Shown: one piece after another, positions 1 to 64,000 of the stretch | How the letters are laid out: each line of letters begins with the position of its first letter | Numbering within the stretch: position 1 is the first letter of the stretch | Assembly (NCBI GenBank): GCA_031375485.1 | Contig: JANMHX010000155.1 | Coordinates: 8,491 to 72,490 of the forward strand | From: Gemmatimonadota bacterium | GTDB taxonomy: Bacteria > Gemmatimonadota > Gemmatimonadetes > Gemmatimonadales > GWC2-71-9 | DNA length: 64,000 nt | Direction: 5' to 3' | Translations under genes and position numbers: made by a program | Notes under the pieces: model-generated | Told to the model about the DNA's origin: nothing | Databases searched by the model: none | The model's input: only the letters and a program-made list of their open reading frames with translations

Positions 1-2
1 CG

Positions 3-1748
3 GACCGCTATCCGGTCGAGCAGGGCGATTTTCGTGGTGTCCGTCTGGTGCCATTGCTGACCGAGTCGCTGGAGAGCAGCCAGGCCGCGCTCGGCGATCC
101 CCGGCAGCCGCTCCGGTATGTCGCGGCCGGCCTGGCGCTGCTCCTCCTCATCACCATCACCAATCTCGCCAACCTGGCCGTGGCCCGGACAGCCGCCCGG
201 GCCGCCGAGCTCGAGTTGCGCGGTGCGTTAGGCGCCGGCCGCGGCCGGTTGATTCGGTTGGTGGCCATCGAGACCGCGGCCGTGGCCTTGGTGGGCGGGC
301 TCTTGGGATGCGTCCTGGGTGTCGCCGGGATCGCCGAGGTCCGGCGCCGGGCCGGGGGGCTGCTCCCGCGGGCCGAGGAGATCGGACTCGATCCGGTTTT
401 GATCTGGGCCACGCTCGGACTGGTGATGACGGTCGTGATGCTGGTGGGCGTGGTTCCCACCATGTTGGCGCTCCGGTCGGTCGGTCGGGTAACCGGGTCC
501 TCTCATCGGGTGGCAGGGAACCGGGCGCACCACCGGCTTCGGCGCGGGCTGGTCGTGGCGCAGGTCGCGTTCGCGGTCATCATGGCGATCGGTGCGAGTT
601 TGGTGACGGAGAGTCTGGTCCGAAGCCTCGAAGTTCCGCTCGGATTCGAGCCGGACGGCCTCGCGACCGCCCTGGTCGAACCGAACGTCGAGGATTACCG
701 TGATCCCTCCCGCCTCGTTGCCCTGTATCGACAACTCGCGCTCGAGTTCAAATCGATTCCGGGGGTTACCGCGACCGGGCTGGTGAGCCACGCGCCGCTC
801 GTGTCCGGCTCGATGTCGACGCGAGTCTTGGTCGGGGAAGAAGACGCCGCCGATGCCGCCGCCGGACGCCCGGCCATGTTCGTCGCCACCGACCCCGACT
901 ACTTCAAAACGGCCGGGATTCCGGTTCGGAAGGGCCGCCTGTTCGAGGACGCCGATCTGGCCGCCGAAAATGGCAGCCTCATCGTCAATGAAGGATTCGC
1001 CGCTCGGCTCTGGCCGGGGCGCGATCCGATCGGACAACGGATCGGGATCTTCCGCTCGGTCATGGGCCGGGCCGACTTCGGTCAGCCGATCGAGGGCCGG
1101 ATCGTGGGTGTCGTCGGTGATGTGCGCCATTGGGGCGCCGAGATTGCTTCGCCTGATATGGTGTATGTGCCCTTTACCTGGAACCCATGGCGGCACACCC
1201 AACTCGTGGTCCGAGGATCGCCGGCCGCGATGGGCCGCCTCGTTCCGACGCTGGAGACGTCGATGCGCCGCCTCCACCCCGAGTTGGCGACGCGCGGGGC
1301 CGCCGGACCGTCGATCCAAACGTTCGACCGCGCCCGGCAGGCCTCGGAGCTTCCCCGACGATTGCTGACGTGGCTGATCGTCGGGTTCGGTGCCGCCGCG
1401 CTGGCGCTGGTTTCCGTCGGCCTCTATGCCGTGATCTCATATCTGGTCGGTCAGCGAAGCCGAGAACTCGGAGTGCGCCTCGCGCTTGGGGCGACGAGGC
1501 AGCGGGTGGCCCTGATGGTGCTGGGCGATGTTGCCGGGCTAGTCGGGATTGGGCTCGTGGTGGGCCTCGCGGTGGCGTTTCTTGGCGCCGAGGCCACTCG
1601 GGGTCTCGTGTTCGGCATCGGCCCGCGCGATCCGATGGCCTACGGGGTTGGAGTGCTGATCCTCACGATCGTTGCGCTCGCGGCGTCCGTGGGCCCGGCC
1701 CGGCGCGCGGCGGATACCGACCTTACCGCGGTGCTCCGCGGCGATTGA
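3..1748 (+). CDS. ADOP-family (MacB/FtsX duplicated) ABC-type permease, 5'-truncated by window edge
   Basis: Frame open from base 3. Has NLANLAVAR, ELRGALGAGRGRL, GLVVAQVA, GLYAVISYLVGQRSRELGVRLALGA and the C-terminal LTAVLRGD typical of ADOPs. Confidence 0.9.
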   Translation, partial: DRYPVEQGDFRGVRLVPLLTESLESSQAALGDPRQPLRYVAAGLALLLLITITNLANLAVARTAARAAELELRGALGAGRGRLIRLVAIETAAVALVGGLLGCVLGVAGIAEVRRRAGGLLPRAEEIGLDPVLIWATLGLVMTVVMLVGVVPTMLALRSVGRVTGSSHRVAGNRAHHRLRRGLVVAQVAFAVIMAIGASLVTESLVRSLEVPLGFEPDGLATALVEPNVEDYRDPSRLVALYRQLALEFKSIPGVTATGLVSHAPLVSGSMSTRVLVGEEDAADAAAGRPAMFVATDPDYFKTAGIPVRKGRLFEDADLAAENGSLIVNEGFAARLWPGRDPIGQRIGIFRSVMGRADFGQPIEGRIVGVVGDVRHWGAEIASPDMVYVPFTWNPWRHTQLVVRGSPAAMGRLVPTLETSMRRLHPELATRGAAGPSIQTFDRARQASELPRRLLTWLIVGFGAAALALVSVGLYAVISYLVGQRSRELGVRLALGATRQRVALMVLGDVAGLVGIGLVVGLAVAFLGAEATRGLVFGIGPRDPMAYGVGVLILTIVALAASVGPARRAADTDLTAVLRGD

Positions 1749-1779
1749 CGGCTCGGGCCGTCGAGCCATCGCCGCCACC

Positions 1780-1808
1780 GGCGACCGTGGGATGAACCCA
1801 CGGCCGCC
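1780..1808. terminator. GC-rich hairpin between convergent genes (terminator or REP-like)
   Basis: ggcgaccgtggg-atgaa-cccacggccgcc, 12-bp stem with one mismatch. Confidence 0.5.
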
Positions 1809-1822
1809 GCTTCGGGATGATT

Positions 1823-4800
1823 TTACCGCGGGGGGGCCGGCCGCCGCGACCGGATCGGCGGCGCCGGTTCCGGTTTGAGCATCACGGGCTTCTCACGCAA
1901 CAGCCGGAGTGCTTCCTGAACACCCCGTTCCAGTTGCGGGTCTTGCCCGGCCAACACCGCCTTGGGCGTCATCTCGACTTCGATGTCCGGCGCAATGCCT
2001 TCGTTCTCGATGGCCCACTTGCCGCTCAGATCGAAGAACCCGCCGCGCGGCGCTAACATCGCGCCGCCGTCGATCAACGGCGGAGTATCCCAGATCCCGA
2101 CCAGGCCGCCCCAGGTCTTGGTGCCGATCAACGGTCCGATTTTCATCCGCCGAAACATGAACGGAAGCATGTCGCCGCCGGAACCGGCGCTCTCGTTGAT
2201 CAGCATGACTTTGGGTCCCCAAATGCCGGCGGCGGGCGTCGTGAACGGGCGCCGTTCGCCGATCGGGTTGTTGAAATATCCGTGGAGGTCGCGGGCGACG
2301 ATGTCCACGATGTAGTCGGCCACCGAGCCGCCGCCGTTGAACCGCTCGTCGAGAATCACGCCTTGCCGGTCTTGCTGGGCGTAGTAGTACCGGTTGAAGA
2401 ACGTGTAGCCGCCCTGGCCGGTGTTCGGCAGATAGACGTACGCCAGTTTGCCGCCCGACAGCTGGTCGACCTTCCGGCGGTTGCCTTCGACCCAGTCGAA
2501 CAGCCGGAGCCCTGATTCGCTGGCCACGGGAATGACGGTGACGCGGCGGGCCCCGTCGGAGCCCGGCCGGCTGCCTACCGTGATCACGGTCTGTTTCCCG
2601 GCCGTGCCTTCGAGGAAACGCTGGATGTTGTCGGTGCCGGCCACCTCCGCACCATTGATCGCCAGGACGTAGTCACCGACGTTGACGTCGATGCCGGGTG
2701 CGCCGAGCGGGGCTTTGAGCGTCGGGTTCCAGCTCTCGCCGGTATAGATCTTGGCGATCCGGTACCGGCCGTTGTCGATGGCGTAGTCGACGCCGAGGAG
2801 CCCGTTGTTGACCGTGGGCACGCTGGGCAGGTCGCCGGGGAATACGAACGAGTGACCGACCGCCACTTCGCCGCCCATCATGTCCTGCAGGTAGACGAGG
2901 TCCGAACGGTGACGAACGTCGTCGGCCATGGCATTGTAGAGCGCCTTGGTTTTGACGTAGTCGGCGCCGTGGAGGTTCGGGACGTAGAGGAAATCGCGCT
3001 GGAACCGCCAGCCTTCGTCGAACATTTGCCGGAACTCGGCCCGCGGATCGACCATGATCTGCACCGAGGCCAGATTGAGCGCGCCTGATCCCGCCGCAGG
3101 CGGTCCCTTGTCGGCGTCGACGATGTTCCAGCTACCGGCAGCTCCCTGATAGAGCAGTTTCTTGCCGTCGGCCGAGACCCGGAAGTCGCGGACACCGGTC
3201 GAAAATGCGATGGTCTTGCGGTCGGACAGCTGGTACCGATGCAGCGTGTTGCCCGGCGAGGGACCCGCCGCGGCTCCGGTGGCCGGGATGTCCTCCATGA
3301 AGAAGATGGTGCCGGCCGCTCCGGCTCGAAGGCCCGAGTAGTCCCGCAGGGCCACGCTGAGCGGGACGATCCGGTTGGCGAGCCCGTCGAAGTCGATGGT
3401 GACGGCCTTCGAGGTATCGGGTTTGACTTTCGTGGTGTCGACGGCCTTCTCGTCGTCGCTTTCGGGCAAAACGGGCGAGGGCTCGCCCTTCTTGAGCACC
3501 GCGAGGTAGACCGCGCGGGTCACCGGCCGCTGATAGGACTGCATCTCGAGCCACTCGGTGTTGAGGCCGAAGTCGGTCGAGGCCAGGAAGTAGAGATACT
3601 TGCCGGACGCGTCCCAGGCCGGCCAGATCGCGTCGGCCATCCCGTCGGTTACTTGGGAAACCTTGCCGGTCGCGACCTCGGCGACGAACACCGAATGCAG
3701 TTGGGTTACCAGCCGTTTGGTGTAGGTGATCCACTTCGAATCGGGGCTCCACGACGGATTCATCGACCGCTCGGGCACCATGTAGTTGTCGGTGTCGAGG
3801 TGGGTGGTCTTGGCCGTCGCGATGTCGACGACCCACAGTTTGAGGCCCGTGTCGGTGAACAACAACTTCTTCGAGTCGGGTGACCACTGCGGGGTGTATT
3901 GGAACGTCGGCGTCGGGAGGTCGATCTCCCGGGGCGGAGCGCTCCGGTCAGCGGGCGAGATAACCAACCGGTACTCGCCGCTCTTGTCACTGAACCACGA
4001 AATCCACTTTCCGTCCGGCGACCAGGCCGGGTTCCGCTCGGCGCTGCCCGACGACGCGGTCAAATTCCGCCAGTCGCCCTTTTCGGCTGGGACGGTGATG
4101 ATGTCGCCGCGGGCCTCGATGACGGCGCGCTTGCCGGTGGGCGAGAGGGCCGCGTTGAACACCAGGCCGGTTACCGGCTTCCACTGCGGGGTGAGCCAGG
4201 GGAAATCGCCCCGGACGGTGATGTTGACCGCTTGGCTCTGTCCGGTCTTCGGATCGAGGGTGTGGATCCGGCCGCCTTTTTCGAACGCCAGCATCCCGCC
4301 GCCGGCCGCCAAGGTCTTGATGTCGTAGTCGGTGAACTTGGTGACTTGAGTCAGTTGCTTGGTCCGGGTCTGATAGGACCAGAGATTCATCAAGTAGTCG
4401 CGGTCGGACAGGAAGTAGACCGTTTCGCCGATCCAGACCGGCTCGACGTCACGGCTCTCCGTCCACGGCGGTGAGTCGACGTCGTTGGTCTCGAGGTTCT
4501 GGATCCACACCGGCCGGGTTTGGCCGCCGCGGTAGTTCCGCCACTCCGGGTCGGAGAAGTTCGGCATCACGTACGCCATCCGCTTCCCGTCCGGGCTTAG
4601 CGTACCCCGAGAGGCCCGCGGCACCGGCAAGGCCAGCTCAGGTCCGCCGTCGATCGACACGGTCCACGGCTTGGTGTAGGCCGCCGGCGCCGAGGCCCGG
4701 CTCGAGACGAAGACGACCCGGCGGCTGTCGGGCGTCCAACCGATGACGCTCGAGCGCGCCGGGTGCCAAGTCAGCCGTTTGGGCTCGCCGCCTTCGACCG

Positions 4801-5071
4801 GCACGAGGTACACCGACTCGGTGCCGGCGTACTTGCCGGAAAACGCCACCCAGCGTCCGTCGGGCGACAATTTCGGATCGGCCGTCTCACCCTGGAAACT
4901 GGTGAGCCGCCGGGCATCGCCACCGGTGCGGTCCACGATCCAGATGTTGTTGGCGTAGGCAAACGCGATCTGCTTGTCGCTGATCGACGGCTGCCGGACC
5001 AGGAGAGTTTGGGCGGCGGCAGGAACCGATAGTCCGACTGCGGTGGCGAGGAGCAGGCAACGAAAGCGCAT
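1823..5071 (-). CDS. Secreted tricorn-like protease (S41 family; beta-propellers, PDZ, C-terminal catalytic domain)
   Basis: Start moved to MRFRCLLLATAVGL (signal peptide). PD40-type repeats (PAWSPDGK), PDZ (DYVLAING), DERFNGGG and catalytic SAGSGGDMLP. Confidence 0.92.
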   Translation of the reverse strand: MRFRCLLLATAVGLSVPAAAQTLLVRQPSISDKQIAFAYANNIWIVDRTGGDARRLTSFQGETADPKLSPDGRWVAFSGKYAGTESVYLVPVEGGEPKRLTWHPARSSVIGWTPDSRRVVFVSSRASAPAAYTKPWTVSIDGGPELALPVPRASRGTLSPDGKRMAYVMPNFSDPEWRNYRGGQTRPVWIQNLETNDVDSPPWTESRDVEPVWIGETVYFLSDRDYLMNLWSYQTRTKQLTQVTKFTDYDIKTLAAGGGMLAFEKGGRIHTLDPKTGQSQAVNITVRGDFPWLTPQWKPVTGLVFNAALSPTGKRAVIEARGDIITVPAEKGDWRNLTASSGSAERNPAWSPDGKWISWFSDKSGEYRLVISPADRSAPPREIDLPTPTFQYTPQWSPDSKKLLFTDTGLKLWVVDIATAKTTHLDTDNYMVPERSMNPSWSPDSKWITYTKRLVTQLHSVFVAEVATGKVSQVTDGMADAIWPAWDASGKYLYFLASTDFGLNTEWLEMQSYQRPVTRAVYLAVLKKGEPSPVLPESDDEKAVDTTKVKPDTSKAVTIDFDGLANRIVPLSVALRDYSGLRAGAAGTIFFMEDIPATGAAAGPSPGNTLHRYQLSDRKTIAFSTGVRDFRVSADGKKLLYQGAAGSWNIVDADKGPPAAGSGALNLASVQIMVDPRAEFRQMFDEGWRFQRDFLYVPNLHGADYVKTKALYNAMADDVRHRSDLVYLQDMMGGEVAVGHSFVFPGDLPSVPTVNNGLLGVDYAIDNGRYRIAKIYTGESWNPTLKAPLGAPGIDVNVGDYVLAINGAEVAGTDNIQRFLEGTAGKQTVITVGSRPGSDGARRVTVIPVASESGLRLFDWVEGNRRKVDQLSGGKLAYVYLPNTGQGGYTFFNRYYYAQQDRQGVILDERFNGGGSVADYIVDIVARDLHGYFNNPIGERRPFTTPAAGIWGPKVMLINESAGSGGDMLPFMFRRMKIGPLIGTKTWGGLVGIWDTPPLIDGGAMLAPRGGFFDLSGKWAIENEGIAPDIEVEMTPKAVLAGQDPQLERGVQEALRLLREKPVMLKPEPAPPIRSRRPAPPR

Positions 5072-5163
5072 CGATATTTCCAGAGTGAGGTGAAGGACTC
5101 GGATCTGACCTGAAGCAATAGCTTGGCCCGATCCGTAGGGCAATGAGCCCATTGGGAGTCGAA

Positions 5164-6015
5164 ATGAATATTCGTACGATCCTCGCCGTGGTCGCCGTGG
5201 CCGGGCTGGCCGGCCACCAGGACCGGCCCTCGATTTTTGCCGCCGGCTCGGTGTCGACCGAGGCCCCGGAGTTTGCCGTCACGTTCTCGCCGGATGGCCG
5301 GGAGGCGTTCTTCAACCGGACCTCGGCGGACCGCCGAACGATGGTCATCATGACGTCGCGGCGGACCGATGGGCGGTGGTCCGATCCGATCCCCGCGCCG
5401 TTCTCCGGGGCCAGTCTCGATATCGATCCGTTCCTCGCGCCCGACGGGACCCGGCTCTACTTCAGCTCGAATCGGCCCCGTGCCTCCGGCAAGCCGGGCG
5501 ACTTCAACACCTGGTACGTCGAACGGACCGCCGGCGGTTGGAGCGCGCCGGTCGACCCGGGACCGCCCCTCAACTCGGACTCGTCCGAGGTCTTCGTGTC
5601 CCTCGCCAAGGACGGGACCATCGTTTTTACCTCGAACCGGAGCGGGGTGGCCCGGGTGTATTTGGCCCGGCGCACCTCCACTGGTTGGACCGCACCCGAG
5701 GCGATCGCGTTCGGTGCGCTGTCCGGCGGCAGCAACCCGATGATCGATCCCGACGGGCGGTTCGTGGTGCTCGTGGCCGCCGGTCCCGACGACCGCGCCG
5801 ATCTCCACCTCAGTTGCCGCCGCGGCACTGAGTGGGGCGACCCGATCCGGCTTCCCAATGTCAACTCGCGCTGGGCGGACTTTGCCCCGGCATTCGGCCC
5901 GTCGGGGAGACTGTACTTCACCTCGGAACGACCCGGGCTCATCGGGGCGGTGGCTGATTCGGTTCGCCCGCCCGGCGATATCTACTCCGCCGAATTGCCT
6001 CGGCTCTGCCCCTAG
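5164..6015 (+). CDS. Secreted PD40/WD40-like (TolB-type) beta-propeller protein
   Basis: GGGAG RBS before MNIRTILAVVAVAG. Repeats FSPDGREAFF, LAPDGTRLYFSSNR and FGPSGRLYFTSER. Confidence 0.8.
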   Translation: MNIRTILAVVAVAGLAGHQDRPSIFAAGSVSTEAPEFAVTFSPDGREAFFNRTSADRRTMVIMTSRRTDGRWSDPIPAPFSGASLDIDPFLAPDGTRLYFSSNRPRASGKPGDFNTWYVERTAGGWSAPVDPGPPLNSDSSEVFVSLAKDGTIVFTSNRSGVARVYLARRTSTGWTAPEAIAFGALSGGSNPMIDPDGRFVVLVAAGPDDRADLHLSCRRGTEWGDPIRLPNVNSRWADFAPAFGPSGRLYFTSERPGLIGAVADSVRPPGDIYSAELPRLCP

Positions 6016-8454
6016 CTATTCCTGACGGAGCACCACGACGGGGTTCACGAGGGCGGCGCGGCGGGCCGGAATCCAAATGGCCAATACCGCCACCGCGCCG
6101 AGCACGGCGGGGACGATCGCAAACACCACGGGGTCGAGTCCGGTGCCGTAGAGGATGCCACTCATCAGGCGGCCGCCACCCGCCGCGCCGGCCAGGCCGA
6201 TCCCGATCCCGATTCCGACCAGCCGGAGCCCGTCTCGCATCAGCAACCGGACGATCGACGCCCCGCCCGCACCGATGGCCAGGCGGATCCCGATCTCGCG
6301 ATGCCGCTGCGCCACCGAGTGCGACATGACGCCATAGACCCCGAGCGAGGCGAGCACCAACCCGAGCACCCCGAAAACGCCGAGCACGGTCGCGGCCAGG
6401 CGGGCCGGCAAGAACGCCATTCCCATCCGGTTCGTCATGGTTTGCACGTTCGCCAGGGGCAGATTCGGATCGAGCGTGGCTACTTCCTGCCGGAGAGCCG
6501 GCACCACCAACGTCGGATCGCCGGTGGTCCGGATCAGAATGTTCATGCCGGTCCGCCAGTGCTGGGCTTGGGCCAGATACATGTACGCCGTCGGATCTTC
6601 GCCTAACGATCGGTACTTCCCAGTGGTCGTCAGGCCGATCACGGTGTGGTCGTTGTCGCCGACCCGGACCGTCCGCCCGATCGGATCCTGATTGGGCCAG
6701 AACCGATCCGCGAACCGTTGGTTGATCACGATGGAACGGGCCGCGAGGGAATCGTCCTGCTCGGTAAACCCGCGGCCCCCGACGAGCGGGGTGCCCATGG
6801 CCTCAAAGAACCCCGGGGTGACGATCGCGACGTTGATCGACATGCTTTCGTTCGGACTTGGGGTGTAGCCGGGAATCGTCACGCCCCAATCGCTGCCGCT
6901 CAGTGAGAGGGGCAGCGCGTCAGCCAGGCCCACCGCCGTCACCGTCGGCAGCGCCCTGAGCCGCTCCCGGAGCTGGCGGTAGAACTGTTCTGTGCGGGCC
7001 CGTGAATACCCCTGCATCCCGGGATCGACATCGGCCGCGACCAGATGCTCGCTGGCGAATCCCTTGTCGATCGTCGTCGCGGCCTGGAGGTTTCTGAGGA
7101 ACAGCCCCGCCGAGATCAGGAGGACGATCGACAGTCCCATCTGGGCCACGACGAGACCCCGGCTCATCCGCGACCGCGAGCCGCCGGCCGGCGCCTCGCC
7201 CTTCAGCGTTGGGATCAAATCGGGGCGGGTGGCTTGGAGAGCCGGAGCCAGCCCGAACAAGATCCCGGTTACCAGGGACACGGCGAGCGTGAAGACCAGC
7301 ACGGTCGGACTGATCCGGAGGTCCGGCGCCAGATCGATCGGCGCGGAAATCCCGCCACTCACCCGGTTGGCGATCCCAATGGCCCACCAGGCCACGATCA
7401 GGCCCGCCGCCCCGGCAATGGCCGCCAGCACCAGGCTTTCGGTCAGCAGTTGGCGGATCAACACCGAGCGTTGCGCTCCGATACTCAGCCGGACCGCCAT
7501 CTCCCTCGACCGATCCCGGGCCCGGGCCAGCATCAGGTTCGCCACGTTCACACAGGCAATCAGGAGCAACATGATCACGACGGCCATGATGACGGCGCTG
7601 AGCCCGACCTGGGCGCTCTTGAACATCGGATGAATGCCGGCCTCGGACTGGAGCACCAGGGTGATCCCGCTGGCTTTGTAGTCGTCCGGGTAGATCCGGC
7701 GGAGTTCCTCGATCAGTCGCCCCATCTGCAGGCGGGCTTCCTCAATCGTGACCTTCGGTTTGAGTCTGGCGATCAATTGGAGACTGTTGGTCCCTCGGTT
7801 TTCCCATCGGGAGGCCCCCGGCTCCAAGTGGTCGAGTTGGGTCAACGGGGCCCAGAGGACCGGACTCGCCAGGGGGAGTCCGCCCCGGAATCCCTCGGGT
7901 GTCACCCCGATCACGGAGTAACTCTCACCGTTCAGCACGATGGTGGTGCCGACGACATTCGGGTCGGCGCCAAACTGTTTCTTCCAGCCGGCATGGCTCA
8001 GGATGACCACGGGATGGGCTCGCCGGCCGCTGTCCTCGGCAGGAACGAAGGTCCGGCCCATCTCGGCCTTGACCCCCAGCAGCGAAAAAAAGTTGGCGGA
8101 AGCCACCTGGCCCATGATCCGTTGGGCTTGGCCCGCGGCCGAGAGATTCATCGGCATGAATCCCCACGCGGTCACATCGGTGAAGGTGTCCTTGCTCCGG
8201 TCTCTCACATCCTGGAAATGGGGGACCGAGTTCGAGCCCAGCGACTTCCCCGGCCAGCTCCGATAGAGCTGGACCAACCGATCGGCCGATTGGACGCCCG
8301 GCAGCGGCCGGAGTAACAAGGCGTCGAGCGCGGAGAACACCGCGGTGTTCAAGCCGATGCCGAGGGCGAGCGTGGTGATGACGACGAAGGTGAAGGCGGG
8401 GTTTTTCGCGATCATCCGGAACGCGGAGCGAAGATCGTGTCGGAGCGTATGCAT
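6016..8454 (-). CDS. ADOP-family ABC-type permease
   Basis: Start moved to MHTLRHDLRSAFR. Has KNPAFT..LALGIGLNTAVFS, LLIACVNVANL and the end VVVLRQE. Confidence 0.93.
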   Translation of the reverse strand: MHTLRHDLRSAFRMIAKNPAFTFVVITTLALGIGLNTAVFSALDALLLRPLPGVQSADRLVQLYRSWPGKSLGSNSVPHFQDVRDRSKDTFTDVTAWGFMPMNLSAAGQAQRIMGQVASANFFSLLGVKAEMGRTFVPAEDSGRRAHPVVILSHAGWKKQFGADPNVVGTTIVLNGESYSVIGVTPEGFRGGLPLASPVLWAPLTQLDHLEPGASRWENRGTNSLQLIARLKPKVTIEEARLQMGRLIEELRRIYPDDYKASGITLVLQSEAGIHPMFKSAQVGLSAVIMAVVIMLLLIACVNVANLMLARARDRSREMAVRLSIGAQRSVLIRQLLTESLVLAAIAGAAGLIVAWWAIGIANRVSGGISAPIDLAPDLRISPTVLVFTLAVSLVTGILFGLAPALQATRPDLIPTLKGEAPAGGSRSRMSRGLVVAQMGLSIVLLISAGLFLRNLQAATTIDKGFASEHLVAADVDPGMQGYSRARTEQFYRQLRERLRALPTVTAVGLADALPLSLSGSDWGVTIPGYTPSPNESMSINVAIVTPGFFEAMGTPLVGGRGFTEQDDSLAARSIVINQRFADRFWPNQDPIGRTVRVGDNDHTVIGLTTTGKYRSLGEDPTAYMYLAQAQHWRTGMNILIRTTGDPTLVVPALRQEVATLDPNLPLANVQTMTNRMGMAFLPARLAATVLGVFGVLGLVLASLGVYGVMSHSVAQRHREIGIRLAIGAGGASIVRLLMRDGLRLVGIGIGIGLAGAAGGGRLMSGILYGTGLDPVVFAIVPAVLGAVAVLAIWIPARRAALVNPVVVLRQE

Positions 8455-8485
8455 ACCGGGCCCGGGTTGCGAGAAGAACGCCACC

Positions 8486-8511
8486 TACGGCCCGGTGGGG
8501 TCCCCGGTTTC
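8486..8511 (-). promoter_or_regulatory. Possible ECF-sigma promoter for the ADOP gene at 8454
   Basis: Minus strand reads GAAAC-N17-CGTA (SigW-like), about 30 nt before the start. Confidence 0.35.
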
Positions 8512-8533
8512 GCTCATTGGCCAGCCGGTCGGT

Positions 8534-11191
8534 CTACTCGGACCGGATCACCACCAGGGGATCGACTTGGCTGGCGCGCCGCGCGGGAATCCAGGCCGCC
8601 GCGATGCCAACCACGCCCAGGAGGAGGGCGGCGCCGCCGAAGATCCACGGGTCCCACGGACTCATCTCATAGAGCATGGACCGAATCAGCCGCACCAAGC
8701 CCGCCGATGCCAACAGACCCACGACGAGGCCCGCGCCCACCCGCCGCATCCCGTCGCGAAGCACCAGAGCGGAGATTCGCTCCGGCACCGCCCCGACGGC
8801 CAGGCGGACCCCGAACTCGAAGTGCCGTTGCCGGACCGCGAACGCGATCAGCCCATAGAGCCCGACGAGCGCCAGGCCGAGCGACAAGACCGAGAAGAAG
8901 GCGACGATGGCCATGGTGAACCGCTGGCCGGCCGTGGCTTCCTCAAGGGCCGCCTCCGTCGTCCTCGCCGAACGAATCCGAACCCCGGGATCGGCGTCGC
9001 GAATCACCCGGCTCACGGCGCGAATCGGGCTCGCGCCGTTCGAGCGAACCAGCAAGGTCGCGCCGAAGTCCCCCGGCTCGTTCCGATGGTAGATCGTCGG
9101 CGCTCCGGCGAAGTCGGCGCCCCCGGACCGAAGGTTGGCCGCGACGCCGATCACGACCGAGCCCGTCTCCTTGGCGTCTCGGCCGAATCGAACGACTTGA
9201 CCCACGGCTGCGCCCGCGCCGCCAAAAACCCGCCGCGCCGTCGCCTCATCGATAATGACTTCTGATCCGGTGCTGTCGGGACCGAAACTGGTGCCCGCCA
9301 CGAGCCGCTGGCCGACCACGTCGAAATAGTCGGGGCCGATCGCCCGGGTCGGAAAAAATGCCACGGCCGCTTCGGCCGGCCACGGTCGCCCGGCGGGAAG
9401 AAACTCGGCCCGCATCACGCCGAAGTCGAGCGGGCTGTTCTGGGCCGCGGCTACGCCAGTGACGCCAGGCACCCGGCGGACCCGCTCGGCTAGGTCCCGG
9501 ATCATCTGGTCGCGTCGGGCGGCCGTCGGAAATTCCCGTTCCGGCAACGAGACCGACACCTGGGCTAACCCGGCGGCCTCGAACCCGAGGGGAAGGGTGA
9601 CCTCGCGGACGAAACTCTTGACCAACAGGCCGGCCCCGAGCAACAGCACCAGCGTGATGGCGATTTGGCCGACCACCAACGCCGACCGGAGCCGCCCGGC
9701 TCCTCGGCTGTCGAGGGTTCGCCGGGCCCGGCCGACCAAGGCGGTGGCCGCGTCGACTCGGGACACCGCCCACACCGGCGCCAGTCCAAAGCAGAGCGTG
9801 GCCGCGAGCGCAATCGCCGCCGCGATCAGGAAGGTCGTTCCGCTGATCCGGACGTCGTCGATGGTGAGCAGGTCCGGGGGCCGGAACCGCCGCGCCAGCG
9901 CCAACACGGCCCCGGTGACCCCGACCCCGAGCCCCGCGCCGAGCCCGCCCAGCAGCGCCGATTCGGCCAGGAGTTGCCGGATCACCCGGCCCCGACCGGC
10001 GCCTAACGCCGAGCGGACCCCGAACTCTTGGGTCCGGCCCGCCGCCTGGCCGAGCAGCAAGGCCGCCACGTTGGCGCAGGCCACCAACAGGATCAGCCCG
10101 ACCGCACTCAGGAGTAGCGACAGGGTGGCGCGAAGGGACGGATTGACCAAATCGTTGGCGCTGAAGAACACCAGCTGGAACGACCGGAGCAGATTGTCTC
10201 CGGATCCCGGCGCGGCCTTCAGGCGTGCATCGACCAGCCCCGCAACCGTGGCCGGCTCCGCCCCCGGGGCCAGGGTGACCAGGACCCGGCTTTGGTCCTG
10301 GGTTGGATCGGTGAGGCTCTGGCGGAGGGGGAGCCAGAACTCGGCCCGGGGGTCGCGGTCGATCGAGGTCAGATCGAAGCCAGGCTGGAACACCCCGACG
10401 ATCGTGGCGGCCTGGCCGTCGATCGGAACCGTCCGGCCGATGACGTCGGCCCGGCGGCTGAATCGCCGGGTCCACGTGGCGTACGAAAGAACCGTCACCA
10501 ACGGCGACCCGGCCAGGCTGTCCTCGGGGAGAAACGTCCGGCCCTCGGCGAGTCTGGCTCCGAGAGCCTCCGGCATCCCGACCGTGACGAGACGGGTGGC
10601 CACGATTTCCGGGGTGCCGTCGATATCGATCATGGATTGGGCGACTTGGTGGGCGTCGACCCTGACGATCCCGGGCGTCGCGGCCATCGCGATCCGGCTG
10701 GCCCGGTTCGGGTTGATCCGCATGCTGTGTTCGATCGTCCCGCTGGTGAACCACGGCACCGCCAGCCGGTCGGCGGTGGGATAGGGCAGGGGGTGGAGGG
10801 CCAACCGGTCAAACAGGCTGACCATGGCGGTGGTGAGCCCGATGCCGAGGCCCAACACCGTTACCGCGACGGCCGCAAAGGACCAGCTCCGGCGAAGTTC
10901 CCGGACCGCAAACCGAAGGTCGCGGCCGAGGTCCACCAGCCAGTCGATCCGCTCGGCACGACGCCCGGCGGATTGGTCGGCCGCGATCAGCTCGGCCCGA
11001 GCGGCGGTGACGTCGCCGAAGCGCCGGGCTGCTTCGGCGCGGGCCTCAGGTTCCGCCAGGCCCCGCGCCATCAGTTCCTGAATCCGCATGTTCATGTGGA
11101 ACTCGACCTCGGCCTCGACCTCGCCGAGGATGGCCTCGGGGCGACGGGAACCGAACCGAAACAGCCGCCGGAACTCGGGGAGTCGGAACAT
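8534..11191 (-). CDS. ADOP-family permease with N-terminal 'permease prefix' domain
   Basis: Start moved to MFRLPEFRR, 2 nt after the padR stop. Prefix EVEAEVEFHMNMRIQELMARGLAEPEARAEAARRFGD, then DLRFAVR, LLVACANVAALL and the end LVVIRSE. Confidence 0.92.
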   Translation of the reverse strand: MFRLPEFRRLFRFGSRRPEAILGEVEAEVEFHMNMRIQELMARGLAEPEARAEAARRFGDVTAARAELIAADQSAGRRAERIDWLVDLGRDLRFAVRELRRSWSFAAVAVTVLGLGIGLTTAMVSLFDRLALHPLPYPTADRLAVPWFTSGTIEHSMRINPNRASRIAMAATPGIVRVDAHQVAQSMIDIDGTPEIVATRLVTVGMPEALGARLAEGRTFLPEDSLAGSPLVTVLSYATWTRRFSRRADVIGRTVPIDGQAATIVGVFQPGFDLTSIDRDPRAEFWLPLRQSLTDPTQDQSRVLVTLAPGAEPATVAGLVDARLKAAPGSGDNLLRSFQLVFFSANDLVNPSLRATLSLLLSAVGLILLVACANVAALLLGQAAGRTQEFGVRSALGAGRGRVIRQLLAESALLGGLGAGLGVGVTGAVLALARRFRPPDLLTIDDVRISGTTFLIAAAIALAATLCFGLAPVWAVSRVDAATALVGRARRTLDSRGAGRLRSALVVGQIAITLVLLLGAGLLVKSFVREVTLPLGFEAAGLAQVSVSLPEREFPTAARRDQMIRDLAERVRRVPGVTGVAAAQNSPLDFGVMRAEFLPAGRPWPAEAAVAFFPTRAIGPDYFDVVGQRLVAGTSFGPDSTGSEVIIDEATARRVFGGAGAAVGQVVRFGRDAKETGSVVIGVAANLRSGGADFAGAPTIYHRNEPGDFGATLLVRSNGASPIRAVSRVIRDADPGVRIRSARTTEAALEEATAGQRFTMAIVAFFSVLSLGLALVGLYGLIAFAVRQRHFEFGVRLAVGAVPERISALVLRDGMRRVGAGLVVGLLASAGLVRLIRSMLYEMSPWDPWIFGGAALLLGVVGIAAAWIPARRASQVDPLVVIRSE

Positions 11192-11193
11192 GA

Positions 11194-11532
11194 TCAGGCC
11201 TCCGCCGCTTTCAGCACTGAGACGACCGCGGCGGCGTAGCGGTGCCAGACGTCTGCTTCGGCCGCGAGCAGGGTCCGGCCGTGCCTGGTCAACTGGTAGT
11301 ATTTGGCCCGGCGGTTCGACTCGGACACCCCCCAATCGGAGTCGACCGCTCCGGCGGCTTCGAGGCGGTGGAGGGCTTTGTAGAGGGCGGCATCCTCGAC
11401 GGTGAAGACCCCGTTGGTCCGGTCTTCAATCCAGCGGGAGACGGCGTAACCGTGGGCTGGCCCTATGGCGAGTGATTTGAGGACGAGGACGTCGAGAGTG
11501 CCGTGAAGCAGATCGCTCGGTTGTTTGGCCAT
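11194..11532 (-). CDS. PadR-family transcriptional regulator (Acidobacterial type)
   Basis: LLHGTLDVLVLKSL..PAHGYAV..ALYKALHRLE..WGVSESNRRAKYYQLT; lies directly upstream of an ADOP gene. Confidence 0.95.
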   Translation of the reverse strand: MAKQPSDLLHGTLDVLVLKSLAIGPAHGYAVSRWIEDRTNGVFTVEDAALYKALHRLEAAGAVDSDWGVSESNRRAKYYQLTRHGRTLLAAEADVWHRYAAAVVSVLKAAEA

Positions 11533-11593
11533 GGCTGCGGCGTCCTTAACAAAGAGCGGAGGTTATTCCACACACCAGGTGGGGCGTGCGTCT

Positions 11594-11624
11594 ACAGTAC
11601 GCCTCACCTAGTGTTTGGTCAAGG
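11594..11624 (-). promoter_or_regulatory. Sigma70 promoter of padR-ADOP operon, overlapped by an imperfect inverted repeat
   Basis: Minus strand TTGACC-N17-TACTGT. CCTAG-N8-CAAGG (11607-11624) covers the -35. Confidence 0.6.
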
Positions 11625-11864
11625 GCGGCCTCACTTCGGTGACTCAGATGGCATCTGTGTCTATTTGAAACAACCCCGTTTCGAAGTGACGCGTCTCCGC
11701 TCACGGTTCACTTTGTAATCCATTCAAATGAATAGAGATAGCGATTGGCTGCGGTCGGCCTACGACTTGCCTAGTAGATCCAATTCCCAAGAAAATTCTG
11801 GGTATTTCGAAGAAAAAGTTTCGGTGTTTGTCGGACCCTTCCTTCTTTCCAGTGCAAAAGGAGC

Positions 11865-14800
11865 TTGTCTATGTTCAATCGGGTGGCCGGAAGCGGTGTG
11901 ATCGCCTTGCTCATGGCGACCGCCCCGCTGGCCGCACAGCAGCGGCAGTTGACGGGTACGGTGGTCGGAGCCCAGAGTAAGCGACCGGTGGCCGAAGCGT
12001 CGGTCGTCGTGGTCGGTGGAGCCGGGGCTCGGACCAACGCGGATGGGAAGTTCACGTTGGCGGCCCCAGCGGGGCAGTTCCAAGTGACCGTCCGGGCGAT
12101 CGGGTTCGTGCGGAAGACGATCGCGGTGTCGGCTACGGAAACCACTCTGAACGTCGACCTCGCCGAGGACATCTTCCGGCTCGAGGAAATCGTCACGACG
12201 GGCCAGGCCACCTCGATCGCCAAGCGCAACGCCACCACGGCAAGCGTCACCGTCGAGGCCGAGGATTTGACCCGGGCCCCCGCGGTGTCGCTCGACCAGG
12301 CGCTCCAGGGCAAGGTGCCCGGTGCCCAGGTGTTCCTGAACGGCGGCGGTCCCGGCGGCGGTGCCCAGATTCAGATTCGCGGCGCCAGTTCGATCTTGGG
12401 CAACAGCCAGCCGCTCTTCATTCTGGACGGCGCCATCATCAGTAACGACGGGTTCTCGGGCGGGTTGAACGCCCTCTCGTTTGCGACCGGTCAGTCCGGC
12501 GTCACCACGAGCAACCAGGACGCGGTGGTCAACCGGCTCTCCGACATCAATCCGAACGAGATCGAGTCGATCGAAATCATCAAGTCGGCGGCCGCGACGG
12601 CTATCTACGGCAGCCGGGCCACCAACGGCGTGGTGGTGATCAAGACCAAGCGGGGCGCCGCCGGATCCACCAAGGTCAACTTGACCCAACGGATCGGGAC
12701 CCAGTCGCCGCTCAAGCTCTTGGGCAGCCGCCAGTTCTCGTCGGTCCAACAGGTGCTCGACATCCCGTTCGGTAACGGCAACAGCGGCAAGGACTGGCTG
12801 AATGCCAAGTTCCCGACCGGCGTTATCCCGGCCTCGGCCAACATCGATCTCGGGAAGCAGTTCTTCGACAACAAGGACCCGTCGTACGAGTCGATTGCCA
12901 GCATGACCGGCGGCAGCGACAAGTTCTCGTACTTCGCGAGCGCGACGAACCGGAAAGAGACCGGTCTGATGCCCAACACCGGCGCCCGGCTCCAGTCGTT
13001 CCGGTTCAACGGCGACCAGAAGCTCGGCAGCAAGTTCTCGGTGGCCTTGAGCGCCAACATTACCCGCAACATTCTCAACCGGGGTGTCTCGGGCAACGAA
13101 AACAACTGCAGCAGCCCGGTCTATTGTATGGCCTATACCCCGGGCATCATCGACCTGAGCCAGCCGGACGACCTCGGGAACTATCCGATCAACGTCTTCA
13201 ACGGCGGCGGCATCGGGTCCTCGAACTGGTTCCAGGAGTTCGCGGCGATCAAGAACACCCAGTCGATCTTCCGGCAGTTGGCCAGCACGAACGTCAACTA
13301 CAGCGTGATCGAAAACCAGACCAGCCGCTTGGCGATCTCGGTGTTGGGCGGGATCGACCACTATGTGCAGGACGCCTACATCTTCTCGCCGGCCTTCCTC
13401 CAACTCGAGGGCTTCGACGGGTTCCGGGGCCGGGTGGTACAGTCCACGGTCAACGGGCTCAACTACAACGCCCAGGCCAACGCGGTTTGGACCTATACCG
13501 GCATTCAGGGCACGGCGCTTACCACCTCGGTTGGCGGCTCGATCGAACGGCAGGCCACCAACTTCTACGACATCTTGGCCCGTGGCCTCCTGCCCGGTCA
13601 GACCAACGTGCAGCAGGGGTCGGCTCCGATCGCGGTCACCCAGCAGTTCCAGGAGTTCCGGGACCAGGCGGTCTACGCGAACGAGCAGATCCTGACCCTC
13701 AACGGCAAGCTGTCGCTGAGCGGCGGGGTTCGCGCCGACCGGTCGAGCAGCAACGGCGACGTGAGCAAGTTCTACGCGTTCCCGCGCGGGTCGGCGGCCT
13801 ACAACTTCGGCGCCTTCGGTCCGTTCTCGTCGTTCAAACTGCGCGGCGGCATCGGGCGGAGCGGCAACCGGCCCCGGTTCGGCGACCGCGACCTACTGGG
13901 AACGCCGGTTTTGGTCGGCGGGCAACAGGGCGTCATCGTTCCGAACACGGTCGGCAACGCGGCCATCAAGCCGGAAACGTTGACCGAGTACGAAGGCGGC
14001 GCCGACCTGACGTTCTTCAATGAACGGGTCCAGATCGAGGCCACCTACTATCAGCGGAAGATCAGCGACCAACTGCTCAACCCGGCCGTGGCGCCGAGCA
14101 GTGGATTCGGTAACGTGGTGGTGAACGCCGGCCGGCTCACCACAAAGGGCGCCGAAGTCGGCTTGACGGTGGTGCCGGTCAATCGCCGGGACCTTCAGTG
14201 GACCGCGATTACCTCATTCCAGAAGAACAATCAGTTGGTGACCGACCTCCCGTCGTTCATTCCCCCGTTCAATCCGTCGGGCGGCAATTCGGGCTCGACC
14301 CGGCCCCGGATCATCAGCGGTCAAGTGACGACGAAGATCTGGGGGCTGATTCCCTACATCAACGGCGTCCGGCAGCCGGTTGGTTACACCTACCTCCGGT
14401 CGATCGGGAGCCCGGCGGCCCCGACCGCAGTAACGGCGCTCGACTCGATCATCGATGATGCCAATCCGAAGTTCCAGATGTACTTCAACAACTCGATCAC
14501 CTACAAGCGCCTGACCTTGGGCTTCAGCGTGGATTGGCGGAAGGGCGGCGGGGTCTTCAACTTCACCCAGGAAATTCTGGATGAGGGCGGGACCACCAAA
14601 GACTATGACGACGCCGTCACGCTCAAGAACGCGCCCCGGGGCACCACCCAGGCCATCATCGACGCCTTGCCGGCCGGCACCAAGCTGGGCCAGTTCCGGC
14701 TCCGGGCGTACGAGGAGGGTGGCCGTGACTCACGGGTCTACACCCAGGACGGCGGGTACGTCCGGCTTCGCGACTTGTCGCTCGGGATGGAAGCGCCGCG

Positions 14801-14996
14801 GGCCTGGGCCCAGGCTCTCCGCGCGAGTTCCATGCGGTTCAGCCTCCAAGGCCGGAACCTCCTGATGTTCACCAAGTACACCTCGTTCGATCCCGAAAAC
14901 GTTCGGCGCGGCAGCCAGAACATCCGGCAGGCCCAAGATCTGGCCTCGTTCCCGGGCTCCCGTCAGTTCTACTTCTCCATCGACCTGGGGTTCTGA
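11865..14996 (+). CDS. SusC/RagA-family TonB-dependent outer-membrane transporter
   Basis: Signal peptide, carboxypeptidase-like N-domain, plug motif DINPNEIESIEIIKSAAATAIYGSRATNGVVVIKTKRG, KPETLTEYEGG and C-terminal F (IDLGF). Confidence 0.95.
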   Translation: MSMFNRVAGSGVIALLMATAPLAAQQRQLTGTVVGAQSKRPVAEASVVVVGGAGARTNADGKFTLAAPAGQFQVTVRAIGFVRKTIAVSATETTLNVDLAEDIFRLEEIVTTGQATSIAKRNATTASVTVEAEDLTRAPAVSLDQALQGKVPGAQVFLNGGGPGGGAQIQIRGASSILGNSQPLFILDGAIISNDGFSGGLNALSFATGQSGVTTSNQDAVVNRLSDINPNEIESIEIIKSAAATAIYGSRATNGVVVIKTKRGAAGSTKVNLTQRIGTQSPLKLLGSRQFSSVQQVLDIPFGNGNSGKDWLNAKFPTGVIPASANIDLGKQFFDNKDPSYESIASMTGGSDKFSYFASATNRKETGLMPNTGARLQSFRFNGDQKLGSKFSVALSANITRNILNRGVSGNENNCSSPVYCMAYTPGIIDLSQPDDLGNYPINVFNGGGIGSSNWFQEFAAIKNTQSIFRQLASTNVNYSVIENQTSRLAISVLGGIDHYVQDAYIFSPAFLQLEGFDGFRGRVVQSTVNGLNYNAQANAVWTYTGIQGTALTTSVGGSIERQATNFYDILARGLLPGQTNVQQGSAPIAVTQQFQEFRDQAVYANEQILTLNGKLSLSGGVRADRSSSNGDVSKFYAFPRGSAAYNFGAFGPFSSFKLRGGIGRSGNRPRFGDRDLLGTPVLVGGQQGVIVPNTVGNAAIKPETLTEYEGGADLTFFNERVQIEATYYQRKISDQLLNPAVAPSSGFGNVVVNAGRLTTKGAEVGLTVVPVNRRDLQWTAITSFQKNNQLVTDLPSFIPPFNPSGGNSGSTRPRIISGQVTTKIWGLIPYINGVRQPVGYTYLRSIGSPAAPTAVTALDSIIDDANPKFQMYFNNSITYKRLTLGFSVDWRKGGGVFNFTQEILDEGGTTKDYDDAVTLKNAPRGTTQAIIDALPAGTKLGQFRLRAYEEGGRDSRVYTQDGGYVRLRDLSLGMEAPRAWAQALRASSMRFSLQGRNLLMFTKYTSFDPENVRRGSQNIRQAQDLASFPGSRQFYFSIDLGF

Positions 14997-14999
14997 CCG

Positions 15000-16472
15000 A
15001 TGCGATACTCCGATTTCATCAACCGCTCGCTCCGTGCGATCGTGCCCGGGGCCCTCGTGCTGGCGACTGCCTGCTCGGCGGATAGCCTCATCGTTCCCAA
15101 CAAAAATGCCCCGAACTTGGGCGGCACCCAGAACAGCCGGGCCGCCATCAACCTGGCCGTCCAGGGGGTGCTCAGTACGGTTCGGGCCAACACCTCGAAC
15201 TTCATCACCTCCGCCGGCGCCTACGGCCGCGAGTATTGGCTGATGCAGCCCCAGTTCGGCGGTACCATCAGCGGACCGTACCGCGATTGGAAAGTCAATT
15301 CGCTGAACGGCGGCGGCCTCTGGGGCGGATTCTTCCGCGACCTCCGCAACATTACGGTGGCCAAAGAAGTCCTCGATACGGCGAGCGCGAGCCTGACCGC
15401 GGCCGAGAAGTCCGGAACCCGCGGGGTGTTGTACACCATCCAGGGACTCGAGCAGCTGTTCTTGCTGCTGGGGCGTGATACGCTCGGGACGGTCACTCAA
15501 GTCACCGGTAACCCGACCGACATCAAGCCGTTCGTCTCCCGTGATTCCGGGTACCGGTTCACCACGGCCATTTTGGACTCCGGTTTGGCGGCCTTGCAAG
15601 GCGGCGGCGCCTCGTTCCCCTTCACCTTGGCCCCCGGCTTTGTCGGGAGCCCGGGCGCCGGATTTGCCGGGGGTAGCGTTGGCTTCGATGCCTCGACGCC
15701 GGCCGGCTTCGTCAAGGTCAACCGGGCGCTCAAGGCTCGGGTCGAGGCCTATCGCGGCTCGATCGGCTGCGGGGTTCCGTGCTACACGGCCGCACTGGCC
15801 GCGCTGCAGGGGTCGTTCTTCACCGGGGTGGCGGGGTATACCAGAGCCAACCGTGGCTTGGGTGTGTATCACGTCTTTTCGGCGTCGACCAACGACGTGG
15901 CTAACCTGCTCTTCCCGGGCGGCGGCCAGTTCAACTACATGAACACGTCGCTCAAGACCGTCCCGGGCGTCACGGCCGACCTTCGGTACATCGAGAAAGT
16001 TCAACCCGCGCCGTTGGTTGGTAACGTCGAAGGGTTCACCAGCGACATCGAGCCCAAGGTGTATGCCAATATCACAACCCCGGTGCCGCTGATCCGGAAC
16101 GAGGAACTCATCCTCCTGTATGCCGAGGCGAGCTACTTCACCGGCGCCACCACCCAGGCGCTCGATGCCATTAACGCGGTGCGGACGTTGTCGGGTGGCT
16201 TGACGGCCCGCGGCGCCTTTGCAGATGCGACCGATTTCCGGACTGAGCTGTTGGCCCAGCGCCGGCTGTCCCTGTTGTTCGAGGGGCATCGGTGGGTCGA
16301 CAACCGCCGGTTGCTCGGCAACGTCGCGCTCAACAACCTCCGGTTGCAGTATCCGTCCGGCGTGTCCGAGCCGGCGTCGTACTCCGTGGCAACCTCGCTT
16401 CCGGTGCCCTCGGGCGAGTGCGATTCTCGCCGTCAGAGCGGGAACACGGCGTTGGCCGGCCCCGGCTGCTGA
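15000..16472 (+). CDS. SusD/RagB-family surface lipoprotein
   Basis: Lipobox LATAC, LIRNEELILLYAEA and RRLSLLFEGHRWVDNRR; 3 nt after susC. Confidence 0.92.
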   Translation: MRYSDFINRSLRAIVPGALVLATACSADSLIVPNKNAPNLGGTQNSRAAINLAVQGVLSTVRANTSNFITSAGAYGREYWLMQPQFGGTISGPYRDWKVNSLNGGGLWGGFFRDLRNITVAKEVLDTASASLTAAEKSGTRGVLYTIQGLEQLFLLLGRDTLGTVTQVTGNPTDIKPFVSRDSGYRFTTAILDSGLAALQGGGASFPFTLAPGFVGSPGAGFAGGSVGFDASTPAGFVKVNRALKARVEAYRGSIGCGVPCYTAALAALQGSFFTGVAGYTRANRGLGVYHVFSASTNDVANLLFPGGGQFNYMNTSLKTVPGVTADLRYIEKVQPAPLVGNVEGFTSDIEPKVYANITTPVPLIRNEELILLYAEASYFTGATTQALDAINAVRTLSGGLTARGAFADATDFRTELLAQRRLSLLFEGHRWVDNRRLLGNVALNNLRLQYPSGVSEPASYSVATSLPVPSGECDSRRQSGNTALAGPGC

Positions 16473-16492
16473 GGAGGGGTCCGACCTGAAAT

Positions 16493-16528
16493 CAAACGGC
16501 CCGCCAGGTTCGACTGGCGGGCCGTTTG
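16493..16528. terminator. Bidirectional intrinsic terminator
   Basis: Perfect 15-bp stem caaacggcccgccag / ctggcgggccgtttg between convergent genes. Confidence 0.85.
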
Positions 16529-16550
16529 CTTTCCAGGTCTTCGAGTCGGG

Positions 16551-18305
16551 CTACTTGGCCAGCTCGATCAATACTGCCGCCAGCTTCCGAACCCGTTCGG
16601 AGTCACCGGCGCCGCCGGCGTCCTGATCCAACTGCTTGGCGAGGGTGGTCAGTGCGGTCCGCCGGGCGGCGCCCTTCAGCCGCTCGGCCTTATCCAGGCT
16701 CCGACCGACGGGCGCCGCCCATGCCTTCCGAAGCCCGTCGTTCCGGACCAGTTGATCGAGATAGGCCCGGGCCACCACGAACGCCGCCGGCCAGGTGATC
16801 TTCGGCTGAAGCTGGGCGTTGAACTGGTCGAACCGAACCAGCTTGGCCGCGTCGATTTCGTGCTGGGTCAGGTACTGGTTCGGGATCAACTCGAGAATGT
16901 CGAGCCCCCGGGAGATCTCCGATCCGTAAATCAGCCCATTGTACCAGTAGCTCGACCACTGCCCGGCCTGCACCGCCTTGGCCGCATCGACCGGCCCTCG
17001 GTCGAAGTACCCGACCTCGAACGGATGCCGCGGGTCGGTAAAGTCCATGATCGAGATCCCGCCCTGGTACCACGACTGGACGAACAAATCGCGGCCCGGC
17101 ACCGGGATCAGCGAGCCGTTATGCGCCACACAGTTCTCTTGCTCGGTTTGCGCGGCCGGCAGCTTGAAGAAACTCGTCTGGGTCAGCGTGCCGTTGCTGC
17201 GCGAGTAGATCGCGTTGGCGCCCCACTCCGGTTTGTCGGTCGAGCGGCATCGGGGCGCGCTCCCGCCGCCCCATTCATCGGTGAACACCAACGTGGTCGC
17301 GTCGTTGTTGAAGGTCGCCGAGTGCCAGTAGGCGAAGTTGGGATCACTGACCTCGGTGATCCGTTTCGGATGCGCCGGGTCACGAATGTCGAGCAGAATG
17401 CCGTTGCCCGAACAGGCCCCGGCCGCGATGCCCAACTCCGGATACGCCGTGATATCGTGACACTGGTTCGTTTCCGAGGTCTCTTGCGCGTCGGGGCCGC
17501 CTTTGTTCGCCTTGGCCAAGCCCGCGATGGTGCCCTTGTCATCCGCAAAGATCCGCGGGGTGTTCACGATCTTGGCGTCCTGCGGCGCCGCGAGCGGGAC
17601 CCGGATCACTTCGATCTGGAACAGCGACGTGTTGGGGTCCTGGTCCGGAGGCAGACCCGAACACCCCGGCAGTTCCTTGCCCGAGCGCACGATACTGGTG
17701 CCCGAGACATAGACGTAGATGTTGGCCTGGTCGTTCGGATCCGTCACCAAGGTATGGGTGTGAGAGCCCCGGCAGGTTTGCACCGCGGCCAACACCTTCG
17801 GGTGGTCAAGGTCACTGATGTCATAGATTCGAACGCCCCGAAACCGCTCGGCGCTGACCGTATCGGTCACGCCCTGGGACCCGCAATCCAGCCGTCCGCT
17901 GGTGGCTTGAATCGAGATGAACAGCAGATTGCCGAACACGGACGGGTCGCCCTGGTTGCCGGGGCAGGTGACCGAGGTCCGGAGCGTTGGGCTCCGGGGG
18001 TTGGAGACATCCCAGATCTGGAACCCGGAATAGTTCCCCTGGAAGACCAAGTTGCCGCGGAACGCCAAATCGGAGTTGCCGTGGGCCCCGCCGCCATAGG
18101 GCGCGGCCGGGTCGAAGAAGCCGGCCGGCTTGTCATGATGCCCGATCAGGGTCATGCCGCTGGCGGCGATACCGGCGTCTTTCCAGCCGGCCTTGAGACC
18201 GACGCGAGGATCGGCGGTTTGCGCGTTCGCGGCGGCCACGGCCATCAGGCCGATCGAGACGGCGGCCAAGCGCCGGGTAAGGCGGGGAAGGGCAGCGATG
18301 GTCAT
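16551..18305 (-). CDS. Secreted LVIVD-repeat protein
   Basis: Start moved to MTIAALPRL (GGAG RBS). Has NSDLAFRG, FQIWDVSNP, CRGSHTHT, CHDIT, YWHSATFNND and CVAHNG. Confidence 0.85.
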   Translation of the reverse strand: MTIAALPRLTRRLAAVSIGLMAVAAANAQTADPRVGLKAGWKDAGIAASGMTLIGHHDKPAGFFDPAAPYGGGAHGNSDLAFRGNLVFQGNYSGFQIWDVSNPRSPTLRTSVTCPGNQGDPSVFGNLLFISIQATSGRLDCGSQGVTDTVSAERFRGVRIYDISDLDHPKVLAAVQTCRGSHTHTLVTDPNDQANIYVYVSGTSIVRSGKELPGCSGLPPDQDPNTSLFQIEVIRVPLAAPQDAKIVNTPRIFADDKGTIAGLAKANKGGPDAQETSETNQCHDITAYPELGIAAGACSGNGILLDIRDPAHPKRITEVSDPNFAYWHSATFNNDATTLVFTDEWGGGSAPRCRSTDKPEWGANAIYSRSNGTLTQTSFFKLPAAQTEQENCVAHNGSLIPVPGRDLFVQSWYQGGISIMDFTDPRHPFEVGYFDRGPVDAAKAVQAGQWSSYWYNGLIYGSEISRGLDILELIPNQYLTQHEIDAAKLVRFDQFNAQLQPKITWPAAFVVARAYLDQLVRNDGLRKAWAAPVGRSLDKAERLKGAARRTALTTLAKQLDQDAGGAGDSERVRKLAAVLIELAK

Positions 18306-18479
18306 CAGGTACTCCGGGGGGGTGAAGTCGCGGAGTGAAGCTACCGCGCCGTCAGTCCGTCGGCAAACGATCGGCTCAATGGGTGACCAAGGCGACCCTA
18401 CGCCAGGCAAGGTTTTTTCCCAACTTGTTCTCGAGACCGGTTTTCCGATATTGCCTGGGTCCTTCGCGGAGTCAGTCTG

Positions 18480-18668
18480 ATGTCGGGTGTCTGGTCGAGT
18501 GTCTTCGAAGTGGTGGCGAGTTTCGGAGTCGTTGGCGTGTTCGCGGTGCTGGCCTGCGGTGGTCCGGTGTGGCGCCGCTACCGGCGCCGCCGGCGCGGCC
18601 GATCCCGGCCGAAAACCCGTCCCACCATCCCGCACCTCGTCGCGATTCCGCGGACCCGGGAGTGGTAG
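18480..18668 (+). CDS. Putative 62-aa small membrane protein
   Basis: GGAG about 8 nt before ATG. Hydrophobic stretch followed by an Arg-rich tail; lies in an otherwise empty intergenic space. Confidence 0.4.
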   Translation: MSGVWSSVFEVVASFGVVGVFAVLACGGPVWRRYRRRRRGRSRPKTRPTIPHLVAIPRTREW

Positions 18669-18669
18669 G

Positions 18670-18723
18670 GCAACCTTTTCGCCGGTCGGGGCGTCTGAAA
18701 CCTATCCCTTCCAAATGGTCGTA
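18670..18723 (+). promoter_or_regulatory. Possible ECF-type promoter(s) for the ADOP gene at 18732
   Basis: GCAAC-N17-CGTC directly followed by TGAAAC-N18-CGTA. Confidence 0.35.
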
Positions 18724-18731
18724 CGACAAGG

Positions 18732-21230
18732 ATGCCCAACCTCTCCCTTGCCATCCGCACGCTCGTCAAGGCCCCGTTCGTCACCGTCGTCGCCGCCGGC
18801 TCACTGGCCCTCGGCATCGGGGCCAACACCGCGATCTTCTCGATGTTTCAACGGGTGCTGCTCCAGCCCCTGCCGGTGCCGGAGCCCGAGCGACTGGTCA
18901 ACCTGGCCGCCCCGGGTCCGAAGTGGGGATCGCAGTCGTGTGGCAACGCCGGGAGCTGCGAGGTCGTCCTGAGCTACCCGATGTTCCGCGACCTGGAACG
19001 GGGGCAACAGGTCCTCACGGGGCTCGCTGGACACCGGAACTTTGGGGCCAACATCGCCATTGGGGGTCAGGCGGCCCAATCCACGGCCGGCCTCTTGGTC
19101 TCGGGCTCGTACTTCCCGGTGCTCGAACTCAAGCCGGCGCTCGGACGGCTCTTCGGCCCGGCGGATGACCAAACACCGGGCGGACACTTCGCCGTCGTCC
19201 TGAGTCACGACTACTGGTCCAGCCGGCTTGGGGCGGATCCGGCCGTCCTGAATCAGACCATGACCATCAACGGCCAGGCCTTCACCATCATCGGAGTGGC
19301 GCCGCGCGGATTCAACGGGACCACCCTCGGGGCCCGGCCGGATGTGTTTGTCCCGCTCTCGATGCGCGCCCAAGTTTCCCCCGGATTCGAGGGCTTCGAG
19401 AACCGGAGGAGTTACTGGCTCTACGCGTTTGGCCGGCTCCGGCCCGGGGTCACCGTCGAGGTGGCGGAAGCCGGTCTGAACGGCATCTACCGTCCGGTCA
19501 TCACCGACGTCGAGGCGCCGCTGCAGGAGGGGATGCCCGCCGATGTGCTCACCCGGTTCCGGGCCAAGACGCTCGAGGTGACTCCCGGGCGGCGAGGCCA
19601 GAGCAACGCGGGGTCGGAAGCCGCGACGCCGATGATCCTGCTCTTTGTGGTGACCGGGATCGTGCTCCTGATTGCGGGTATCAACGTCGCGAATCTGCTC
19701 CTGGCCCGGGCCGCGGGGCGCGCCCGAGAAATGGCGGTCCGGTTGTCGCTCGGGGCGGGCCGGGGGCAGCTGATAGCGCAGCTCCTGACCGAATCGGTGC
19801 TCCTGGCCCTGGTGGCCGGGGTGCTCAGTCTGTTCGTGGCGCAGGCAACGCTCCGGGGCATCGTGTCGTTCTTGCCGCCGGAAGCGGCCTTGACGCTGGG
19901 CTTCTCGCTGAACGGGACGGCCCTCACGTTCGCGGCTTTACTCTCCCTTACCACCGGTGTGCTGTTCGGGTTGGCGCCGGCGCTCCAGAGCACCCGGCCG
20001 GAACTCATTTCCGTCATCAAGGCCGATGGCGTCCGGGCCGGCGGTACCCGCGGCGGAACCCGGTTCCGGACCGGCATGGTCACGGCCCAAATCGCCCTGT
20101 CGATGGCGTTGCTCTCCTCGGCGGCACTTTTTCTGCGGAGCCTCCTCAACGTGAGCCGGGTGGAGCTTGGCGTGACGATCGATCACTTGGTCACCTTTTC
20201 GATCGCACCCGAACTGAACGGCTATCAGCCGGGACGGACCCGAGCCCTGTTTCGCCGAGTCGAGGAAGAACTGGCGGCCATCCCCGGCGTGACCGGCGTG
20301 GCCGCGTCCATGGTTCCGATCCTGGCCGGCGACAACTGGAACAACGATGTGGCGGTCGAGGGATTCCCCCGCGACAACACCGAGAATAACTCCAGTCTCA
20401 ACTTCGTCGGCGTCGGGTACTTTGAGACCGTTGGGCTGCCGGTTCTGGCGGGCCGCGAGTTTACCGCGGCGGACGACGCCGGCGGTCCGAAGGTCGTCAT
20501 GGTCAACGAGGCCTTCGCCAAGAAATTCAAACTTGGCCGCGACGTCGTTGGGAAGCGGATGGCAATGAACAGCCGGGCCGCCAACCTCGACATCGAGATT
20601 GTCGGTCTCGTCAAGGACGCCAAATACAGCGACGTCAAGCGCGACATTCCGGCGCAGATCTTTCTCCCGTACCGGCAGGACACGACGCTCGGGTCGATGA
20701 ACTTCTACGTCCGTACCGGGGCGGCGTCGACGCCGGTGGTCCGGGCCATACCTGCGGTGATGGCCAAGCTCGACGGCAGTCTGCCGGTGTCGGGTCTCAA
20801 GACGGTGCCCGAGCAGGTGCGGGAGACCCTGTTTCTCGACCGGATGATCAGCGTCTTCTCGGCGGCCTTTGCCCTCTTGGCGACTCTGCTCGCGGCGGTG
20901 GGGCTGTACGGTGTCTTGGCGTACCTCGTCACCCAGCGGACCCGCGAGATCGGGGTTCGGATGGCGCTCGGTGCCGACGGGTCCCGGGTTCGCGGCATGG
21001 TGTTGCGGCAGGTCGGCCGGATGGCGGTGGTCGGCGGGGTCATTGGGGTGGCCGCGGCCATCGCCGTGGGGCAGGCGGCCAAGTCGTTGCTGTATGGGCT
21101 CGAGGGTCATGACCCGCTCGCCATTGCGGCCGCCGGGTTGGTGCTTGGCCTCGTCGCCTTTGCGGCCGGGTACCTGCCGGCGCTCCGGGCCTCCAGGGTC
21201 CATCCGATGGTGGCGCTCCGCAGCGAATAG
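18732..21230 (+). CDS. ADOP-family ABC-type permease
   Basis: LALGIGANTAIFS, LLIAGINVANLLLARA, QRTREIGVRMALGA and the end MVALRSE. Confidence 0.93.
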   Translation: MPNLSLAIRTLVKAPFVTVVAAGSLALGIGANTAIFSMFQRVLLQPLPVPEPERLVNLAAPGPKWGSQSCGNAGSCEVVLSYPMFRDLERGQQVLTGLAGHRNFGANIAIGGQAAQSTAGLLVSGSYFPVLELKPALGRLFGPADDQTPGGHFAVVLSHDYWSSRLGADPAVLNQTMTINGQAFTIIGVAPRGFNGTTLGARPDVFVPLSMRAQVSPGFEGFENRRSYWLYAFGRLRPGVTVEVAEAGLNGIYRPVITDVEAPLQEGMPADVLTRFRAKTLEVTPGRRGQSNAGSEAATPMILLFVVTGIVLLIAGINVANLLLARAAGRAREMAVRLSLGAGRGQLIAQLLTESVLLALVAGVLSLFVAQATLRGIVSFLPPEAALTLGFSLNGTALTFAALLSLTTGVLFGLAPALQSTRPELISVIKADGVRAGGTRGGTRFRTGMVTAQIALSMALLSSAALFLRSLLNVSRVELGVTIDHLVTFSIAPELNGYQPGRTRALFRRVEEELAAIPGVTGVAASMVPILAGDNWNNDVAVEGFPRDNTENNSSLNFVGVGYFETVGLPVLAGREFTAADDAGGPKVVMVNEAFAKKFKLGRDVVGKRMAMNSRAANLDIEIVGLVKDAKYSDVKRDIPAQIFLPYRQDTTLGSMNFYVRTGAASTPVVRAIPAVMAKLDGSLPVSGLKTVPEQVRETLFLDRMISVFSAAFALLATLLAAVGLYGVLAYLVTQRTREIGVRMALGADGSRVRGMVLRQVGRMAVVGGVIGVAAAIAVGQAAKSLLYGLEGHDPLAIAAAGLVLGLVAFAAGYLPALRASRVHPMVALRSE

Positions 21231-21785
21231 AACCCACCTCCTGGTCGGCGGGCCTATTCCGCGGTGGCGACGGCCGTGGCGCCGTTTTTCGACGTCGACA
21301 GCCCGGGCATGACGTCGCTGATCGAGTTCCTGGCGGCCCATCATACCGTGATCGACGGGACCTTCAACCTCTGGATCGGCGGCGGCGCATCGGTCGTGGG
21401 GGCCGGCGGCTCCACCAACCAGGCCAAGGCCGACTCGGCCTATCTCCGGTTGATCCGGAGGCTCTATGAGGCGGGCGTGCCGCTGGTGGCGGGCACCGAC
21501 AACTCACTCGGGACCACCTATCGACGGGAACTCGAGATGTATGAGCGGGCCGGCATTCCGACCCCGCGGGTCCTCCAGATCGCCACGATCGACGCCGCCC
21601 GGTTCATGAAGGACGACCGGGAGTACGGGAGCGTGGCGGTCGGCAAGGTGGCCGACCTGATCGTGGTCGACGGCAAGCCCGCGGAGCGGGTGGCTGACTT
21701 GGCCAAGGTCGAAACCGTGATTCGGGGCGGCCGGCTCTACCGGGTGAGCGATCTGACCCGGGCGGTGGGCCGAGCGGAGCCCTGA
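21231..21785 (+). pseudogene. C-terminal fragment of an amidohydrolase (imidazolonepropionase-like superfamily)
   Basis: GVPLVAGTD, ATIDAARFM..GSVAVGKVADLIVVDGKP. The N-terminal metal-binding HxH part is missing and there is no convincing start or RBS. Confidence 0.65.
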
Positions 21786-21791
21786 GTCGGC

Positions 21792-23036
21792 CTAACGGAG
21801 CGCGCCGTTCACCAACTGCCGGAAGGCGGTGTCGATCGGATACGCGCCAAACGGGTCGAGCTGCGTCAGCACCAACCCGATCACCTTGGTGACCGGATCG
21901 ATGAAGAAGTAGGTGTTGGCAATTCCGGCCCACGCCGCCGTTCCGTTGCTGCCTTGGAGCGGGTCCCGCCCGTTCACGATCACGTTGAAGCCAAGCCCGA
22001 ATCCGGTGCCTTCGAGCTTCCGGCCGACGACCGGCACCATCTCCCCGGCAAGTTGGTTCCGGAGCATCTCGGTGACCGTTCCCGTCTTGAGCACCCGGGC
22101 CCCGTCCAACTCACCCCGGTTGAGGATCATCTGGGCAAACCGGAGGTAGTCCGACGCCGACGATACGAGGCCCCCGCCGCCGGACAGGACTTTCGCCGGC
22201 CGGGTGTAGGTCCCACTGTCGGGTGAATCGACCAGACGGAGCTGCCCCGGCCCGGACCGGGAATAGTGGCCCGTGAGGCGGCTCCGTTTGTCCATCGGGA
22301 CCTCGAAAAACGAGTCCTTCATCTTGAGCGGCGCGAAGATCCGTTCGGCAAAGAACCGATCGAGCGGCAGACCCGAGACCACCTCGACGATCCGCCCCAG
22401 GACATCGGTGCTATAGCTGTAGTTCCACACCTCGCCGGGATGCCCGATCAGGGGTAGGTGCGCCAACTTGTCCGTCAGGTCGGCAAGATCGGTGGCCGGC
22501 GCCATTTGACGATAGAGCGAGTCGACCGGCGTCTGTCCGAAGATCCCATAGGTGAGGCCCGAGGTGTGGCGCAACAAATCCCGCACGGTCATCGGTCGCC
22601 GAGGCGTCACCAACCCGGTTCGGGTCCACACCTTCACGTCGGCGAAGGCGGGCAGGTACTTGGCCACCGGATCGTCCAACCCAATCTGACCCGCCTCGAC
22701 CAGGATCATCACGGCCGTACTGGTGATCGGTTTGGTCATCGAGTAGATCCGGAACAGATCGTTCGGTTCCATCGGATCCTTGGCCTCGAGACTCCGCATC
22801 CCGAACGCCTTCCAGTGGGCCAGCCGGCCGTCTTTGGCCACCGCGACGACGACCCCCGCGAGTTTGCCTTCGGTGACGTAGGCCTGCATGGCGGAGTCGA
22901 TCCGAGACAGCCCGGCAGGGGCAAACCCCATTTTCTCCGGGCGTCCGGTGGGAAGCCCCTGTGACTCGGCAACTCCCCCGATGGTCAGAGCGAAGAACAG
23001 GCACGGCACGCTAAACTGCCACTTTCGCATTGTCAT
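21792..23036 (-). CDS. Secreted serine hydrolase, beta-lactamase class C/EstB family
   Basis: Signal peptide, FRIYSMTK (SxxK), LLRHTSGL and WNYSYS. Start overlaps the stop of the E1 gene. Confidence 0.9.
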   Translation of the reverse strand: MTMRKWQFSVPCLFFALTIGGVAESQGLPTGRPEKMGFAPAGLSRIDSAMQAYVTEGKLAGVVVAVAKDGRLAHWKAFGMRSLEAKDPMEPNDLFRIYSMTKPITSTAVMILVEAGQIGLDDPVAKYLPAFADVKVWTRTGLVTPRRPMTVRDLLRHTSGLTYGIFGQTPVDSLYRQMAPATDLADLTDKLAHLPLIGHPGEVWNYSYSTDVLGRIVEVVSGLPLDRFFAERIFAPLKMKDSFFEVPMDKRSRLTGHYSRSGPGQLRLVDSPDSGTYTRPAKVLSGGGGLVSSASDYLRFAQMILNRGELDGARVLKTGTVTEMLRNQLAGEMVPVVGRKLEGTGFGLGFNVIVNGRDPLQGSNGTAAWAGIANTYFFIDPVTKVIGLVLTQLDPFGAYPIDTAFRQLVNGALR

Positions 23037-25081
23037 CAGAACTCCATCAACTCGGCCATCGTCGCGGCAATCGCGTCGACTTGGGGCAGGACCGCGTTCA
23101 TCAACGCCACGTTGTAGGGCGTCGGCACGTCGGGAATCGCCATCCGCTTGATCGGCGCGTCGAGCGAGAGGAACGCCTCATCCGCCAACGTGGCGCTGAT
23201 CTCGGCGCCGAAGCCGGCGGTGAGCGTGTCCTCATGAACGATCAGACACCGCCGGGTCTTCTTGACCGAGGCCAAGACCGCGGCCTTGTCCCACGGCGCG
23301 ATCGTGCGCAGATCGAGCACATGAACGGCCGAGCCGGTCTTCTTGGCGGCCGCCTCGCAGCGCTCGACCATGGCGCCCCAGGTCACGCAGGTGAGTTTAT
23401 CTCCTTCGAGGATGGTTCGGGCCTTCCCGAACGGGACGACGAACTGGTCGCCTGGATAGGGACGCCGGGCCCAGGTTCCGTCGAGCAGCGCCCGATGTTC
23501 GAAGAAGATCGTGGGATTGTTGCTCCGCATCGCGGTCCGGATCAGCCCGACCGCGTCCTCGGCGTTTGAGGGGATGACCACCTGCCACCCGACCGCATGG
23601 GCCCACGACACCTCGCCACAGACGCTGTGCCAGGGATCCCCGCACTTGGGCGCGTAGCCACCCGGCATCCGGACCACGATCGGGGCGGCCCACCGGTTGT
23701 TGGTCCGCCACCGGATCGTGCCGCAATTGTTGAGCTGCTCGGTGGCCGGGTCGGCGTATTTCCGGAACTGAATCTCGGCGATCGGCATCAGACCCGCGAG
23801 CGCCATGCCCACCGCCCGCCCAATGATGCCTTCTTCCGACAGGCTGGTGTCGAACACCCGCTTGTCGCCGAAGGCATCCTGGAGACCTAACGTGGCGGCG
23901 TGGACGCCTCCCTTGGGCCCGACGTCCTCGCCGAACAACAGGGCCTTCGGATTGGTCCGCAGCTCGGCGTCGAGCGCCCGGCGGACGGCGGTCAGCATGT
24001 TGATCCGCGGACCATCGGGCACCGGGATCTCGCTCGAGGCCGGGAAGACATGTCCCGCCGGCGCCAGGCCGCCGCGGGCCGCGACCGCGTCATCGAACCG
24101 GTGCTTGGTCACGTTCGCGAGGCTCGGTTCGGGCCGGGCCAGCGCCGCCGCCAGGCCGGCTTCGACCTCGGTCCGGGCCGAGGCTTCGACGGCGGTGAGT
24201 TCAGCCTCGGAGAGAATGCCCGCGGCCAGGAAGGTCCGAAGCTTGGGGAGCGGATCGTTGCCCCGCTCGCGCTCCACCAACTCGGCGGGCTTGTACGCTT
24301 GGGTATCCTGACCCGAGTGACCGGAGAGGCGGGGGACGGTGAGGCGGACCATCGCCGCCCCGTGGCCCGCCCGAACGTAAGCCACCGCCTCGGCAAAGAG
24401 CCGCGACGCTTCGGCCGGGTCGGTGCCATCGCCTTGGGAGAGCCGGAGGTTCTTGAAGGAGGCCAAGTTGTCGACGATGTTGGCGCCGGGCGTCTGGAGA
24501 TAGGACGGCACCGAAATGCCGTAGCCGTTGTCTTCGATGTAGAACAACATCGGGAGTTTGAGCGTGGTCGCCATGGTGAGCGAGGCCCAGAAACCGTTGG
24601 TGGCGACGCTGGCATCGCCGCCGAGCACGCAGCCGATGGCGCCCTCATAGCTCGCGTCGCCCAATACATCCCGGTGATAGGTGATGGCCTGGGCCCACCC
24701 GGCACAGGGAGTGTACTGCGAGCCGACATCGCCGGACATCGGGAGCACCACCGGCCCCGGCGTGCTCGGCAAGTTGCAGACGACGCCGATGTCCCGGCCG
24801 TCGCTGAAACCGCCGGACTTGCCCATCGGCCCGGCAAAGGCGTCCGGGATCGACAAGCCTAACGTCAGCAACAGCGGCCGGGAGCGGTAGTAGGCGCTCG
24901 CCGCGTCGTGGGGATGGGTCAGGTATTGCCCCAGGATCACTTGGGGCACATCATGGCCGCGGGCCGTGAACTGATAGGCCACTTTCTTCTCGGGCACCAA
25001 CCGCGTCTCTTCGATGTCGTCGAGCAACCGGGACACGTGGGAGAGGTGGTAGACCCGCTTCCAATCAATGGACTGCGTCAT
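23036..25081 (-). CDS. Fused 2-oxoacid dehydrogenase E1 alpha/beta
   Basis: TPP motif GDAS..IEDNGYGIS, RLSGHS; beta half GEDVG, FDTSLSEEGIIG, EIQF and DLRTIAPWD. Confidence 0.9.
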   Translation of the reverse strand: MTQSIDWKRVYHLSHVSRLLDDIEETRLVPEKKVAYQFTARGHDVPQVILGQYLTHPHDAASAYYRSRPLLLTLGLSIPDAFAGPMGKSGGFSDGRDIGVVCNLPSTPGPVVLPMSGDVGSQYTPCAGWAQAITYHRDVLGDASYEGAIGCVLGGDASVATNGFWASLTMATTLKLPMLFYIEDNGYGISVPSYLQTPGANIVDNLASFKNLRLSQGDGTDPAEASRLFAEAVAYVRAGHGAAMVRLTVPRLSGHSGQDTQAYKPAELVERERGNDPLPKLRTFLAAGILSEAELTAVEASARTEVEAGLAAALARPEPSLANVTKHRFDDAVAARGGLAPAGHVFPASSEIPVPDGPRINMLTAVRRALDAELRTNPKALLFGEDVGPKGGVHAATLGLQDAFGDKRVFDTSLSEEGIIGRAVGMALAGLMPIAEIQFRKYADPATEQLNNCGTIRWRTNNRWAAPIVVRMPGGYAPKCGDPWHSVCGEVSWAHAVGWQVVIPSNAEDAVGLIRTAMRSNNPTIFFEHRALLDGTWARRPYPGDQFVVPFGKARTILEGDKLTCVTWGAMVERCEAAAKKTGSAVHVLDLRTIAPWDKAAVLASVKKTRRCLIVHEDTLTAGFGAEISATLADEAFLSLDAPIKRMAIPDVPTPYNVALMNAVLPQVDAIAATMAELMEF

Positions 25082-25091
25082 AGGATAGCCG

Positions 25092-25523
25092 TCAAATCTG
25101 ATGGGGCTTCTCGGTCCGGTAGGCGGTGCCTCGAAAGAGGCCCACGACCGTGCCGTCGGCCTTGGTCACGTGGACGTGATAGTAAAGGATTCGGTTACTG
25201 CGGGCCGATTCGGTGGCGGTGGCCGTCACCACTTCGCCCGGCCGGATCGCCGCCGGATAGGTCATGCCGTTTTCGATGCTGACCGCCAGATTGCCCTGGG
25301 TGTTGCAGGCAAACGCAAACGCGGTGTCCGCGAAGCCGAACGAGACGCCGCCGTGGCAGACCCCGAAGCCGTTGCACATCTCGGGGCGAATCGTCATCCG
25401 GACCACCGCCCGGCCCGGGGCGATCTCGAGGACCTCAACGCCGAGCCACCGGCTATAGGCGTCGTCGCGGAGCATCCCGGCCACCACCCGCTCGGCCCGC
25501 TGTTGGGGATCGATCTCGGTCAT
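25092..25523 (-). CDS. paaI: Hydroxyphenylacetyl-CoA thioesterase PaaI
   Basis: Start moved to MTEIDPQQ (ATGA overlap). Hotdog motif NGFGVCHGGVSFGFADTAFAFACN. Confidence 0.9.
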   Translation of the reverse strand: MTEIDPQQRAERVVAGMLRDDAYSRWLGVEVLEIAPGRAVVRMTIRPEMCNGFGVCHGGVSFGFADTAFAFACNTQGNLAVSIENGMTYPAAIRPGEVVTATATESARSNRILYYHVHVTKADGTVVGLFRGTAYRTEKPHQI

Positions 25524-26695
25524 GAGTAAAAGCTCCGGCCATCGTGAACCATCCGGCGGAGCAGTGGGCTCGCCCGGTAGCGGTCTTCGCCATACTGGCG
25601 GTACAACTGGTCGAGCCGCTCCAGGATCTCGGCCGGGCCGATCTCGTCGGCCCATTGGAGCAGCCCCTTCGGATAGTTGACACCCTTCGTCATCGCGAGA
25701 TCGAGATCGTCGCGGGTGGCCACTCGCCAGAACAGGGCGTCGGCCGCAGCGTTGATCAGCACCGCCAAGATCCGGGGGAACACGGCGACGGCGAGATCGC
25801 GGTCCTTGGTCGGCTCGGGATTGACGGCGCCGGGCCGGTAGTCGAAATGCCCGCGTCCGGTCTTTCGGCCGAACAACCCGCCGTCCACCAACCGGCGCTG
25901 GCTCAAGAACGGGCGGTACCGCGGATCGTATCCGAACGCTTCGAACACCGATTGCGAGACCGCGTAGTTGATGTCATTGCCGATCAAATCCATCAACTCG
26001 AAGGGCCCCATCTTGAAGCCCCCGGCGTCGCGCATGGCCCAGTCGATCGTGGCCTTGTCCGCGAGCCCCTCTTCGAAAATCCGGAGTGCCTCGCTGTAGA
26101 ACGGCCGGGCCACTCGGTTGACGATGAAGCCCGGGGTGTCGGAGGCGATTACGGTGGTCTTGCCCCAGGCGTCGAGCAGCGCCCGCGATGCGCTCGTGAT
26201 CCCCGGATCGGTGAGCACACCCGGCACGATTTCGACCAACGGGAGCACCGGCGCCGGGTTGAAGAAGTGGATCCCGATGACCCGCTCCGGCCGGGTGCAG
26301 GCCGAGGCAATGGCGGTGACCGACAGCGACGAGGTGTTGGTGGCGAGGACGGCCTCCGGCCCAACCACGCCGTCCAGTCCCTTGAAGGTGGCCTGCTTGA
26401 TCGGGAGGTCTTCGAGGATCGCTTCGATGACCAGATCGGCGTCGGCCAGCGCGGAAAAATCCCCGGCGGCCGGGGTCAGATACGAGATCCGCCCCAACAT
26501 CTGCTCGGCGGCGGGAGCGGTGAGGCGGCCCTTTTCGACCTCGCGGGCCATCGTCTTCGCATGGCCCGCTCGGGCCCGCTCCACTGCCCCGGCAAACGGA
26601 TCGGCCAGGATGACCGGGTGGCCGGCGGCCGCGGCAACCTGGGCGATCCCGCTCCCCATGGTGCCGGCGCCAAGGACGGCGACGCTAGCGGCCAT
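25520..26695 (-). CDS. paaH: 3-hydroxyadipyl-CoA dehydrogenase PaaH
   Basis: Start moved to MAASVAVLGAGTMG. Has TNTSSLS, HFFNPAP, PGFIVNR and MGPFELMDLIG. Confidence 0.88.
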   Translation of the reverse strand: MAASVAVLGAGTMGSGIAQVAAAAGHPVILADPFAGAVERARAGHAKTMAREVEKGRLTAPAAEQMLGRISYLTPAAGDFSALADADLVIEAILEDLPIKQATFKGLDGVVGPEAVLATNTSSLSVTAIASACTRPERVIGIHFFNPAPVLPLVEIVPGVLTDPGITSASRALLDAWGKTTVIASDTPGFIVNRVARPFYSEALRIFEEGLADKATIDWAMRDAGGFKMGPFELMDLIGNDINYAVSQSVFEAFGYDPRYRPFLSQRRLVDGGLFGRKTGRGHFDYRPGAVNPEPTKDRDLAVAVFPRILAVLINAAADALFWRVATRDDLDLAMTKGVNYPKGLLQWADEIGPAEILERLDQLYRQYGEDRYRASPLLRRMVHDGRSFYS

Positions 26696-27461
26696 GGAAA
26701 TTCGGTTTCCGCTTTTCCTTGAAGGCGCCAATGCCCTCGGCGTGATCATGGCTCTTCCCGGCAATCGACTGGAATTCGCCTTCCATGACCAGCTGCTGCT
26801 CGAAGCTGTTGGTGGCCGAGGCGTTGATGAGCCGCTTGGTCAGGCCCAGGGCCAGCGTGGGCATGGCGGCCAAGCGGGCGGCCAAAGCCCAGGCTTCCGA
26901 TTCCAGCGAGGCGAGCGGCACGGCTTTGAGAATCATGCCCCACTCGGCAGCTTGTTTGGCCGCGATCTTCTCCCCGAGCATCAGGGCCGCGGTGGCCCGG
27001 GCCCTTCCAACCAGGTGTGGAAGCATCCACGACCCGCCGGTATCGGGAACCAACCCGATATTGATGAACGCCTGGATGAAGGACGCCTCCTCGGCGGCCA
27101 GCACGAAATCGCAGGCCAAGGCAAGGTTGGCTCCCGCCCCGGCCGCCACCCCGTTCACGGCGGCCACCACCGGCACCTCGAGATGCCGGATGGCCAACGC
27201 CACCCGATTCCAGGTGTCGTCGAGGTGTTTGGCCAAGTCACTGGAGATATTGGCGCCGGTGATGTCCTGGCCGGCACAAAAACCCCTGCCGGCGCCCGTG
27301 AGGTAGACCGCCCGGACGGTCCGGTCGGCCTTGATCTCGGCCAGAACGGCCACCAACCGCTCGAACATGGCGTCATTGAAACTGTTGAGGACTTCTGGCC
27401 GGTTCAGGGTGACCCTGGCCACCCCGTCCTGCCGTTCGAATCGGACCGTCGCCTCGCTCAT
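26685..27461 (-). CDS. paaG: Enoyl-CoA hydratase/isomerase, PaaG-type
   Basis: Start moved to MSEATVRFE. Has GRGFCAGQD, NGVAAGAGANLALACD and GLVPDTGG (catalytic Asp of PaaG). Confidence 0.85.
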   Translation of the reverse strand: MSEATVRFERQDGVARVTLNRPEVLNSFNDAMFERLVAVLAEIKADRTVRAVYLTGAGRGFCAGQDITGANISSDLAKHLDDTWNRVALAIRHLEVPVVAAVNGVAAGAGANLALACDFVLAAEEASFIQAFINIGLVPDTGGSWMLPHLVGRARATAALMLGEKIAAKQAAEWGMILKAVPLASLESEAWALAARLAAMPTLALGLTKRLINASATNSFEQQLVMEGEFQSIAGKSHDHAEGIGAFKEKRKPNFHGR

Positions 27462-27497
27462 CGCACCCCCGTAGAGAGGCGTGTAAATTAGCACACT
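27462..27497. promoter_or_regulatory. 36-bp divergent promoter region paaG/paaJ
   Basis: TAAATT (+) sits 8 nt before the paaJ ATG and overlaps TGcTAATTT (-), within the near-palindrome gtgtaaattagcacac. Confidence 0.5.
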
Positions 27498-28715
27498 ATG
27501 CATACTCCGTATATCGTCGACGGCGTCCGAACCCCGATCGGAAGCCTGGGTGGCAGTCTCGCGGGGGTTCGGGCCGATGATCTTGCGGCCTCGGTGATCT
27601 CGGCACTCGGCGCTCGGCACTCGGCACTCGATTTGGGGCTGATTGCTGACGTCATTTTGGGGTGTGCCAACCAGGCGGGGGAGGACAATCGGAATGTGGG
27701 GCGGATGGCCGCGCTCCTGGCCGGATTGCCTCCGTCGGTGGCGGGGGAGACGGTGAACCGGCTCTGTGCCTCGGGGCTCGCGGCGGTGGCGCACGCGGCG
27801 CGGGCCATCATGACGGGGGATGGCGACCTCTACATCGCGGGCGGGGTCGAGCAGATGACCCGGGCGCCGTTCGTCCTTGGCAAGGCGAAGACGGCCTTTG
27901 CGCGGGACATCGAGATGTTCGACACCAGCTTGGGGTGGCGGTTCGTCAATCCCAAAATGAAAGAAAAGTACGGGGTCGATCCGATGGGGCAGACGGCCGA
28001 AAACCTGCTCGAGACCCACGCCATCAGCCGGGAAGACCAAGACCGGTTCGCCCATCACTCCCAGGTCAAGGCGGCGGATGCCCGGGCCCGAGGGCGGTTT
28101 GCCAAGGAAATCGTCCCAGTCACGATTCCAGCGGCCGGTAAGGGCAAGGAGCCCACCAAGTTCGACCATGACGAGTTCATTCGGGCCGATACCACCATGG
28201 AGGGCTTGGCCAAGTTGAAACCGGCGTTCCGGACCGACGGGAAGGGTTCGGTTACGGCCGGGAACGCCTCCGGTCTGAACGATGGGGCCTGCGCGCTGCT
28301 GCTGGCTTCGGACGCCGGCCTCAAGGCCTCCGGGTTGACGCCCCGGGCCCGGATTCTCGGCACGGCGGTCGCCGGGGTCGAGCCCCGGATCATGGGCATC
28401 GGTCCGGTCCACGCCACCCGGAAACTGCTCACCCGGCTCGGTCTGACCCTCGACCAGATGGATGTGATCGAGATCAACGAGGCCTTTGCCGCGCAAGTCC
28501 TGTCGTGCACCGCGGAACTTGGCATTGCCTCTGACGATCCCCGTCTTAATCCGAACGGCGGCGCCATCGCGCTCGGCCACCCGTTAGGTATGTCGGGGGC
28601 GCGGCTGGTGCTGACGGCCACTCACGAGTTGGAAGACAAAAAGGCCCGCTATGCCTTGGTAACCCTGTGCATCGGGGTCGGGCAGGGCATGGCCGCGGTC
28701 ATCGAACGGATCTGA
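27498..28715 (+). CDS. paaJ: 3-oxoadipyl-CoA thiolase (PaaJ/PcaF)
   Basis: GCANQAGEDNRNVGRM, NRLCASG, NEAFA, GHPLGMSG and LCIGVGQG. Confidence 0.92.
   Translation: MHTPYIVDGVRTPIGSLGGSLAGVRADDLAASVISALGARHSALDLGLIADVILGCANQAGEDNRNVGRMAALLAGLPPSVAGETVNRLCASGLAAVAHAARAIMTGDGDLYIAGGVEQMTRAPFVLGKAKTAFARDIEMFDTSLGWRFVNPKMKEKYGVDPMGQTAENLLETHAISREDQDRFAHHSQVKAADARARGRFAKEIVPVTIPAAGKGKEPTKFDHDEFIRADTTMEGLAKLKPAFRTDGKGSVTAGNASGLNDGACALLLASDAGLKASGLTPRARILGTAVAGVEPRIMGIGPVHATRKLLTRLGLTLDQMDVIEINEAFAAQVLSCTAELGIASDDPRLNPNGGAIALGHPLGMSGARLVLTATHELEDKKARYALVTLCIGVGQGMAAVIERI
27599..27630 (+). repeat. Heptamer tandem repeat (CTCGGCA x about 4.5) inside paaJ
   Basis: ctcggca ctcggcg ctcggca ctcggca ctcg. 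Confidence 0.75.
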
Positions 28716-28719
28716 CGCT

Positions 28720-30780
28720 ATGCGCACTCTGACATCCTATGCCGGAGGACAGTGGGTCGCCGGCTCCGGCAACGCCACCACCCTCGTGCACGCCGTCACC
28801 GGCGATCCGGTGGCCGAGGTCGGGAACAACGGGCTCGACTTCAAGACGATGCTCGAGTACGGCCGCCGGGTCGGCGGCCCCGCGATACGGAAGCTCACCT
28901 TCCACGAGCGGGCTCGGATGCTCAAGGCCATGGCCCAGCATCTGATGGCGCGGAAAGATGACTTCTACGCGCTGTCGGCCGCCACGGGCGCCACGAAGAG
29001 TGATTCCTGGGTCGACATCGAAGGCGGGATCGGGACCTTCTTCAGCTACGCCAGCAAGGGGCGCCGGGAACTGCCCGACGAGACCTTCTACATCGATGGC
29101 GATCTGGAAGCGTTGTCCAAGGGGGGGACGTTCGTCGGCCGCCACATCGCGGTGCCGCTCGAGGGTGTGGCCGTCCATATCAACGCCTACAACTTCCCGT
29201 GCTGGGGCATGCTCGAGAAGCTGGCGCCGACGTTCTTGGCCGGGATGCCCGCCATCGTCAAGCCGGCTTCGGCCACCAGCTTCCTCACGGAGTTGATGGT
29301 TCGGAGCATGATCGACGCCAAGATCCTACCCGAAGGCGCGCTCCAATTGATCATCGGCGGGGTCGGCGACTTGTTCGAACACTTGACCTGCCAGGATGTG
29401 GTGACCTTCACCGGGTCGGCGTCGACCGGCCGGAAGCTCAAGGCCCATCCGAAGATCATCGAAGAGTCGATCCGCTTCAACATGGAAGCCGACTCCCTCA
29501 ACTTCTGTATGCTCGGCCCCGACGCCACGCCCGGCACCGAAGAGTTCGATCTCTTCATCAAGGAAATTGGCCGGGAAATGACCCTGAAGGCGGGCCAGCG
29601 GTGCACCGGCGTCCGGCGGATCATGGTGCCGGACGGCGTCGTCGACGAGGTGATTCGGGCGGTGGGCAAGCGGCTGGCCGGGGCCACCCTTGGTGATCCG
29701 TCGGTTGACGGCGTCCGAATGGGACCACTCGCGTCGAAGGCCCAAGTGGCCGAGGTCCGGAAGAACGTCGACGGGATCAAGGCCGCCGCCGAGGTGGTGT
29801 ACGGCAACTACGACGATTTTACGGTGACCGGCGCCGACAAGACCCGCGGCGCCTTTTTTCCCGCCATGCTGCTCCATTGCGCCGAGCCGCTCCGCCGCTC
29901 CGAGGTCCACGACATCGAGGCCTTTGGACCGGTCAGCACCGTGATGGGCTATCGAACCGTGGCCGACGCCTGCGAACTCGCCAAGCGGGGCAAGGGCAGT
30001 CTCTGCGGCTCGCTCTTTTCCGGCGATGACCAGGTAGCTCGCGAGGTCGTGCTCGGCACCGCCGCGTTCCACGGCCGGCTGATGTTGGTCAACCGGCGCT
30101 CGGCCAAGGAATCAACCGGCCACGGGTCGCCGATGCCGCAATTGGTACACGGCGGGCCGGGCCGGGCCGGCGGCGGCGAAGAAATGGGCGGGATGCGGAG
30201 TGTGATGCACTATCTCCAGCGGACGGCACTGCAAGGCCATCCGGAAACCCTGACCCACGTCATGAAGGTGTGGATGAAGGGCGCCGACACGCCAACCGAC
30301 GTGGCGCATCCATTTTCGAAGTTCTTCGACGACATCAAGGTGGGCGACACGCTGTTTACCCATCGTCGGACCGTCACCGAAGCCGATGTCGTCAATTTTG
30401 CCGGGATGTCGGGCGACTATTTCTATGCCCACACCGACGAGATTGCGGCGAAGGACTCCCTGTTCGGCCGCCGGGTTGCGCACGGCTATTTCGTGCTCTC
30501 GGCCGCGGCCGGGTTGTTCGTGTATCCGCCGAAGGGGCCCGTGCTGGCCAACTACGGGCTCGAGCGGCTCCGCTTCACCAAGCCCGTCTACCCCGGCGAT
30601 ACGATTCAGGTCCGGTTCACCTGCAAGCAGAAGACGGCCAAGGACACCCCGCCCGACGGCGTGCCGCAAGGCGTGGTCGAGTGGGATGTCGAGGTCACCA
30701 ATCAGGAGGCGGAGATCTGTGCGGTGTACTCGATCTTGACCTTGGTGGCGCGCCGCCCAGTGCCAAGTCAGGCCTCGTAA
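28720..30780 (+). CDS. paaZ: Bifunctional oxepin-CoA hydrolase / aldehyde dehydrogenase PaaZ
   Basis: ALDH part (INAYNFPCWG, MEADSLN, GQRCT, HGGPGRAGGGEE) plus C-terminal MaoC domain (GDYFYAHTD, VAHGY). Confidence 0.95.
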   Translation: MRTLTSYAGGQWVAGSGNATTLVHAVTGDPVAEVGNNGLDFKTMLEYGRRVGGPAIRKLTFHERARMLKAMAQHLMARKDDFYALSAATGATKSDSWVDIEGGIGTFFSYASKGRRELPDETFYIDGDLEALSKGGTFVGRHIAVPLEGVAVHINAYNFPCWGMLEKLAPTFLAGMPAIVKPASATSFLTELMVRSMIDAKILPEGALQLIIGGVGDLFEHLTCQDVVTFTGSASTGRKLKAHPKIIEESIRFNMEADSLNFCMLGPDATPGTEEFDLFIKEIGREMTLKAGQRCTGVRRIMVPDGVVDEVIRAVGKRLAGATLGDPSVDGVRMGPLASKAQVAEVRKNVDGIKAAAEVVYGNYDDFTVTGADKTRGAFFPAMLLHCAEPLRRSEVHDIEAFGPVSTVMGYRTVADACELAKRGKGSLCGSLFSGDDQVAREVVLGTAAFHGRLMLVNRRSAKESTGHGSPMPQLVHGGPGRAGGGEEMGGMRSVMHYLQRTALQGHPETLTHVMKVWMKGADTPTDVAHPFSKFFDDIKVGDTLFTHRRTVTEADVVNFAGMSGDYFYAHTDEIAAKDSLFGRRVAHGYFVLSAAAGLFVYPPKGPVLANYGLERLRFTKPVYPGDTIQVRFTCKQKTAKDTPPDGVPQGVVEWDVEVTNQEAEICAVYSILTLVARRPVPSQAS

Positions 30781-30784
30781 GAGC

Positions 30785-32629
30785 CTACCATCGGGCGGGA
30801 AGGTAGTTCCACTGCACCAAGAAGTGGCATTGCAGCAGGGCGCCAGCCGCTATCATGCTGAGCAAGACTCTGCCAATCACGGAGTGCCAGCCGTGCCGCC
30901 AGGCCTCGACGGCGAGACCGGCGAGCACCAGGGTTGCTGCGGCGTGGACGAACGGCACGAGGAGCAGGGCCCCGTCGCCCCGCGTGAGCCCGAGCACCAT
31001 GCCTTGACTGCCCGACAGGTCGCGGGTGGAACGGGCAATGAAGCCGAATCCGAACCAGCCGAACAGGCCCGGAACCACCAGGGCCAAGAGGGCCGACGCT
31101 CGGGCGCCAACGCTCGTCCTGGCGGTCGCCACGATCCGCCGATGCCGGCGCCACCCCGCCCGGCCCAGCGCCACGAGGCCCCACGCGATGACCATGAGCG
31201 CCGGCCCCAACAAGAGCCACGAGACGTACTCATTGAGGAAATACGGGACCTCGTACCACGGCGTCCGCTCGAACGCCGATCCCAGTTCGGCGCCGAACAC
31301 CAAGGCCGGGGCAAACAGGTGGGTCACCCGGCCCCGCTGATCAGTGGCGAAAGCCACCATCCGTTCGCCGCCGGCTTCCCGGAATAGCAGCGAATCGACC
31401 TTGAGGAACGCCAGTCGGCGGGTTCCGAACGGAACCATCAGGGTGTCTCCGGCCGTCCCGACGGCTGATCCGGTGCTGAACATCATCGGGAAGCGCTCCA
31501 CCGTTCGATGGGCATAGCGGGTCATCCGATAGGTGCCGGCGAATCGTTCCACGGAGCCGGAAAGCGTCGCGAACGATGCCGGTTCTCGCGGTCCGAGCAA
31601 CGCCGTCAAGATCGCCTCGTACGCCGCCCCGCCGAACGCCAAACTGCCGCCGTTGGTGGCGACGAAGAACCCGAGTTGCCGGTCCGGGACCACGACGAAG
31701 AGACTGGCAAACCCGGGCACGACTCCGCTGTGGGCAAACACCGTCACCCCGTTCCAGGACTGCTCGAAGAATCCGAGCCCGAGCCCCCGAAGCGCCGGGT
31801 GGTGACTGAATTGCCGGCGGTGCAGCAGGGCTCGTTCGGGAGCCGGGAGCCCGCCGAGTTGGGCCGAGATGAACCGGGCCATGTCGGCGGCGGTGGAGTA
31901 GACCAGGCCGACCGGGTAGCCGTTGGAATAGAGGTCGGCTGCCGGTACGCAACCGGTGTCGCCGCACCGATATCCCACCGCTTGGCCGGGCGACGCGCCG
32001 CTCGAATCCGGGGCGAGGTAGAAGGTCCGCGTCATGCCGAGCGGTTGGAACAGTTCTCGGCTAGCGTACTCGCGGAACGGCATCCCGGCGACGGTCTCGA
32101 CCAAGAGGGCCGCCAAGCTCACGCCGTGATTCGAGTATCCAACCAACCTGGCGGCCGGCCAGCCCCGGGCCGGCATCCGGGACTCCAGGTACTTGCCTAA
32201 CGGTTGCATGGCGGCCGGGGTTCGAGCGGCGTACCCGATCAGGCGCTCGTCGAACCCCGCGGTGTGGGTCAGCAACTGTCGGAGCGACACGGGGCCGTCC
32301 GGGTCCGATCCCAGGGGTACGGCGGGGACCAAGGGCCGGACGTCGGCATCCAAGCTGAGCCGTCCGCGAACCACCTCGCGGGCCGCCGCGGTGGCGACGA
32401 ACAGCTTGCCGACCGAGCCGAGGCGAAAGACCGTGGTGACCGGATCGACCGGGCTCTGGTCCGCGAGCCGGGCGGAGCCGAAGCCCGCGAGCCGGACCTC
32501 CGGTCCCCGCACGATCGCCAACGCGAGCCCGGGCACCCGGTGGCGGGTCATCAGCTCGGGGAGGATCGAGTCGAGCGCCGGCGCGAGGCCGGGCCCGCTT
32601 TGGCACAGACACAACAGCAGAGCGATCAT
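30785..32629 (-). CDS. Serine hydrolase (beta-lactamase family) with C-terminal transmembrane helices
   Basis: FRLGSVGK, LLTHTAG, YSN, HSG; about 4 hydrophobic C-terminal segments. Confidence 0.85.
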   Translation of the reverse strand: MIALLLCLCQSGPGLAPALDSILPELMTRHRVPGLALAIVRGPEVRLAGFGSARLADQSPVDPVTTVFRLGSVGKLFVATAAAREVVRGRLSLDADVRPLVPAVPLGSDPDGPVSLRQLLTHTAGFDERLIGYAARTPAAMQPLGKYLESRMPARGWPAARLVGYSNHGVSLAALLVETVAGMPFREYASRELFQPLGMTRTFYLAPDSSGASPGQAVGYRCGDTGCVPAADLYSNGYPVGLVYSTAADMARFISAQLGGLPAPERALLHRRQFSHHPALRGLGLGFFEQSWNGVTVFAHSGVVPGFASLFVVVPDRQLGFFVATNGGSLAFGGAAYEAILTALLGPREPASFATLSGSVERFAGTYRMTRYAHRTVERFPMMFSTGSAVGTAGDTLMVPFGTRRLAFLKVDSLLFREAGGERMVAFATDQRGRVTHLFAPALVFGAELGSAFERTPWYEVPYFLNEYVSWLLLGPALMVIAWGLVALGRAGWRRHRRIVATARTSVGARASALLALVVPGLFGWFGFGFIARSTRDLSGSQGMVLGLTRGDGALLLVPFVHAAATLVLAGLAVEAWRHGWHSVIGRVLLSMIAAGALLQCHFLVQWNYLPARW

Positions 32630-33273
32630 CCGGGGATTCCGAGGAAGGCGAGATAGGCTTGGGTGAGTTGGTCGATCAACAACGGGGGGTCGACCTCGAT
32701 CGGGTAGGGCTCGAGCGCCCCCGAGAGAATGGCCTCGCGGGCCCCGGCGGAGACGAGGAAGAGCCCGAAGTTGACGGCGAACTCGGGGTCGGGGTGGCGG
32801 ATCTCCCGCCGACGGGACAGGAGCGAGGCCCGCAGCCGCCCATGAACATGGGCGTTGAAGCTCCGAACCTGGCGGCCGAGGAGCGCGTCGCCTTCGCGAG
32901 CCCGGGCCCGGATGTTTCGGATCGTGGTCCGATGTTCGATGAACGTGGTGACCACGGCGTCGATGTAGGCTCGCACCGTAGCCGCCGCCGAGACCTCGGG
33001 AGCCGCCACCCGGTCCATCGCCTCATCGAGCGCCCGGCGGCAATCATCGAGGACGTGCTGGTGGAGGGTTCGGAGCAGGGCTTGTTTGGTCTTGAACCGG
33101 GCGTAGAAGCCGCCGACCGAGATCCCGGCTTCGGCCGCAATCTCAGCGATGCTGTGGTCCTCGGCGGGGCGCTGGGCCAGGAGCCGAGCGGCGGCATCCA
33201 CGATGGCGGTGGCGGTTTCCCGGCTCCGTTCCTGAATCGGGGCATGGGCTTCGGGGTCGCGTCGATCAGCCAT
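32626..33273 (-). CDS. TetR/AcrR-family regulator
   Basis: QERSRET..SIAEIAAEAGISVGGFYARFKTKQAL helix-turn-helix; ATGA-coupled to the hydrolase gene. Confidence 0.92.
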   Translation of the reverse strand: MADRRDPEAHAPIQERSRETATAIVDAAARLLAQRPAEDHSIAEIAAEAGISVGGFYARFKTKQALLRTLHQHVLDDCRRALDEAMDRVAAPEVSAAATVRAYIDAVVTTFIEHRTTIRNIRARAREGDALLGRQVRSFNAHVHGRLRASLLSRRREIRHPDPEFAVNFGLFLVSAGAREAILSGALEPYPIEVDPPLLIDQLTQAYLAFLGIPG

Positions 33274-33279
33274 GCCGAC

Positions 33280-33301
33280 AAAACGAATGCGATTCGGTTT
33301 T
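33280..33301. promoter_or_regulatory. Probable TetR operator
   Basis: Inverted repeat AAAACGAAT-GCG-ATTCGGTTTT, 6 nt upstream of the tetR start. Confidence 0.6.
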
Positions 33302-33385
33302 AGTTTCGGCCGGGCTCTTTCGGATTGAGCCTGGGGAGATCTTCTTTACGAGCCTTCACGACCGCACTGTAGCCAAGGCTGAACC

Positions 33386-33799
33386 ATGCATGTCTTTACC
33401 TATGGCTCCCTGATGTACCGCCAAGTCTGGGATCGGGTCGTCGCGGGCGGCTACCAGGCTCGGGCCGGCACGGTCCGGGGGTTCGTCCGGGTCCGGGTCA
33501 ACAACGAGGCGTATCCGGCATTGCTGCGCGGGCCCGCCCAAAGCGCCGTGCCCGGCGTTCTCTACCTCGACGTTTCCGCCTCCGACCTTGCGACACTGGA
33601 CCGGTTCGAGGACGAAGGCAAAGCCTATGGTCGGATTCCGGTCTCGGTCGAGCTCGATGACGCCAGCGCCCTCGACGCCTGCGCCTATCTCTTCCTTCAT
33701 CCCGACCGAGTCGACGGCTCGCCTTGGGAACCCGAGCGATTCGAGGCCGAGGGTCTTCAGCACTTCGTGAATACCTATTTGCGCGATCGGGCCCCCTGA
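33386..33799 (+). CDS. Gamma-glutamylcyclotransferase (AIG2-like)
   Basis: VFTYGSLM, YPAL and LDRFE. Confidence 0.88.
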   Translation: MHVFTYGSLMYRQVWDRVVAGGYQARAGTVRGFVRVRVNNEAYPALLRGPAQSAVPGVLYLDVSASDLATLDRFEDEGKAYGRIPVSVELDDASALDACAYLFLHPDRVDGSPWEPERFEAEGLQHFVNTYLRDRAP

Positions 33800-33890
33800 G
33801 TCCGCCCCGTGGCGCGCGGTCCGGCGGGGAGCCATAATTGAGGGTCGCCGCCTGTTCCCGATCAGACCAATTCGGAGCTTGAACCCCGCC

Positions 33891-35522
33891 ATGCGAAGGG
33901 CCCTTTCGTTATGTACCATGGTCACGTGCCTTGCCATACCGCTCCTGGCGCAGAAACCGGCGGCTCGGCCGGATCCCCGGGTTGAGTCGCTCAAGAAATC
34001 GCTCGTGGCCGATGTCGATGCCCGCGCCAAACTGACCCAAGAGATCAACGACCAGATCTTCAGCTACGGCGAACTCGGCTTCCAGGAATTCGAAACCTCG
34101 AAGTACTTGGTGGCGCTCCTCCGCAAAGAAGGCTTCACGGTCGAGGAGAACTATGCCGGAATGCCGACCGGCTGGGTGGCCACCTGGGGCGCCGGGAAGC
34201 CGGTCATCGCGGTGGGCTCCGATATCGACGGCATTCCGCAGGCGTCCCAAATGCCGGGCGTGGCGTGCCGCCAGCCGATGATTCCCGGCGCACCGGGCCA
34301 TGGCGAAGGTCACAATTCCGGCCAGGCCGTGGTCGTCACGGCGGCGCTCGCGGTCAAGAAGCTGATGGAGCGCGAGAAACTCTCCGGCACGATCAAAGTC
34401 TGGCCGGGCGTGGCCGAGGAACAGCTTGGCGCGAAGGCCTTCTTTACGCGGGCCGGGCTCTTCAAAGACGTCGATATCAGCTTCTTTACCCACGTCTACG
34501 ACAACTTCTCGACCCCGTGGGGCGCACCGAACGAATACAGCGGCCTCGTCTCGGTCCTCTATTCCTTTCAAGGCGTCAGTGCCCACGGAGCAGGGGCGCC
34601 CTGGCGGGGCCGGAGCGCGCTCGATGCCGTCGAATTGATGAACGTCGGCTGGAACTACCGCCGCGAGCACCTCCGGCTCGAACACCGGTCCCACTATGTG
34701 ATTCGGGACGGCGGTGACCAGCCGAACGTGGTGCCCTCGACCGCCTCGGTTTGGTACTTCCTCCGGGAGCTCGACGCCCCGAAGATCCGCGACCTCTGGG
34801 CCATTGCCGATTCGGTGGCGGCCGGGGCCGCGTTGATGACCGGTACCAAACTTTCGAGCGTCCGGGTCCTCGGCGCCGCCTGGCCGCCGCACTTCAACAA
34901 ACCCGTGGCCGAGGCGTTGGCGGCCAATATTCAACGGGTGGGCATGCCGAAGTGGTCGGCTGACGATATTCGGTTCGCCAAGGCGATCCAGCACGAGATG
35001 GGGCAGAAGGAGCAAGGGCTCGACACCTTGGCCCGCGGGCTCGATGCGCCGCCGAAAGACGCCGACCGCAAAGGCGGCGGCTCCGACGACATTGGCGACG
35101 TGTCATGGGCGGTTCCGACCGTGCAGCTATTCTACCCGTCGAACGTCCCGGGCACCCCGGGCCACAATTGGGCCGACGCCATCGCCATGGCCACCCCGAT
35201 TGCCCACAAGGGCGCCACCGCCGGCGCCAAAGCCCTCGCGCTCACGATGCTCGACGTGCTGACCACGCCGAAGCTGGTGACCGATGCTTGGGACTACTAT
35301 CGCAATGTCCAAACGAAGGACACCAAGTACGAATCGTTCCTCCGTCCCGATGACCGGCCCGCGACCGAACTGAACGGGCCGATCCTGGCCCGGTTCCGCG
35401 ATCAGATGCGGCCGTTCTACTACGATGCCGCCAAGTATCCGACCTATCTCGACCAACTCGGCATCAAGTATCCCACCGTTCGAGCCGCCGACGGCAGTTG
35501 CGGCGCCAAGGCGACCCCATGA
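33891..35522 (+). CDS. Secreted M20 amidohydrolase, AbgB-like (paralog 1)
   Basis: Signal peptide, ELGFQEFETS, GHGEGHN, PWRGRSALDAVELM, GGDQPNVVP and GSDDIGDVSW. Confidence 0.88.
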   Translation: MRRALSLCTMVTCLAIPLLAQKPAARPDPRVESLKKSLVADVDARAKLTQEINDQIFSYGELGFQEFETSKYLVALLRKEGFTVEENYAGMPTGWVATWGAGKPVIAVGSDIDGIPQASQMPGVACRQPMIPGAPGHGEGHNSGQAVVVTAALAVKKLMEREKLSGTIKVWPGVAEEQLGAKAFFTRAGLFKDVDISFFTHVYDNFSTPWGAPNEYSGLVSVLYSFQGVSAHGAGAPWRGRSALDAVELMNVGWNYRREHLRLEHRSHYVIRDGGDQPNVVPSTASVWYFLRELDAPKIRDLWAIADSVAAGAALMTGTKLSSVRVLGAAWPPHFNKPVAEALAANIQRVGMPKWSADDIRFAKAIQHEMGQKEQGLDTLARGLDAPPKDADRKGGGSDDIGDVSWAVPTVQLFYPSNVPGTPGHNWADAIAMATPIAHKGATAGAKALALTMLDVLTTPKLVTDAWDYYRNVQTKDTKYESFLRPDDRPATELNGPILARFRDQMRPFYYDAAKYPTYLDQLGIKYPTVRAADGSCGAKATP

Positions 35523-37141
35523 GACCCGTGATCTTCCTCCTCGCCACGGCCGCATCCGCCCTCGCCGCCCAAGCGAAGCCGGCCCGGCCCGATCCCCGGC
35601 TCGCCAAGCTCAAGCAAGAGGTGGCCGCCGACGTCCAGGCCCGGGCCAAGTTCACCCAGGAAATGGTCGACCAGGTCTTCAGTTTCGGCGAGCTCGGCTT
35701 TCAAGAGTTCGAAACCTCGAAGTACCTGGTGAGCATCCTTCGGAAGGAAGGCTTCACGGTCGAAGAGAATTACGCCGGGATTCCCACGGCCTGGGTGGCG
35801 ACTTGGGGCGCCGGGAAGCCGGTCATTTCGTTAGGCTCCGACATCGACGGGATTCCCCAGGCGTCGCAGATGCCGGGGGTCGCCTGTCGGGCGCCGCTGG
35901 TGCCGGGCGGGCCGGGCCACGGTGAAGGTCATAACGCGGGCGTGCCTCTCAATATTACCGCGGCGCTCGCGGTGAAGCGGCTGATGGAGCGAGACAAGAT
36001 CCCAGGGACGTTGAAGCTCTGGCCCGGGGTGGCCGAGGAACAGATCGGGACCAAGGCGTACTATGTCAGGGCCGGCCTCTTCCGCGATGTCGACATCAAC
36101 ATTTTCAGCCACGTCAGCAGCAAGTTCGGCGTGGCCTGGGGCCAGCCGGACGGTACCGGGCTCGTCTCGGTCGAGTACACCTTCCGGGGCCAGTCGGCCC
36201 ACGCGGCCGGGGCGCCCTGGCGAGGCCGGAGCGCCCTCGACGCGGTCGAGTTGATGAACGTCGGCTGGAACTACCGCCGCGAGCACCTTCGGCTCCCCCA
36301 TCGGTCGCACTATGTGGTGACCAACGGCGGCGACCAGCCCAATGTCGTGCCTCAAGTGGCCTCGGTGTGGTACTACTTCCGGGAGCTCGACTTTCCGAGC
36401 ATCAAGACCCTGTGGGCCATCGGCGATTCGGTGGCGCAGGGCGCCGCGATGATGACCGGCACCACGCTCGAACCGGTCCGGGTGTTAGGCTCGGCCTGGC
36501 CCAATCACCACAACAAGCCGATTGCCGTCGCGATGCTCGAGAACATCAAGCAGGTCGGGATGCCGAAGTGGTCGGCCGATGACCAGCGGTTCGCCAAGGC
36601 GCTCCAAACGGAAATGCAGGTCAAGGTCGAGGGCCTCGACAGCACCGTATCGGATACCCTGCAGACGCCCCCCAAGATGGAAAACATGAAGGGGGGCGGC
36701 TCCGACGACATCGGTGACGTAACCTGGACCCTGCCTTCGGTGACCCTCGGGTTCCCGTCGAACGTTCCCGGGCTGCCCGGGCACAACTGGACCGACGCCA
36801 TTGCCATGGCCACCCCAGTCGCCCATCAGGGTGCCACCGCCGGCGCCAAAGCCATGGCCATGACGATGCTCGACATCCTGCTCACCCCGAAACTGATTGC
36901 CGATGCTTGGGACTACTTCAAGAACGTCCAGACCAAGGACGTGAAGTACGAGCCCCTGATCCGGCCGGACGACCGGCCGGCGATCCACCTCAATGCCGGG
37001 ATTCTGGCCAAGTACCGCGACCAGCTCCGGCCGTTCTACTACGATCCAACCAAATACGGCACCTACCTCGACCAACTGGGGATCAAGTATCCGACGGTCC
37101 GGGCTCCCGACGGGGCCTGCGGGCCCAAAGCCGTGCCCTGA
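35519..37141 (+). CDS. Secreted M20 amidohydrolase, AbgB-like (paralog 2)
   Basis: Start moved to MRPVIFLL (ATGA overlap). Same motifs as paralog 1 and colinear with it. Confidence 0.88.
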   Translation: MRPVIFLLATAASALAAQAKPARPDPRLAKLKQEVAADVQARAKFTQEMVDQVFSFGELGFQEFETSKYLVSILRKEGFTVEENYAGIPTAWVATWGAGKPVISLGSDIDGIPQASQMPGVACRAPLVPGGPGHGEGHNAGVPLNITAALAVKRLMERDKIPGTLKLWPGVAEEQIGTKAYYVRAGLFRDVDINIFSHVSSKFGVAWGQPDGTGLVSVEYTFRGQSAHAAGAPWRGRSALDAVELMNVGWNYRREHLRLPHRSHYVVTNGGDQPNVVPQVASVWYYFRELDFPSIKTLWAIGDSVAQGAAMMTGTTLEPVRVLGSAWPNHHNKPIAVAMLENIKQVGMPKWSADDQRFAKALQTEMQVKVEGLDSTVSDTLQTPPKMENMKGGGSDDIGDVTWTLPSVTLGFPSNVPGLPGHNWTDAIAMATPVAHQGATAGAKAMAMTMLDILLTPKLIADAWDYFKNVQTKDVKYEPLIRPDDRPAIHLNAGILAKYRDQLRPFYYDPTKYGTYLDQLGIKYPTVRAPDGACGPKAVP

Positions 37142-37156
37142 GGACCGGGTCTGTGC

Positions 37157-37196
37157 AAGGGTGACGGCTTCCGGACTCTCCCAGGCCGTCACCCTT
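37157..37196 (+). terminator. Hairpin after the M20 pair
   Basis: 12-bp stem aagggtgacggc / gccgtcaccctt with a 16-nt loop. Confidence 0.45.
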
Positions 37197-37211
37197 TCCG
37201 AAACGGCCCCA

Positions 37212-38093
37212 ATGCGAATCCGCTCCGAAGTCTCTCTGCTCCTGCTCTTCGTGGCCGCCTGCGGTATGGCGGCCCGTCCCACCGCTCCCGCCGAAGAATC
37301 AATCGTCATGGGCAAGGTGGTGGCCGCCTCCGACATGATGGCCGTCCAGGCCTTGTCCGCGCCCGCCAGATCGATCGCGCCCGAGGCGAGGCGTCAGGGC
37401 GGTATCGTGCTCCCGTCAACGATGATCATCCGAACCGGCCAGGTGGCGATCGAGGTGGACTCGCTCGACCGGGCCATTCGTCTCGTGGGTGAGGCGGCCA
37501 CGGCCGCGGGCGGTTTCCTGGCCAATACCTCGATCCAAACCGGGCAGAACGCCCCCCGAACGGCCACCCTCGAAGTGAAGATCCCGTCCGATCGGTACCA
37601 AGGCACCCTCGATCGGCTGAACACGGTCGGCAGAGTCACCTCGGCCACCACCACCGCGCAGGATGTCGGTGAGGAGTTCGTCGACGTCTCGGCCCGGGTG
37701 TCGAATGCCCGGAAGCTCGAGGACCGGCTCCTCAATCTGCTCGCCACCCGGACCGGAAAGCTCGACGATGTGCTCTCGGTTGAGCGGGAGCTGGCCCGGG
37801 TCCGGGAGGAGATCGAGCGCTATGAAGGCAGGATTCGGTACCTCAAGGCCCAGGTGTCGATGAGCACCATTGCCATCACGGTGTTCGAGCCGGTTCCGCT
37901 GGTCGGCGATCCGGGCGAGAACGTGCTGGTTCAGGCGTTGCAACAGAGTTGGCGGAACTTCGTGGCGGTGATTGCCGGGGGGATCGCGATGGCCGGCGGC
38001 CTGATTCCGGTGGTCGTGCTCGCGGGACTTGGACTCTTGGTGATTCGGGCCGGTTGGCGGCGGTTTCGGCCGGTTCCGGGCACCGTCAGCTGA
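37212..38093 (+). CDS. DUF4349-domain lipoprotein
   Basis: Lipobox VAAC, IIRTGQVAIEV, QDVGEEFVD..LERELARVREEIE coiled coil and a C-terminal TM helix. Confidence 0.8.
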   Translation: MRIRSEVSLLLLFVAACGMAARPTAPAEESIVMGKVVAASDMMAVQALSAPARSIAPEARRQGGIVLPSTMIIRTGQVAIEVDSLDRAIRLVGEAATAAGGFLANTSIQTGQNAPRTATLEVKIPSDRYQGTLDRLNTVGRVTSATTTAQDVGEEFVDVSARVSNARKLEDRLLNLLATRTGKLDDVLSVERELARVREEIERYEGRIRYLKAQVSMSTIAITVFEPVPLVGDPGENVLVQALQQSWRNFVAVIAGGIAMAGGLIPVVVLAGLGLLVIRAGWRRFRPVPGTVS

Positions 38094-38511
38094 TCGTAGG
38101 CGGAACCACGAACCCCCGCTCGATCGGCGTGGCGAGATCGGGCGGGGCGGGGGGCCGAAAACAGAGATCGATCGCGAGGTAGCAGGTCTTGGTGAAGGGG
38201 AAAATCAGAACCGGAGTGAGCGCGACCGTGGCGAGCCCGCCCGCCAGCAGAGCGTTCCACGGCACGTCGGGCCAGGTGGCCACCATCGCCGAGGCGAAGA
38301 AGGCGCAGAAGGCGGCTTCGGTGGCAAACAGATTGATGGTGTAGCTGCCCAGCCAGTAGCCGGGCTCATGCCGATCCAGGCGAAAGCCGCACACTGGACA
38401 CGATGGGCAGACCGTAAACCAGCTCAAGAAAATTGGGTGACCGCCGCAGACCGGACACCGAAGCCGGAGCGCCCGGGAGAACAACGTCCGGGGGGGCGGA
38501 AACGGGGTCAT
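38086..38511 (-). CDS. DUF983-family membrane protein (zinc-ribbon like)
   Basis: Start moved to MTPFPPP. RCPVCG..CPSCPVCG plus two TM helices. Confidence 0.75.
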   Translation of the reverse strand: MTPFPPPRTLFSRALRLRCPVCGGHPIFLSWFTVCPSCPVCGFRLDRHEPGYWLGSYTINLFATEAAFCAFFASAMVATWPDVPWNALLAGGLATVALTPVLIFPFTKTCYLAIDLCFRPPAPPDLATPIERGFVVPPTIS

Positions 38512-38513
38512 CG

Positions 38514-38882
38514 CTAGATCGGGAGCTCGTCGCGTACCAGGACCAGAATGGCGGCTTGCGGCACCACCAGGTACTTCTTGTCTTCGAAGCTGATCTCGAC
38601 CGCGGCTTTGCGGAAGAAGATCGCCTGGTCGCCGACTTTGGCCTGCATCGGGCGGAACCGGGGGGTCTTTTCCAGGGCGCGCCACGGCTCGTCATCGAAG
38701 GTCGAGAGGTCGGGCACCGGGTCGCCCTGGCCGGTGGCGACGATCAGCCCGCTCTGGACCGGCTGGGTGTCGATGGCGGTGGCCGGCAGGTAGAGGCCGA
38801 CCCGAGTTCGTTCTTCCCCGTCGTCGGGGGTAATGAGGACCCGATCGCCCACGACCAAGATTTTTTTCGGGGGAAACTCCAT
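38514..38882 (-). CDS. GroES/Cpn10-like protein (orphan paralog)
   Basis: VGDRVLI, TRVGLYLP, GLIVATGQG and KVGD..KKYLVV. Confidence 0.82.
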   Translation of the reverse strand: MEFPPKKILVVGDRVLITPDDGEERTRVGLYLPATAIDTQPVQSGLIVATGQGDPVPDLSTFDDEPWRALEKTPRFRPMQAKVGDQAIFFRKAAVEISFEDKKYLVVPQAAILVLVRDELPI

Positions 38883-38884
38883 AC

Positions 38885-39355
38885 CTACTCCGTCTGGTGG
38901 ACGGTTACCAATTCGATCAATCGGAGCCGACGGGACATGGTTGGCAGACGGAGGGACACTTCCTCCCCGACCTTCCGGTCCATCAGCGCCCGGCCGAGTG
39001 GTGACATCAGGGAGATGTGGCCGGCATCGATGTCCATCATCTCGGCCAAGACGAGGTGAAAGGTCTCGGTTTCGGCGGTCTCGAGGTCGGTTACCGTGAC
39101 TTTCGAGCCCAGGCCAACCCGGTCGGTCGGGGCTTCGGTGTTGGCGAGTTGGGCGAGTTGGGACAGGCGAAGGTGCAGTTGGCCGAGCCGGGCTTGGACC
39201 AGTTGTTGACGCTCGAGGGCGGCCTTGTATTCCGAGTTTTCACGGAGGTCGCCCATGGCGACGGCGGTGGCGATGGCTTGGGGTAGGGTCACCGTGAGCT
39301 CGTGGCTTAATGCCTCGATCTCCTTGCCCAGTTTTTCCCGCATTTCCTGGATCAT
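38885..39355 (-). CDS. greA: Transcription elongation factor GreA/GreB
   Basis: Start moved to MIQEMREK. GDLRENSEY and ISLMSPLGRAL. Confidence 0.9.
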   Translation of the reverse strand: MIQEMREKLGKEIEALSHELTVTLPQAIATAVAMGDLRENSEYKAALERQQLVQARLGQLHLRLSQLAQLANTEAPTDRVGLGSKVTVTDLETAETETFHLVLAEMMDIDAGHISLMSPLGRALMDRKVGEEVSLRLPTMSRRLRLIELVTVHQTE

Positions 39356-39371
39356 GTCGGCTGCCGGGCCC

Positions 39372-39457
39372 AAAAGAAGTCCGCCCGGCGGGGGTAACCA
39401 GCCGGGCGCCAAGTATCAACCAGGCATAAAGATAGCAACTTCGAGACGGGAGCGAAA
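39372..39457 (-). promoter_or_regulatory. greA promoter and leader hairpin with U-rich tail
   Basis: Minus strand TTTCGC-N17-(TGc)TATCTT, then cgcccggc-N11-gccgggcg followed by gacttctttt. Confidence 0.5.
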
Positions 39458-39520
39458 CCGGGGAAAGGAGGGCCGTTCGGCCCCGGTTGGCGCCGATTTC
39501 ATGGACCGGGCTTCCTTTTC

Positions 39521-39549
39521 TTGACGCAACTTGTTGGGTAGACTAATCT
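39521..39549 (+). promoter_or_regulatory. Sigma70 promoter of the cox operon
   Basis: TTGACG-N17-TAATCT. Confidence 0.7.
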
Positions 39550-39612
39550 TCCGTGCGCCTCATTAGGTCGATGCAGGCTCAGCTCTGTCCCCACAATTTG
39601 GACGCAAACCGC

Positions 39613-40710
39613 ATGGATAGTCGCCCCGTACGCGCCTGGCGCGCGTGGCTGGCTCGGGCCCTCGGGCTCGGACTTTTGGTGTTGGTAGCGGCCTGCGCGA
39701 AGGACTACCCGCAGACGACTCTCGCCCCGAAATCCGACATCACTCGGATGATCGACAGCGTGTTCCGGACCACGTTTTGGTGGGCGGCCGCGGTGTTCGT
39801 CTTGGTGGAGGGCGCGTTGGTGTATGTCCTGTGGCGGTTCCGGGCCAAACCCAACGACCCGGAGCCGGAGCAAAGCCACGGCAATACCACGCTCGAGATC
39901 GTCTGGACCGCGATTCCCGCCATCATCTTGGTGTTCATCGCGATTCCCACGGTTCGCACCATCTTCAAGACGTCATTGCCGGCGCCGAACCCGGAGGTCG
40001 AGGTCGAAGTCATCGGCCACCAATGGTGGTGGGAATACCGCTATCCGAAACTCGGGATCGTGACCGCCAATGAACTGGTGGTGCCCCAGGGCAAGATGGT
40101 GGGGCTTCGGATGTGGAGTGCGGATGTACTCCATAGCTTCTGGTCGCCGCAGTTGGCCTCGAAGCGCGATGTCTTCCCGATCTTCTCCAAGACCAAATTC
40201 AAGAAAGTCAATCCGCTCTGGTTTACGGCCGATACGGTCGGCGACTATACGGGACAGTGCGCCGAACTCTGCGGCATTCAGCATGGCCGGATGGGGCTTC
40301 GGGTCATCGTCAAGAGCCAAGCGGATTTCGATCAATGGGTTGCCGCCAGCCGCGTCGGTTCGCCGTTGGTGAACGGAGCCAAGGTTGATCCCGGGCTCGA
40401 TAGCGCCTGGAAAACCGACACCATTCATACCAAGGGGCAGGCCGCGTTCATTGCCGGGGGCTGCATCAGTTGCCATGCGATGGTCGGGACGCCGCTGGCC
40501 GGCGCGTTGAAGCTCCGGGGCCCGAACCTGAGCCACCTCGGCGCCCGCACCACGATCGGCGCCAACATGTACGAGAACACCCCGACCAACTTGGCGCAGT
40601 GGCTTCGGGATCCCCAAGGCATGAAAAAGGGAAGTCACATGATACTCCCGCGCCCGTTGACTGAACCGGAGATTACGGCCTTGGTGGCCTATCTCCGCAT
40701 GCACAAGTAA
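39613..40710 (+). CDS. coxB: Cytochrome c oxidase subunit II with fused cytochrome c (caa3 type)
   Basis: Lipobox VAAC, GHQWWWEY, DVLHSF, CuA motif CAELCGIQHGRM and heme c motif CISCH. Exact start uncertain. Confidence 0.95.
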   Translation: MDSRPVRAWRAWLARALGLGLLVLVAACAKDYPQTTLAPKSDITRMIDSVFRTTFWWAAAVFVLVEGALVYVLWRFRAKPNDPEPEQSHGNTTLEIVWTAIPAIILVFIAIPTVRTIFKTSLPAPNPEVEVEVIGHQWWWEYRYPKLGIVTANELVVPQGKMVGLRMWSADVLHSFWSPQLASKRDVFPIFSKTKFKKVNPLWFTADTVGDYTGQCAELCGIQHGRMGLRVIVKSQADFDQWVAASRVGSPLVNGAKVDPGLDSAWKTDTIHTKGQAAFIAGGCISCHAMVGTPLAGALKLRGPNLSHLGARTTIGANMYENTPTNLAQWLRDPQGMKKGSHMILPRPLTEPEITALVAYLRMHK

Positions 40711-40727
40711 GGCGAGGCACGACGACC

Positions 40728-42599
40728 ATGGCTACCTCGGTACTCGAGCACCGCGCGCCCGCGATGGCGCACCACTATCCCAAGACCGGGTTGTGGAGTT
40801 GGATCACGACGGTCGACCACAAGCGGATCGGCATCCTGTACGGCGCCACCGCGTTCATCTTCTTTCTGCTCGGCGGGATCGAAGCGCTCATCATCCGGCT
40901 GCAATTGATGGGGCCGAACGGCACGCTGGTCGATCCCGATACGTACAACGCGCTCTTCACCATGCACGGCACCACCATGATCTTCCTGGGTGTGATGCCG
41001 TTGAGCGCCGCGTTCTTCAATTTCTTCATCCCGATCCAGATCGGGGCCCGGGACGTGGCGTTCCCGCGGCTGAACGCCTTCAGCTATTGGGTGTTCCTGT
41101 TGGGCGGCATCTTCATCAACGTCAGCTTCCTCGTGGGCGCGCCGCCCGATGGTGGGTGGTTCGGCTACGCCAACCTGACCAGCAGCCGGGTCATGGAGGC
41201 CACGGCCGCCGCGCCGTCGCCGGGGATGAACATCGACTTCTGGGTCATCGGGCTTCAGATCTTGGGGATCGCGTCGATTGCCGCGGCCCTCAATTTCTTC
41301 GTCACGATCGTCAATATGCGGGCCCCGGGCATGAAGATGCTCCGGATGCCGATGTTCGTCTGGATGAGTTTCGTCGTCCAGGTGCTGCTGCTGCTCGCGT
41401 TCCCGGTCATCACGGTGGCGCTGGTGTACCTGATGATGGACCGGAACTTCGGGTCGAGCTTCTTCATGCCCGACGGTGGCGGCGATCCGATCATGTGGCA
41501 GCACTTGTTCTGGATCTTCGGCCACCCGGAAGTGTACATCCTGATCTTGCCGGCATTCGGGATCGCCTCGGAAGTGCTGCCGGTCTTCTCCCGGAAGCCG
41601 CTGTTCGGGTACACCGCCATGGTGTTCTCGGGCATTTTCATCGGCTTCGTCGGATTCGGGGTGTGGAGTCACCACATGTTCGCGACCGGCATGGGGCCGT
41701 TTGCCGACACCTTCTTCTCGCTCGCGACGATGGTGATCGCGATCCCGACGGGGGTCAAGATCTTCAACTGGATCGGGACGATGTGGGGTGGGTCGCTCCG
41801 GTACACTTCGGCGATGATGTTTTCGATCGCCATGGTGGCGCTGTTCATCATCGGCGGGTTGTCGGGCGTGATGCACTCCTCGCCGCCGGCCGACCTCCAG
41901 CAGACCGACACCTATTTCATCGTGGCCCACTTCCACTACGTCTTGTTCGGCGGATCGATCTTCGGGCTCACCTCGGGCGCCTACTATTGGTGGCCGAAGA
42001 TGTTCGGCCGCTTGCTCGATGAAGGACTGGGCAAGGTCCACTTCTGGTTGATGTTCATCGGCATGAACGTCACGTTCTTCCCGATGCATTTCCTCGGCCT
42101 CAACGGCATGCCGCGCCGGGTGTACACCTATCCCGAGGGCCTCAATTTCGAATTCTGGAACCAGATCGAGACGGTCGGCGCGTTCCTGATCGCGGCCGCC
42201 TTCCTGGTGTTCATCGTCAATATCATCAAGACCTGGATGGGGCCGGCCGACGCCCCGGCCGATCCGTGGCACGGCGCCACCCTCGAGTGGTCGATTCCGT
42301 CGCCGCCGCAGGAATTCAACTTCCCGAAGCTTCCGGTGGTCGGGAGTTCGATGCCGCAGTGGGATGCCCGCCGGGCGGCGGGAGGGCATTTGCCGGAGCC
42401 GGCCTTGGTCAGCGGGGCCGATATCCCGATGCCGAACCCGTCCTACTGGCCGCTGATCACTGCGATCGGGGTCAATCTGGTGCTGGGTAGTCTGTTGTTC
42501 GTCCGCCTGTGGCCGCATTGGTGGATGGCCACGATCGCGAGCGCGCTGGTGCTGTTTGTCGGCGCGTTCAAGTGGGCTTTCGAGCCGACCGGTCACTAA
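40728..42599 (+). CDS. ctaD: Cytochrome c oxidase subunit I (A1 type)
   Basis: VDHKRIG, MHGTTM, GHPEVY, WSHH and HFHYV. Confidence 0.97.
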   Translation: MATSVLEHRAPAMAHHYPKTGLWSWITTVDHKRIGILYGATAFIFFLLGGIEALIIRLQLMGPNGTLVDPDTYNALFTMHGTTMIFLGVMPLSAAFFNFFIPIQIGARDVAFPRLNAFSYWVFLLGGIFINVSFLVGAPPDGGWFGYANLTSSRVMEATAAAPSPGMNIDFWVIGLQILGIASIAAALNFFVTIVNMRAPGMKMLRMPMFVWMSFVVQVLLLLAFPVITVALVYLMMDRNFGSSFFMPDGGGDPIMWQHLFWIFGHPEVYILILPAFGIASEVLPVFSRKPLFGYTAMVFSGIFIGFVGFGVWSHHMFATGMGPFADTFFSLATMVIAIPTGVKIFNWIGTMWGGSLRYTSAMMFSIAMVALFIIGGLSGVMHSSPPADLQQTDTYFIVAHFHYVLFGGSIFGLTSGAYYWWPKMFGRLLDEGLGKVHFWLMFIGMNVTFFPMHFLGLNGMPRRVYTYPEGLNFEFWNQIETVGAFLIAAAFLVFIVNIIKTWMGPADAPADPWHGATLEWSIPSPPQEFNFPKLPVVGSSMPQWDARRAAGGHLPEPALVSGADIPMPNPSYWPLITAIGVNLVLGSLLFVRLWPHWWMATIASALVLFVGAFKWAFEPTGH

Positions 42600-42623
42600 C
42601 CAGGAATTCGGAGACTAGATACC

Positions 42624-43280
42624 GTGGCTCACGCTGCTACTGCCCCCGCCCCTGGCGAAATCGACGAGCACCACTGGACCGCAACCGGCCTCAACAACCG
42701 GAAGGTGGCGATTTGGGCCTTCATCGGCTCCGAATGCCTGTTCTTCGCCTCCCTGATCTCGACCTATCTCGTGTATCGCGGCAAGAGCCTGGTCGGGCCG
42801 CTGCCCCATGAGGAATCGCAGTGCATGCTGCACGGGAAGATGCAGGCCTGCGAACAGATCTTCTCGATCCCGTTGGTGACCTTCGGTACCGCGGTGCTCT
42901 TGTTCAGTTCCTTCTTCGTCGTGCTGGCGCTGAACGGTGCCCAGCGGGGCGACCGGAAAGCGCTGCTGACCTGGCTGACGGCCACGGTAATCTGCGGCTT
43001 GTTCTTCATCGGGATGCAAGTCTACGAGTTCAATCATTTCTACCACAAGGGACTCGGGTACAGTACCAATCTGTTCGGCTCGACCTTCTACACGCTGACC
43101 GGATTTCACGGCGCCCACGTGACCCTTGGCGTCATTTGGCTCACGACCATGTTGATCCTGGCGGTTCGCGGTAAGGTGCCGCCCGAGAAGTCGCTCAATC
43201 TGGAGATGGCTGCGCTCTACTGGCACTTCGTCGACGTGGTCTGGATCGTGATCTTCCCCGTCGTCTACCTGATGCGCTAA
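42624..43280 (+). CDS. ctaE: Cytochrome c oxidase subunit III
   Basis: FIGSE, LTGFHGAHV and YWHFVDVVW. Confidence 0.93.
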   Translation: MAHAATAPAPGEIDEHHWTATGLNNRKVAIWAFIGSECLFFASLISTYLVYRGKSLVGPLPHEESQCMLHGKMQACEQIFSIPLVTFGTAVLLFSSFFVVLALNGAQRGDRKALLTWLTATVICGLFFIGMQVYEFNHFYHKGLGYSTNLFGSTFYTLTGFHGAHVTLGVIWLTTMLILAVRGKVPPEKSLNLEMAALYWHFVDVVWIVIFPVVYLMR

Positions 43281-43295
43281 CCGGGATACCATCGA

Positions 43296-43649
43296 ATGCA
43301 CGCTCATGCAACAGAGGGACACGCTGCCGGGGATCACTCTCATCCGACCCCGGCGTTGTACCTCAAGGTGGCGGTGGTGCTCTTTGCCCTCACCGCGCTC
43401 GAGGTTCTGGCGTACGAAGTCGGCCACCGGCCAACCTGGCCCTTGCATGGGGTGGTCCAACCGCTGGTCGTGCCGATCCTGCTGGTGCTGTCGGCGGCCA
43501 AGTTCGCGCTGGTGGCCATGTTCTACATGCACTTGAAGCAGGACTCGAAGTTGTTCACCAACCTCTTCGTCTGGCCGATCCTCTTGGCGGCGGCGGTTAT
43601 CATGGGGTTGATCGTGCTCAAGATCCTTTGGCTCAAGGCGTCCTTCTAG
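43296..43649 (+). CDS. Cytochrome c oxidase subunit IV family protein
   Basis: KFALVAMFYMHLK, three TM helices, last gene of the operon. Confidence 0.88.
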   Translation: MHAHATEGHAAGDHSHPTPALYLKVAVVLFALTALEVLAYEVGHRPTWPLHGVVQPLVVPILLVLSAAKFALVAMFYMHLKQDSKLFTNLFVWPILLAAAVIMGLIVLKILWLKASF

Positions 43650-43663
43650 TCCACCTGACCGTG

Positions 43664-43686
43664 GGGGCGGGTGCAAGGCCCGCCCC
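43664..43686 (+). terminator. Hairpin after the cox operon
   Basis: ggggcggg-tgcaagg-cccgcccc with a weak U tail. Confidence 0.4.
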
Positions 43687-43759
43687 GTTGTCCCGCCCCA
43701 TTGTCGTTGATCCGTGCCTTGCCCTGCCCCCGACCGAACCCGAGAAGCCCGGAGCCCCT

Positions 43760-45169
43760 ATGCCGACCCGGAGTCCCTTCGTGCTGATCCTGATCCTGGC
43801 CCTGGTGGCCTCGCGATCCGGATCAGCCCAAGCGCCCAAGCCACTGGGTCGCTTCGAACAAACCGCTCGTGACCTGTTGCGGGAGTTGGTCGAGATCAAT
43901 ACCTCGGAGAGTGTCGGGAGTACCGCCAAGGCGGCCCACGCGATGGCCGCCCGGCTCAAGGCTGCCGGCTTTCCGGATTCGGATGTCGTGGTCGTGGAGC
44001 ATGTGACCCGGAAGGGCAATCTCGTGGCGCGGCTCCGGGGCCGGCCCACCGGGAAGAAGCCGATTCTGCTCCTCTCCCATATCGATGTCGTCGAGGCGAA
44101 GCCGGAAGACTGGACCCTCCCGCCGTACGCCTTCACCGAGAAGGATGGCATCTTTTACGGGCGGGGCGTGGCGGACAACAAGGACGAAGCCGCCATCCAT
44201 CTCGCCCTGATCATGCGGATGAAGGCGGAGGGCTTCGTGCCCGACCGGGACATCATCGTGGCCCTCACGGCGGATGAGGAAGGCGGCCCCGCCAACGGCG
44301 TCGAGTGGCTGCTCCAGAACCGGCGGGCGCTGATCGATGCCGAGTTCGCCTTCAATGAGGGCGGCGGGGGCCGGGTTCGCGACGGCGTCAAGCTTTCCAA
44401 CGATGTTCAGGCCAGCGAAAAGAAGGTCGCGAGCTTCGTGCTCGAAAGCACCAACCCGGGCGGTCACAGTTCCGTTCCGGTCAAGGACAACGCCATCACC
44501 CACTTGGCCGACGCCCTTGTCAAACTCGGCGCCTTCGACTTCCCGGTCCGCCTCAACGAGATCACCAAAGCCTACTTTGCCCGGTCCGCGGCCGTGACCC
44601 AGGGCCGGGTGTCGGCCGCCATGACGGCGATCGCCACCAATCCAGCCGATGCGGAGGCGGCCCGCGTCTTGTCCGAGGATCCGCGGTACAACTCCCAGCT
44701 TAGAACCACGTGTGTCGCGACGATGCTCGAGGGCGGCCATGCGCGGAATGCGCTGCCGCAGCGGGCCCGGGCCCATGTCAATTGCCGGGTACTGCCTGAC
44801 GAGTCTCCGGAGGACGTCCAGCGAACCCTCGAACGAGTCGTCGCCAACCCCAAGGTGACCGTGACCCAGCAGGGCACCGCCCGCAACACGCCTCCGTCCC
44901 CGCTGACCGCGGACCTCATGGGACAGATCGAGCGGGTGTCGGGCCAACTCTGGCCCGGCGTGCCGATCATTCCGACGATGAGCACTGGGGCGACCGACGG
45001 CGTGTACCTCCGGAACGCCGGGATCCCGACCTACGGGGTGTCCGGCCTGTTCTACACCGATCCCAATGCCCACGGGATGAACGAAAAGATCTCGGCCGAA
45101 GCGTTCTACCAAGGCCTCGAGTTCATGTTCCGGTTGGTGAAGAGCATTACCGCGCCCGGCGTCAGCTGA
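43760..45169 (+). CDS. Secreted M20/M25/M40 metallopeptidase (ArgE/DapE-like)
   Basis: Start moved to MPTRSPFVL (GGAG RBS). SHIDVV, YGRGVADNK, ADEE, GATDG and AHGMNE. Confidence 0.9.
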   Translation: MPTRSPFVLILILALVASRSGSAQAPKPLGRFEQTARDLLRELVEINTSESVGSTAKAAHAMAARLKAAGFPDSDVVVVEHVTRKGNLVARLRGRPTGKKPILLLSHIDVVEAKPEDWTLPPYAFTEKDGIFYGRGVADNKDEAAIHLALIMRMKAEGFVPDRDIIVALTADEEGGPANGVEWLLQNRRALIDAEFAFNEGGGGRVRDGVKLSNDVQASEKKVASFVLESTNPGGHSSVPVKDNAITHLADALVKLGAFDFPVRLNEITKAYFARSAAVTQGRVSAAMTAIATNPADAEAARVLSEDPRYNSQLRTTCVATMLEGGHARNALPQRARAHVNCRVLPDESPEDVQRTLERVVANPKVTVTQQGTARNTPPSPLTADLMGQIERVSGQLWPGVPIIPTMSTGATDGVYLRNAGIPTYGVSGLFYTDPNAHGMNEKISAEAFYQGLEFMFRLVKSITAPGVS

Positions 45170-45225
45170 GCGGATGGTGACGTGATCGTGACGACCGCCT
45201 GCCAAGATTCGCCCGGGAGGTTTCC

Positions 45226-46209
45226 ATGGGAGTCCTTGGGTTGGTGGCATTCGTGATCAGTCAGTCCGGGCCGCCCTTGATCATTGGGCACCGGGGGGCC
45301 AGCGGCTACCGGCCCGAGCATACCCTCGAGTCGTACCGGCTGGCGATTGCCCAGGGCGCCGACGTCATCGAACCGGACTTGGTCATGACCCGGGACCGGA
45401 TCCTGGTGGCCCGCCACGAAAATGAGATCGGCGCCACCACCGACGCCGCCCGGAAGTTCCCGGATCGCCACCGCACCAAAGTGATCGATGGCCAGACGAC
45501 GACCGGATGGTTCGTCGAGGACTTCACCCTGGCGGAAATCAAAACGCTCCGGGCCCGGGAGCGCCTGGCGTTTCGGTCGCACCGGTTCGACGGCCAGTTC
45601 GACGTGCCGACGTTCGAGGAAATTCTTGGGTTGGTCCGCCAGGAAGAGCGGCGGCTAGGCCGGCGGATCGGCGTCTATCCCGAAACCAAGCATCCGACCT
45701 ATCATGAGTCACTCGGTCTTCCGATCACCGACTCGTTGCTCGCGGTGTTGGCGCGGCACGGATACCGGGGTCCATCCGACCCGGTATTCGTCCAGTCGTT
45801 CGAGTCGGGCAATCTCCGCGCCGCCCGGGCGCACACCGCACTCCGGCTGGTTCTCCTGATCGAGGGGGCCGGACCGCTGACGACGCCGGCCGGCCTCCGG
45901 GAGATCGCGACGTTTGCCGATGGGATTGGTCCTTCGAAGGATTTGATCCAGCCGATCGGCCCCGATGGACATCTCCTCCCGCCGACGTCGCTGGTGGCCG
46001 ACGCCCACGCGGCGGGGCTCTTCGTCCATGTCTGGACGCTCCGGGCCGATTCGTCCTTCCTGCCGAAAGGCTATGACGGGGATCCCGAAGCGGAAGTCCG
46101 GCGAATGGTGGAACTCGGGGTGGACGGCTTCTTCACCGACTTTCCCGATATCGCCAGACGGGCCCTCTCAGCCCGGGCCGGTGGCGGTCCCCGGCCACTG
46201 CCCGAGTAG
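45226..46209 (+). CDS. glpQ: Glycerophosphodiester phosphodiesterase
   Basis: GGAGG RBS; GHRGASGYRPEHT, EPDLV, ETKHP and GFFTDFPD. Confidence 0.92.
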   Translation: MGVLGLVAFVISQSGPPLIIGHRGASGYRPEHTLESYRLAIAQGADVIEPDLVMTRDRILVARHENEIGATTDAARKFPDRHRTKVIDGQTTTGWFVEDFTLAEIKTLRARERLAFRSHRFDGQFDVPTFEEILGLVRQEERRLGRRIGVYPETKHPTYHESLGLPITDSLLAVLARHGYRGPSDPVFVQSFESGNLRAARAHTALRLVLLIEGAGPLTTPAGLREIATFADGIGPSKDLIQPIGPDGHLLPPTSLVADAHAAGLFVHVWTLRADSSFLPKGYDGDPEAEVRRMVELGVDGFFTDFPDIARRALSARAGGGPRPLPE

Positions 46210-46644
46210 ATACCGGAGCTGGATGATCTGGCCGCAGTGATAGCTGTTGTGGGTGACCAGGTGCCAGAGCACCGACTCAACGGTGCTCCCCGCTTTGGGG
46301 CTGACGATCCGGCTCAGGGTCGAAGCCTGGGCGTCGGCGAGGGTTGTCATCTGATCGAGGTTGGTTCGGAGCAGGGCCAGCTCATGGCGCCACGCCACTT
46401 CATCGGTGGGGCCGTCGGCCTTCGGCCAACTGTCCTCATCGTTAGTCGGCGGTTTCGGCCGGGCCCCTTCGATCGCCTTGAGACCGAAATCGAGCCAAAA
46501 ATTGAGATGGCCGACCTGCTGCCAAATAGTCCGGGGCAGGTGGAGGATTCGGCGCCCCGCCAACTCCCAGGCAAGGTCTTCGACCGCCGCCATCGGGTCG
46601 ACGTGCGACCCGGTTCCGTGGACCAAATCCTTGAGCGCGTTCAT
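46168..46644 (-). CDS. DinB-family protein
   Basis: TIWQQVGHL and HNSYHCGQI His triad. Confidence 0.82.
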   Translation of the reverse strand: MNALKDLVHGTGSHVDPMAAVEDLAWELAGRRILHLPRTIWQQVGHLNFWLDFGLKAIEGARPKPPTNDEDSWPKADGPTDEVAWRHELALLRTNLDQMTTLADAQASTLSRIVSPKAGSTVESVLWHLVTHNSYHCGQIIQLRYLLGQWPGTATGPG

Positions 46645-46646
46645 GC

Positions 46647-47294
46647 CTACAAGCTGTCAGCCGGCGCCGAATCGCGCCAGGTCGTAATGGCTGCGGCAAT
46701 GGTGGTTTCGTAGTTGCCCCGGGATTCGTCGCCAAACAACGACCCTGCCGCCGCGACCTTGGCTTCGTCCTCGCCGGTCTCGAACGCCTCCAACCGGAAC
46801 GGCTCGGCGGGGAGGGCGGCATAGGTGGGGAATTGGTCCTGGATCGGGCACGCGTTCTCGATCACATCGCCGGACTCGATGACCATGCCGAGACCCATGA
46901 CCCGGCAGACGAAAGGCCGGTGCTCGTAAATCGTGCAGGCACCCTGGTCGTCGAGGGCGGGGCAGGGCTCCGTCGCGAGGGCCTCGGTCAGTTGGTCGAA
47001 TCGTGCCTCTCCGATGGCGGCGACGTCGTACGGCCGGCCCCACGACGGTTCGAGTCGGTTCATCAGGGCCACTTGGGCCTCGGCCCGGGCCAGGACGCCG
47101 GCCCGGACGGTCGAATCAAGCCGGCTCACCGCCAGTGCAACCAGGGCGGCATCCGCCACCGAGATGTCAAAGGGCCCCAGGCAACAGGCCGTGCACCCCG
47201 ACCGGCAGGGAATCACCCCGGGATGTCGGGCCGCGGCGCCGGCCTGCCACCGATCGATTTGGTTGAGGAGCGGGAGGTACCGCGGTGTGGTCAC
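46647..47294 (-). CDS. YkgJ-family cysteine-cluster (CxxCC) protein
   Basis: GTG start overlapping the DUF423 stop. CRSGCTACC, CPAL..CTIYEHRPFVCR. Confidence 0.82.
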   Translation of the reverse strand: MTTPRYLPLLNQIDRWQAGAAARHPGVIPCRSGCTACCLGPFDISVADAALVALAVSRLDSTVRAGVLARAEAQVALMNRLEPSWGRPYDVAAIGEARFDQLTEALATEPCPALDDQGACTIYEHRPFVCRVMGLGMVIESGDVIENACPIQDQFPTYAALPAEPFRLEAFETGEDEAKVAAAGSLFGDESRGNYETTIAAAITTWRDSAPADSL

Positions 47295-47677
47295 CCGGTG
47301 CGATCCATGGTGGAGGCCCCTTCGGCCATGACCAGGATCCACCCGGCGATCAGGGCGACCCCGCCGACCGGCGTGACGGCACCGAGCCACCGATGGCCGG
47401 TCAGGACCAGCGCGTAGAGGCTTCCGGAAAAGACCAGAATCCCCAATCCAAACGCTCGAGCCGCCCAGTGGAGACGGGGCGCCGGGTGCCGCTCGATCCA
47501 CGCCGCGAGGCCGAGCAGGGCCACGGCGTGGAACATCTGGTACCGGGCGGCGGTTTCGAAGATGGCGAGATCGGCGGGGGCGAGACGGGCCGCCAGCAGG
47601 TGGGCCCCGAAGGCGCCGAGCCCGACGCCTAACGCGCCGGCCAGCCCGGCCATCGCCAGGACCGTTCGGGCGTTCAC
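47291..47677 (-). CDS. DUF423/YgdD small membrane protein
   Basis: LGAFGAH, YQMFHA, FSGSLY and TPVGG. Confidence 0.9.
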   Translation of the reverse strand: MNARTVLAMAGLAGALGVGLGAFGAHLLAARLAPADLAIFETAARYQMFHAVALLGLAAWIERHPAPRLHWAARAFGLGILVFSGSLYALVLTGHRWLGAVTPVGGVALIAGWILVMAEGASTMDRTG

Positions 47678-48591
47678 TCGGTGGCGGCCGGCGTCGGCAC
47701 CTCGACCCCCATGCCCATGGCATGGTACCCGTTGTCGACGTACATGACCGTACCGGTGATCCCGGCGGCCAACGGACTGGCCAGGAACGCCGCCGCGTTC
47801 CCGACGTCGGTCGCCTCAAACTCCCGGGTCAACGGGCTGTGCTGCTTGGTGTAGCTGATCATCCGGCCGATCAACCCGATGGCGCTGGCCGCTCGGGAAG
47901 CATAGGGTCCGGCCGAAATCGTATTGACCCGGACCCCGAACCGCCGGCCGGCTTCGAAAGCCAACGTCCGGGTGTCGGACTCGAGGGCCGCCTTGGCCGA
48001 CGACATGCCGCCGCCATAGCCCGGGATGACCCGCTCGCTCGCCATGTAGGTGAGTGAGAGAAACGACCCATTCGGCCGCATCAACGGCGCCAGGTGGCGC
48101 ACCAGCGAGATGTTGCTGTAGGCGCTGACGCTGATCGCGGCCAAATAGCCCAGGCGGCTGGTGTCCAGCAGGGGCGACTTCACTTCCGGCCCGTTGGCAA
48201 GGCTGTGGATCACGATGTCGAGGCACGAAGGCCCGAAGTCGGCGGTGAGCCGGTCGGTGACGCCCCGAATCGAGAAATCGCCCCGCTCCTTATAGCGTTT
48301 GTTTTCTCGAATCTCCGGCGGGGCGTCATCCAAGACGTCGAAGGCCGCGTCGAGCGGATAGATTCGCTCGAACCCGAGCTTGGTCCCGTCGGAGAGCGTC
48401 ATCGACTCGTCCATCTTGCCGCGGTCGAGCATCTTTTCGAAAATGCCCATGGCCGGCGGCCAGGTCCCGACACACACCGTGGCGCCGGCTTCCACCAGCG
48501 CTTTGGCGATGGCAAATCCGAAGCCCCCGTCATCGGCCACTCCGGCGACGAAGGCCCGTTTGCCGCGAAGATCAATGGCGAGCATGGTCAT
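47674..48591 (-). CDS. fabI: Enoyl-ACP reductase FabI (plant/Chlamydia-like subtype)
   Basis: AGVADDGGFG, GTWPP, YPLDA, HSLANGPEV and YGGGMSSAK. Confidence 0.9.
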   Translation of the reverse strand: MTMLAIDLRGKRAFVAGVADDGGFGFAIAKALVEAGATVCVGTWPPAMGIFEKMLDRGKMDESMTLSDGTKLGFERIYPLDAAFDVLDDAPPEIRENKRYKERGDFSIRGVTDRLTADFGPSCLDIVIHSLANGPEVKSPLLDTSRLGYLAAISVSAYSNISLVRHLAPLMRPNGSFLSLTYMASERVIPGYGGGMSSAKAALESDTRTLAFEAGRRFGVRVNTISAGPYASRAASAIGLIGRMISYTKQHSPLTREFEATDVGNAAAFLASPLAAGITGTVMYVDNGYHAMGMGVEVPTPAATE

Positions 48592-48594
48592 CTC

Positions 48595-51189
48595 CTAGGT
48601 GTCGGAGCGGAGCACCGCCAGCGGCGGTCGCTTGAGAACCTCGGCGCTGCTCCAGAGTCCTACCAGCAACGTGAGGAGGACGAGCAGGGCGGTCAAGCCG
48701 GTGAGCGAACCCAACGGCAGATCATAACGAGCCTCGAAGACCCACTTGGCCAGGGCCCATCCGGCTGCGGCCGAGAGCACGATCGCCACCGTCGCGGCCA
48801 AGAGCCCGAGAGCGACGTATTCCGCCACCAGAATTCGGAGAACCTGCCTGCGGGTGGCGCCCAGGGTCTTGAGCAGGACGCCCTCACGAAGCCGTTGGAG
48901 TCGGGCGGTGGTGACCGCACCGATCAGCACGATGGTGCCGGCCGCCAAACTGAACAGGGCCAGGAACCGGACCGCGAGGGCGGCTTTGGCCAGCACTCCT
49001 TCGATGGCCTCCTGGACCTGCGAGAGATCGATGGCCGCCACGTTCGGAAATTTCTCGGCAATCTGCCGTTGGATCTGGCCCCGGACGGCGGCACTGTCGA
49101 CCCGGGTCAGGGTCACCAGCATCTGGGGGGCTTGTTCGAGCACGCCGGACTCGAAGACGATGAAGAAGTTGGTCTGGAACCGCCCCCAGTCGATTTCACG
49201 CAGGTTGACGACTTTGCTGGGTACCTGCACGCCCTGGACGTCCCAGACGATCTCGTCCCCAACCGTCACCCCGAGATCACGGGCGAGATCGGCGTCCACC
49301 GAAATCCGGGCCGGTCCGTCGCCCCGGGGGCCTGACCACCAGGTCCCGGCCACCAATTTTTCACTATCGGTGATCGAATCGCGGTAGGTGGAGCGATACT
49401 CCCGGCGAACCGCCCACCCACCCGGCCGGCGCTGGCGAGGGGCCTCTTCCTCGGCCTCGGTGGTGTCGCGGGGTACGCTGTCTTGAACCACGGGAACCCC
49501 TTTGAGCGAGGCCACCCGCATCGGGACGATCGGCACCGGGGCGCTCCCGGGATGACCGGCCGCCGTCAGAACCGAGTCGACGCCGGCCGCCTGGTCGCGC
49601 TGGATGTCGAAGAACATCAGGTTGGGACGCCCGGAGGCGCTGGTGGCCCCGCCCACTCGGAATTCGCGGAGCAGGTTGTGCTGGACCAGGAACAGGGTGG
49701 CCAACAAGAACGCGCCGAAACCGAGGGCCAGCACCACGGTTCCGGTTTGGTTCGACGGCCGGTAGAGGTTGGCCAGTCCTTGGCGGTACAGGTAGGGCAG
49801 CCGCCGCGGAAACCACCGGCGGAGGGCCCCGATCAGCCCGAGCGAGGCGAGCCAGAGGACCAAGACCACGACCCCGACGCCGCCGGCGAAAATCGCCCCG
49901 TCGCGGAGGTTCTGGACCTGAACCGCCGAGAGTCCGACGACGCTCAACGCCAGGAGCCCAAACGCGGCCCAGGCCAACGGGTCGGCCCGGCCCGGGGCGG
50001 CCTCGTACGCACTCCTGAGGGTCACCAGCGGCGAGACCCGCCGGACGCCGAGCAAAGGCAACAAGGCAAAGACGAGAGCCACCCAGAGTCCGAGCCCGAT
50101 CCCGACGATCAGGGGTTGGGGCGCCATGGCGACCTTGACATCGACCGGCAGGAAATCCTTCACCAAGAACGGCAAGACCTGTTGAATCCCGACCCCGAGG
50201 GCCGCGCCGACCAGGCTGCCTAACGCCCCCATGGCGAGCGCCTGGACCAGATAGGCCAGGAACACCTGGCCCGACGTGGCGCCCAGGCACCGCAGGACGG
50301 CAATGGTGTCGAGTTTTTTCCGGATGAACAAATGGGTGGCACTGGCCACGCCGAGGCCGCCGAGCAACAGGGCCACCAAGGCGACCAACCCGAGGTAGTT
50401 GCCGAGCCTAGTCAGCGAGTCGGTGAGGTTCTCGCGGTCGTCTTCCACCGTCCGGATCCGGTAGCGGATTTCGCGAAGCGGCACCCGCCGCTGGTCGGCA
50501 ATGGTTTGGGCCTTCGACGGATCGGGGAGCTTGACGAACAATTCGTACTCGGCCCGCGATCCGAACTGGAGCAGGTTGGTGGCCGGCAGATCGGACGCCG
50601 CAATGAACACCCGGGGGCCGATCGAGGTGGCCACGCCGACGTCGCCCGGAATGTTGCTGACGGTGGCGTCGATGACGAATCGGCCTTGGCCGAGACTCAG
50701 GGTGTCGCCGATCTCGGCTTTGAGAGCGGTCAGCAGGGATGGATCGACCACGGCACGACCGCCCATGGCCACGGAGCCCCAGCGTCCGGCGGGCGAGGTG
50801 ATGATATCGCCGTAGTAGGGATACCCGGGCTCCAGGGCCCGGACCTGGACCAGGCGCACCCCCGAAGTCCGCGCGACATACGCCATCCCGGCAAAACTGG
50901 TGACCCGCGCGGCGGCCCCCCGGGTGCCCGTGGCCGAGTCGCCCTTGATCAGGGTATCGACGAGCCGCTCGATCTGATCGGGAAACGCCTTCCGGCCCGA
51001 AATCGCGACGTCGGCGCCGAGCAGGGCCTTGGCCTGGGAACTCACCGAAGTTCGGAGGTTGTCGGTGAAGCCGTTGATGGCCACCAACGCGGCGACCCCG
51101 GCCGCCACCGAGCCCACCAACAGGCTCAGGCGGCGGCGGGACGCCCGGGTTTCCCGCCACGCCAATTTGAAGACGAACTTGAGGTTCAT
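48595..51189 (-). CDS. ybbP: ABC transporter permease, YbbP-like
   Basis: AWRETR, ALLGAD, GYPYYG, PNLMFFDIQ and IDWGRFQTNF. Confidence 0.88.
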   Translation of the reverse strand: MNLKFVFKLAWRETRASRRRLSLLVGSVAAGVAALVAINGFTDNLRTSVSSQAKALLGADVAISGRKAFPDQIERLVDTLIKGDSATGTRGAAARVTSFAGMAYVARTSGVRLVQVRALEPGYPYYGDIITSPAGRWGSVAMGGRAVVDPSLLTALKAEIGDTLSLGQGRFVIDATVSNIPGDVGVATSIGPRVFIAASDLPATNLLQFGSRAEYELFVKLPDPSKAQTIADQRRVPLREIRYRIRTVEDDRENLTDSLTRLGNYLGLVALVALLLGGLGVASATHLFIRKKLDTIAVLRCLGATSGQVFLAYLVQALAMGALGSLVGAALGVGIQQVLPFLVKDFLPVDVKVAMAPQPLIVGIGLGLWVALVFALLPLLGVRRVSPLVTLRSAYEAAPGRADPLAWAAFGLLALSVVGLSAVQVQNLRDGAIFAGGVGVVVLVLWLASLGLIGALRRWFPRRLPYLYRQGLANLYRPSNQTGTVVLALGFGAFLLATLFLVQHNLLREFRVGGATSASGRPNLMFFDIQRDQAAGVDSVLTAAGHPGSAPVPIVPMRVASLKGVPVVQDSVPRDTTEAEEEAPRQRRPGGWAVRREYRSTYRDSITDSEKLVAGTWWSGPRGDGPARISVDADLARDLGVTVGDEIVWDVQGVQVPSKVVNLREIDWGRFQTNFFIVFESGVLEQAPQMLVTLTRVDSAAVRGQIQRQIAEKFPNVAAIDLSQVQEAIEGVLAKAALAVRFLALFSLAAGTIVLIGAVTTARLQRLREGVLLKTLGATRRQVLRILVAEYVALGLLAATVAIVLSAAAGWALAKWVFEARYDLPLGSLTGLTALLVLLTLLVGLWSSAEVLKRPPLAVLRSDT

Positions 51190-51878
51190 GGGATGGTCAC
51201 GTCTTCGACCACGTTGCCGTCGGCCAGCCGGATCATCCGGTGGGCCTTCGAAGCCAACTCCCGGTCGTGGGTGACCATGATCAGGGTCGTCCCCAACTCC
51301 CGATTGAGCCCCATCATCAGCTCGATGATACTGGACCCATTCTTGGCGTCGAGGTTCCCGGTTGGCTCATCGGCAAAGAGGACCTGGGGCCGGGACGCAA
51401 AGGCCCGGGCCAACGCCACCCGTTGCTGCTCCCCGCCCGAGAGCTGGGCCGGATAATGGTGGCCTCGGTCGCCGAGGCCCACCCGGCTCAACAGGTCCTG
51501 GGCTCGTTCTTCGGCCGGCTCATCCCGGAGCTCGAGCGGAACCTGGACGTTTTCGCGGGCGGTCAGGGTCGGGATCAGGTGGAAGGACTGAAACACGAAC
51601 CCCACCTTCTGGGACCGAAGGATGGCTCGTTCGTCCTCCGTCATGCCCCCGAGGTCGTGTCCGTCGAGCTCGATAGTGCCCGAGCTCGGGCGGTCCAACC
51701 CGGCCAAGAGGCCGAGCAGGGTGGTCTTGCCGCTCCCAGAGGGGCCGACGATCGCGAGGAAGCCACCGCGTTCGAGGGTGAACGTGATATTGTTCAGGAC
51801 CGTAAGGTTCCGACCCCCCGACACGTAGGTCTGGGTGAGTCCCTGGCACTTGAGCATTGGGTCAGTCGATATGTTCAT
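51186..51878 (-). CDS. ybbA: ABC transporter ATP-binding protein, YbbA-like
   Basis: GPSGSGKTT, LSGGEQQRV and ADEPTGNLD. Start is 51878 or 51857. Confidence 0.92.
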   Translation of the reverse strand: MNISTDPMLKCQGLTQTYVSGGRNLTVLNNITFTLERGGFLAIVGPSGSGKTTLLGLLAGLDRPSSGTIELDGHDLGGMTEDERAILRSQKVGFVFQSFHLIPTLTARENVQVPLELRDEPAEERAQDLLSRVGLGDRGHHYPAQLSGGEQQRVALARAFASRPQVLFADEPTGNLDAKNGSSIIELMMGLNRELGTTLIMVTHDRELASKAHRMIRLADGNVVEDVTIP

Positions 51879-52608
51879 ACGTGGCTCAATGATAGTGAGA
51901 TGCGCCCTCGGTTTCAGCGCCGCCGCCGGCCTGGTCGGGGGCTGCGGAAACCCGGGCCGGACCCCTCCTCCGGCCGAGCCTGCCGCGGCCCAGCCGGTTC
52001 GGGAGCCGCCGACGATGGTCGGGGTCCCGGAAGACTCCACTCCCCTGATTGTGTTCGTCGGGACCAGCCTGACGGCTGGCTATGGGTTGTCCGACCCCAA
52101 GCTCGCCTATCCGGCCCTGATTCAGCGAAAAATCGACTCTCTCGGCTTGGGTTACCGCACCGTCAACGCGGGGGTTAGCGGGGAAACCTCGGCTGGGGCC
52201 CTTCGGCGGATGGGCTGGGTGCTCGATCGGGGCAACATTGCCGTGGTCATGGTTGAAACCGGGGCCAACGACGGCCTTCGGGGGCAGGATCCCGACAGTA
52301 CCCGGGCCAACATCCAAGCGATTTTCGACCGGGTTCGGGCCCTTGATCCCGCGCCCAAGTTGGTGCTCACCGGCATGGAGGCGATGCCGAACTTGGGCCA
52401 GGCCTATATCACCAAGTTCCGGACCATGTTCCCGGAGTTGGCCCGGACCAACGGGGCGTCGTTCATCCCGTTTCTGTTGGAGGGGGTGGCGGGGGTTGAT
52501 TCATTGAACCAGGCTGACGGGATTCACCCGACACCCCGGGGTCAGGAACTGGTTGCGGCCACGGTCTGGAAGGCGATCCGCCCGCTCCTTACCGCGCCGT
52601 CACGATGA
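51871..52608 (+). CDS. tesA: Arylesterase/acyl-CoA thioesterase I (SGNH), probable lipoprotein
   Basis: GTSLTAG, NAGVSGETS, ETGANDGLRG and DGIHP. Head-to-head with ybbA as in E. coli; start 51871 or 51889. Confidence 0.88.
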   Translation: MFIRGSMIVRCALGFSAAAGLVGGCGNPGRTPPPAEPAAAQPVREPPTMVGVPEDSTPLIVFVGTSLTAGYGLSDPKLAYPALIQRKIDSLGLGYRTVNAGVSGETSAGALRRMGWVLDRGNIAVVMVETGANDGLRGQDPDSTRANIQAIFDRVRALDPAPKLVLTGMEAMPNLGQAYITKFRTMFPELARTNGASFIPFLLEGVAGVDSLNQADGIHPTPRGQELVAATVWKAIRPLLTAPSR

Positions 52609-54733
52609 AGGTGACCGTCCCGAGCGAGGTCGTCGCCTGAAACCGCTGGGGCCCCAGGGCCGGGCCCAGGCGGATCGTCGTGGACGCGAGCCCGTAGGAG
52701 TCAGTTCCCGAGAGCGGTCCCACCGAGCCCCCGTCGAGGGCCGCCCAGCTGACGGTTTCATCACCCACCGGGTTGTTGAAGGCATCCAGGATCAGCACTT
52801 GAAGCGACAGGGCCGGGGTCGAGCCGGCCGGGGCCGACTGGTTGTCGCCGCTCGCGATCACGATCTGAGAGGCCGGACCAGCCTCGATGGTAAACGAGAA
52901 GTTCGCCACCAGTCCCGAGGCTTGGTGGCGGGCCTGAATCCGCGAAGTCCCGCTCTTGGTGCCCGCCGTGTAGACCACCCCCGCCGCACCGAATGAGTCG
53001 GTCGTTGTGTTCGTTGCCGACAGGCTCCCGCCACCTTCCAGGATTTGCCAGGTCAACGGGGCGGCCGGAATGCCGGACCCAAAATCAGTCAGCTGAGCCA
53101 CGGCGGGGTCGAAGAGCGGCAAGGTTACGTTGCCAAACTGGTCGCCGCCGCTCAGGGGCACGAGTCCGGTGGCAGCGGGATTCGACCGGAGGTTGAACGT
53201 AGTGTTCAGCGCGCCGCTCGCGGCCCGGATCGCGACGTCCGAGGTGTTGAGCGGTGCATAGTCGACCGAGGCCAGCCCATCTTCGCCCGACGTCGTGAAC
53301 GGGGCACTGAGGGTTCCGGTGCCCGTGGTGAACACCCACGTCACGTTGACCCCCGGCACCGGGTTGCCGAAAGCGTCGCTCAGGCGAACCCGGGGCGTCG
53401 CGGGGAATCCGGGCAAACCGGCGTCGCCGCTGAAGATCTGCAACGAGGTGGCCGGGCCGGCGGTGCCGAACGATACGAACCGGACCTGAACCGGCGCGGT
53501 CGGGCCCGGGATCGTGGCGCGAACCAGGTTCACCCCTTCCCGGGTACCCGTCGTGGCCGTCATCGAGGTAAGACCCTGCGCATCGCTGTTGGAACTATTG
53601 GCGCCGACTACCCCGCCGCCGGCAACGACCGACCAGGTGACCTTTTCTCCGCTGACCGGAAATCCGGCGGTGTCGGTGACCTGCACTACCATGAGTTGGG
53701 ACGGCGCGGTGTTGACCCGGGCGAACTGGGCCCCGCCCGACCGATAGAGCAACCGGGCAGCCGGTCCCGCGGTGGCCAGCGCCGTCAGGGTGAGCGGCGG
53801 CAGACCGAGCACGGTCGCTTCGTAGCTGTTGGCGCCGAGTGAGGCGCCTAACGACATCGGGCTCGCGGCCACCCCTTGGGCGTTGGTTTGGACCACCGAG
53901 TCGCGGATCGAACCACCGCCGGCCGTGGTCCGAAACCGGACCGCCACGCCCGCCACCGGGAGCGAATCGGCCGCCTTGACCAACACCGCGAACGCCGTCG
54001 GGAGGACGGCCGAGGGCCGGCCGGTCTGGTTGCCGCCGGCAATGACGCTCACGGCGACCGGTTTGGCGACGAAGGTGAGATTGGCCGAGTCGGCCAACCC
54101 GGTCGGGAGAGTGGCAATGACCCGAATGGTGACCCGGCGGAGCGGCGCCACGAGGGCCCCGGCTTGGTTGATCTGGACCAACGGGTCGGTTGTCGACCAG
54201 GTGACCGGAAAGCTGGTGACCGGGGCGCCCTGGGCGTCGAGTGCGGTGAGACGCATCGCGAGCGGATCGCCGAGGACCAGAGTCGAGTCGCGCGGACCGA
54301 CTCGGAGGGTCCGAATGTTGGCGCCGGGCCCCACGTAGCGGAGCACCAGGTTCGGGGTGGCTGCCGGTCCGGAGCCCAAGGCCACCACCAGCACGGTGTC
54401 GGACCCGGAGTAGTAGAGTTGGGTGTCGCGGAGGAGGTCGACGGTGACGCCGAGTCGTTCCGACCGGGCTTTGAGGGTGACCCGAAGCCGGAGGTTCAAC
54501 TGCGAATTGTCGATCGGAAAGGCCACCGTGGTGTCGAGCACCCGCTCGGCCGGCGCCCGCCCGATGCGGATTCTGACCTGGTTGATCGAGGGCACCGGGG
54601 CCGCCGCCTGAATCGTCGGCGCCAACCGAAGCTCGGCGGTGAATCGTTCCGGCTGGCCGGGCGAGTCGCTGCAGGCGGCCACGAGGCCGCCGAGGATCAC
54701 GGCGCGGCCGGCGTTCCGGACCCGGTTAGGCAT
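52589..54733 (-). CDS. Surface lipoprotein with tandem bacterial Ig-like (Big_1/invasin-type) repeats
   Basis: Lipobox VAAC. Repeated units GGNQTG..VxDxxGxPVxGxxVTW..T(D/N)xxG. Confidence 0.8.
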   Translation of the reverse strand: MPNRVRNAGRAVILGGLVAACSDSPGQPERFTAELRLAPTIQAAAPVPSINQVRIRIGRAPAERVLDTTVAFPIDNSQLNLRLRVTLKARSERLGVTVDLLRDTQLYYSGSDTVLVVALGSGPAATPNLVLRYVGPGANIRTLRVGPRDSTLVLGDPLAMRLTALDAQGAPVTSFPVTWSTTDPLVQINQAGALVAPLRRVTIRVIATLPTGLADSANLTFVAKPVAVSVIAGGNQTGRPSAVLPTAFAVLVKAADSLPVAGVAVRFRTTAGGGSIRDSVVQTNAQGVAASPMSLGASLGANSYEATVLGLPPLTLTALATAGPAARLLYRSGGAQFARVNTAPSQLMVVQVTDTAGFPVSGEKVTWSVVAGGGVVGANSSNSDAQGLTSMTATTGTREGVNLVRATIPGPTAPVQVRFVSFGTAGPATSLQIFSGDAGLPGFPATPRVRLSDAFGNPVPGVNVTWVFTTGTGTLSAPFTTSGEDGLASVDYAPLNTSDVAIRAASGALNTTFNLRSNPAATGLVPLSGGDQFGNVTLPLFDPAVAQLTDFGSGIPAAPLTWQILEGGGSLSATNTTTDSFGAAGVVYTAGTKSGTSRIQARHQASGLVANFSFTIEAGPASQIVIASGDNQSAPAGSTPALSLQVLILDAFNNPVGDETVSWAALDGGSVGPLSGTDSYGLASTTIRLGPALGPQRFQATTSLGTVTFIVTAR

Positions 54734-56222
54734 CGATCAGGCCCTGCACCGCCCGGGCCAGTTGGTCCGGGGAAAACGGTTTGGTGAGATGGGCCCGGGG
54801 CGCGAGTCCGTCGGGGCGGGCCGGGGCGCCGGAAATGAACAGGATCTTGAGGTGGGGCCAGTCGGCAATCAGTTCCTCGGCCAAGCCGGTGCCGTGCTGG
54901 CCCGGCAGGATCATGTCGGTGACCAATACCGAGATTTCATTGCCTCGCTCCGCGGCGACGGTGGTGGCCTCCGCCGCACTGGCCGCGGCAACGACCCGGT
55001 ATCCGAACAATTCGAGCCCCCGCCGAGCCACTTCGAGGACGCCGGGGTCGTCGTCGACCAACAGGACGGTTTCCGATCCCTGGCGAGGCAACGCCGGCTC
55101 CGGTTCGGTCCCCTCGGCGACGGTCATCGCTTCCGGCAGGGCCTGGAAGTGGATCTCCACCGAGGTGCCGCTGTTGGGCTGGCTCCGGACCCAGAGCAGG
55201 CCGCCGGTTTCCCGGACGATCTGCTGGACGGTGGTGAGGCCCAAGCCCCGCGCGCCCGGTGCCTCCTTGGTGGTGAAGAACGGCTGAAACAGTTGGGCCT
55301 TGGTTTCGGCATCCATCCCGACCCCGGTGTCGGTGACGGTCATGACCACGTACTCGCCTAACCGGCCGTCGAGGCCACCGTCGTCAAGCCGCTCACCGGG
55401 CCCGACCGAGTGCGAGCCGATCGTCAGGGTGCCGCCGCTCGGCATCGCGTCCCGGGCGTTCACCACCAAGTTGATCAGAATGTGCTGCAGCTCGGCGCGG
55501 TCGGCATAGACCGGTGGCAGACCCTCCGAGAGGTCGAGGGCCAGGATCAGGTCGGGTCCGAGGAGGGCCTCGAGCAGCCCGTGCCAGTGGAGGATCACGG
55601 CGTTCAGATCGACCGGCCCGCGGGTGGTCGGCCGTCGCCGAGAAAAGTCGAGCAGCTCCTGGAACAGGGAACTCGCCCGCCGGGCGGCCCGTTCGATCGT
55701 GAGGAGGTCCGACGGGCGGTCGGCCAAACTGGCGGAGGTGGTGCCCAACAGGTTGGAGAATCCGGCAATGACCTGGACGGCGTCGTTCAGTTCGTGGGAA
55801 ATCCCATCGGCCAGCTGGGTGACGGCATCGAGCCGCTGCGAGTGCCAGAGCCGGTGCTCGAGGCGTTTCCGATGGCGGAGATCTTGGGCCGACACGACGT
55901 AGAGCGTTCCCGCGGCCTGCTTGACCGGGATGACGGACAGATCGATCGGGACCGTCCCGCCGCTCGCGGTGTGGCAGGTTGCCTCTCCCCGGAAGGGTTG
56001 GTCCTGCCGGAGGGCGTTCCGGAGCCGTTCGACCACCAGCGGTTCGTCGAGGATCGTGACGAGCTGATCGATGCCCTTCCCATCGAGGTCCGAGAGCGGG
56101 ACCCCGACCAGATTGGCAAAGGCCTGATTGGCGAAGCGAACCTGGTCTCGGTCAATAACGAGAAGCGGTTCCGTCGCGTGCTCGGCGGCCAGCTGGGAGG
56201 GAGACTCCACCTCGGCGCTCAT
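54726..56222 (-). CDS. Cytoplasmic PAS hybrid histidine kinase/receiver (CckA-like)
   Basis: PAS domain, H-box SHELND, NLVVNARDAM, DTGVGM, PFFTTK; receiver LLVDDD..TDMILP..KPF. Confidence 0.9.
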   Translation of the reverse strand: MSAEVESPSQLAAEHATEPLLVIDRDQVRFANQAFANLVGVPLSDLDGKGIDQLVTILDEPLVVERLRNALRQDQPFRGEATCHTASGGTVPIDLSVIPVKQAAGTLYVVSAQDLRHRKRLEHRLWHSQRLDAVTQLADGISHELNDAVQVIAGFSNLLGTTSASLADRPSDLLTIERAARRASSLFQELLDFSRRRPTTRGPVDLNAVILHWHGLLEALLGPDLILALDLSEGLPPVYADRAELQHILINLVVNARDAMPSGGTLTIGSHSVGPGERLDDGGLDGRLGEYVVMTVTDTGVGMDAETKAQLFQPFFTTKEAPGARGLGLTTVQQIVRETGGLLWVRSQPNSGTSVEIHFQALPEAMTVAEGTEPEPALPRQGSETVLLVDDDPGVLEVARRGLELFGYRVVAAASAAEATTVAAERGNEISVLVTDMILPGQHGTGLAEELIADWPHLKILFISGAPARPDGLAPRAHLTKPFSPDQLARAVQGLIDA

Positions 56223-56240
56223 GGGCTCGGTTTCACGATA

Positions 56241-56299
56241 ATTATAAGGATAGAGGTGCCCTCACCGGTTGACCAGCGTCTCGGGCTCTCCCTTATCTT
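56241..56299. promoter_or_regulatory. Divergent promoters for the kinase and AI-2E genes
   Basis: TATAAT on the minus strand (56241-56246). TTGACC-N19-TATCTT on the plus strand, ending 6 nt before the ATG. Confidence 0.5.
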
Positions 56300-56305
56300 C
56301 CGGCC

Positions 56306-57376
56306 ATGACCTTTTTCGACTCCCGCCACCAGCGGGCCGCGATGGTCCTCGGGCTGCTGACCGTGGGCTTGGCAATTACCCTGGCACCGTATGCCACGGG
56401 GCTGATTGCCGTGCCGGTACTGTACGTCATTCTCGAGCCGGTTCACGCCCGGCTGACCAAGTGGCTCAGTCCGGCCAAGTCGGCGGGCCTGGTGATTCTG
56501 CTCACCATTCTCCTGATCGTCATTCCGGGGGTTTCGATTCTCAGCCTGATTCTCGGTCAAGCCCAAGAGATGGCCGGGAAAGTGATGACTGGTCCGTTGC
56601 TCGACCGAATCCGGCTCCTCCAGGTGGGCCCCTTTGATGTCGGCGCCGAGCTAGTCCGCCTGAGCCAGACGGTGGTCGGTTGGCTCGGGAGCAACGCGTT
56701 TTCACTGCTGGGCACCATGACCCGGTTGGCACTCAATCTCCTCCTGGCGTTGTTCGGGCTGTTTTATCTGCTCCTGCAGCCGCATGTGGTCTGGCACGCC
56801 GTCCGGCCGTACATCCCATTCTCGCCGGCGAACACCGAGCGGCTCCGGGATCGATTTCGGGCGGTAGCCGTGTCCACCGTGATCGGCACCGGCGTGACCG
56901 CGGCGGCCCAAGGGGTCGCGGCGGCCCTCGGCTTCGCGTTTACCGGGCTGCCGGATCCGTTGTTCTGGGGCGTGATCACGGTCGTGTTCGCCATCCTTCC
57001 GGTGGTCGGGAGCGGCATGATCTGGGGACCCGGCGTGGCCGTGTTGCTGGTCGACGGTCGGTTTGGTGCCGCGGGCTTTCTGGCGGTCTGGAGCCTCGCG
57101 ACGACCGGAGTCATCGATTACATCTTCCGACCGCTCGTCTTTAATCGTTTTGCCCAAGTGCATCCGCTCATCACCCTGGTTGGGGCCGTGGCGGGGGTGA
57201 GCTACTTCGGTCTGCTGGGTCTCCTGGTTGGCCCGCTGGCGTTGTCGTATTTCTTCGAGATCTTGGGGATGTACCGCGAAGAGTACGTCAAAACGGGCAG
57301 CGCCAGCGGGTTTACCGAGGAGACCGCGGTCGCGACGGGGCCGACGTGGCCGGCCGCGCCACCGCCCGAGCCGTGA
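56306..57376 (+). CDS. AI-2E (PurR-regulated permease/TqsA) family transporter
   Basis: Multi-TM; ILPVVGS..W.P, IDY..RP, VHPL and GLLVGP. Confidence 0.88.
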   Translation: MTFFDSRHQRAAMVLGLLTVGLAITLAPYATGLIAVPVLYVILEPVHARLTKWLSPAKSAGLVILLTILLIVIPGVSILSLILGQAQEMAGKVMTGPLLDRIRLLQVGPFDVGAELVRLSQTVVGWLGSNAFSLLGTMTRLALNLLLALFGLFYLLLQPHVVWHAVRPYIPFSPANTERLRDRFRAVAVSTVIGTGVTAAAQGVAAALGFAFTGLPDPLFWGVITVVFAILPVVGSGMIWGPGVAVLLVDGRFGAAGFLAVWSLATTGVIDYIFRPLVFNRFAQVHPLITLVGAVAGVSYFGLLGLLVGPLALSYFFEILGMYREEYVKTGSASGFTEETAVATGPTWPAAPPPEP

Positions 57377-58344
57377 AGGCCACCGCCAACCGAACCCTCG
57401 TCTTCTGGGCGTTCGCCGCGATCTACCTCATCTGGGGCTCGACGTATCTCGGGATTCAGATCGCGATTCACACCATGCCGCCGTTCCTGTTGGCGGCCGT
57501 CCGGTTTCTCCTGGCCGGGGCGATCCTGGTGGCCTGGGCCCGGTGGCAAGGCGAGGCGCTGCCCGACTGGGCTACCTGGCGGATCGCGTCCATTCTCGGG
57601 ACGTTGTTCTTCGTGTTGGGCAACGGCTTGGTCGTCTGGGCCGAACAGCACGTGCCGTCGGGACGCACCGCGCTGCTGGCCTCGACCTCGCCGATCTGGA
57701 CGGTCATTCTGGAGAGCGCCCTCGATCGATGGCGGCGCCCCCCCGCCCGGGTGTTGGCCGGGATCGGCTTCGGGATGATCGGACTGATCCTGCTGGCCGC
57801 GCCCGATGTGGGCACCACCAGCGGAGCCGTCTCACTCGGGGGAATCATTGCGCTGTTGGGCGCGTCGGTGGCCTGGGCGGTCGGCTCGGTCTTCGCCCAT
57901 CGGCATCACTTGCCGGCCAGTCCCGCCATGGCCACGGGCATGAAGATGCTGGGTGGCGGCGCCCAGCTTGCGGTGGTGGCGCTGGTGGCTGGGGAGACCC
58001 GGGGGTTTTCGGTCCGTCAGGTCTCCCCGGCCTCGTGGGCCGCATTTGCCTATCTGGTGATCTTCGGCAGCATCATCGGGTTCACCGCGTTTGCCTACCT
58101 GCTCCGGGTGACCACGCCGCAGATGGTGGGCACCTCCTCCTACGTGAACCCGTTGGTGGCGGTCTTCCTGGGCTGGAGTCTGGCCAACGAGGCCCTCACC
58201 GCACGGATGCTCCTCGGGGCGGTCATCAGTCTGGTCGGGGTGGTCCTGATCCGGATCCCGGTGCACCACGAACCCGATCCGGTCGAGGAAGAAGTCGGGA
58301 CCCTCGAAACTGGAGAGTTCCCCGTGCCGCGGCGAGCGGAGTAA
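57373..58344 (+). CDS. EamA/DMT family transporter (YedA-like)
   Basis: GTG start overlapping the AI-2E stop. IYLIWGSTYLGI and YVNPLVAVFLG. Confidence 0.9.
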   Translation: MKATANRTLVFWAFAAIYLIWGSTYLGIQIAIHTMPPFLLAAVRFLLAGAILVAWARWQGEALPDWATWRIASILGTLFFVLGNGLVVWAEQHVPSGRTALLASTSPIWTVILESALDRWRRPPARVLAGIGFGMIGLILLAAPDVGTTSGAVSLGGIIALLGASVAWAVGSVFAHRHHLPASPAMATGMKMLGGGAQLAVVALVAGETRGFSVRQVSPASWAAFAYLVIFGSIIGFTAFAYLLRVTTPQMVGTSSYVNPLVAVFLGWSLANEALTARMLLGAVISLVGVVLIRIPVHHEPDPVEEEVGTLETGEFPVPRRAE

Positions 58345-58349
58345 GAAAC

Positions 58350-58383
58350 AGAACGGCCGTCCTCGGGTGAGGACGGCCGTTCT
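58350..58383. terminator. Bidirectional terminator hairpin
   Basis: Perfect 15-bp stem agaacggccgtcctc / gaggacggccgttct between convergent genes. Confidence 0.82.
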
Positions 58384-58403
58384 CCTGCATCCCTCCCGGC
58401 GGA

Positions 58404-59969
58404 TTACTCGCCCGGGCGACCGATCTTGCTGGTCCCGTTCGGGCCGGTCTCCGCGCAGGTGGCGGCCGGTTCCGCGGCAGCCGTCTCGATCTGGTTGAGT
58501 TCGACCCGGCGGTTCTGCGCCATGCCGTCGTCGGTGGTGTTGTCGGCGCTCGGCTTGCACTCGCCGAAGGCCCGAACCGTGGTCCGGCTCTTGTCGATGC
58601 CGCGCTTCACCAACTCGCGCTGGATGAACTCGCCCCGCTTCTGGGACAGCCAGGCATTGTACTTGACGCTGTTCCGCCAGTCGGTGTGCCCGTCAATGTA
58701 GACCCGGATCGTCTGGTCGGCCTTCATGTTCTCCGCCACCTGATCGAGCGACATCCGATCGACGCCGGCGGCCTCGTTGTACTTGTTGGTGCCGAACATG
58801 GCCCGGAGTACGACCGAGAGCCCGCGGACCGTGGCCGAGGCCCGATCCGAGGACCCGGAGCAGGTGGCCGTGATGCCGTAGTCGCCGCTTCGGCTCCAGC
58901 TGTAGGTCCACGCCTGGGCGCTCGGGCTGCCATCGGCGGCTACGGTGCACTCGTCGGCGCGCATGGCCCGGCTGTTCCCGTCAGACCAGTACCCGGTAAT
59001 GGCGTAGGTTGCCGATTCGCCCAGTTTGAGGTTCGACGTCTTCGGGCTGATCTCGATCCGCGACAACCGCGCGGGCGGGGGCGGCGGGGGCGGCGCGGTG
59101 ACCGTGACGGTCGAGGTGTCGGCGTACTTGCCGTTCAGCGTCGTCGCGACGACCCGGTAGGTGCCGGCGGTGTTCGAGCTGAAGACACCGTTCGGACCGA
59201 TCGTGCCGCCCGGCATCACCGCGTAGGTCACTTGGGGCGTGGTGGAGGACCCGTCGCAGAGCCGTCCGGAGACGTTGAAGTTGACCGACTGGCCGGTTTG
59301 CACGCTGGCCGTGTTCGGCGTCAGATCAATCCCTTCGAGCCGCTTGGTGCACTTCGAGTTCGGGAAGATCGAGAGCCCGAGCTGCGCGGCCAAGTGGGTG
59401 TTGCTCGACGGATCGCCGACCGAAGCGACCGGGCCGAGTGCCTGGACCTCGGTGCTGCCGTTGCGGGGGCTCGGCGTGAAATCGAGCGTGCCGTCGCCGC
59501 GGAGGGAGAGCCAGCTGTTGACCTTGTAGCGAAGACCCACCAACCCGCCGACGCCGAAATCGTTGCCGAAGATCGTCTTGACGGTCGTGTTGTTGGACTT
59601 GCCGTAGTGGTTGAGGACCGGGCCGGCGCCGAGCAAGAAGCTGGCCTTGGTGCCTAACGGAGCGTGGAAAAGCCCCCGGAGATGAATCGGCCAGTGCCGG
59701 ATCGGCGAGCTGATCTGCCCGGTGAAATAATTCTTGAGGTCGGTGGCGTTGAATGACGCGTCGGCCTCGAGCGAGAATTTCGGCGAGAGGAAGTACCCGA
59801 GACGGCCGCCCGCGCCGAAACTGTTCTGGCTCTTGTTCGAGGTGCTGAAGCTGCCGTCGTACTTCGTGTACCGACCGAAGCCGCCGATTTCAATCGTGCC
59901 CTTCTCCTGCGCCACCGCCGGGAGGGCGTACAACGCCAAGGCTCCCACCACCAGGAGGCTCTTACGCAT
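58404..59969 (-). CDS. OmpA-family protein: beta-barrel, two Ig-like domains, OmpA C-terminal peptidoglycan-binding domain
   Basis: Signal peptide, amphipathic strands, poly-Pro linker, GHTD..YNAWLSQKR and QNRRVE. Confidence 0.88.
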   Translation of the reverse strand: MRKSLLVVGALALYALPAVAQEKGTIEIGGFGRYTKYDGSFSTSNKSQNSFGAGGRLGYFLSPKFSLEADASFNATDLKNYFTGQISSPIRHWPIHLRGLFHAPLGTKASFLLGAGPVLNHYGKSNNTTVKTIFGNDFGVGGLVGLRYKVNSWLSLRGDGTLDFTPSPRNGSTEVQALGPVASVGDPSSNTHLAAQLGLSIFPNSKCTKRLEGIDLTPNTASVQTGQSVNFNVSGRLCDGSSTTPQVTYAVMPGGTIGPNGVFSSNTAGTYRVVATTLNGKYADTSTVTVTAPPPPPPPARLSRIEISPKTSNLKLGESATYAITGYWSDGNSRAMRADECTVAADGSPSAQAWTYSWSRSGDYGITATCSGSSDRASATVRGLSVVLRAMFGTNKYNEAAGVDRMSLDQVAENMKADQTIRVYIDGHTDWRNSVKYNAWLSQKRGEFIQRELVKRGIDKSRTTVRAFGECKPSADNTTDDGMAQNRRVELNQIETAAAEPAATCAETGPNGTSKIGRPGE

Positions 59970-60091
59970 CTGGAATCACTCCATCAAAGGTTTTCGCCGA
60001 CCGCTGTTATTCGTAAGCAGTTGCAGCGCCACAATATAGAAGGATTTGGCCGACGATGGTAGGCCCGCGCCACCTGGGCTAGCTTATGAGC

Positions 60092-63000
60092 ATGCTCTCA
60101 CTCCGCGCGATGGCCGCCGTCTCGATTGCTTCCTGGGTGGTCGATGCCTCCGCGTCGCTTCGGGTCATCCGGACGACGCCCGATGCCGAAGCCGCCCCAA
60201 CCGCGGTCATCTCGGTCACCTTCGATCGGCCCGTCGTCGGGTCGCTCGACCGGACCGTTGACCCGGCCAGCATCCTCTCGATCGTGCCCGCGGTGCCGGG
60301 CGCCCTCGAGTGGCGGGACCCGGTCACCCTCCGACTCAAACCCGCGGCGCCGCTTTCCCCCGGCGTCAGCTATACCGTGACCGTGAATCAGTCGTTCACG
60401 GCGCTGGACGGTTCCCGGCTGGCCGAGTCGTACCGGTTCGGGTTTCGAGTGGCGGGGCCCAGAGTCCTGACCGGCATGCCGGTGGCCGAAGATCAGTCCC
60501 CCCGATTCGTGACCGCCACGGAGACCTTCCGCCTGGCCGTCAGTTCCTCGGTTGATCTCGCGGCGTTGGCCCGGCTGGTGTACCTCGAACCTGGCCCGGC
60601 GTGCCCGCGGCGGGGCCCGATCCGGTTCACGGTCCTCGATCAACGGGCCATTGCAGACTCGGCACCGTGGCAACTTCGCGAAGCCGGCGGGTGGGACCGG
60701 GATCGGTCGACCGACGGGCTCCGGCGGGTCGTCACGCTCCGGCCGGCGGAGCCGTTGCCGCTGGCCTGCGCGGCCGAGTTGGTGACCCCGACCTTCATCG
60801 ATCCCGCCAACCCCGGCCCGGTCCGCCGCTGGGCCTTCGCCACCTACGGCACCTTCGCGGTCGACACCACGACTTGTGGCGGAGGCGGCCACTGTCCCAC
60901 CGGTCCGATTCAGCTCCGGTTCACCACGCCGGTCCGAGGTGCCGAGGTCCTCCGCCACGTTCGGGTGCTGCCCAAAGTGGCCTTCACGGTGGCCGACTCG
61001 AACGACGTCAGCGAAACCTGGTCGCTGCAGGCCGATCTCAAGCCGAGAACCGGGTATCTGATCGAGGTTGACCCGGTCTTGACCGACGGTTTCGGCCAGC
61101 GGTTGACCGGCAATCCCCGCCGCACCATCGTGACCACGGGCTTTGCGCCAAGTGTGTCCTATCCCACCGGCCGGCTCACGATCGAGCGGAACGGCCCGCG
61201 CACGCTCCCCGTGACGTATGTCAACGTCGACACCATCGAAGTGATCCAAGCGGCGGTGCCGGAATCGCTCGAGGCCAAACTGTTGTCGCGGTCGTGGTAT
61301 GCCTGGAACGACGACTGGACCGCGCTCGAGCCGAAGGCCACCCGTCGGAAGTATCCGGTCACCCCGACCCGGGATCGGCACGGGGTCTACGGGGTGCCGT
61401 TCCCGGCCGGTCTCTACGCGGTCAAGATCGTGAGCCGGGCCCTGCCCAAGCCGAAGCGGGACGACGGCGAGCAAGGTCCCGCCGACTATCAGCCGATTGC
61501 GCTGGTGCAAGTCACCGATTTGGGCATCCACGCCAAGATCGGCCGGGAGGAGGGCGTGGTGTGGGTCGCGGGCGTGAGCGACGGTCGCTCCCGAAGCGGC
61601 GTTGCCATCGCCGTGCGCGACAGCCGGCGCCGGCTGTTGGCCCAGGGTGTCACCGACGCGCAAGGCCTGTTTCGGTTCTCCGGAGTCCGTCGGAAGGGCG
61701 AACCGGCGGGCGGCGCCGAGCCCGATTACGAGGGCCAGGCGTTCGAGGGCTACGTCGAAGCCCGGTCCGGCGGCGACCGGGCGGTGGTGGGGGTGACCCA
61801 ATACGATCCCGACCTGAGCCCGTGGCAGTTCAACGTCTCGGCCGCGTGGGATACCGAACGGTTTCCGATGGCGGCCGCGGTCTTCACGGAGCGGGGCATC
61901 TATCGCCCCGGCGATTCGGTGTTTGCCAAGGCCATCGTCCGAACTGGGGCCCTCGGCTCGCTCAAAGTGCCGGGCCGGACCGATTCGGTCCGGCTGGCGT
62001 TCCAGGACCGCGATGGCGGCGTCCTCCGCGAACGGACCGTGGCGCTCTCGGCGTTCGGGACGGCGTCGCCGGCGTACCGGTTGCCCGCCGACGCGCCGTT
62101 AGGCCGCTATGCGGTCGTCGCGAGTCTCCGTCGGGAGGGTGAATGGAAGGAAGTCGCCCGGGCCGACTACAAAGTGGCGGAGTACCGGGCGCCCGAATTC
62201 CTGGTCGATGTGACGGCCGACACTGCGGCCCGGATCACCGGCGACTCGCTCGCCGCCACCGTCTCGGCGCGGTATCTCTTCGGGGCCCCGATGGCCCGGG
62301 CCAAGGTGACCTGGGCCGTTCGCGAACAACGGATCGAGGCCTGGGATCTCCAGGTGCCGAACACCGACGGCTACTACGTCGCGGAGCGAGGCTGGTGGTG
62401 GGAAGAGTGGAGCGGCCGAAGCGCCACGTCGGTGAGCGAAAGCCGGGCCGATTCGCTCGACGCCGCCGGCCAACTCACGCTGCGGGCCCCGTTGGTGTTG
62501 TCGAATCCGAAACTCCCGGCGTTGGTGAGCGTCGACGCGGTGGTGACCGACGTGAACCGCCAGTCGGTGTTCGGAAGCGCCACGGTCAAGGTCCATCCCA
62601 CCAGTTACTACATCGGGGCCAAGCCCGCCTCGAAAACCTATTTCTGGACCGCCGCCACCCCGGAACAAGTGGAGGTGATCGCGGTCCGTCCCGATGGACG
62701 CCGGGTGGCGTCGGTGCCGGTGCGAGGGTGGCTGATCCGGCGGGAATGGCACCAAGTCCGCCGCGAGAACGACGGGGTGGCCGACCTGGTGGGCGAATGG
62801 GTCCAAGACACCGTCGACCGGTGCTCGGTGCGGACCACGGCCGCGGCGGTCGCGTGCCGGCTGACGCCGAAGGCCGCCGGCAACTACATCGTCGCGTTCG
62901 ATGCCGCCGACGATCGCGGGCGGCCGGTGTCCACCAGCTTCTACCGGTGGGTCATCGGGCCGGGGTGGGTGCCCTGGGCGGACGAATCGCAATTCAAGAT

Positions 63001-64000
63001 GGACGTGGTACCCGACAAGAGCCGGTACGCAGTGGGCGACACGGCCACCGTGTTGTTCGCGGCCCCGTTCACCAACGCGGAGGCCTGGGTCACGGTCGAG
63101 CGCGAAGGGGTGATCGAGCAGCGCCGGTTCACGGTCAAGGACGGAGCCACGACGCTCAAGCTGCCGGTGACCGAAGCCTGGGTGCCTAACGCATTCGTGT
63201 CGATCGTGGTGGCCCGGGGCCGGAGCGCCAAGCCGGGGCCGCTCGACGACCCGGGGCGCCCCACGATCCGGGTCGGCTACGCCGAGGTCCGGGTCACACC
63301 CGACGGCAAGCGGCTGCACGTGAGCCTGGCGGCCGACCGCGCCGAGTACCGGCCCGGCGACCGGGCCACCGTCACGGCCACCGTCACCGAAGGGCCGAAA
63401 GGCGCCCGGAGCGAAGTGACCCTCTGGGCCGTCGACGAAGGGGTGCTCTCGCTCACCGGCTACAAAGTGCCCGATCCGGTCGAGTTGATCTACCGGCCCC
63501 GGGGACTCGGCCTCCGGTTAGGCAGCAACCTCTCGACCGTGGCGCCGCAGGTGCCCCCGGGCGACAAGGGCCGCAATCCGGGTGGCGGAGGCGGCGAGGG
63601 CGCAGCCGACATCCTCCGATCGCGGTTCCGGACCACGGCTTTCTTCCTGGGCTCGGTCGTGACGGACTCCCTGGGCGTCGGTCGCGCGGCCGTGAAGTTG
63701 CCGGACAACCTCACCACCTTCCGGGTCATGGCCGTCGCCGTCACCGCGGGTGACCGGTACGGCAGCGGCCAGTCTTCGATGCTGGTGACGAGGCCGTTGC
63801 TGGCCCGGGCCGCGGTTCCGCGCTTCGTCCGGCCCGGCGACCAACTGACCGCCGGGGTGGTCGTCAACCACCGGATCGGAGGCACTCCAGCGGTCGAGGT
63901 GTCCGCGGTACCGACGGGCATTCGGCTCCTCGGCGAGCACACCAAGTCGGCCACGCTCGAAGCCGGTCGAGGCCGGGAAGTCCGGTTCGACTTCCGGGCC
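60092..64000 (+). CDS. Bacterial alpha-2-macroglobulin (3'-truncated by window edge; absent from ORF track)
   Basis: Spot-translated by eye from ATG 60086/60092: VTFDRPVVG, LVQVTDLG, FTERGIYRPGD (in frame at 61883), EYRAPEF, LWAVDEGVL and LRSRFRTTAFF..KLPDNLTTFRVMAVA. Confidence 0.9.
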   Translation, partial: MLSLRAMAAVSIASWVVDASASLRVIRTTPDAEAAPTAVISVTFDRPVVGSLDRTVDPASILSIVPAVPGALEWRDPVTLRLKPAAPLSPGVSYTVTVNQSFTALDGSRLAESYRFGFRVAGPRVLTGMPVAEDQSPRFVTATETFRLAVSSSVDLAALARLVYLEPGPACPRRGPIRFTVLDQRAIADSAPWQLREAGGWDRDRSTDGLRRVVTLRPAEPLPLACAAELVTPTFIDPANPGPVRRWAFATYGTFAVDTTTCGGGGHCPTGPIQLRFTTPVRGAEVLRHVRVLPKVAFTVADSNDVSETWSLQADLKPRTGYLIEVDPVLTDGFGQRLTGNPRRTIVTTGFAPSVSYPTGRLTIERNGPRTLPVTYVNVDTIEVIQAAVPESLEAKLLSRSWYAWNDDWTALEPKATRRKYPVTPTRDRHGVYGVPFPAGLYAVKIVSRALPKPKRDDGEQGPADYQPIALVQVTDLGIHAKIGREEGVVWVAGVSDGRSRSGVAIAVRDSRRRLLAQGVTDAQGLFRFSGVRRKGEPAGGAEPDYEGQAFEGYVEARSGGDRAVVGVTQYDPDLSPWQFNVSAAWDTERFPMAAAVFTERGIYRPGDSVFAKAIVRTGALGSLKVPGRTDSVRLAFQDRDGGVLRERTVALSAFGTASPAYRLPADAPLGRYAVVASLRREGEWKEVARADYKVAEYRAPEFLVDVTADTAARITGDSLAATVSARYLFGAPMARAKVTWAVREQRIEAWDLQVPNTDGYYVAERGWWWEEWSGRSATSVSESRADSLDAAGQLTLRAPLVLSNPKLPALVSVDAVVTDVNRQSVFGSATVKVHPTSYYIGAKPASKTYFWTAATPEQVEVIAVRPDGRRVASVPVRGWLIRREWHQVRRENDGVADLVGEWVQDTVDRCSVRTTAAAVACRLTPKAAGNYIVAFDAADDRGRPVSTSFYRWVIGPGWVPWADESQFKMDVVPDKSRYAVGDTATVLFAAPFTNAEAWVTVEREGVIEQRRFTVKDGATTLKLPVTEAWVPNAFVSIVVARGRSAKPGPLDDPGRPTIRVGYAEVRVTPDGKRLHVSLAADRAEYRPGDRATVTATVTEGPKGARSEVTLWAVDEGVLSLTGYKVPDPVELIYRPRGLGLRLGSNLSTVAPQVPPGDKGRNPGGGGGEGAADILRSRFRTTAFFLGSVVTDSLGVGRAAVKLPDNLTTFRVMAVAVTAGDRYGSGQSSMLVTRPLLARAAVPRFVRPGDQLTAGVVVNHRIGGTPAVEVSAVPTGIRLLGEHTKSATLEAGRGREVRFDFRA

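Follow-up and report, generated by a model that had tools for sequence, protein, structure and literature searches.

A hyper-abundant, strand-symmetric 8-mer matching the integron attC core box in genomes of Gemmatimonadales

The window analysed here, a stretch of 64,000 nucleotides (64 kb), was recounted for the hexamer GTTAGG/CCTAAC. A total of 19 copies were found at the positions given in a preliminary description of this DNA, 17 of them extended to GTTAGGC, and the only TTAGG without a preceding G (1 of 20) lay at position 39563, which agreed with the earlier count. The full 8-mer CGTTAGGC occupied 13 of the 19 sites. Based on our own gene calls, 15 copies were read in sense as x-Leu-Gly, 2 in antisense as Pro-Asn, and 2 fell outside genes, which revises the 16 X-Leu-Gly and 3 other readings counted before. 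In sense orientation, the full 8-mer was read as TCG-TTA-GGC (Ser-Leu-Gly) at 6601..6608(-) in gene 6019-8484(-), at 35829..35836(+) in M20 paralog 2, and at 53846..53853(-), where it was kept in genome G009; as GCG-TTA-GGC (Ala-Leu-Gly) at 10001..10008(-) in gene 8537-11335(-), at 47627..47634(-), and at 50218..50225(-), where it was kept in G001; as ACG-TTA-GGC (Thr-Leu-Gly) at 24857..24864(-); and as CCG-TTA-GGC (Pro-Leu-Gly) at 32195..32202(-), 59652..59659(-) and 62097..62104(+). At 59652..59659(-), GTTAGG was retained in G009, G021, G025, G012 and G007, while CTC, CTG, ATC or ATG preceded GG in six other species. The full 8-mer was also found outside any called gene at 226..233(+) and 21790..21797(-), and antisense to gene 60086-64357(+) as CCT-AAC (Pro-Asn) at 63184..63191(-).

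The other sites carried variants. CGTTAGGT was read in sense as ACG-TTA-GGT (Thr-Leu-Gly) at 23885..23892(-) and as CCG-TTA-GGT (Pro-Leu-Gly) at 28582..28589(+). TGTTAGGC at 36483..36490(+) was read in sense as GTG-TTA-GGC (Val-Leu-Gly), and the codon contrast pointed out earlier between the M20 paralogs, GTC-CTC-GGC at about 34866 in paralog 1 and GTG-TTA-GGC at about 36482 in paralog 2, was confirmed. The 7-mer core, as GGTTAGGC, was located at 54724..54731(+), antisense to gene 52592-54733(-) as CCT-AAC (Pro-Asn) and kept in G009 and G001, and in sense as CGG-TTA-GGC (Arg-Leu-Gly) at 63516..63523(+) and at 55356..55363(-), the latter kept in G001 and G025, while G009, G002 and G010 used other Leu codons there.

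The numbers of copies were compared with several null models. In the window, dinucleotide shuffles gave a mean of 9.3 hexamers and a maximum of 17, none of 100 shuffles reaching 19, and the 17 copies of GTTAGGC stood against 2.9 expected (maximum 8). The earlier caution that base composition alone predicts a similar number held for a zero-order model only; Markov models of order 1-3 and dinucleotide shuffles predicted far fewer copies. Genome-wide, the unit was the 8-mer CGTTAGGC, with 968 copies in the 5.36 Mb genome of a Gemmatimonadota soil bacterium (G000) compared with 48-51 expected under Markov models of order 2-3, an approximately 20-fold excess (z about 130). It scored highest of all 8-mers in G000, and it likewise ranked first in sampled sequence from G007, G021 and G339 and in G. 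kalamazoonensis plasmid NZ_CP007129.1. Conservation of its flanks in G000 stopped at ±1 nt. The one-off variants TGTTAGGC and CGTTAGGT were over-represented 9.6-fold and 6.2-fold genome-wide in G000, and the internal one-off neighbours showed observed/expected ratios of 0.3-0.9, with CGTTATGC (1.96) as the sole outlier. The enrichment is real and exceeds what was first reported: CGTTAGGC is a DNA-level word that is written into the chromosome wherever coding permits.

The distribution of the word over coding frames was evaluated in G000 against a codon null that preserved the amino acids. Sense frame 1, xCG-TTA-GGC (Ser/Pro/Thr/Ala-Leu-Gly), contained 554 copies against 11.9 expected (47-fold), which accounted for 57% of all copies (554/968). 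The three other coding frames were enriched 7-20-fold, with 31 versus 3.0 in sense frame 2 and 61 versus 3.1 and 96 versus 13.8 in the antisense frames, for which the host genes were verified through codon-phase GC. Across stop codons, CGT-TAG-GC occurred 43 times against 3.7 expected and GCC-TAA-CG 47 times against 4.8 (10-12-fold), and non-coding DNA contained 156 copies against about 15 (10-fold). The bias towards the sense strand was due to coding opportunity. TTA made up 38% of the Leu codons in the NCG_GGC context but 1.3% overall, so that TTA was not spread evenly over its flanks, and among the 22 TTA codons of genes that overlap the window, 15 lay within G-TTA-GG. Every other Leu codon was depleted proportionally, and TTG was not singled out. 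Use of the rare codon TTA is a by-product, as it gives the cheapest spelling of CGTTAGGC. At high density, the word also alters protein sequences. In G339, the antisense Pro-Asn class had the highest occupancy (47% versus 23.5%), and the proteins contained 456 [SPTA]LG versus 294 of the mirror tripeptide and 122 PN[VADEG] versus 43, while both ratios were about 1 in G000. The core of the preliminary description, a genome-wide signal at the DNA level carried by strict context and codon choice, was supported, including against the synonymous-codon null; the 8-mer unit, the coding-opportunity origin of the sense bias and the identity with the integron core site given below go beyond it.

In 362 kb of alignment between G000 and G021 (87.6% identity), CGTTAGGC was conserved at 54 of 70 and 54 of 71 sites (77%), compared with 38% of all 8-mers and 13-42% of synonymous analogues, and sites of the window were retained in species 77-90% identical. 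Its maintenance is due to selection, or to a selection-like drive, that recognises the 8-mer as a whole. Within the order Gemmatimonadales, the enrichment was patchy, graded and lineage-specific. The density was about 1 copy per kb in G277 (3896 copies) and G332 (4141 copies), whereas G328 of the same genus contained only 66 copies, and no replacement word was found in this word-poor genome. Copies were scattered within conserved genes on nearly all contigs of G000, and the word occurred on chromosome and megaplasmid alike. The cultured Gemmatirosa kalamazoonensis KBS708 also carried it, with 36 copies in 50 kb of plasmid 1.

Neither orientation was preferred. The G-rich strand held 52% of the copies in G000, and contiguous stretches of 400 kb held 46+/42- copies in G007 and 121+/129- in G339; copy orientation in G000 tracked gene strand, not GC skew. 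The word is strand-symmetric and has no replication polarity. Close copies avoided each other in G000, with 6 gaps below 200 bp against 34.8 ± 5.6 under a permutation null of opportunity sites (minimum 19 in 300 permutations), and only 3 gaps below 100 bp. No inverted terminator pairs of the DUS type were found in G000 or G339, and the close pairs of G339 were mostly short direct tandem duplications.

The R' core box of integrons has the consensus GTTRRRY, which GTTAGGC fits. The final 8 nt of attC sites in Gemmatimonadales cassette arrays, which form the R' core or crossover box, are identical to CGTTAGGC. GTTAGGC ended 37 of 37 aligned attC sites, which had been picked by searching for the word; the model-found attC sites of G000 ended in CGTTAG-like boxes, and in sister genera nearly all word copies terminated attC sites in cassette arrays. 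In G000, which possessed two intI genes above the curated cut-off as well as arrays, 16 of the 968 copies formed attC-like inverted pairs, and the other 952 were not attC and had no R''/L''/L' partner. The dispersed copies have no hairpin palindrome and no place in cassette arrays, and their link to the attC core consists of sequence identity only. Integrase presence tracks the enrichment weakly, as IntI was detected in 18 of 25 word-rich genomes and in 115 of 201 genomes of the order, and IntI is neither sufficient nor required for maintenance of the word.

Several explanations can be weighed against these results, which speak against a Chi/KOPS role, a mutational sink, repair of the VSP type and m6A methylation. 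An effect at the level of translation, acting on the TTA codon or the Leu-Gly context, could draw on the 57% of copies in frame xCG-TTA-GGC, but it is contradicted by the enrichment in antisense, across stop codons and in non-coding DNA, and by the lead in occupancy of the antisense class in G339, which leaves it a negligible chance. For a polar signal oriented with replication, the word is similar to E. coli Chi in its 8-mer length and its density (about 1 per 5.5 kb), and one PDDEXK_1 helicase-nuclease-like ORF of 1188 aa was found in G000; however, the search for RecC in this genome (95% complete) was negative, orientation follows the gene strand rather than GC skew, and the strand counts of G000, G007 and G339 contradict leading-strand or terminus-directed polarity, so that the Chi/KOPS-like candidate named earlier is very improbable. 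A sequence-specific repair or mutation bias, either an m5C methyltransferase with a Vsr-like nuclease (HIP1-type) or a deamination sink from CCCAAC to CCTAAC, is compatible with the patchy, gene-like distribution, and the enriched TGTTAGGC and CGTTAGGT differ from the word by C-to-T transitions at its ends. In addition, SMRT sequencing detects m5C poorly, so the published methylome of G. kalamazoonensis KBS708 is compatible with m5C at the word. This SMRT methylome lists RGATCY, ATGCAC and CCAGN7TCA only, none of which matches CGTTAGGC, and the HIP1-like methylase candidate is therefore unsupported. The depleted T-for-C neighbour expected of VSP-type repair was absent, since neighbour words were not specifically depleted and the T-variants at the ends were enriched instead. 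TTG was depleted only in proportion with the other Leu codons, and copies were lost slowly, both of which speak against the proposed deamination sink. A bias at a single position could hardly lift the word 20-50-fold over all 24 neighbours, and a bias of inflow would leave the three-fold slower loss, the bending of amino acid sequences and the short-range repulsion unexplained. Such a bias is accordingly considered quite unlikely.

The two other rivals posit a DNA-binding protein. The word may be the binding site of another, non-polar genome-maintenance or nucleoid-associated protein, with selection favouring a roughly even spread over the chromosome, the match to integrons being coincidental or secondary. 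Strand symmetry, occurrence on both chromosome and megaplasmid, mutual avoidance of close copies and conservation are consistent with such a protein, and the patchiness would fit gain or loss of a factor. Nevertheless, in the absence of a drive, selection would act only very feebly on each of about 1,000-4,000 sites, and by our own arithmetic the odds that the top word coincides by chance with the exact R' 7-mer of the family are about 2 in 10,000. No candidate protein was found, and the genes adjoining intI differed in every genome; we regard this explanation as unlikely. Alternatively, the integron integrase itself might read the word, in which case the dispersed copies would be IntI-bound chromosomal R-box sites serving as attG-type landing sites, titrating IntI as decoys, or allowing in-phase recombination. 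This is suggested by the word being identical to the attC R' box of integrons in the order, the two intI genes and arrays of G000, the presence of IntI in 8 of 8 of the densest scorable genomes of family f2 (family rate 53/87), and the G|TT crossover falling exactly at the codon boundary in xCG|TTA-GGC. A preprint reports cassette insertion by IntI at double-stranded G|WT sites of the genome, hotspots carrying CRGM at +6 to +9 (bioRxiv 10.1101/2022.09.11.507474). Relative to that consensus as given there, the G|TT core and C at +6 were fixed in the dispersed copies and R at +7 was present in 73-74%; they avoided C at +7 and mildly preferred RGC (9.9% versus 6.4%, p = 0.0025). Against the integrase stand G328 (with 3 IntI copies), G028, G029, G008 and many array-bearing genera, which lacked the dispersed word; G021, which had no IntI or attC match but full density and equal conservation; G182, G034 and G140, which were enriched without IntI; and the only weakly raised IntI frequency of word-rich genomes relative to the order (18/25 versus 115/201). 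No cassette was found inside a dispersed word at 16 loci with solitary attC matches in relatives; one of the 16 was a candidate insertion, and its empty site in G000 did not contain the word. Moreover, the chemistry of IntI would conserve the number of TTAGGC half-sites and thus offer no obvious route to new copies. The integrase is accordingly rated a rather unlikely reader.

The best explanation, which we hold tentatively from the combined analysis, is an uptake-sequence-like tag or molecular drive. Some sequence-specific protein would read CGTTAGGC, and DNA fragments bearing the word would be preferentially taken up or retained and then recombined into the chromosome, so that the word would spread and resist loss, as USS in Pasteurellaceae and DUS in Neisseriaceae do. 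Because CGTTAGGC is identical to the attC core, the specificity of this reader may be adapted to integron cassette DNA or have its origin there. The features expected of an uptake-type word, namely strong excess, equal orientations, and placement in the cheapest coding frames and in non-coding DNA, are borne out. Genes for ComEC, DprA and a PilQ-like secretin were present; ComEC and the PilQ-like gene were also found in word-poor G328 and in most control bacteria, and therefore do not discriminate word-rich genomes. The ComP_DUS profile PF16732 matched none of 5 genomes, and control genomes were likewise silent. Literature searches for competence or uptake bias in Gemmatimonadota returned nothing. 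In Vibrio cholerae, one study reports single-stranded DNA derived from transformation as feeding cassette recruitment (PMC12614218), which makes a link between uptake and integrons biologically plausible. A bolder and doubtful extension is that, in certain Gemmatimonadales, the crossover site of integrons has a second role as a self or uptake tag across the genome: if these bacteria had evolved recognition of the attC core box during DNA uptake or retention, import of gene cassettes would be favoured, and as a by-product the same word would be stamped thousands of times into the cell's own genes. As G|TT lies exactly on the codon boundary in the commonest frame, the integrase could then use the copies for in-phase recombination as well.

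There are only a few recognition words of such abundance, among them USS, DUS, Chi and HIP1, and all of them have been informative on how genomes mark or move their own DNA. CGTTAGGC would be the first in Gemmatimonadota. It reaches up to 1 copy per kb, overrides codon usage and protein sequence, and switches on and off between close relatives. A connection between a genome-wide word and the integron recombination core was not found in full-text literature searches. A reader acting in uptake or retention would link natural transformation to cassette capture; with the integrase as reader, integrons would gain a chromosome-wide role. The question is directly testable in a cultured type strain that carries the word and for which SMRT data have been published.

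Compared with known systems, CGTTAGGC shares the octamer size with Chi (E. coli GCTGGTGG) and the KOPS/AIMS octamers, and a similar density with Chi, but these polar octamers are skewed towards the leading strand and CGTTAGGC is strand-symmetric. HIP1 (GCGATCGC) of cyanobacteria is likewise a hyper-abundant 8-mer in coding and non-coding DNA with patchy distribution among lineages; however, it is palindromic and linked to methyltransferases, whereas CGTTAGGC is non-palindromic and had no matching motif in one carrier methylome. With integron attC/attI sites it has the last 8 nt and the G|TT crossover core in common, integrons being very common in the order (115/201), but 952 of 968 dispersed copies are unpartnered and lie inside conserved genes rather than arrays, and both the weak integrase correlation and the lack of cassette insertion at the dispersed word (16 loci) set it apart from integron and attG sites. 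USS and DUS are short non-palindromic words, equally common in both orientations at a density of about 1 per kb, that bend peptides at high density, are conserved at orthologous sites and are confined to certain lineages. CGTTAGGC differs from them in having no inverted terminator pairs and no dialects seen, in coinciding with an integron core site, in having no receptor found and no uptake bias known, and in an on/off pattern within one genus (G277 and G332 versus G328) that is sharper than in USS/DUS families. It resembles them in being a short, non-palindromic and hugely over-represented word with equal orientations, which is placed in the cheapest coding frames and in spacers, bends peptides at high density, is kept at orthologous sites in a lineage-specific manner, and reaches a density of about 1 per kb.

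The 19 copies of GTTAGG/CCTAAC that the preliminary description had counted by eye in the window were all recovered in place, compared with a mean of 9.3 in dinucleotide shuffles (0 of 100 reached 19), and the heptamer GTTAGGC was present in 17 copies against 2.9 expected. As had been observed, the preceding G was missing from 1 of 20 TTAGG only, at position 39563, and the two M20 paralogs differed, with GTC-CTC-GGC in one and GTG-TTA-GGC in the other. Genes that overlap the window contain 22 TTA codons, and G-TTA-GG is the context of 15 of them. The proposal that the motif is not tied to one frame was also borne out by our own gene calls, with 15 sites read in sense as x-Leu-Gly, 2 in antisense as Pro-Asn and 2 located outside genes. 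The window corresponds to positions 8491-72490 of contig C55 in the source assembly (G000; 5.36 Mb, 391 contigs, 66.5% GC). Across this whole assembly, GTTAGGC was found 1306 times, while about 150 copies were expected under Markov models of order 2-3. The maximal-order model expected 1184 and nearly masked the excess, because the sub-words are also enriched, and models of order 1-3 were therefore adopted. When all 8-mers were ranked, CGTTAGGC (hereafter the word) reached 968 copies against 48-51 expected (z about 130), a score far above that of every unrelated 8-mer of the genome. No further conservation was detected in the sequence flanking the 968 copies, so the word is not part of a longer repeat element. 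Among its one-mismatch neighbours, only the end variants TGTTAGGC (9.6-fold) and CGTTAGGT (6.2-fold) were strongly enriched, and none was specifically depleted.

The placement of the word relative to genes was determined with a simple codon-model gene caller of our own build, which called 3935 genes in G000 (84% coding). Sense frame 1 (xCG-TTA-GGC) accounted for 554 of the 968 copies and sense frame 2 (nnC-GTT-AGG-C) for 31, while 61 and 96 copies were read in antisense as nGC-CTA-ACG and nnG-CCT-AAC-G, respectively, and 226 were uncalled or straddled gene ends. The codon-shuffle null that had been proposed as a check was exceeded in each coding class, the amino-acid-preserving expectation being surpassed 47-, 10-, 20- and 7-fold in the same order. 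Codon-phase GC confirmed that the host genes run antisense to the antisense copies, which ruled out wrong-strand gene calls, and of the uncalled copies, 223 could be tested, about 138 of which lay outside any coding-like open frame. Non-coding DNA contained 156 copies against about 15 expected (10-fold). TTA made up 38% of Leu codons in the NCG_GGC context compared with 1.3% overall, and the other Leu codons in this context were all reduced proportionally, TTG showing no special loss. The word also ran, in both orientations, across stop codons: CGT-TAG-GC (43 vs 3.7 expected) and GCC-TAA-CG (47 vs 4.8 expected) were the commonest contexts of TAG and TAA. These results revealed CGTTAGGC as a DNA-level word, not a codon effect.

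In G339, a word-rich genome of the sister family of the window's family (f2), occupancy was highest in the antisense Pro-Asn class, 47% vs 23.5% for [SPTA]-Leu-Gly, so the sense preference in G000 reflects coding opportunity. The proteins of G339 contained 456 [SPTA]LG vs 294 of the mirror tripeptide, and 122 PN[VADEG] vs 43, while both ratios were about 1 in G000. The word thus alters protein sequences at high density.

The force maintaining the word was approached through strand, conservation and spacing. The G-rich strand of G000 carried 52% of copies, and the orientation of the word went with its host gene, whichever strand the gene occupied. Copies on the two strands numbered 46+/42- in a contiguous 400 kb of the compared genome G007, and 121+/129- in the first 400 kb of a 5.31 Mb contig of G339; no replication polarity was found in the G000, G007 or G339 samples. 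In the 362 kb aligned between G000 and its relative G021 (87.6% identity), conservation of the word amounted to 54 of 70 and 54 of 71 copies. The share conserved was 38% when all 8-mers were counted, and it lay at 13-42% in the case of CGTTGGGC, CGCTGGGC, CGCTTGGC and CGCTCGGC. The word sites of the window were retained in species 77-90% identical, and where a site was not retained, another Leu codon stood before GG at the homologous position. Copies were also spaced apart: gaps below 200 bp numbered 6 vs 34.8 +/- 5.6, and gaps below 500 bp 46 vs 84.5 +/- 8.7, on permutation over the opportunity sites of G000. A one-copy-per-gene rule was rejected, as copies per gene were Poisson-distributed. 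Taken together, the symmetry, the neighbour words, the slow loss, the protein bending and the spacing pointed to recognition of the entire 8-mer, either by selection or by a drive akin to it, and argued against mutational inflow or a single-position repair bias.

The word is patchy within one order, Gemmatimonadales. The 22 genomes of the window's genus contained 32 to 334 copies per Mb, and the 78 other genera of its family were word-poor, with the exception of G034. In f2, copy numbers reached 3896 in the 4.0 Mb of G277, 4141 in G332, 4469 in G339 and 1100 in G210, followed by G236 and G327 (about 830 each), G173 (709), G333 (465) and G182 (452); G328 had 66 copies only, though it is a congener of G277 and G332. 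Elsewhere in the phylum, 103 genomes from other orders and classes were sampled; they had 0-70 copies, and apparently none exceeded its own reversed-word control. G223, flagged unpublished, supports no claim in this survey. The culturable strain Gemmatirosa kalamazoonensis KBS708 also carries the word, which was the top 8-mer of its plasmid 1 (NZ_CP007129.1) at 100-150 kb, with 36 copies in these 50 kb vs 1.6 expected. Depletion of the word in foreign DNA was considered. Across the contigs of G000, word density was correlated with contig GC (rho 0.55) and not with codon typicality (rho -0.01). The large contigs C59, C107, C250 and C351 had 0-2 copies, C59 (50.8 kb; GC lower, 63.6%) having 0 against 9.2 expected, and these four could be foreign DNA or mis-binned.

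Heptamer microsatellite families also ranked among the most over-represented words. A "dialect" replacement word in G328 was rejected on this ground, its top words being a tandem heptamer microsatellite and not dispersed: (CTGCTTT)n, whose arrays form inverted pairs separated by 60-150 bp (regions L084-L103). G339 carried (GGGACTC)n (L104-L123), and the non-coding DNA of G000 carried TCGGCACT/CCGAGTGC words, one example being the imperfect CCGAGTG-like repeats with a 7-bp period that adjoin a tRNA around G000:C133:1440-1476. Short tandem repeats containing the word itself were located at about 80512-80575 and at 18235-18274 of G339:C1; a 14-bp repeat has GTTAGGC in its two outermost copies and GTCAGGC in the inner ones, and a 16-bp repeat had three word copies.

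Genera poor in the word have their few copies grouped on one strand, in arrays that repeat every 500-650 bp. In seven arrays, every copy forms the end of an imperfect palindrome, GCCTAAC-AAGCGC...GCGC..C-GTTAGGC, that measures about 90-140 nt and has the R''-L''...L'-R' layout of integron attC, with cassettes between the sites; the word has exactly the sequence of the integron core box of this order. Since the arrays were located by searching for the word, its leading C is partly guaranteed by this choice. However, a covariance model applied to G000 identified 8 attC sites among the best 150 candidates scored, and in 7 of these GTT likewise followed a C. All per-genome attC counts from this model (R1) were limited to the best 150 candidates and hence are lower bounds. 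Two intI genes of G000 exceeded the TIGR02249 cut-off, at C297:1-2718 and C88:798-8691, both outside the window, and several small arrays were present. The C297 intI was atypical in codon usage (0.10 vs a genome median of 0.27 log-likelihood per codon), with an attC array downstream in the same orientation; at least 16 attC were likewise co-oriented alongside intI in G339:C2. No shared gene adjoined intI, the neighbours differing in each of 10 loci; in the soil relative G012, a Beta-lactamase2-family (PF13354) gene at 2957-3940(-) of L046 (G012:C240) directly adjoined an integron integrase gene. The chromosomal cassette locus G000:C242:1480-7585 and its counterpart in a close species, L126 (G009:C374) 4822-6258, had conserved flanks and different cassettes, 5.3 kb vs 0.6 kb.

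Given this identity, a chromosomal role of the word read by the integron integrase was considered, and was judged unlikely. IntI was found in 115 of 201 Gemmatimonadales genomes and in 18 of the 25 word-rich ones (>=100 copies per Mb), but its association with the dispersed word was weak. As a co-varying factor it failed: it varied weakly with the word within the genus, the dispersed word was absent from genomes that have IntI, G328, G008, G028 and G029 among them, and from many array-bearing genera, and G182, G034 and G140 were enriched without IntI, G017 having fragments only. G277 and G332 had 0 attC among the best 150 candidates scored, yet both carry IntI. G021, with no IntI and no attC among the best 150 candidates scored, kept full word density and equal conservation. 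Only 16 of the 968 copies in G000 belonged to attC-like inverted pairs. For solitary attC in relatives, 20 regions were retrieved and 16 scanned with the attC model, and no cassette was found within a dispersed word at these 16 loci. The sole synteny-break candidate, a 2.9 kb G012 insertion (L129, G012:C30, 3685-6627) between a gene end and the tRNA/microsatellite at G000:C133:1476-1507, was rejected: the empty site lacked the word, and neither junction abutted the one attC that the insertion holds. Downstream of dispersed copies C was avoided and RGC reached 9.9% vs 6.4%, a weak match to the attC/attG consensus.

Recognition by another DNA-binding protein was considered quite unlikely. A repair or methylation bias was judged improbable: the slow copy loss, the protein bending, the spacing and the lack of a depleted neighbour in G000 disagreed with repair, VSP-type repair included, and the mutational sink suggested earlier was contradicted by the same loss and neighbour results and by the unremarkable TTG. 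As to methylation, three m6A motifs only are listed for G. kalamazoonensis from SMRT sequencing (PMC3974934), the kinetics of which are deposited as GEO GSE55390, and none of the three resembles the word. The methylome check proposed earlier thus argued against m6A methylation; m5C may still occur at the word. Chi/KOPS and translational effects have hardly any claim left. The balanced strands spoke against the Chi/KOPS-like candidate, and RecC was not found in G000, where one PDDEXK_1 ORF was detected; a translational effect was opposed by enrichment in antisense frames, across stops and in non-coding DNA.

An uptake-type or retention-type molecular drive was tentatively favoured, for the reason that the anatomy of the word fits DNA uptake sequences best. 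ComEC, DprA and a PilQ-like secretin were present in G000, and ComEC and a PilQ-like gene also in 5 of 5 f2 genomes tested, G328 included. These profiles matched many control bacteria too, and as a co-varying factor the uptake genes were not discriminating, being found everywhere tested; a ComP_DUS search gave no match, and control genomes were equally silent. The identity with the attC core suggested that uptake or retention specificity may be tuned to cassette DNA; in Vibrio cholerae, cassette recruitment is reported to be fed by single strands derived from transformation (PMC12614218). Searches of openly accessible full texts yielded no account of CGTTAGGC, of any integron core consensus that is over-represented, or of a Gemmatimonadota uptake sequence, and a literal-string search for the word returned primer and oligonucleotide matches only. 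Our work revealed a strand-symmetric 8-bp word that is upheld in spite of codon usage and, where its density is high, of protein sequence too. Its anatomy is closer to that of DNA uptake sequences than to any other known class: both are over-represented and strand-symmetric, are accommodated in the cheapest frames as well as in spacers, bend peptides, are conserved and lineage-specific, and can be as dense as 1 per kb.
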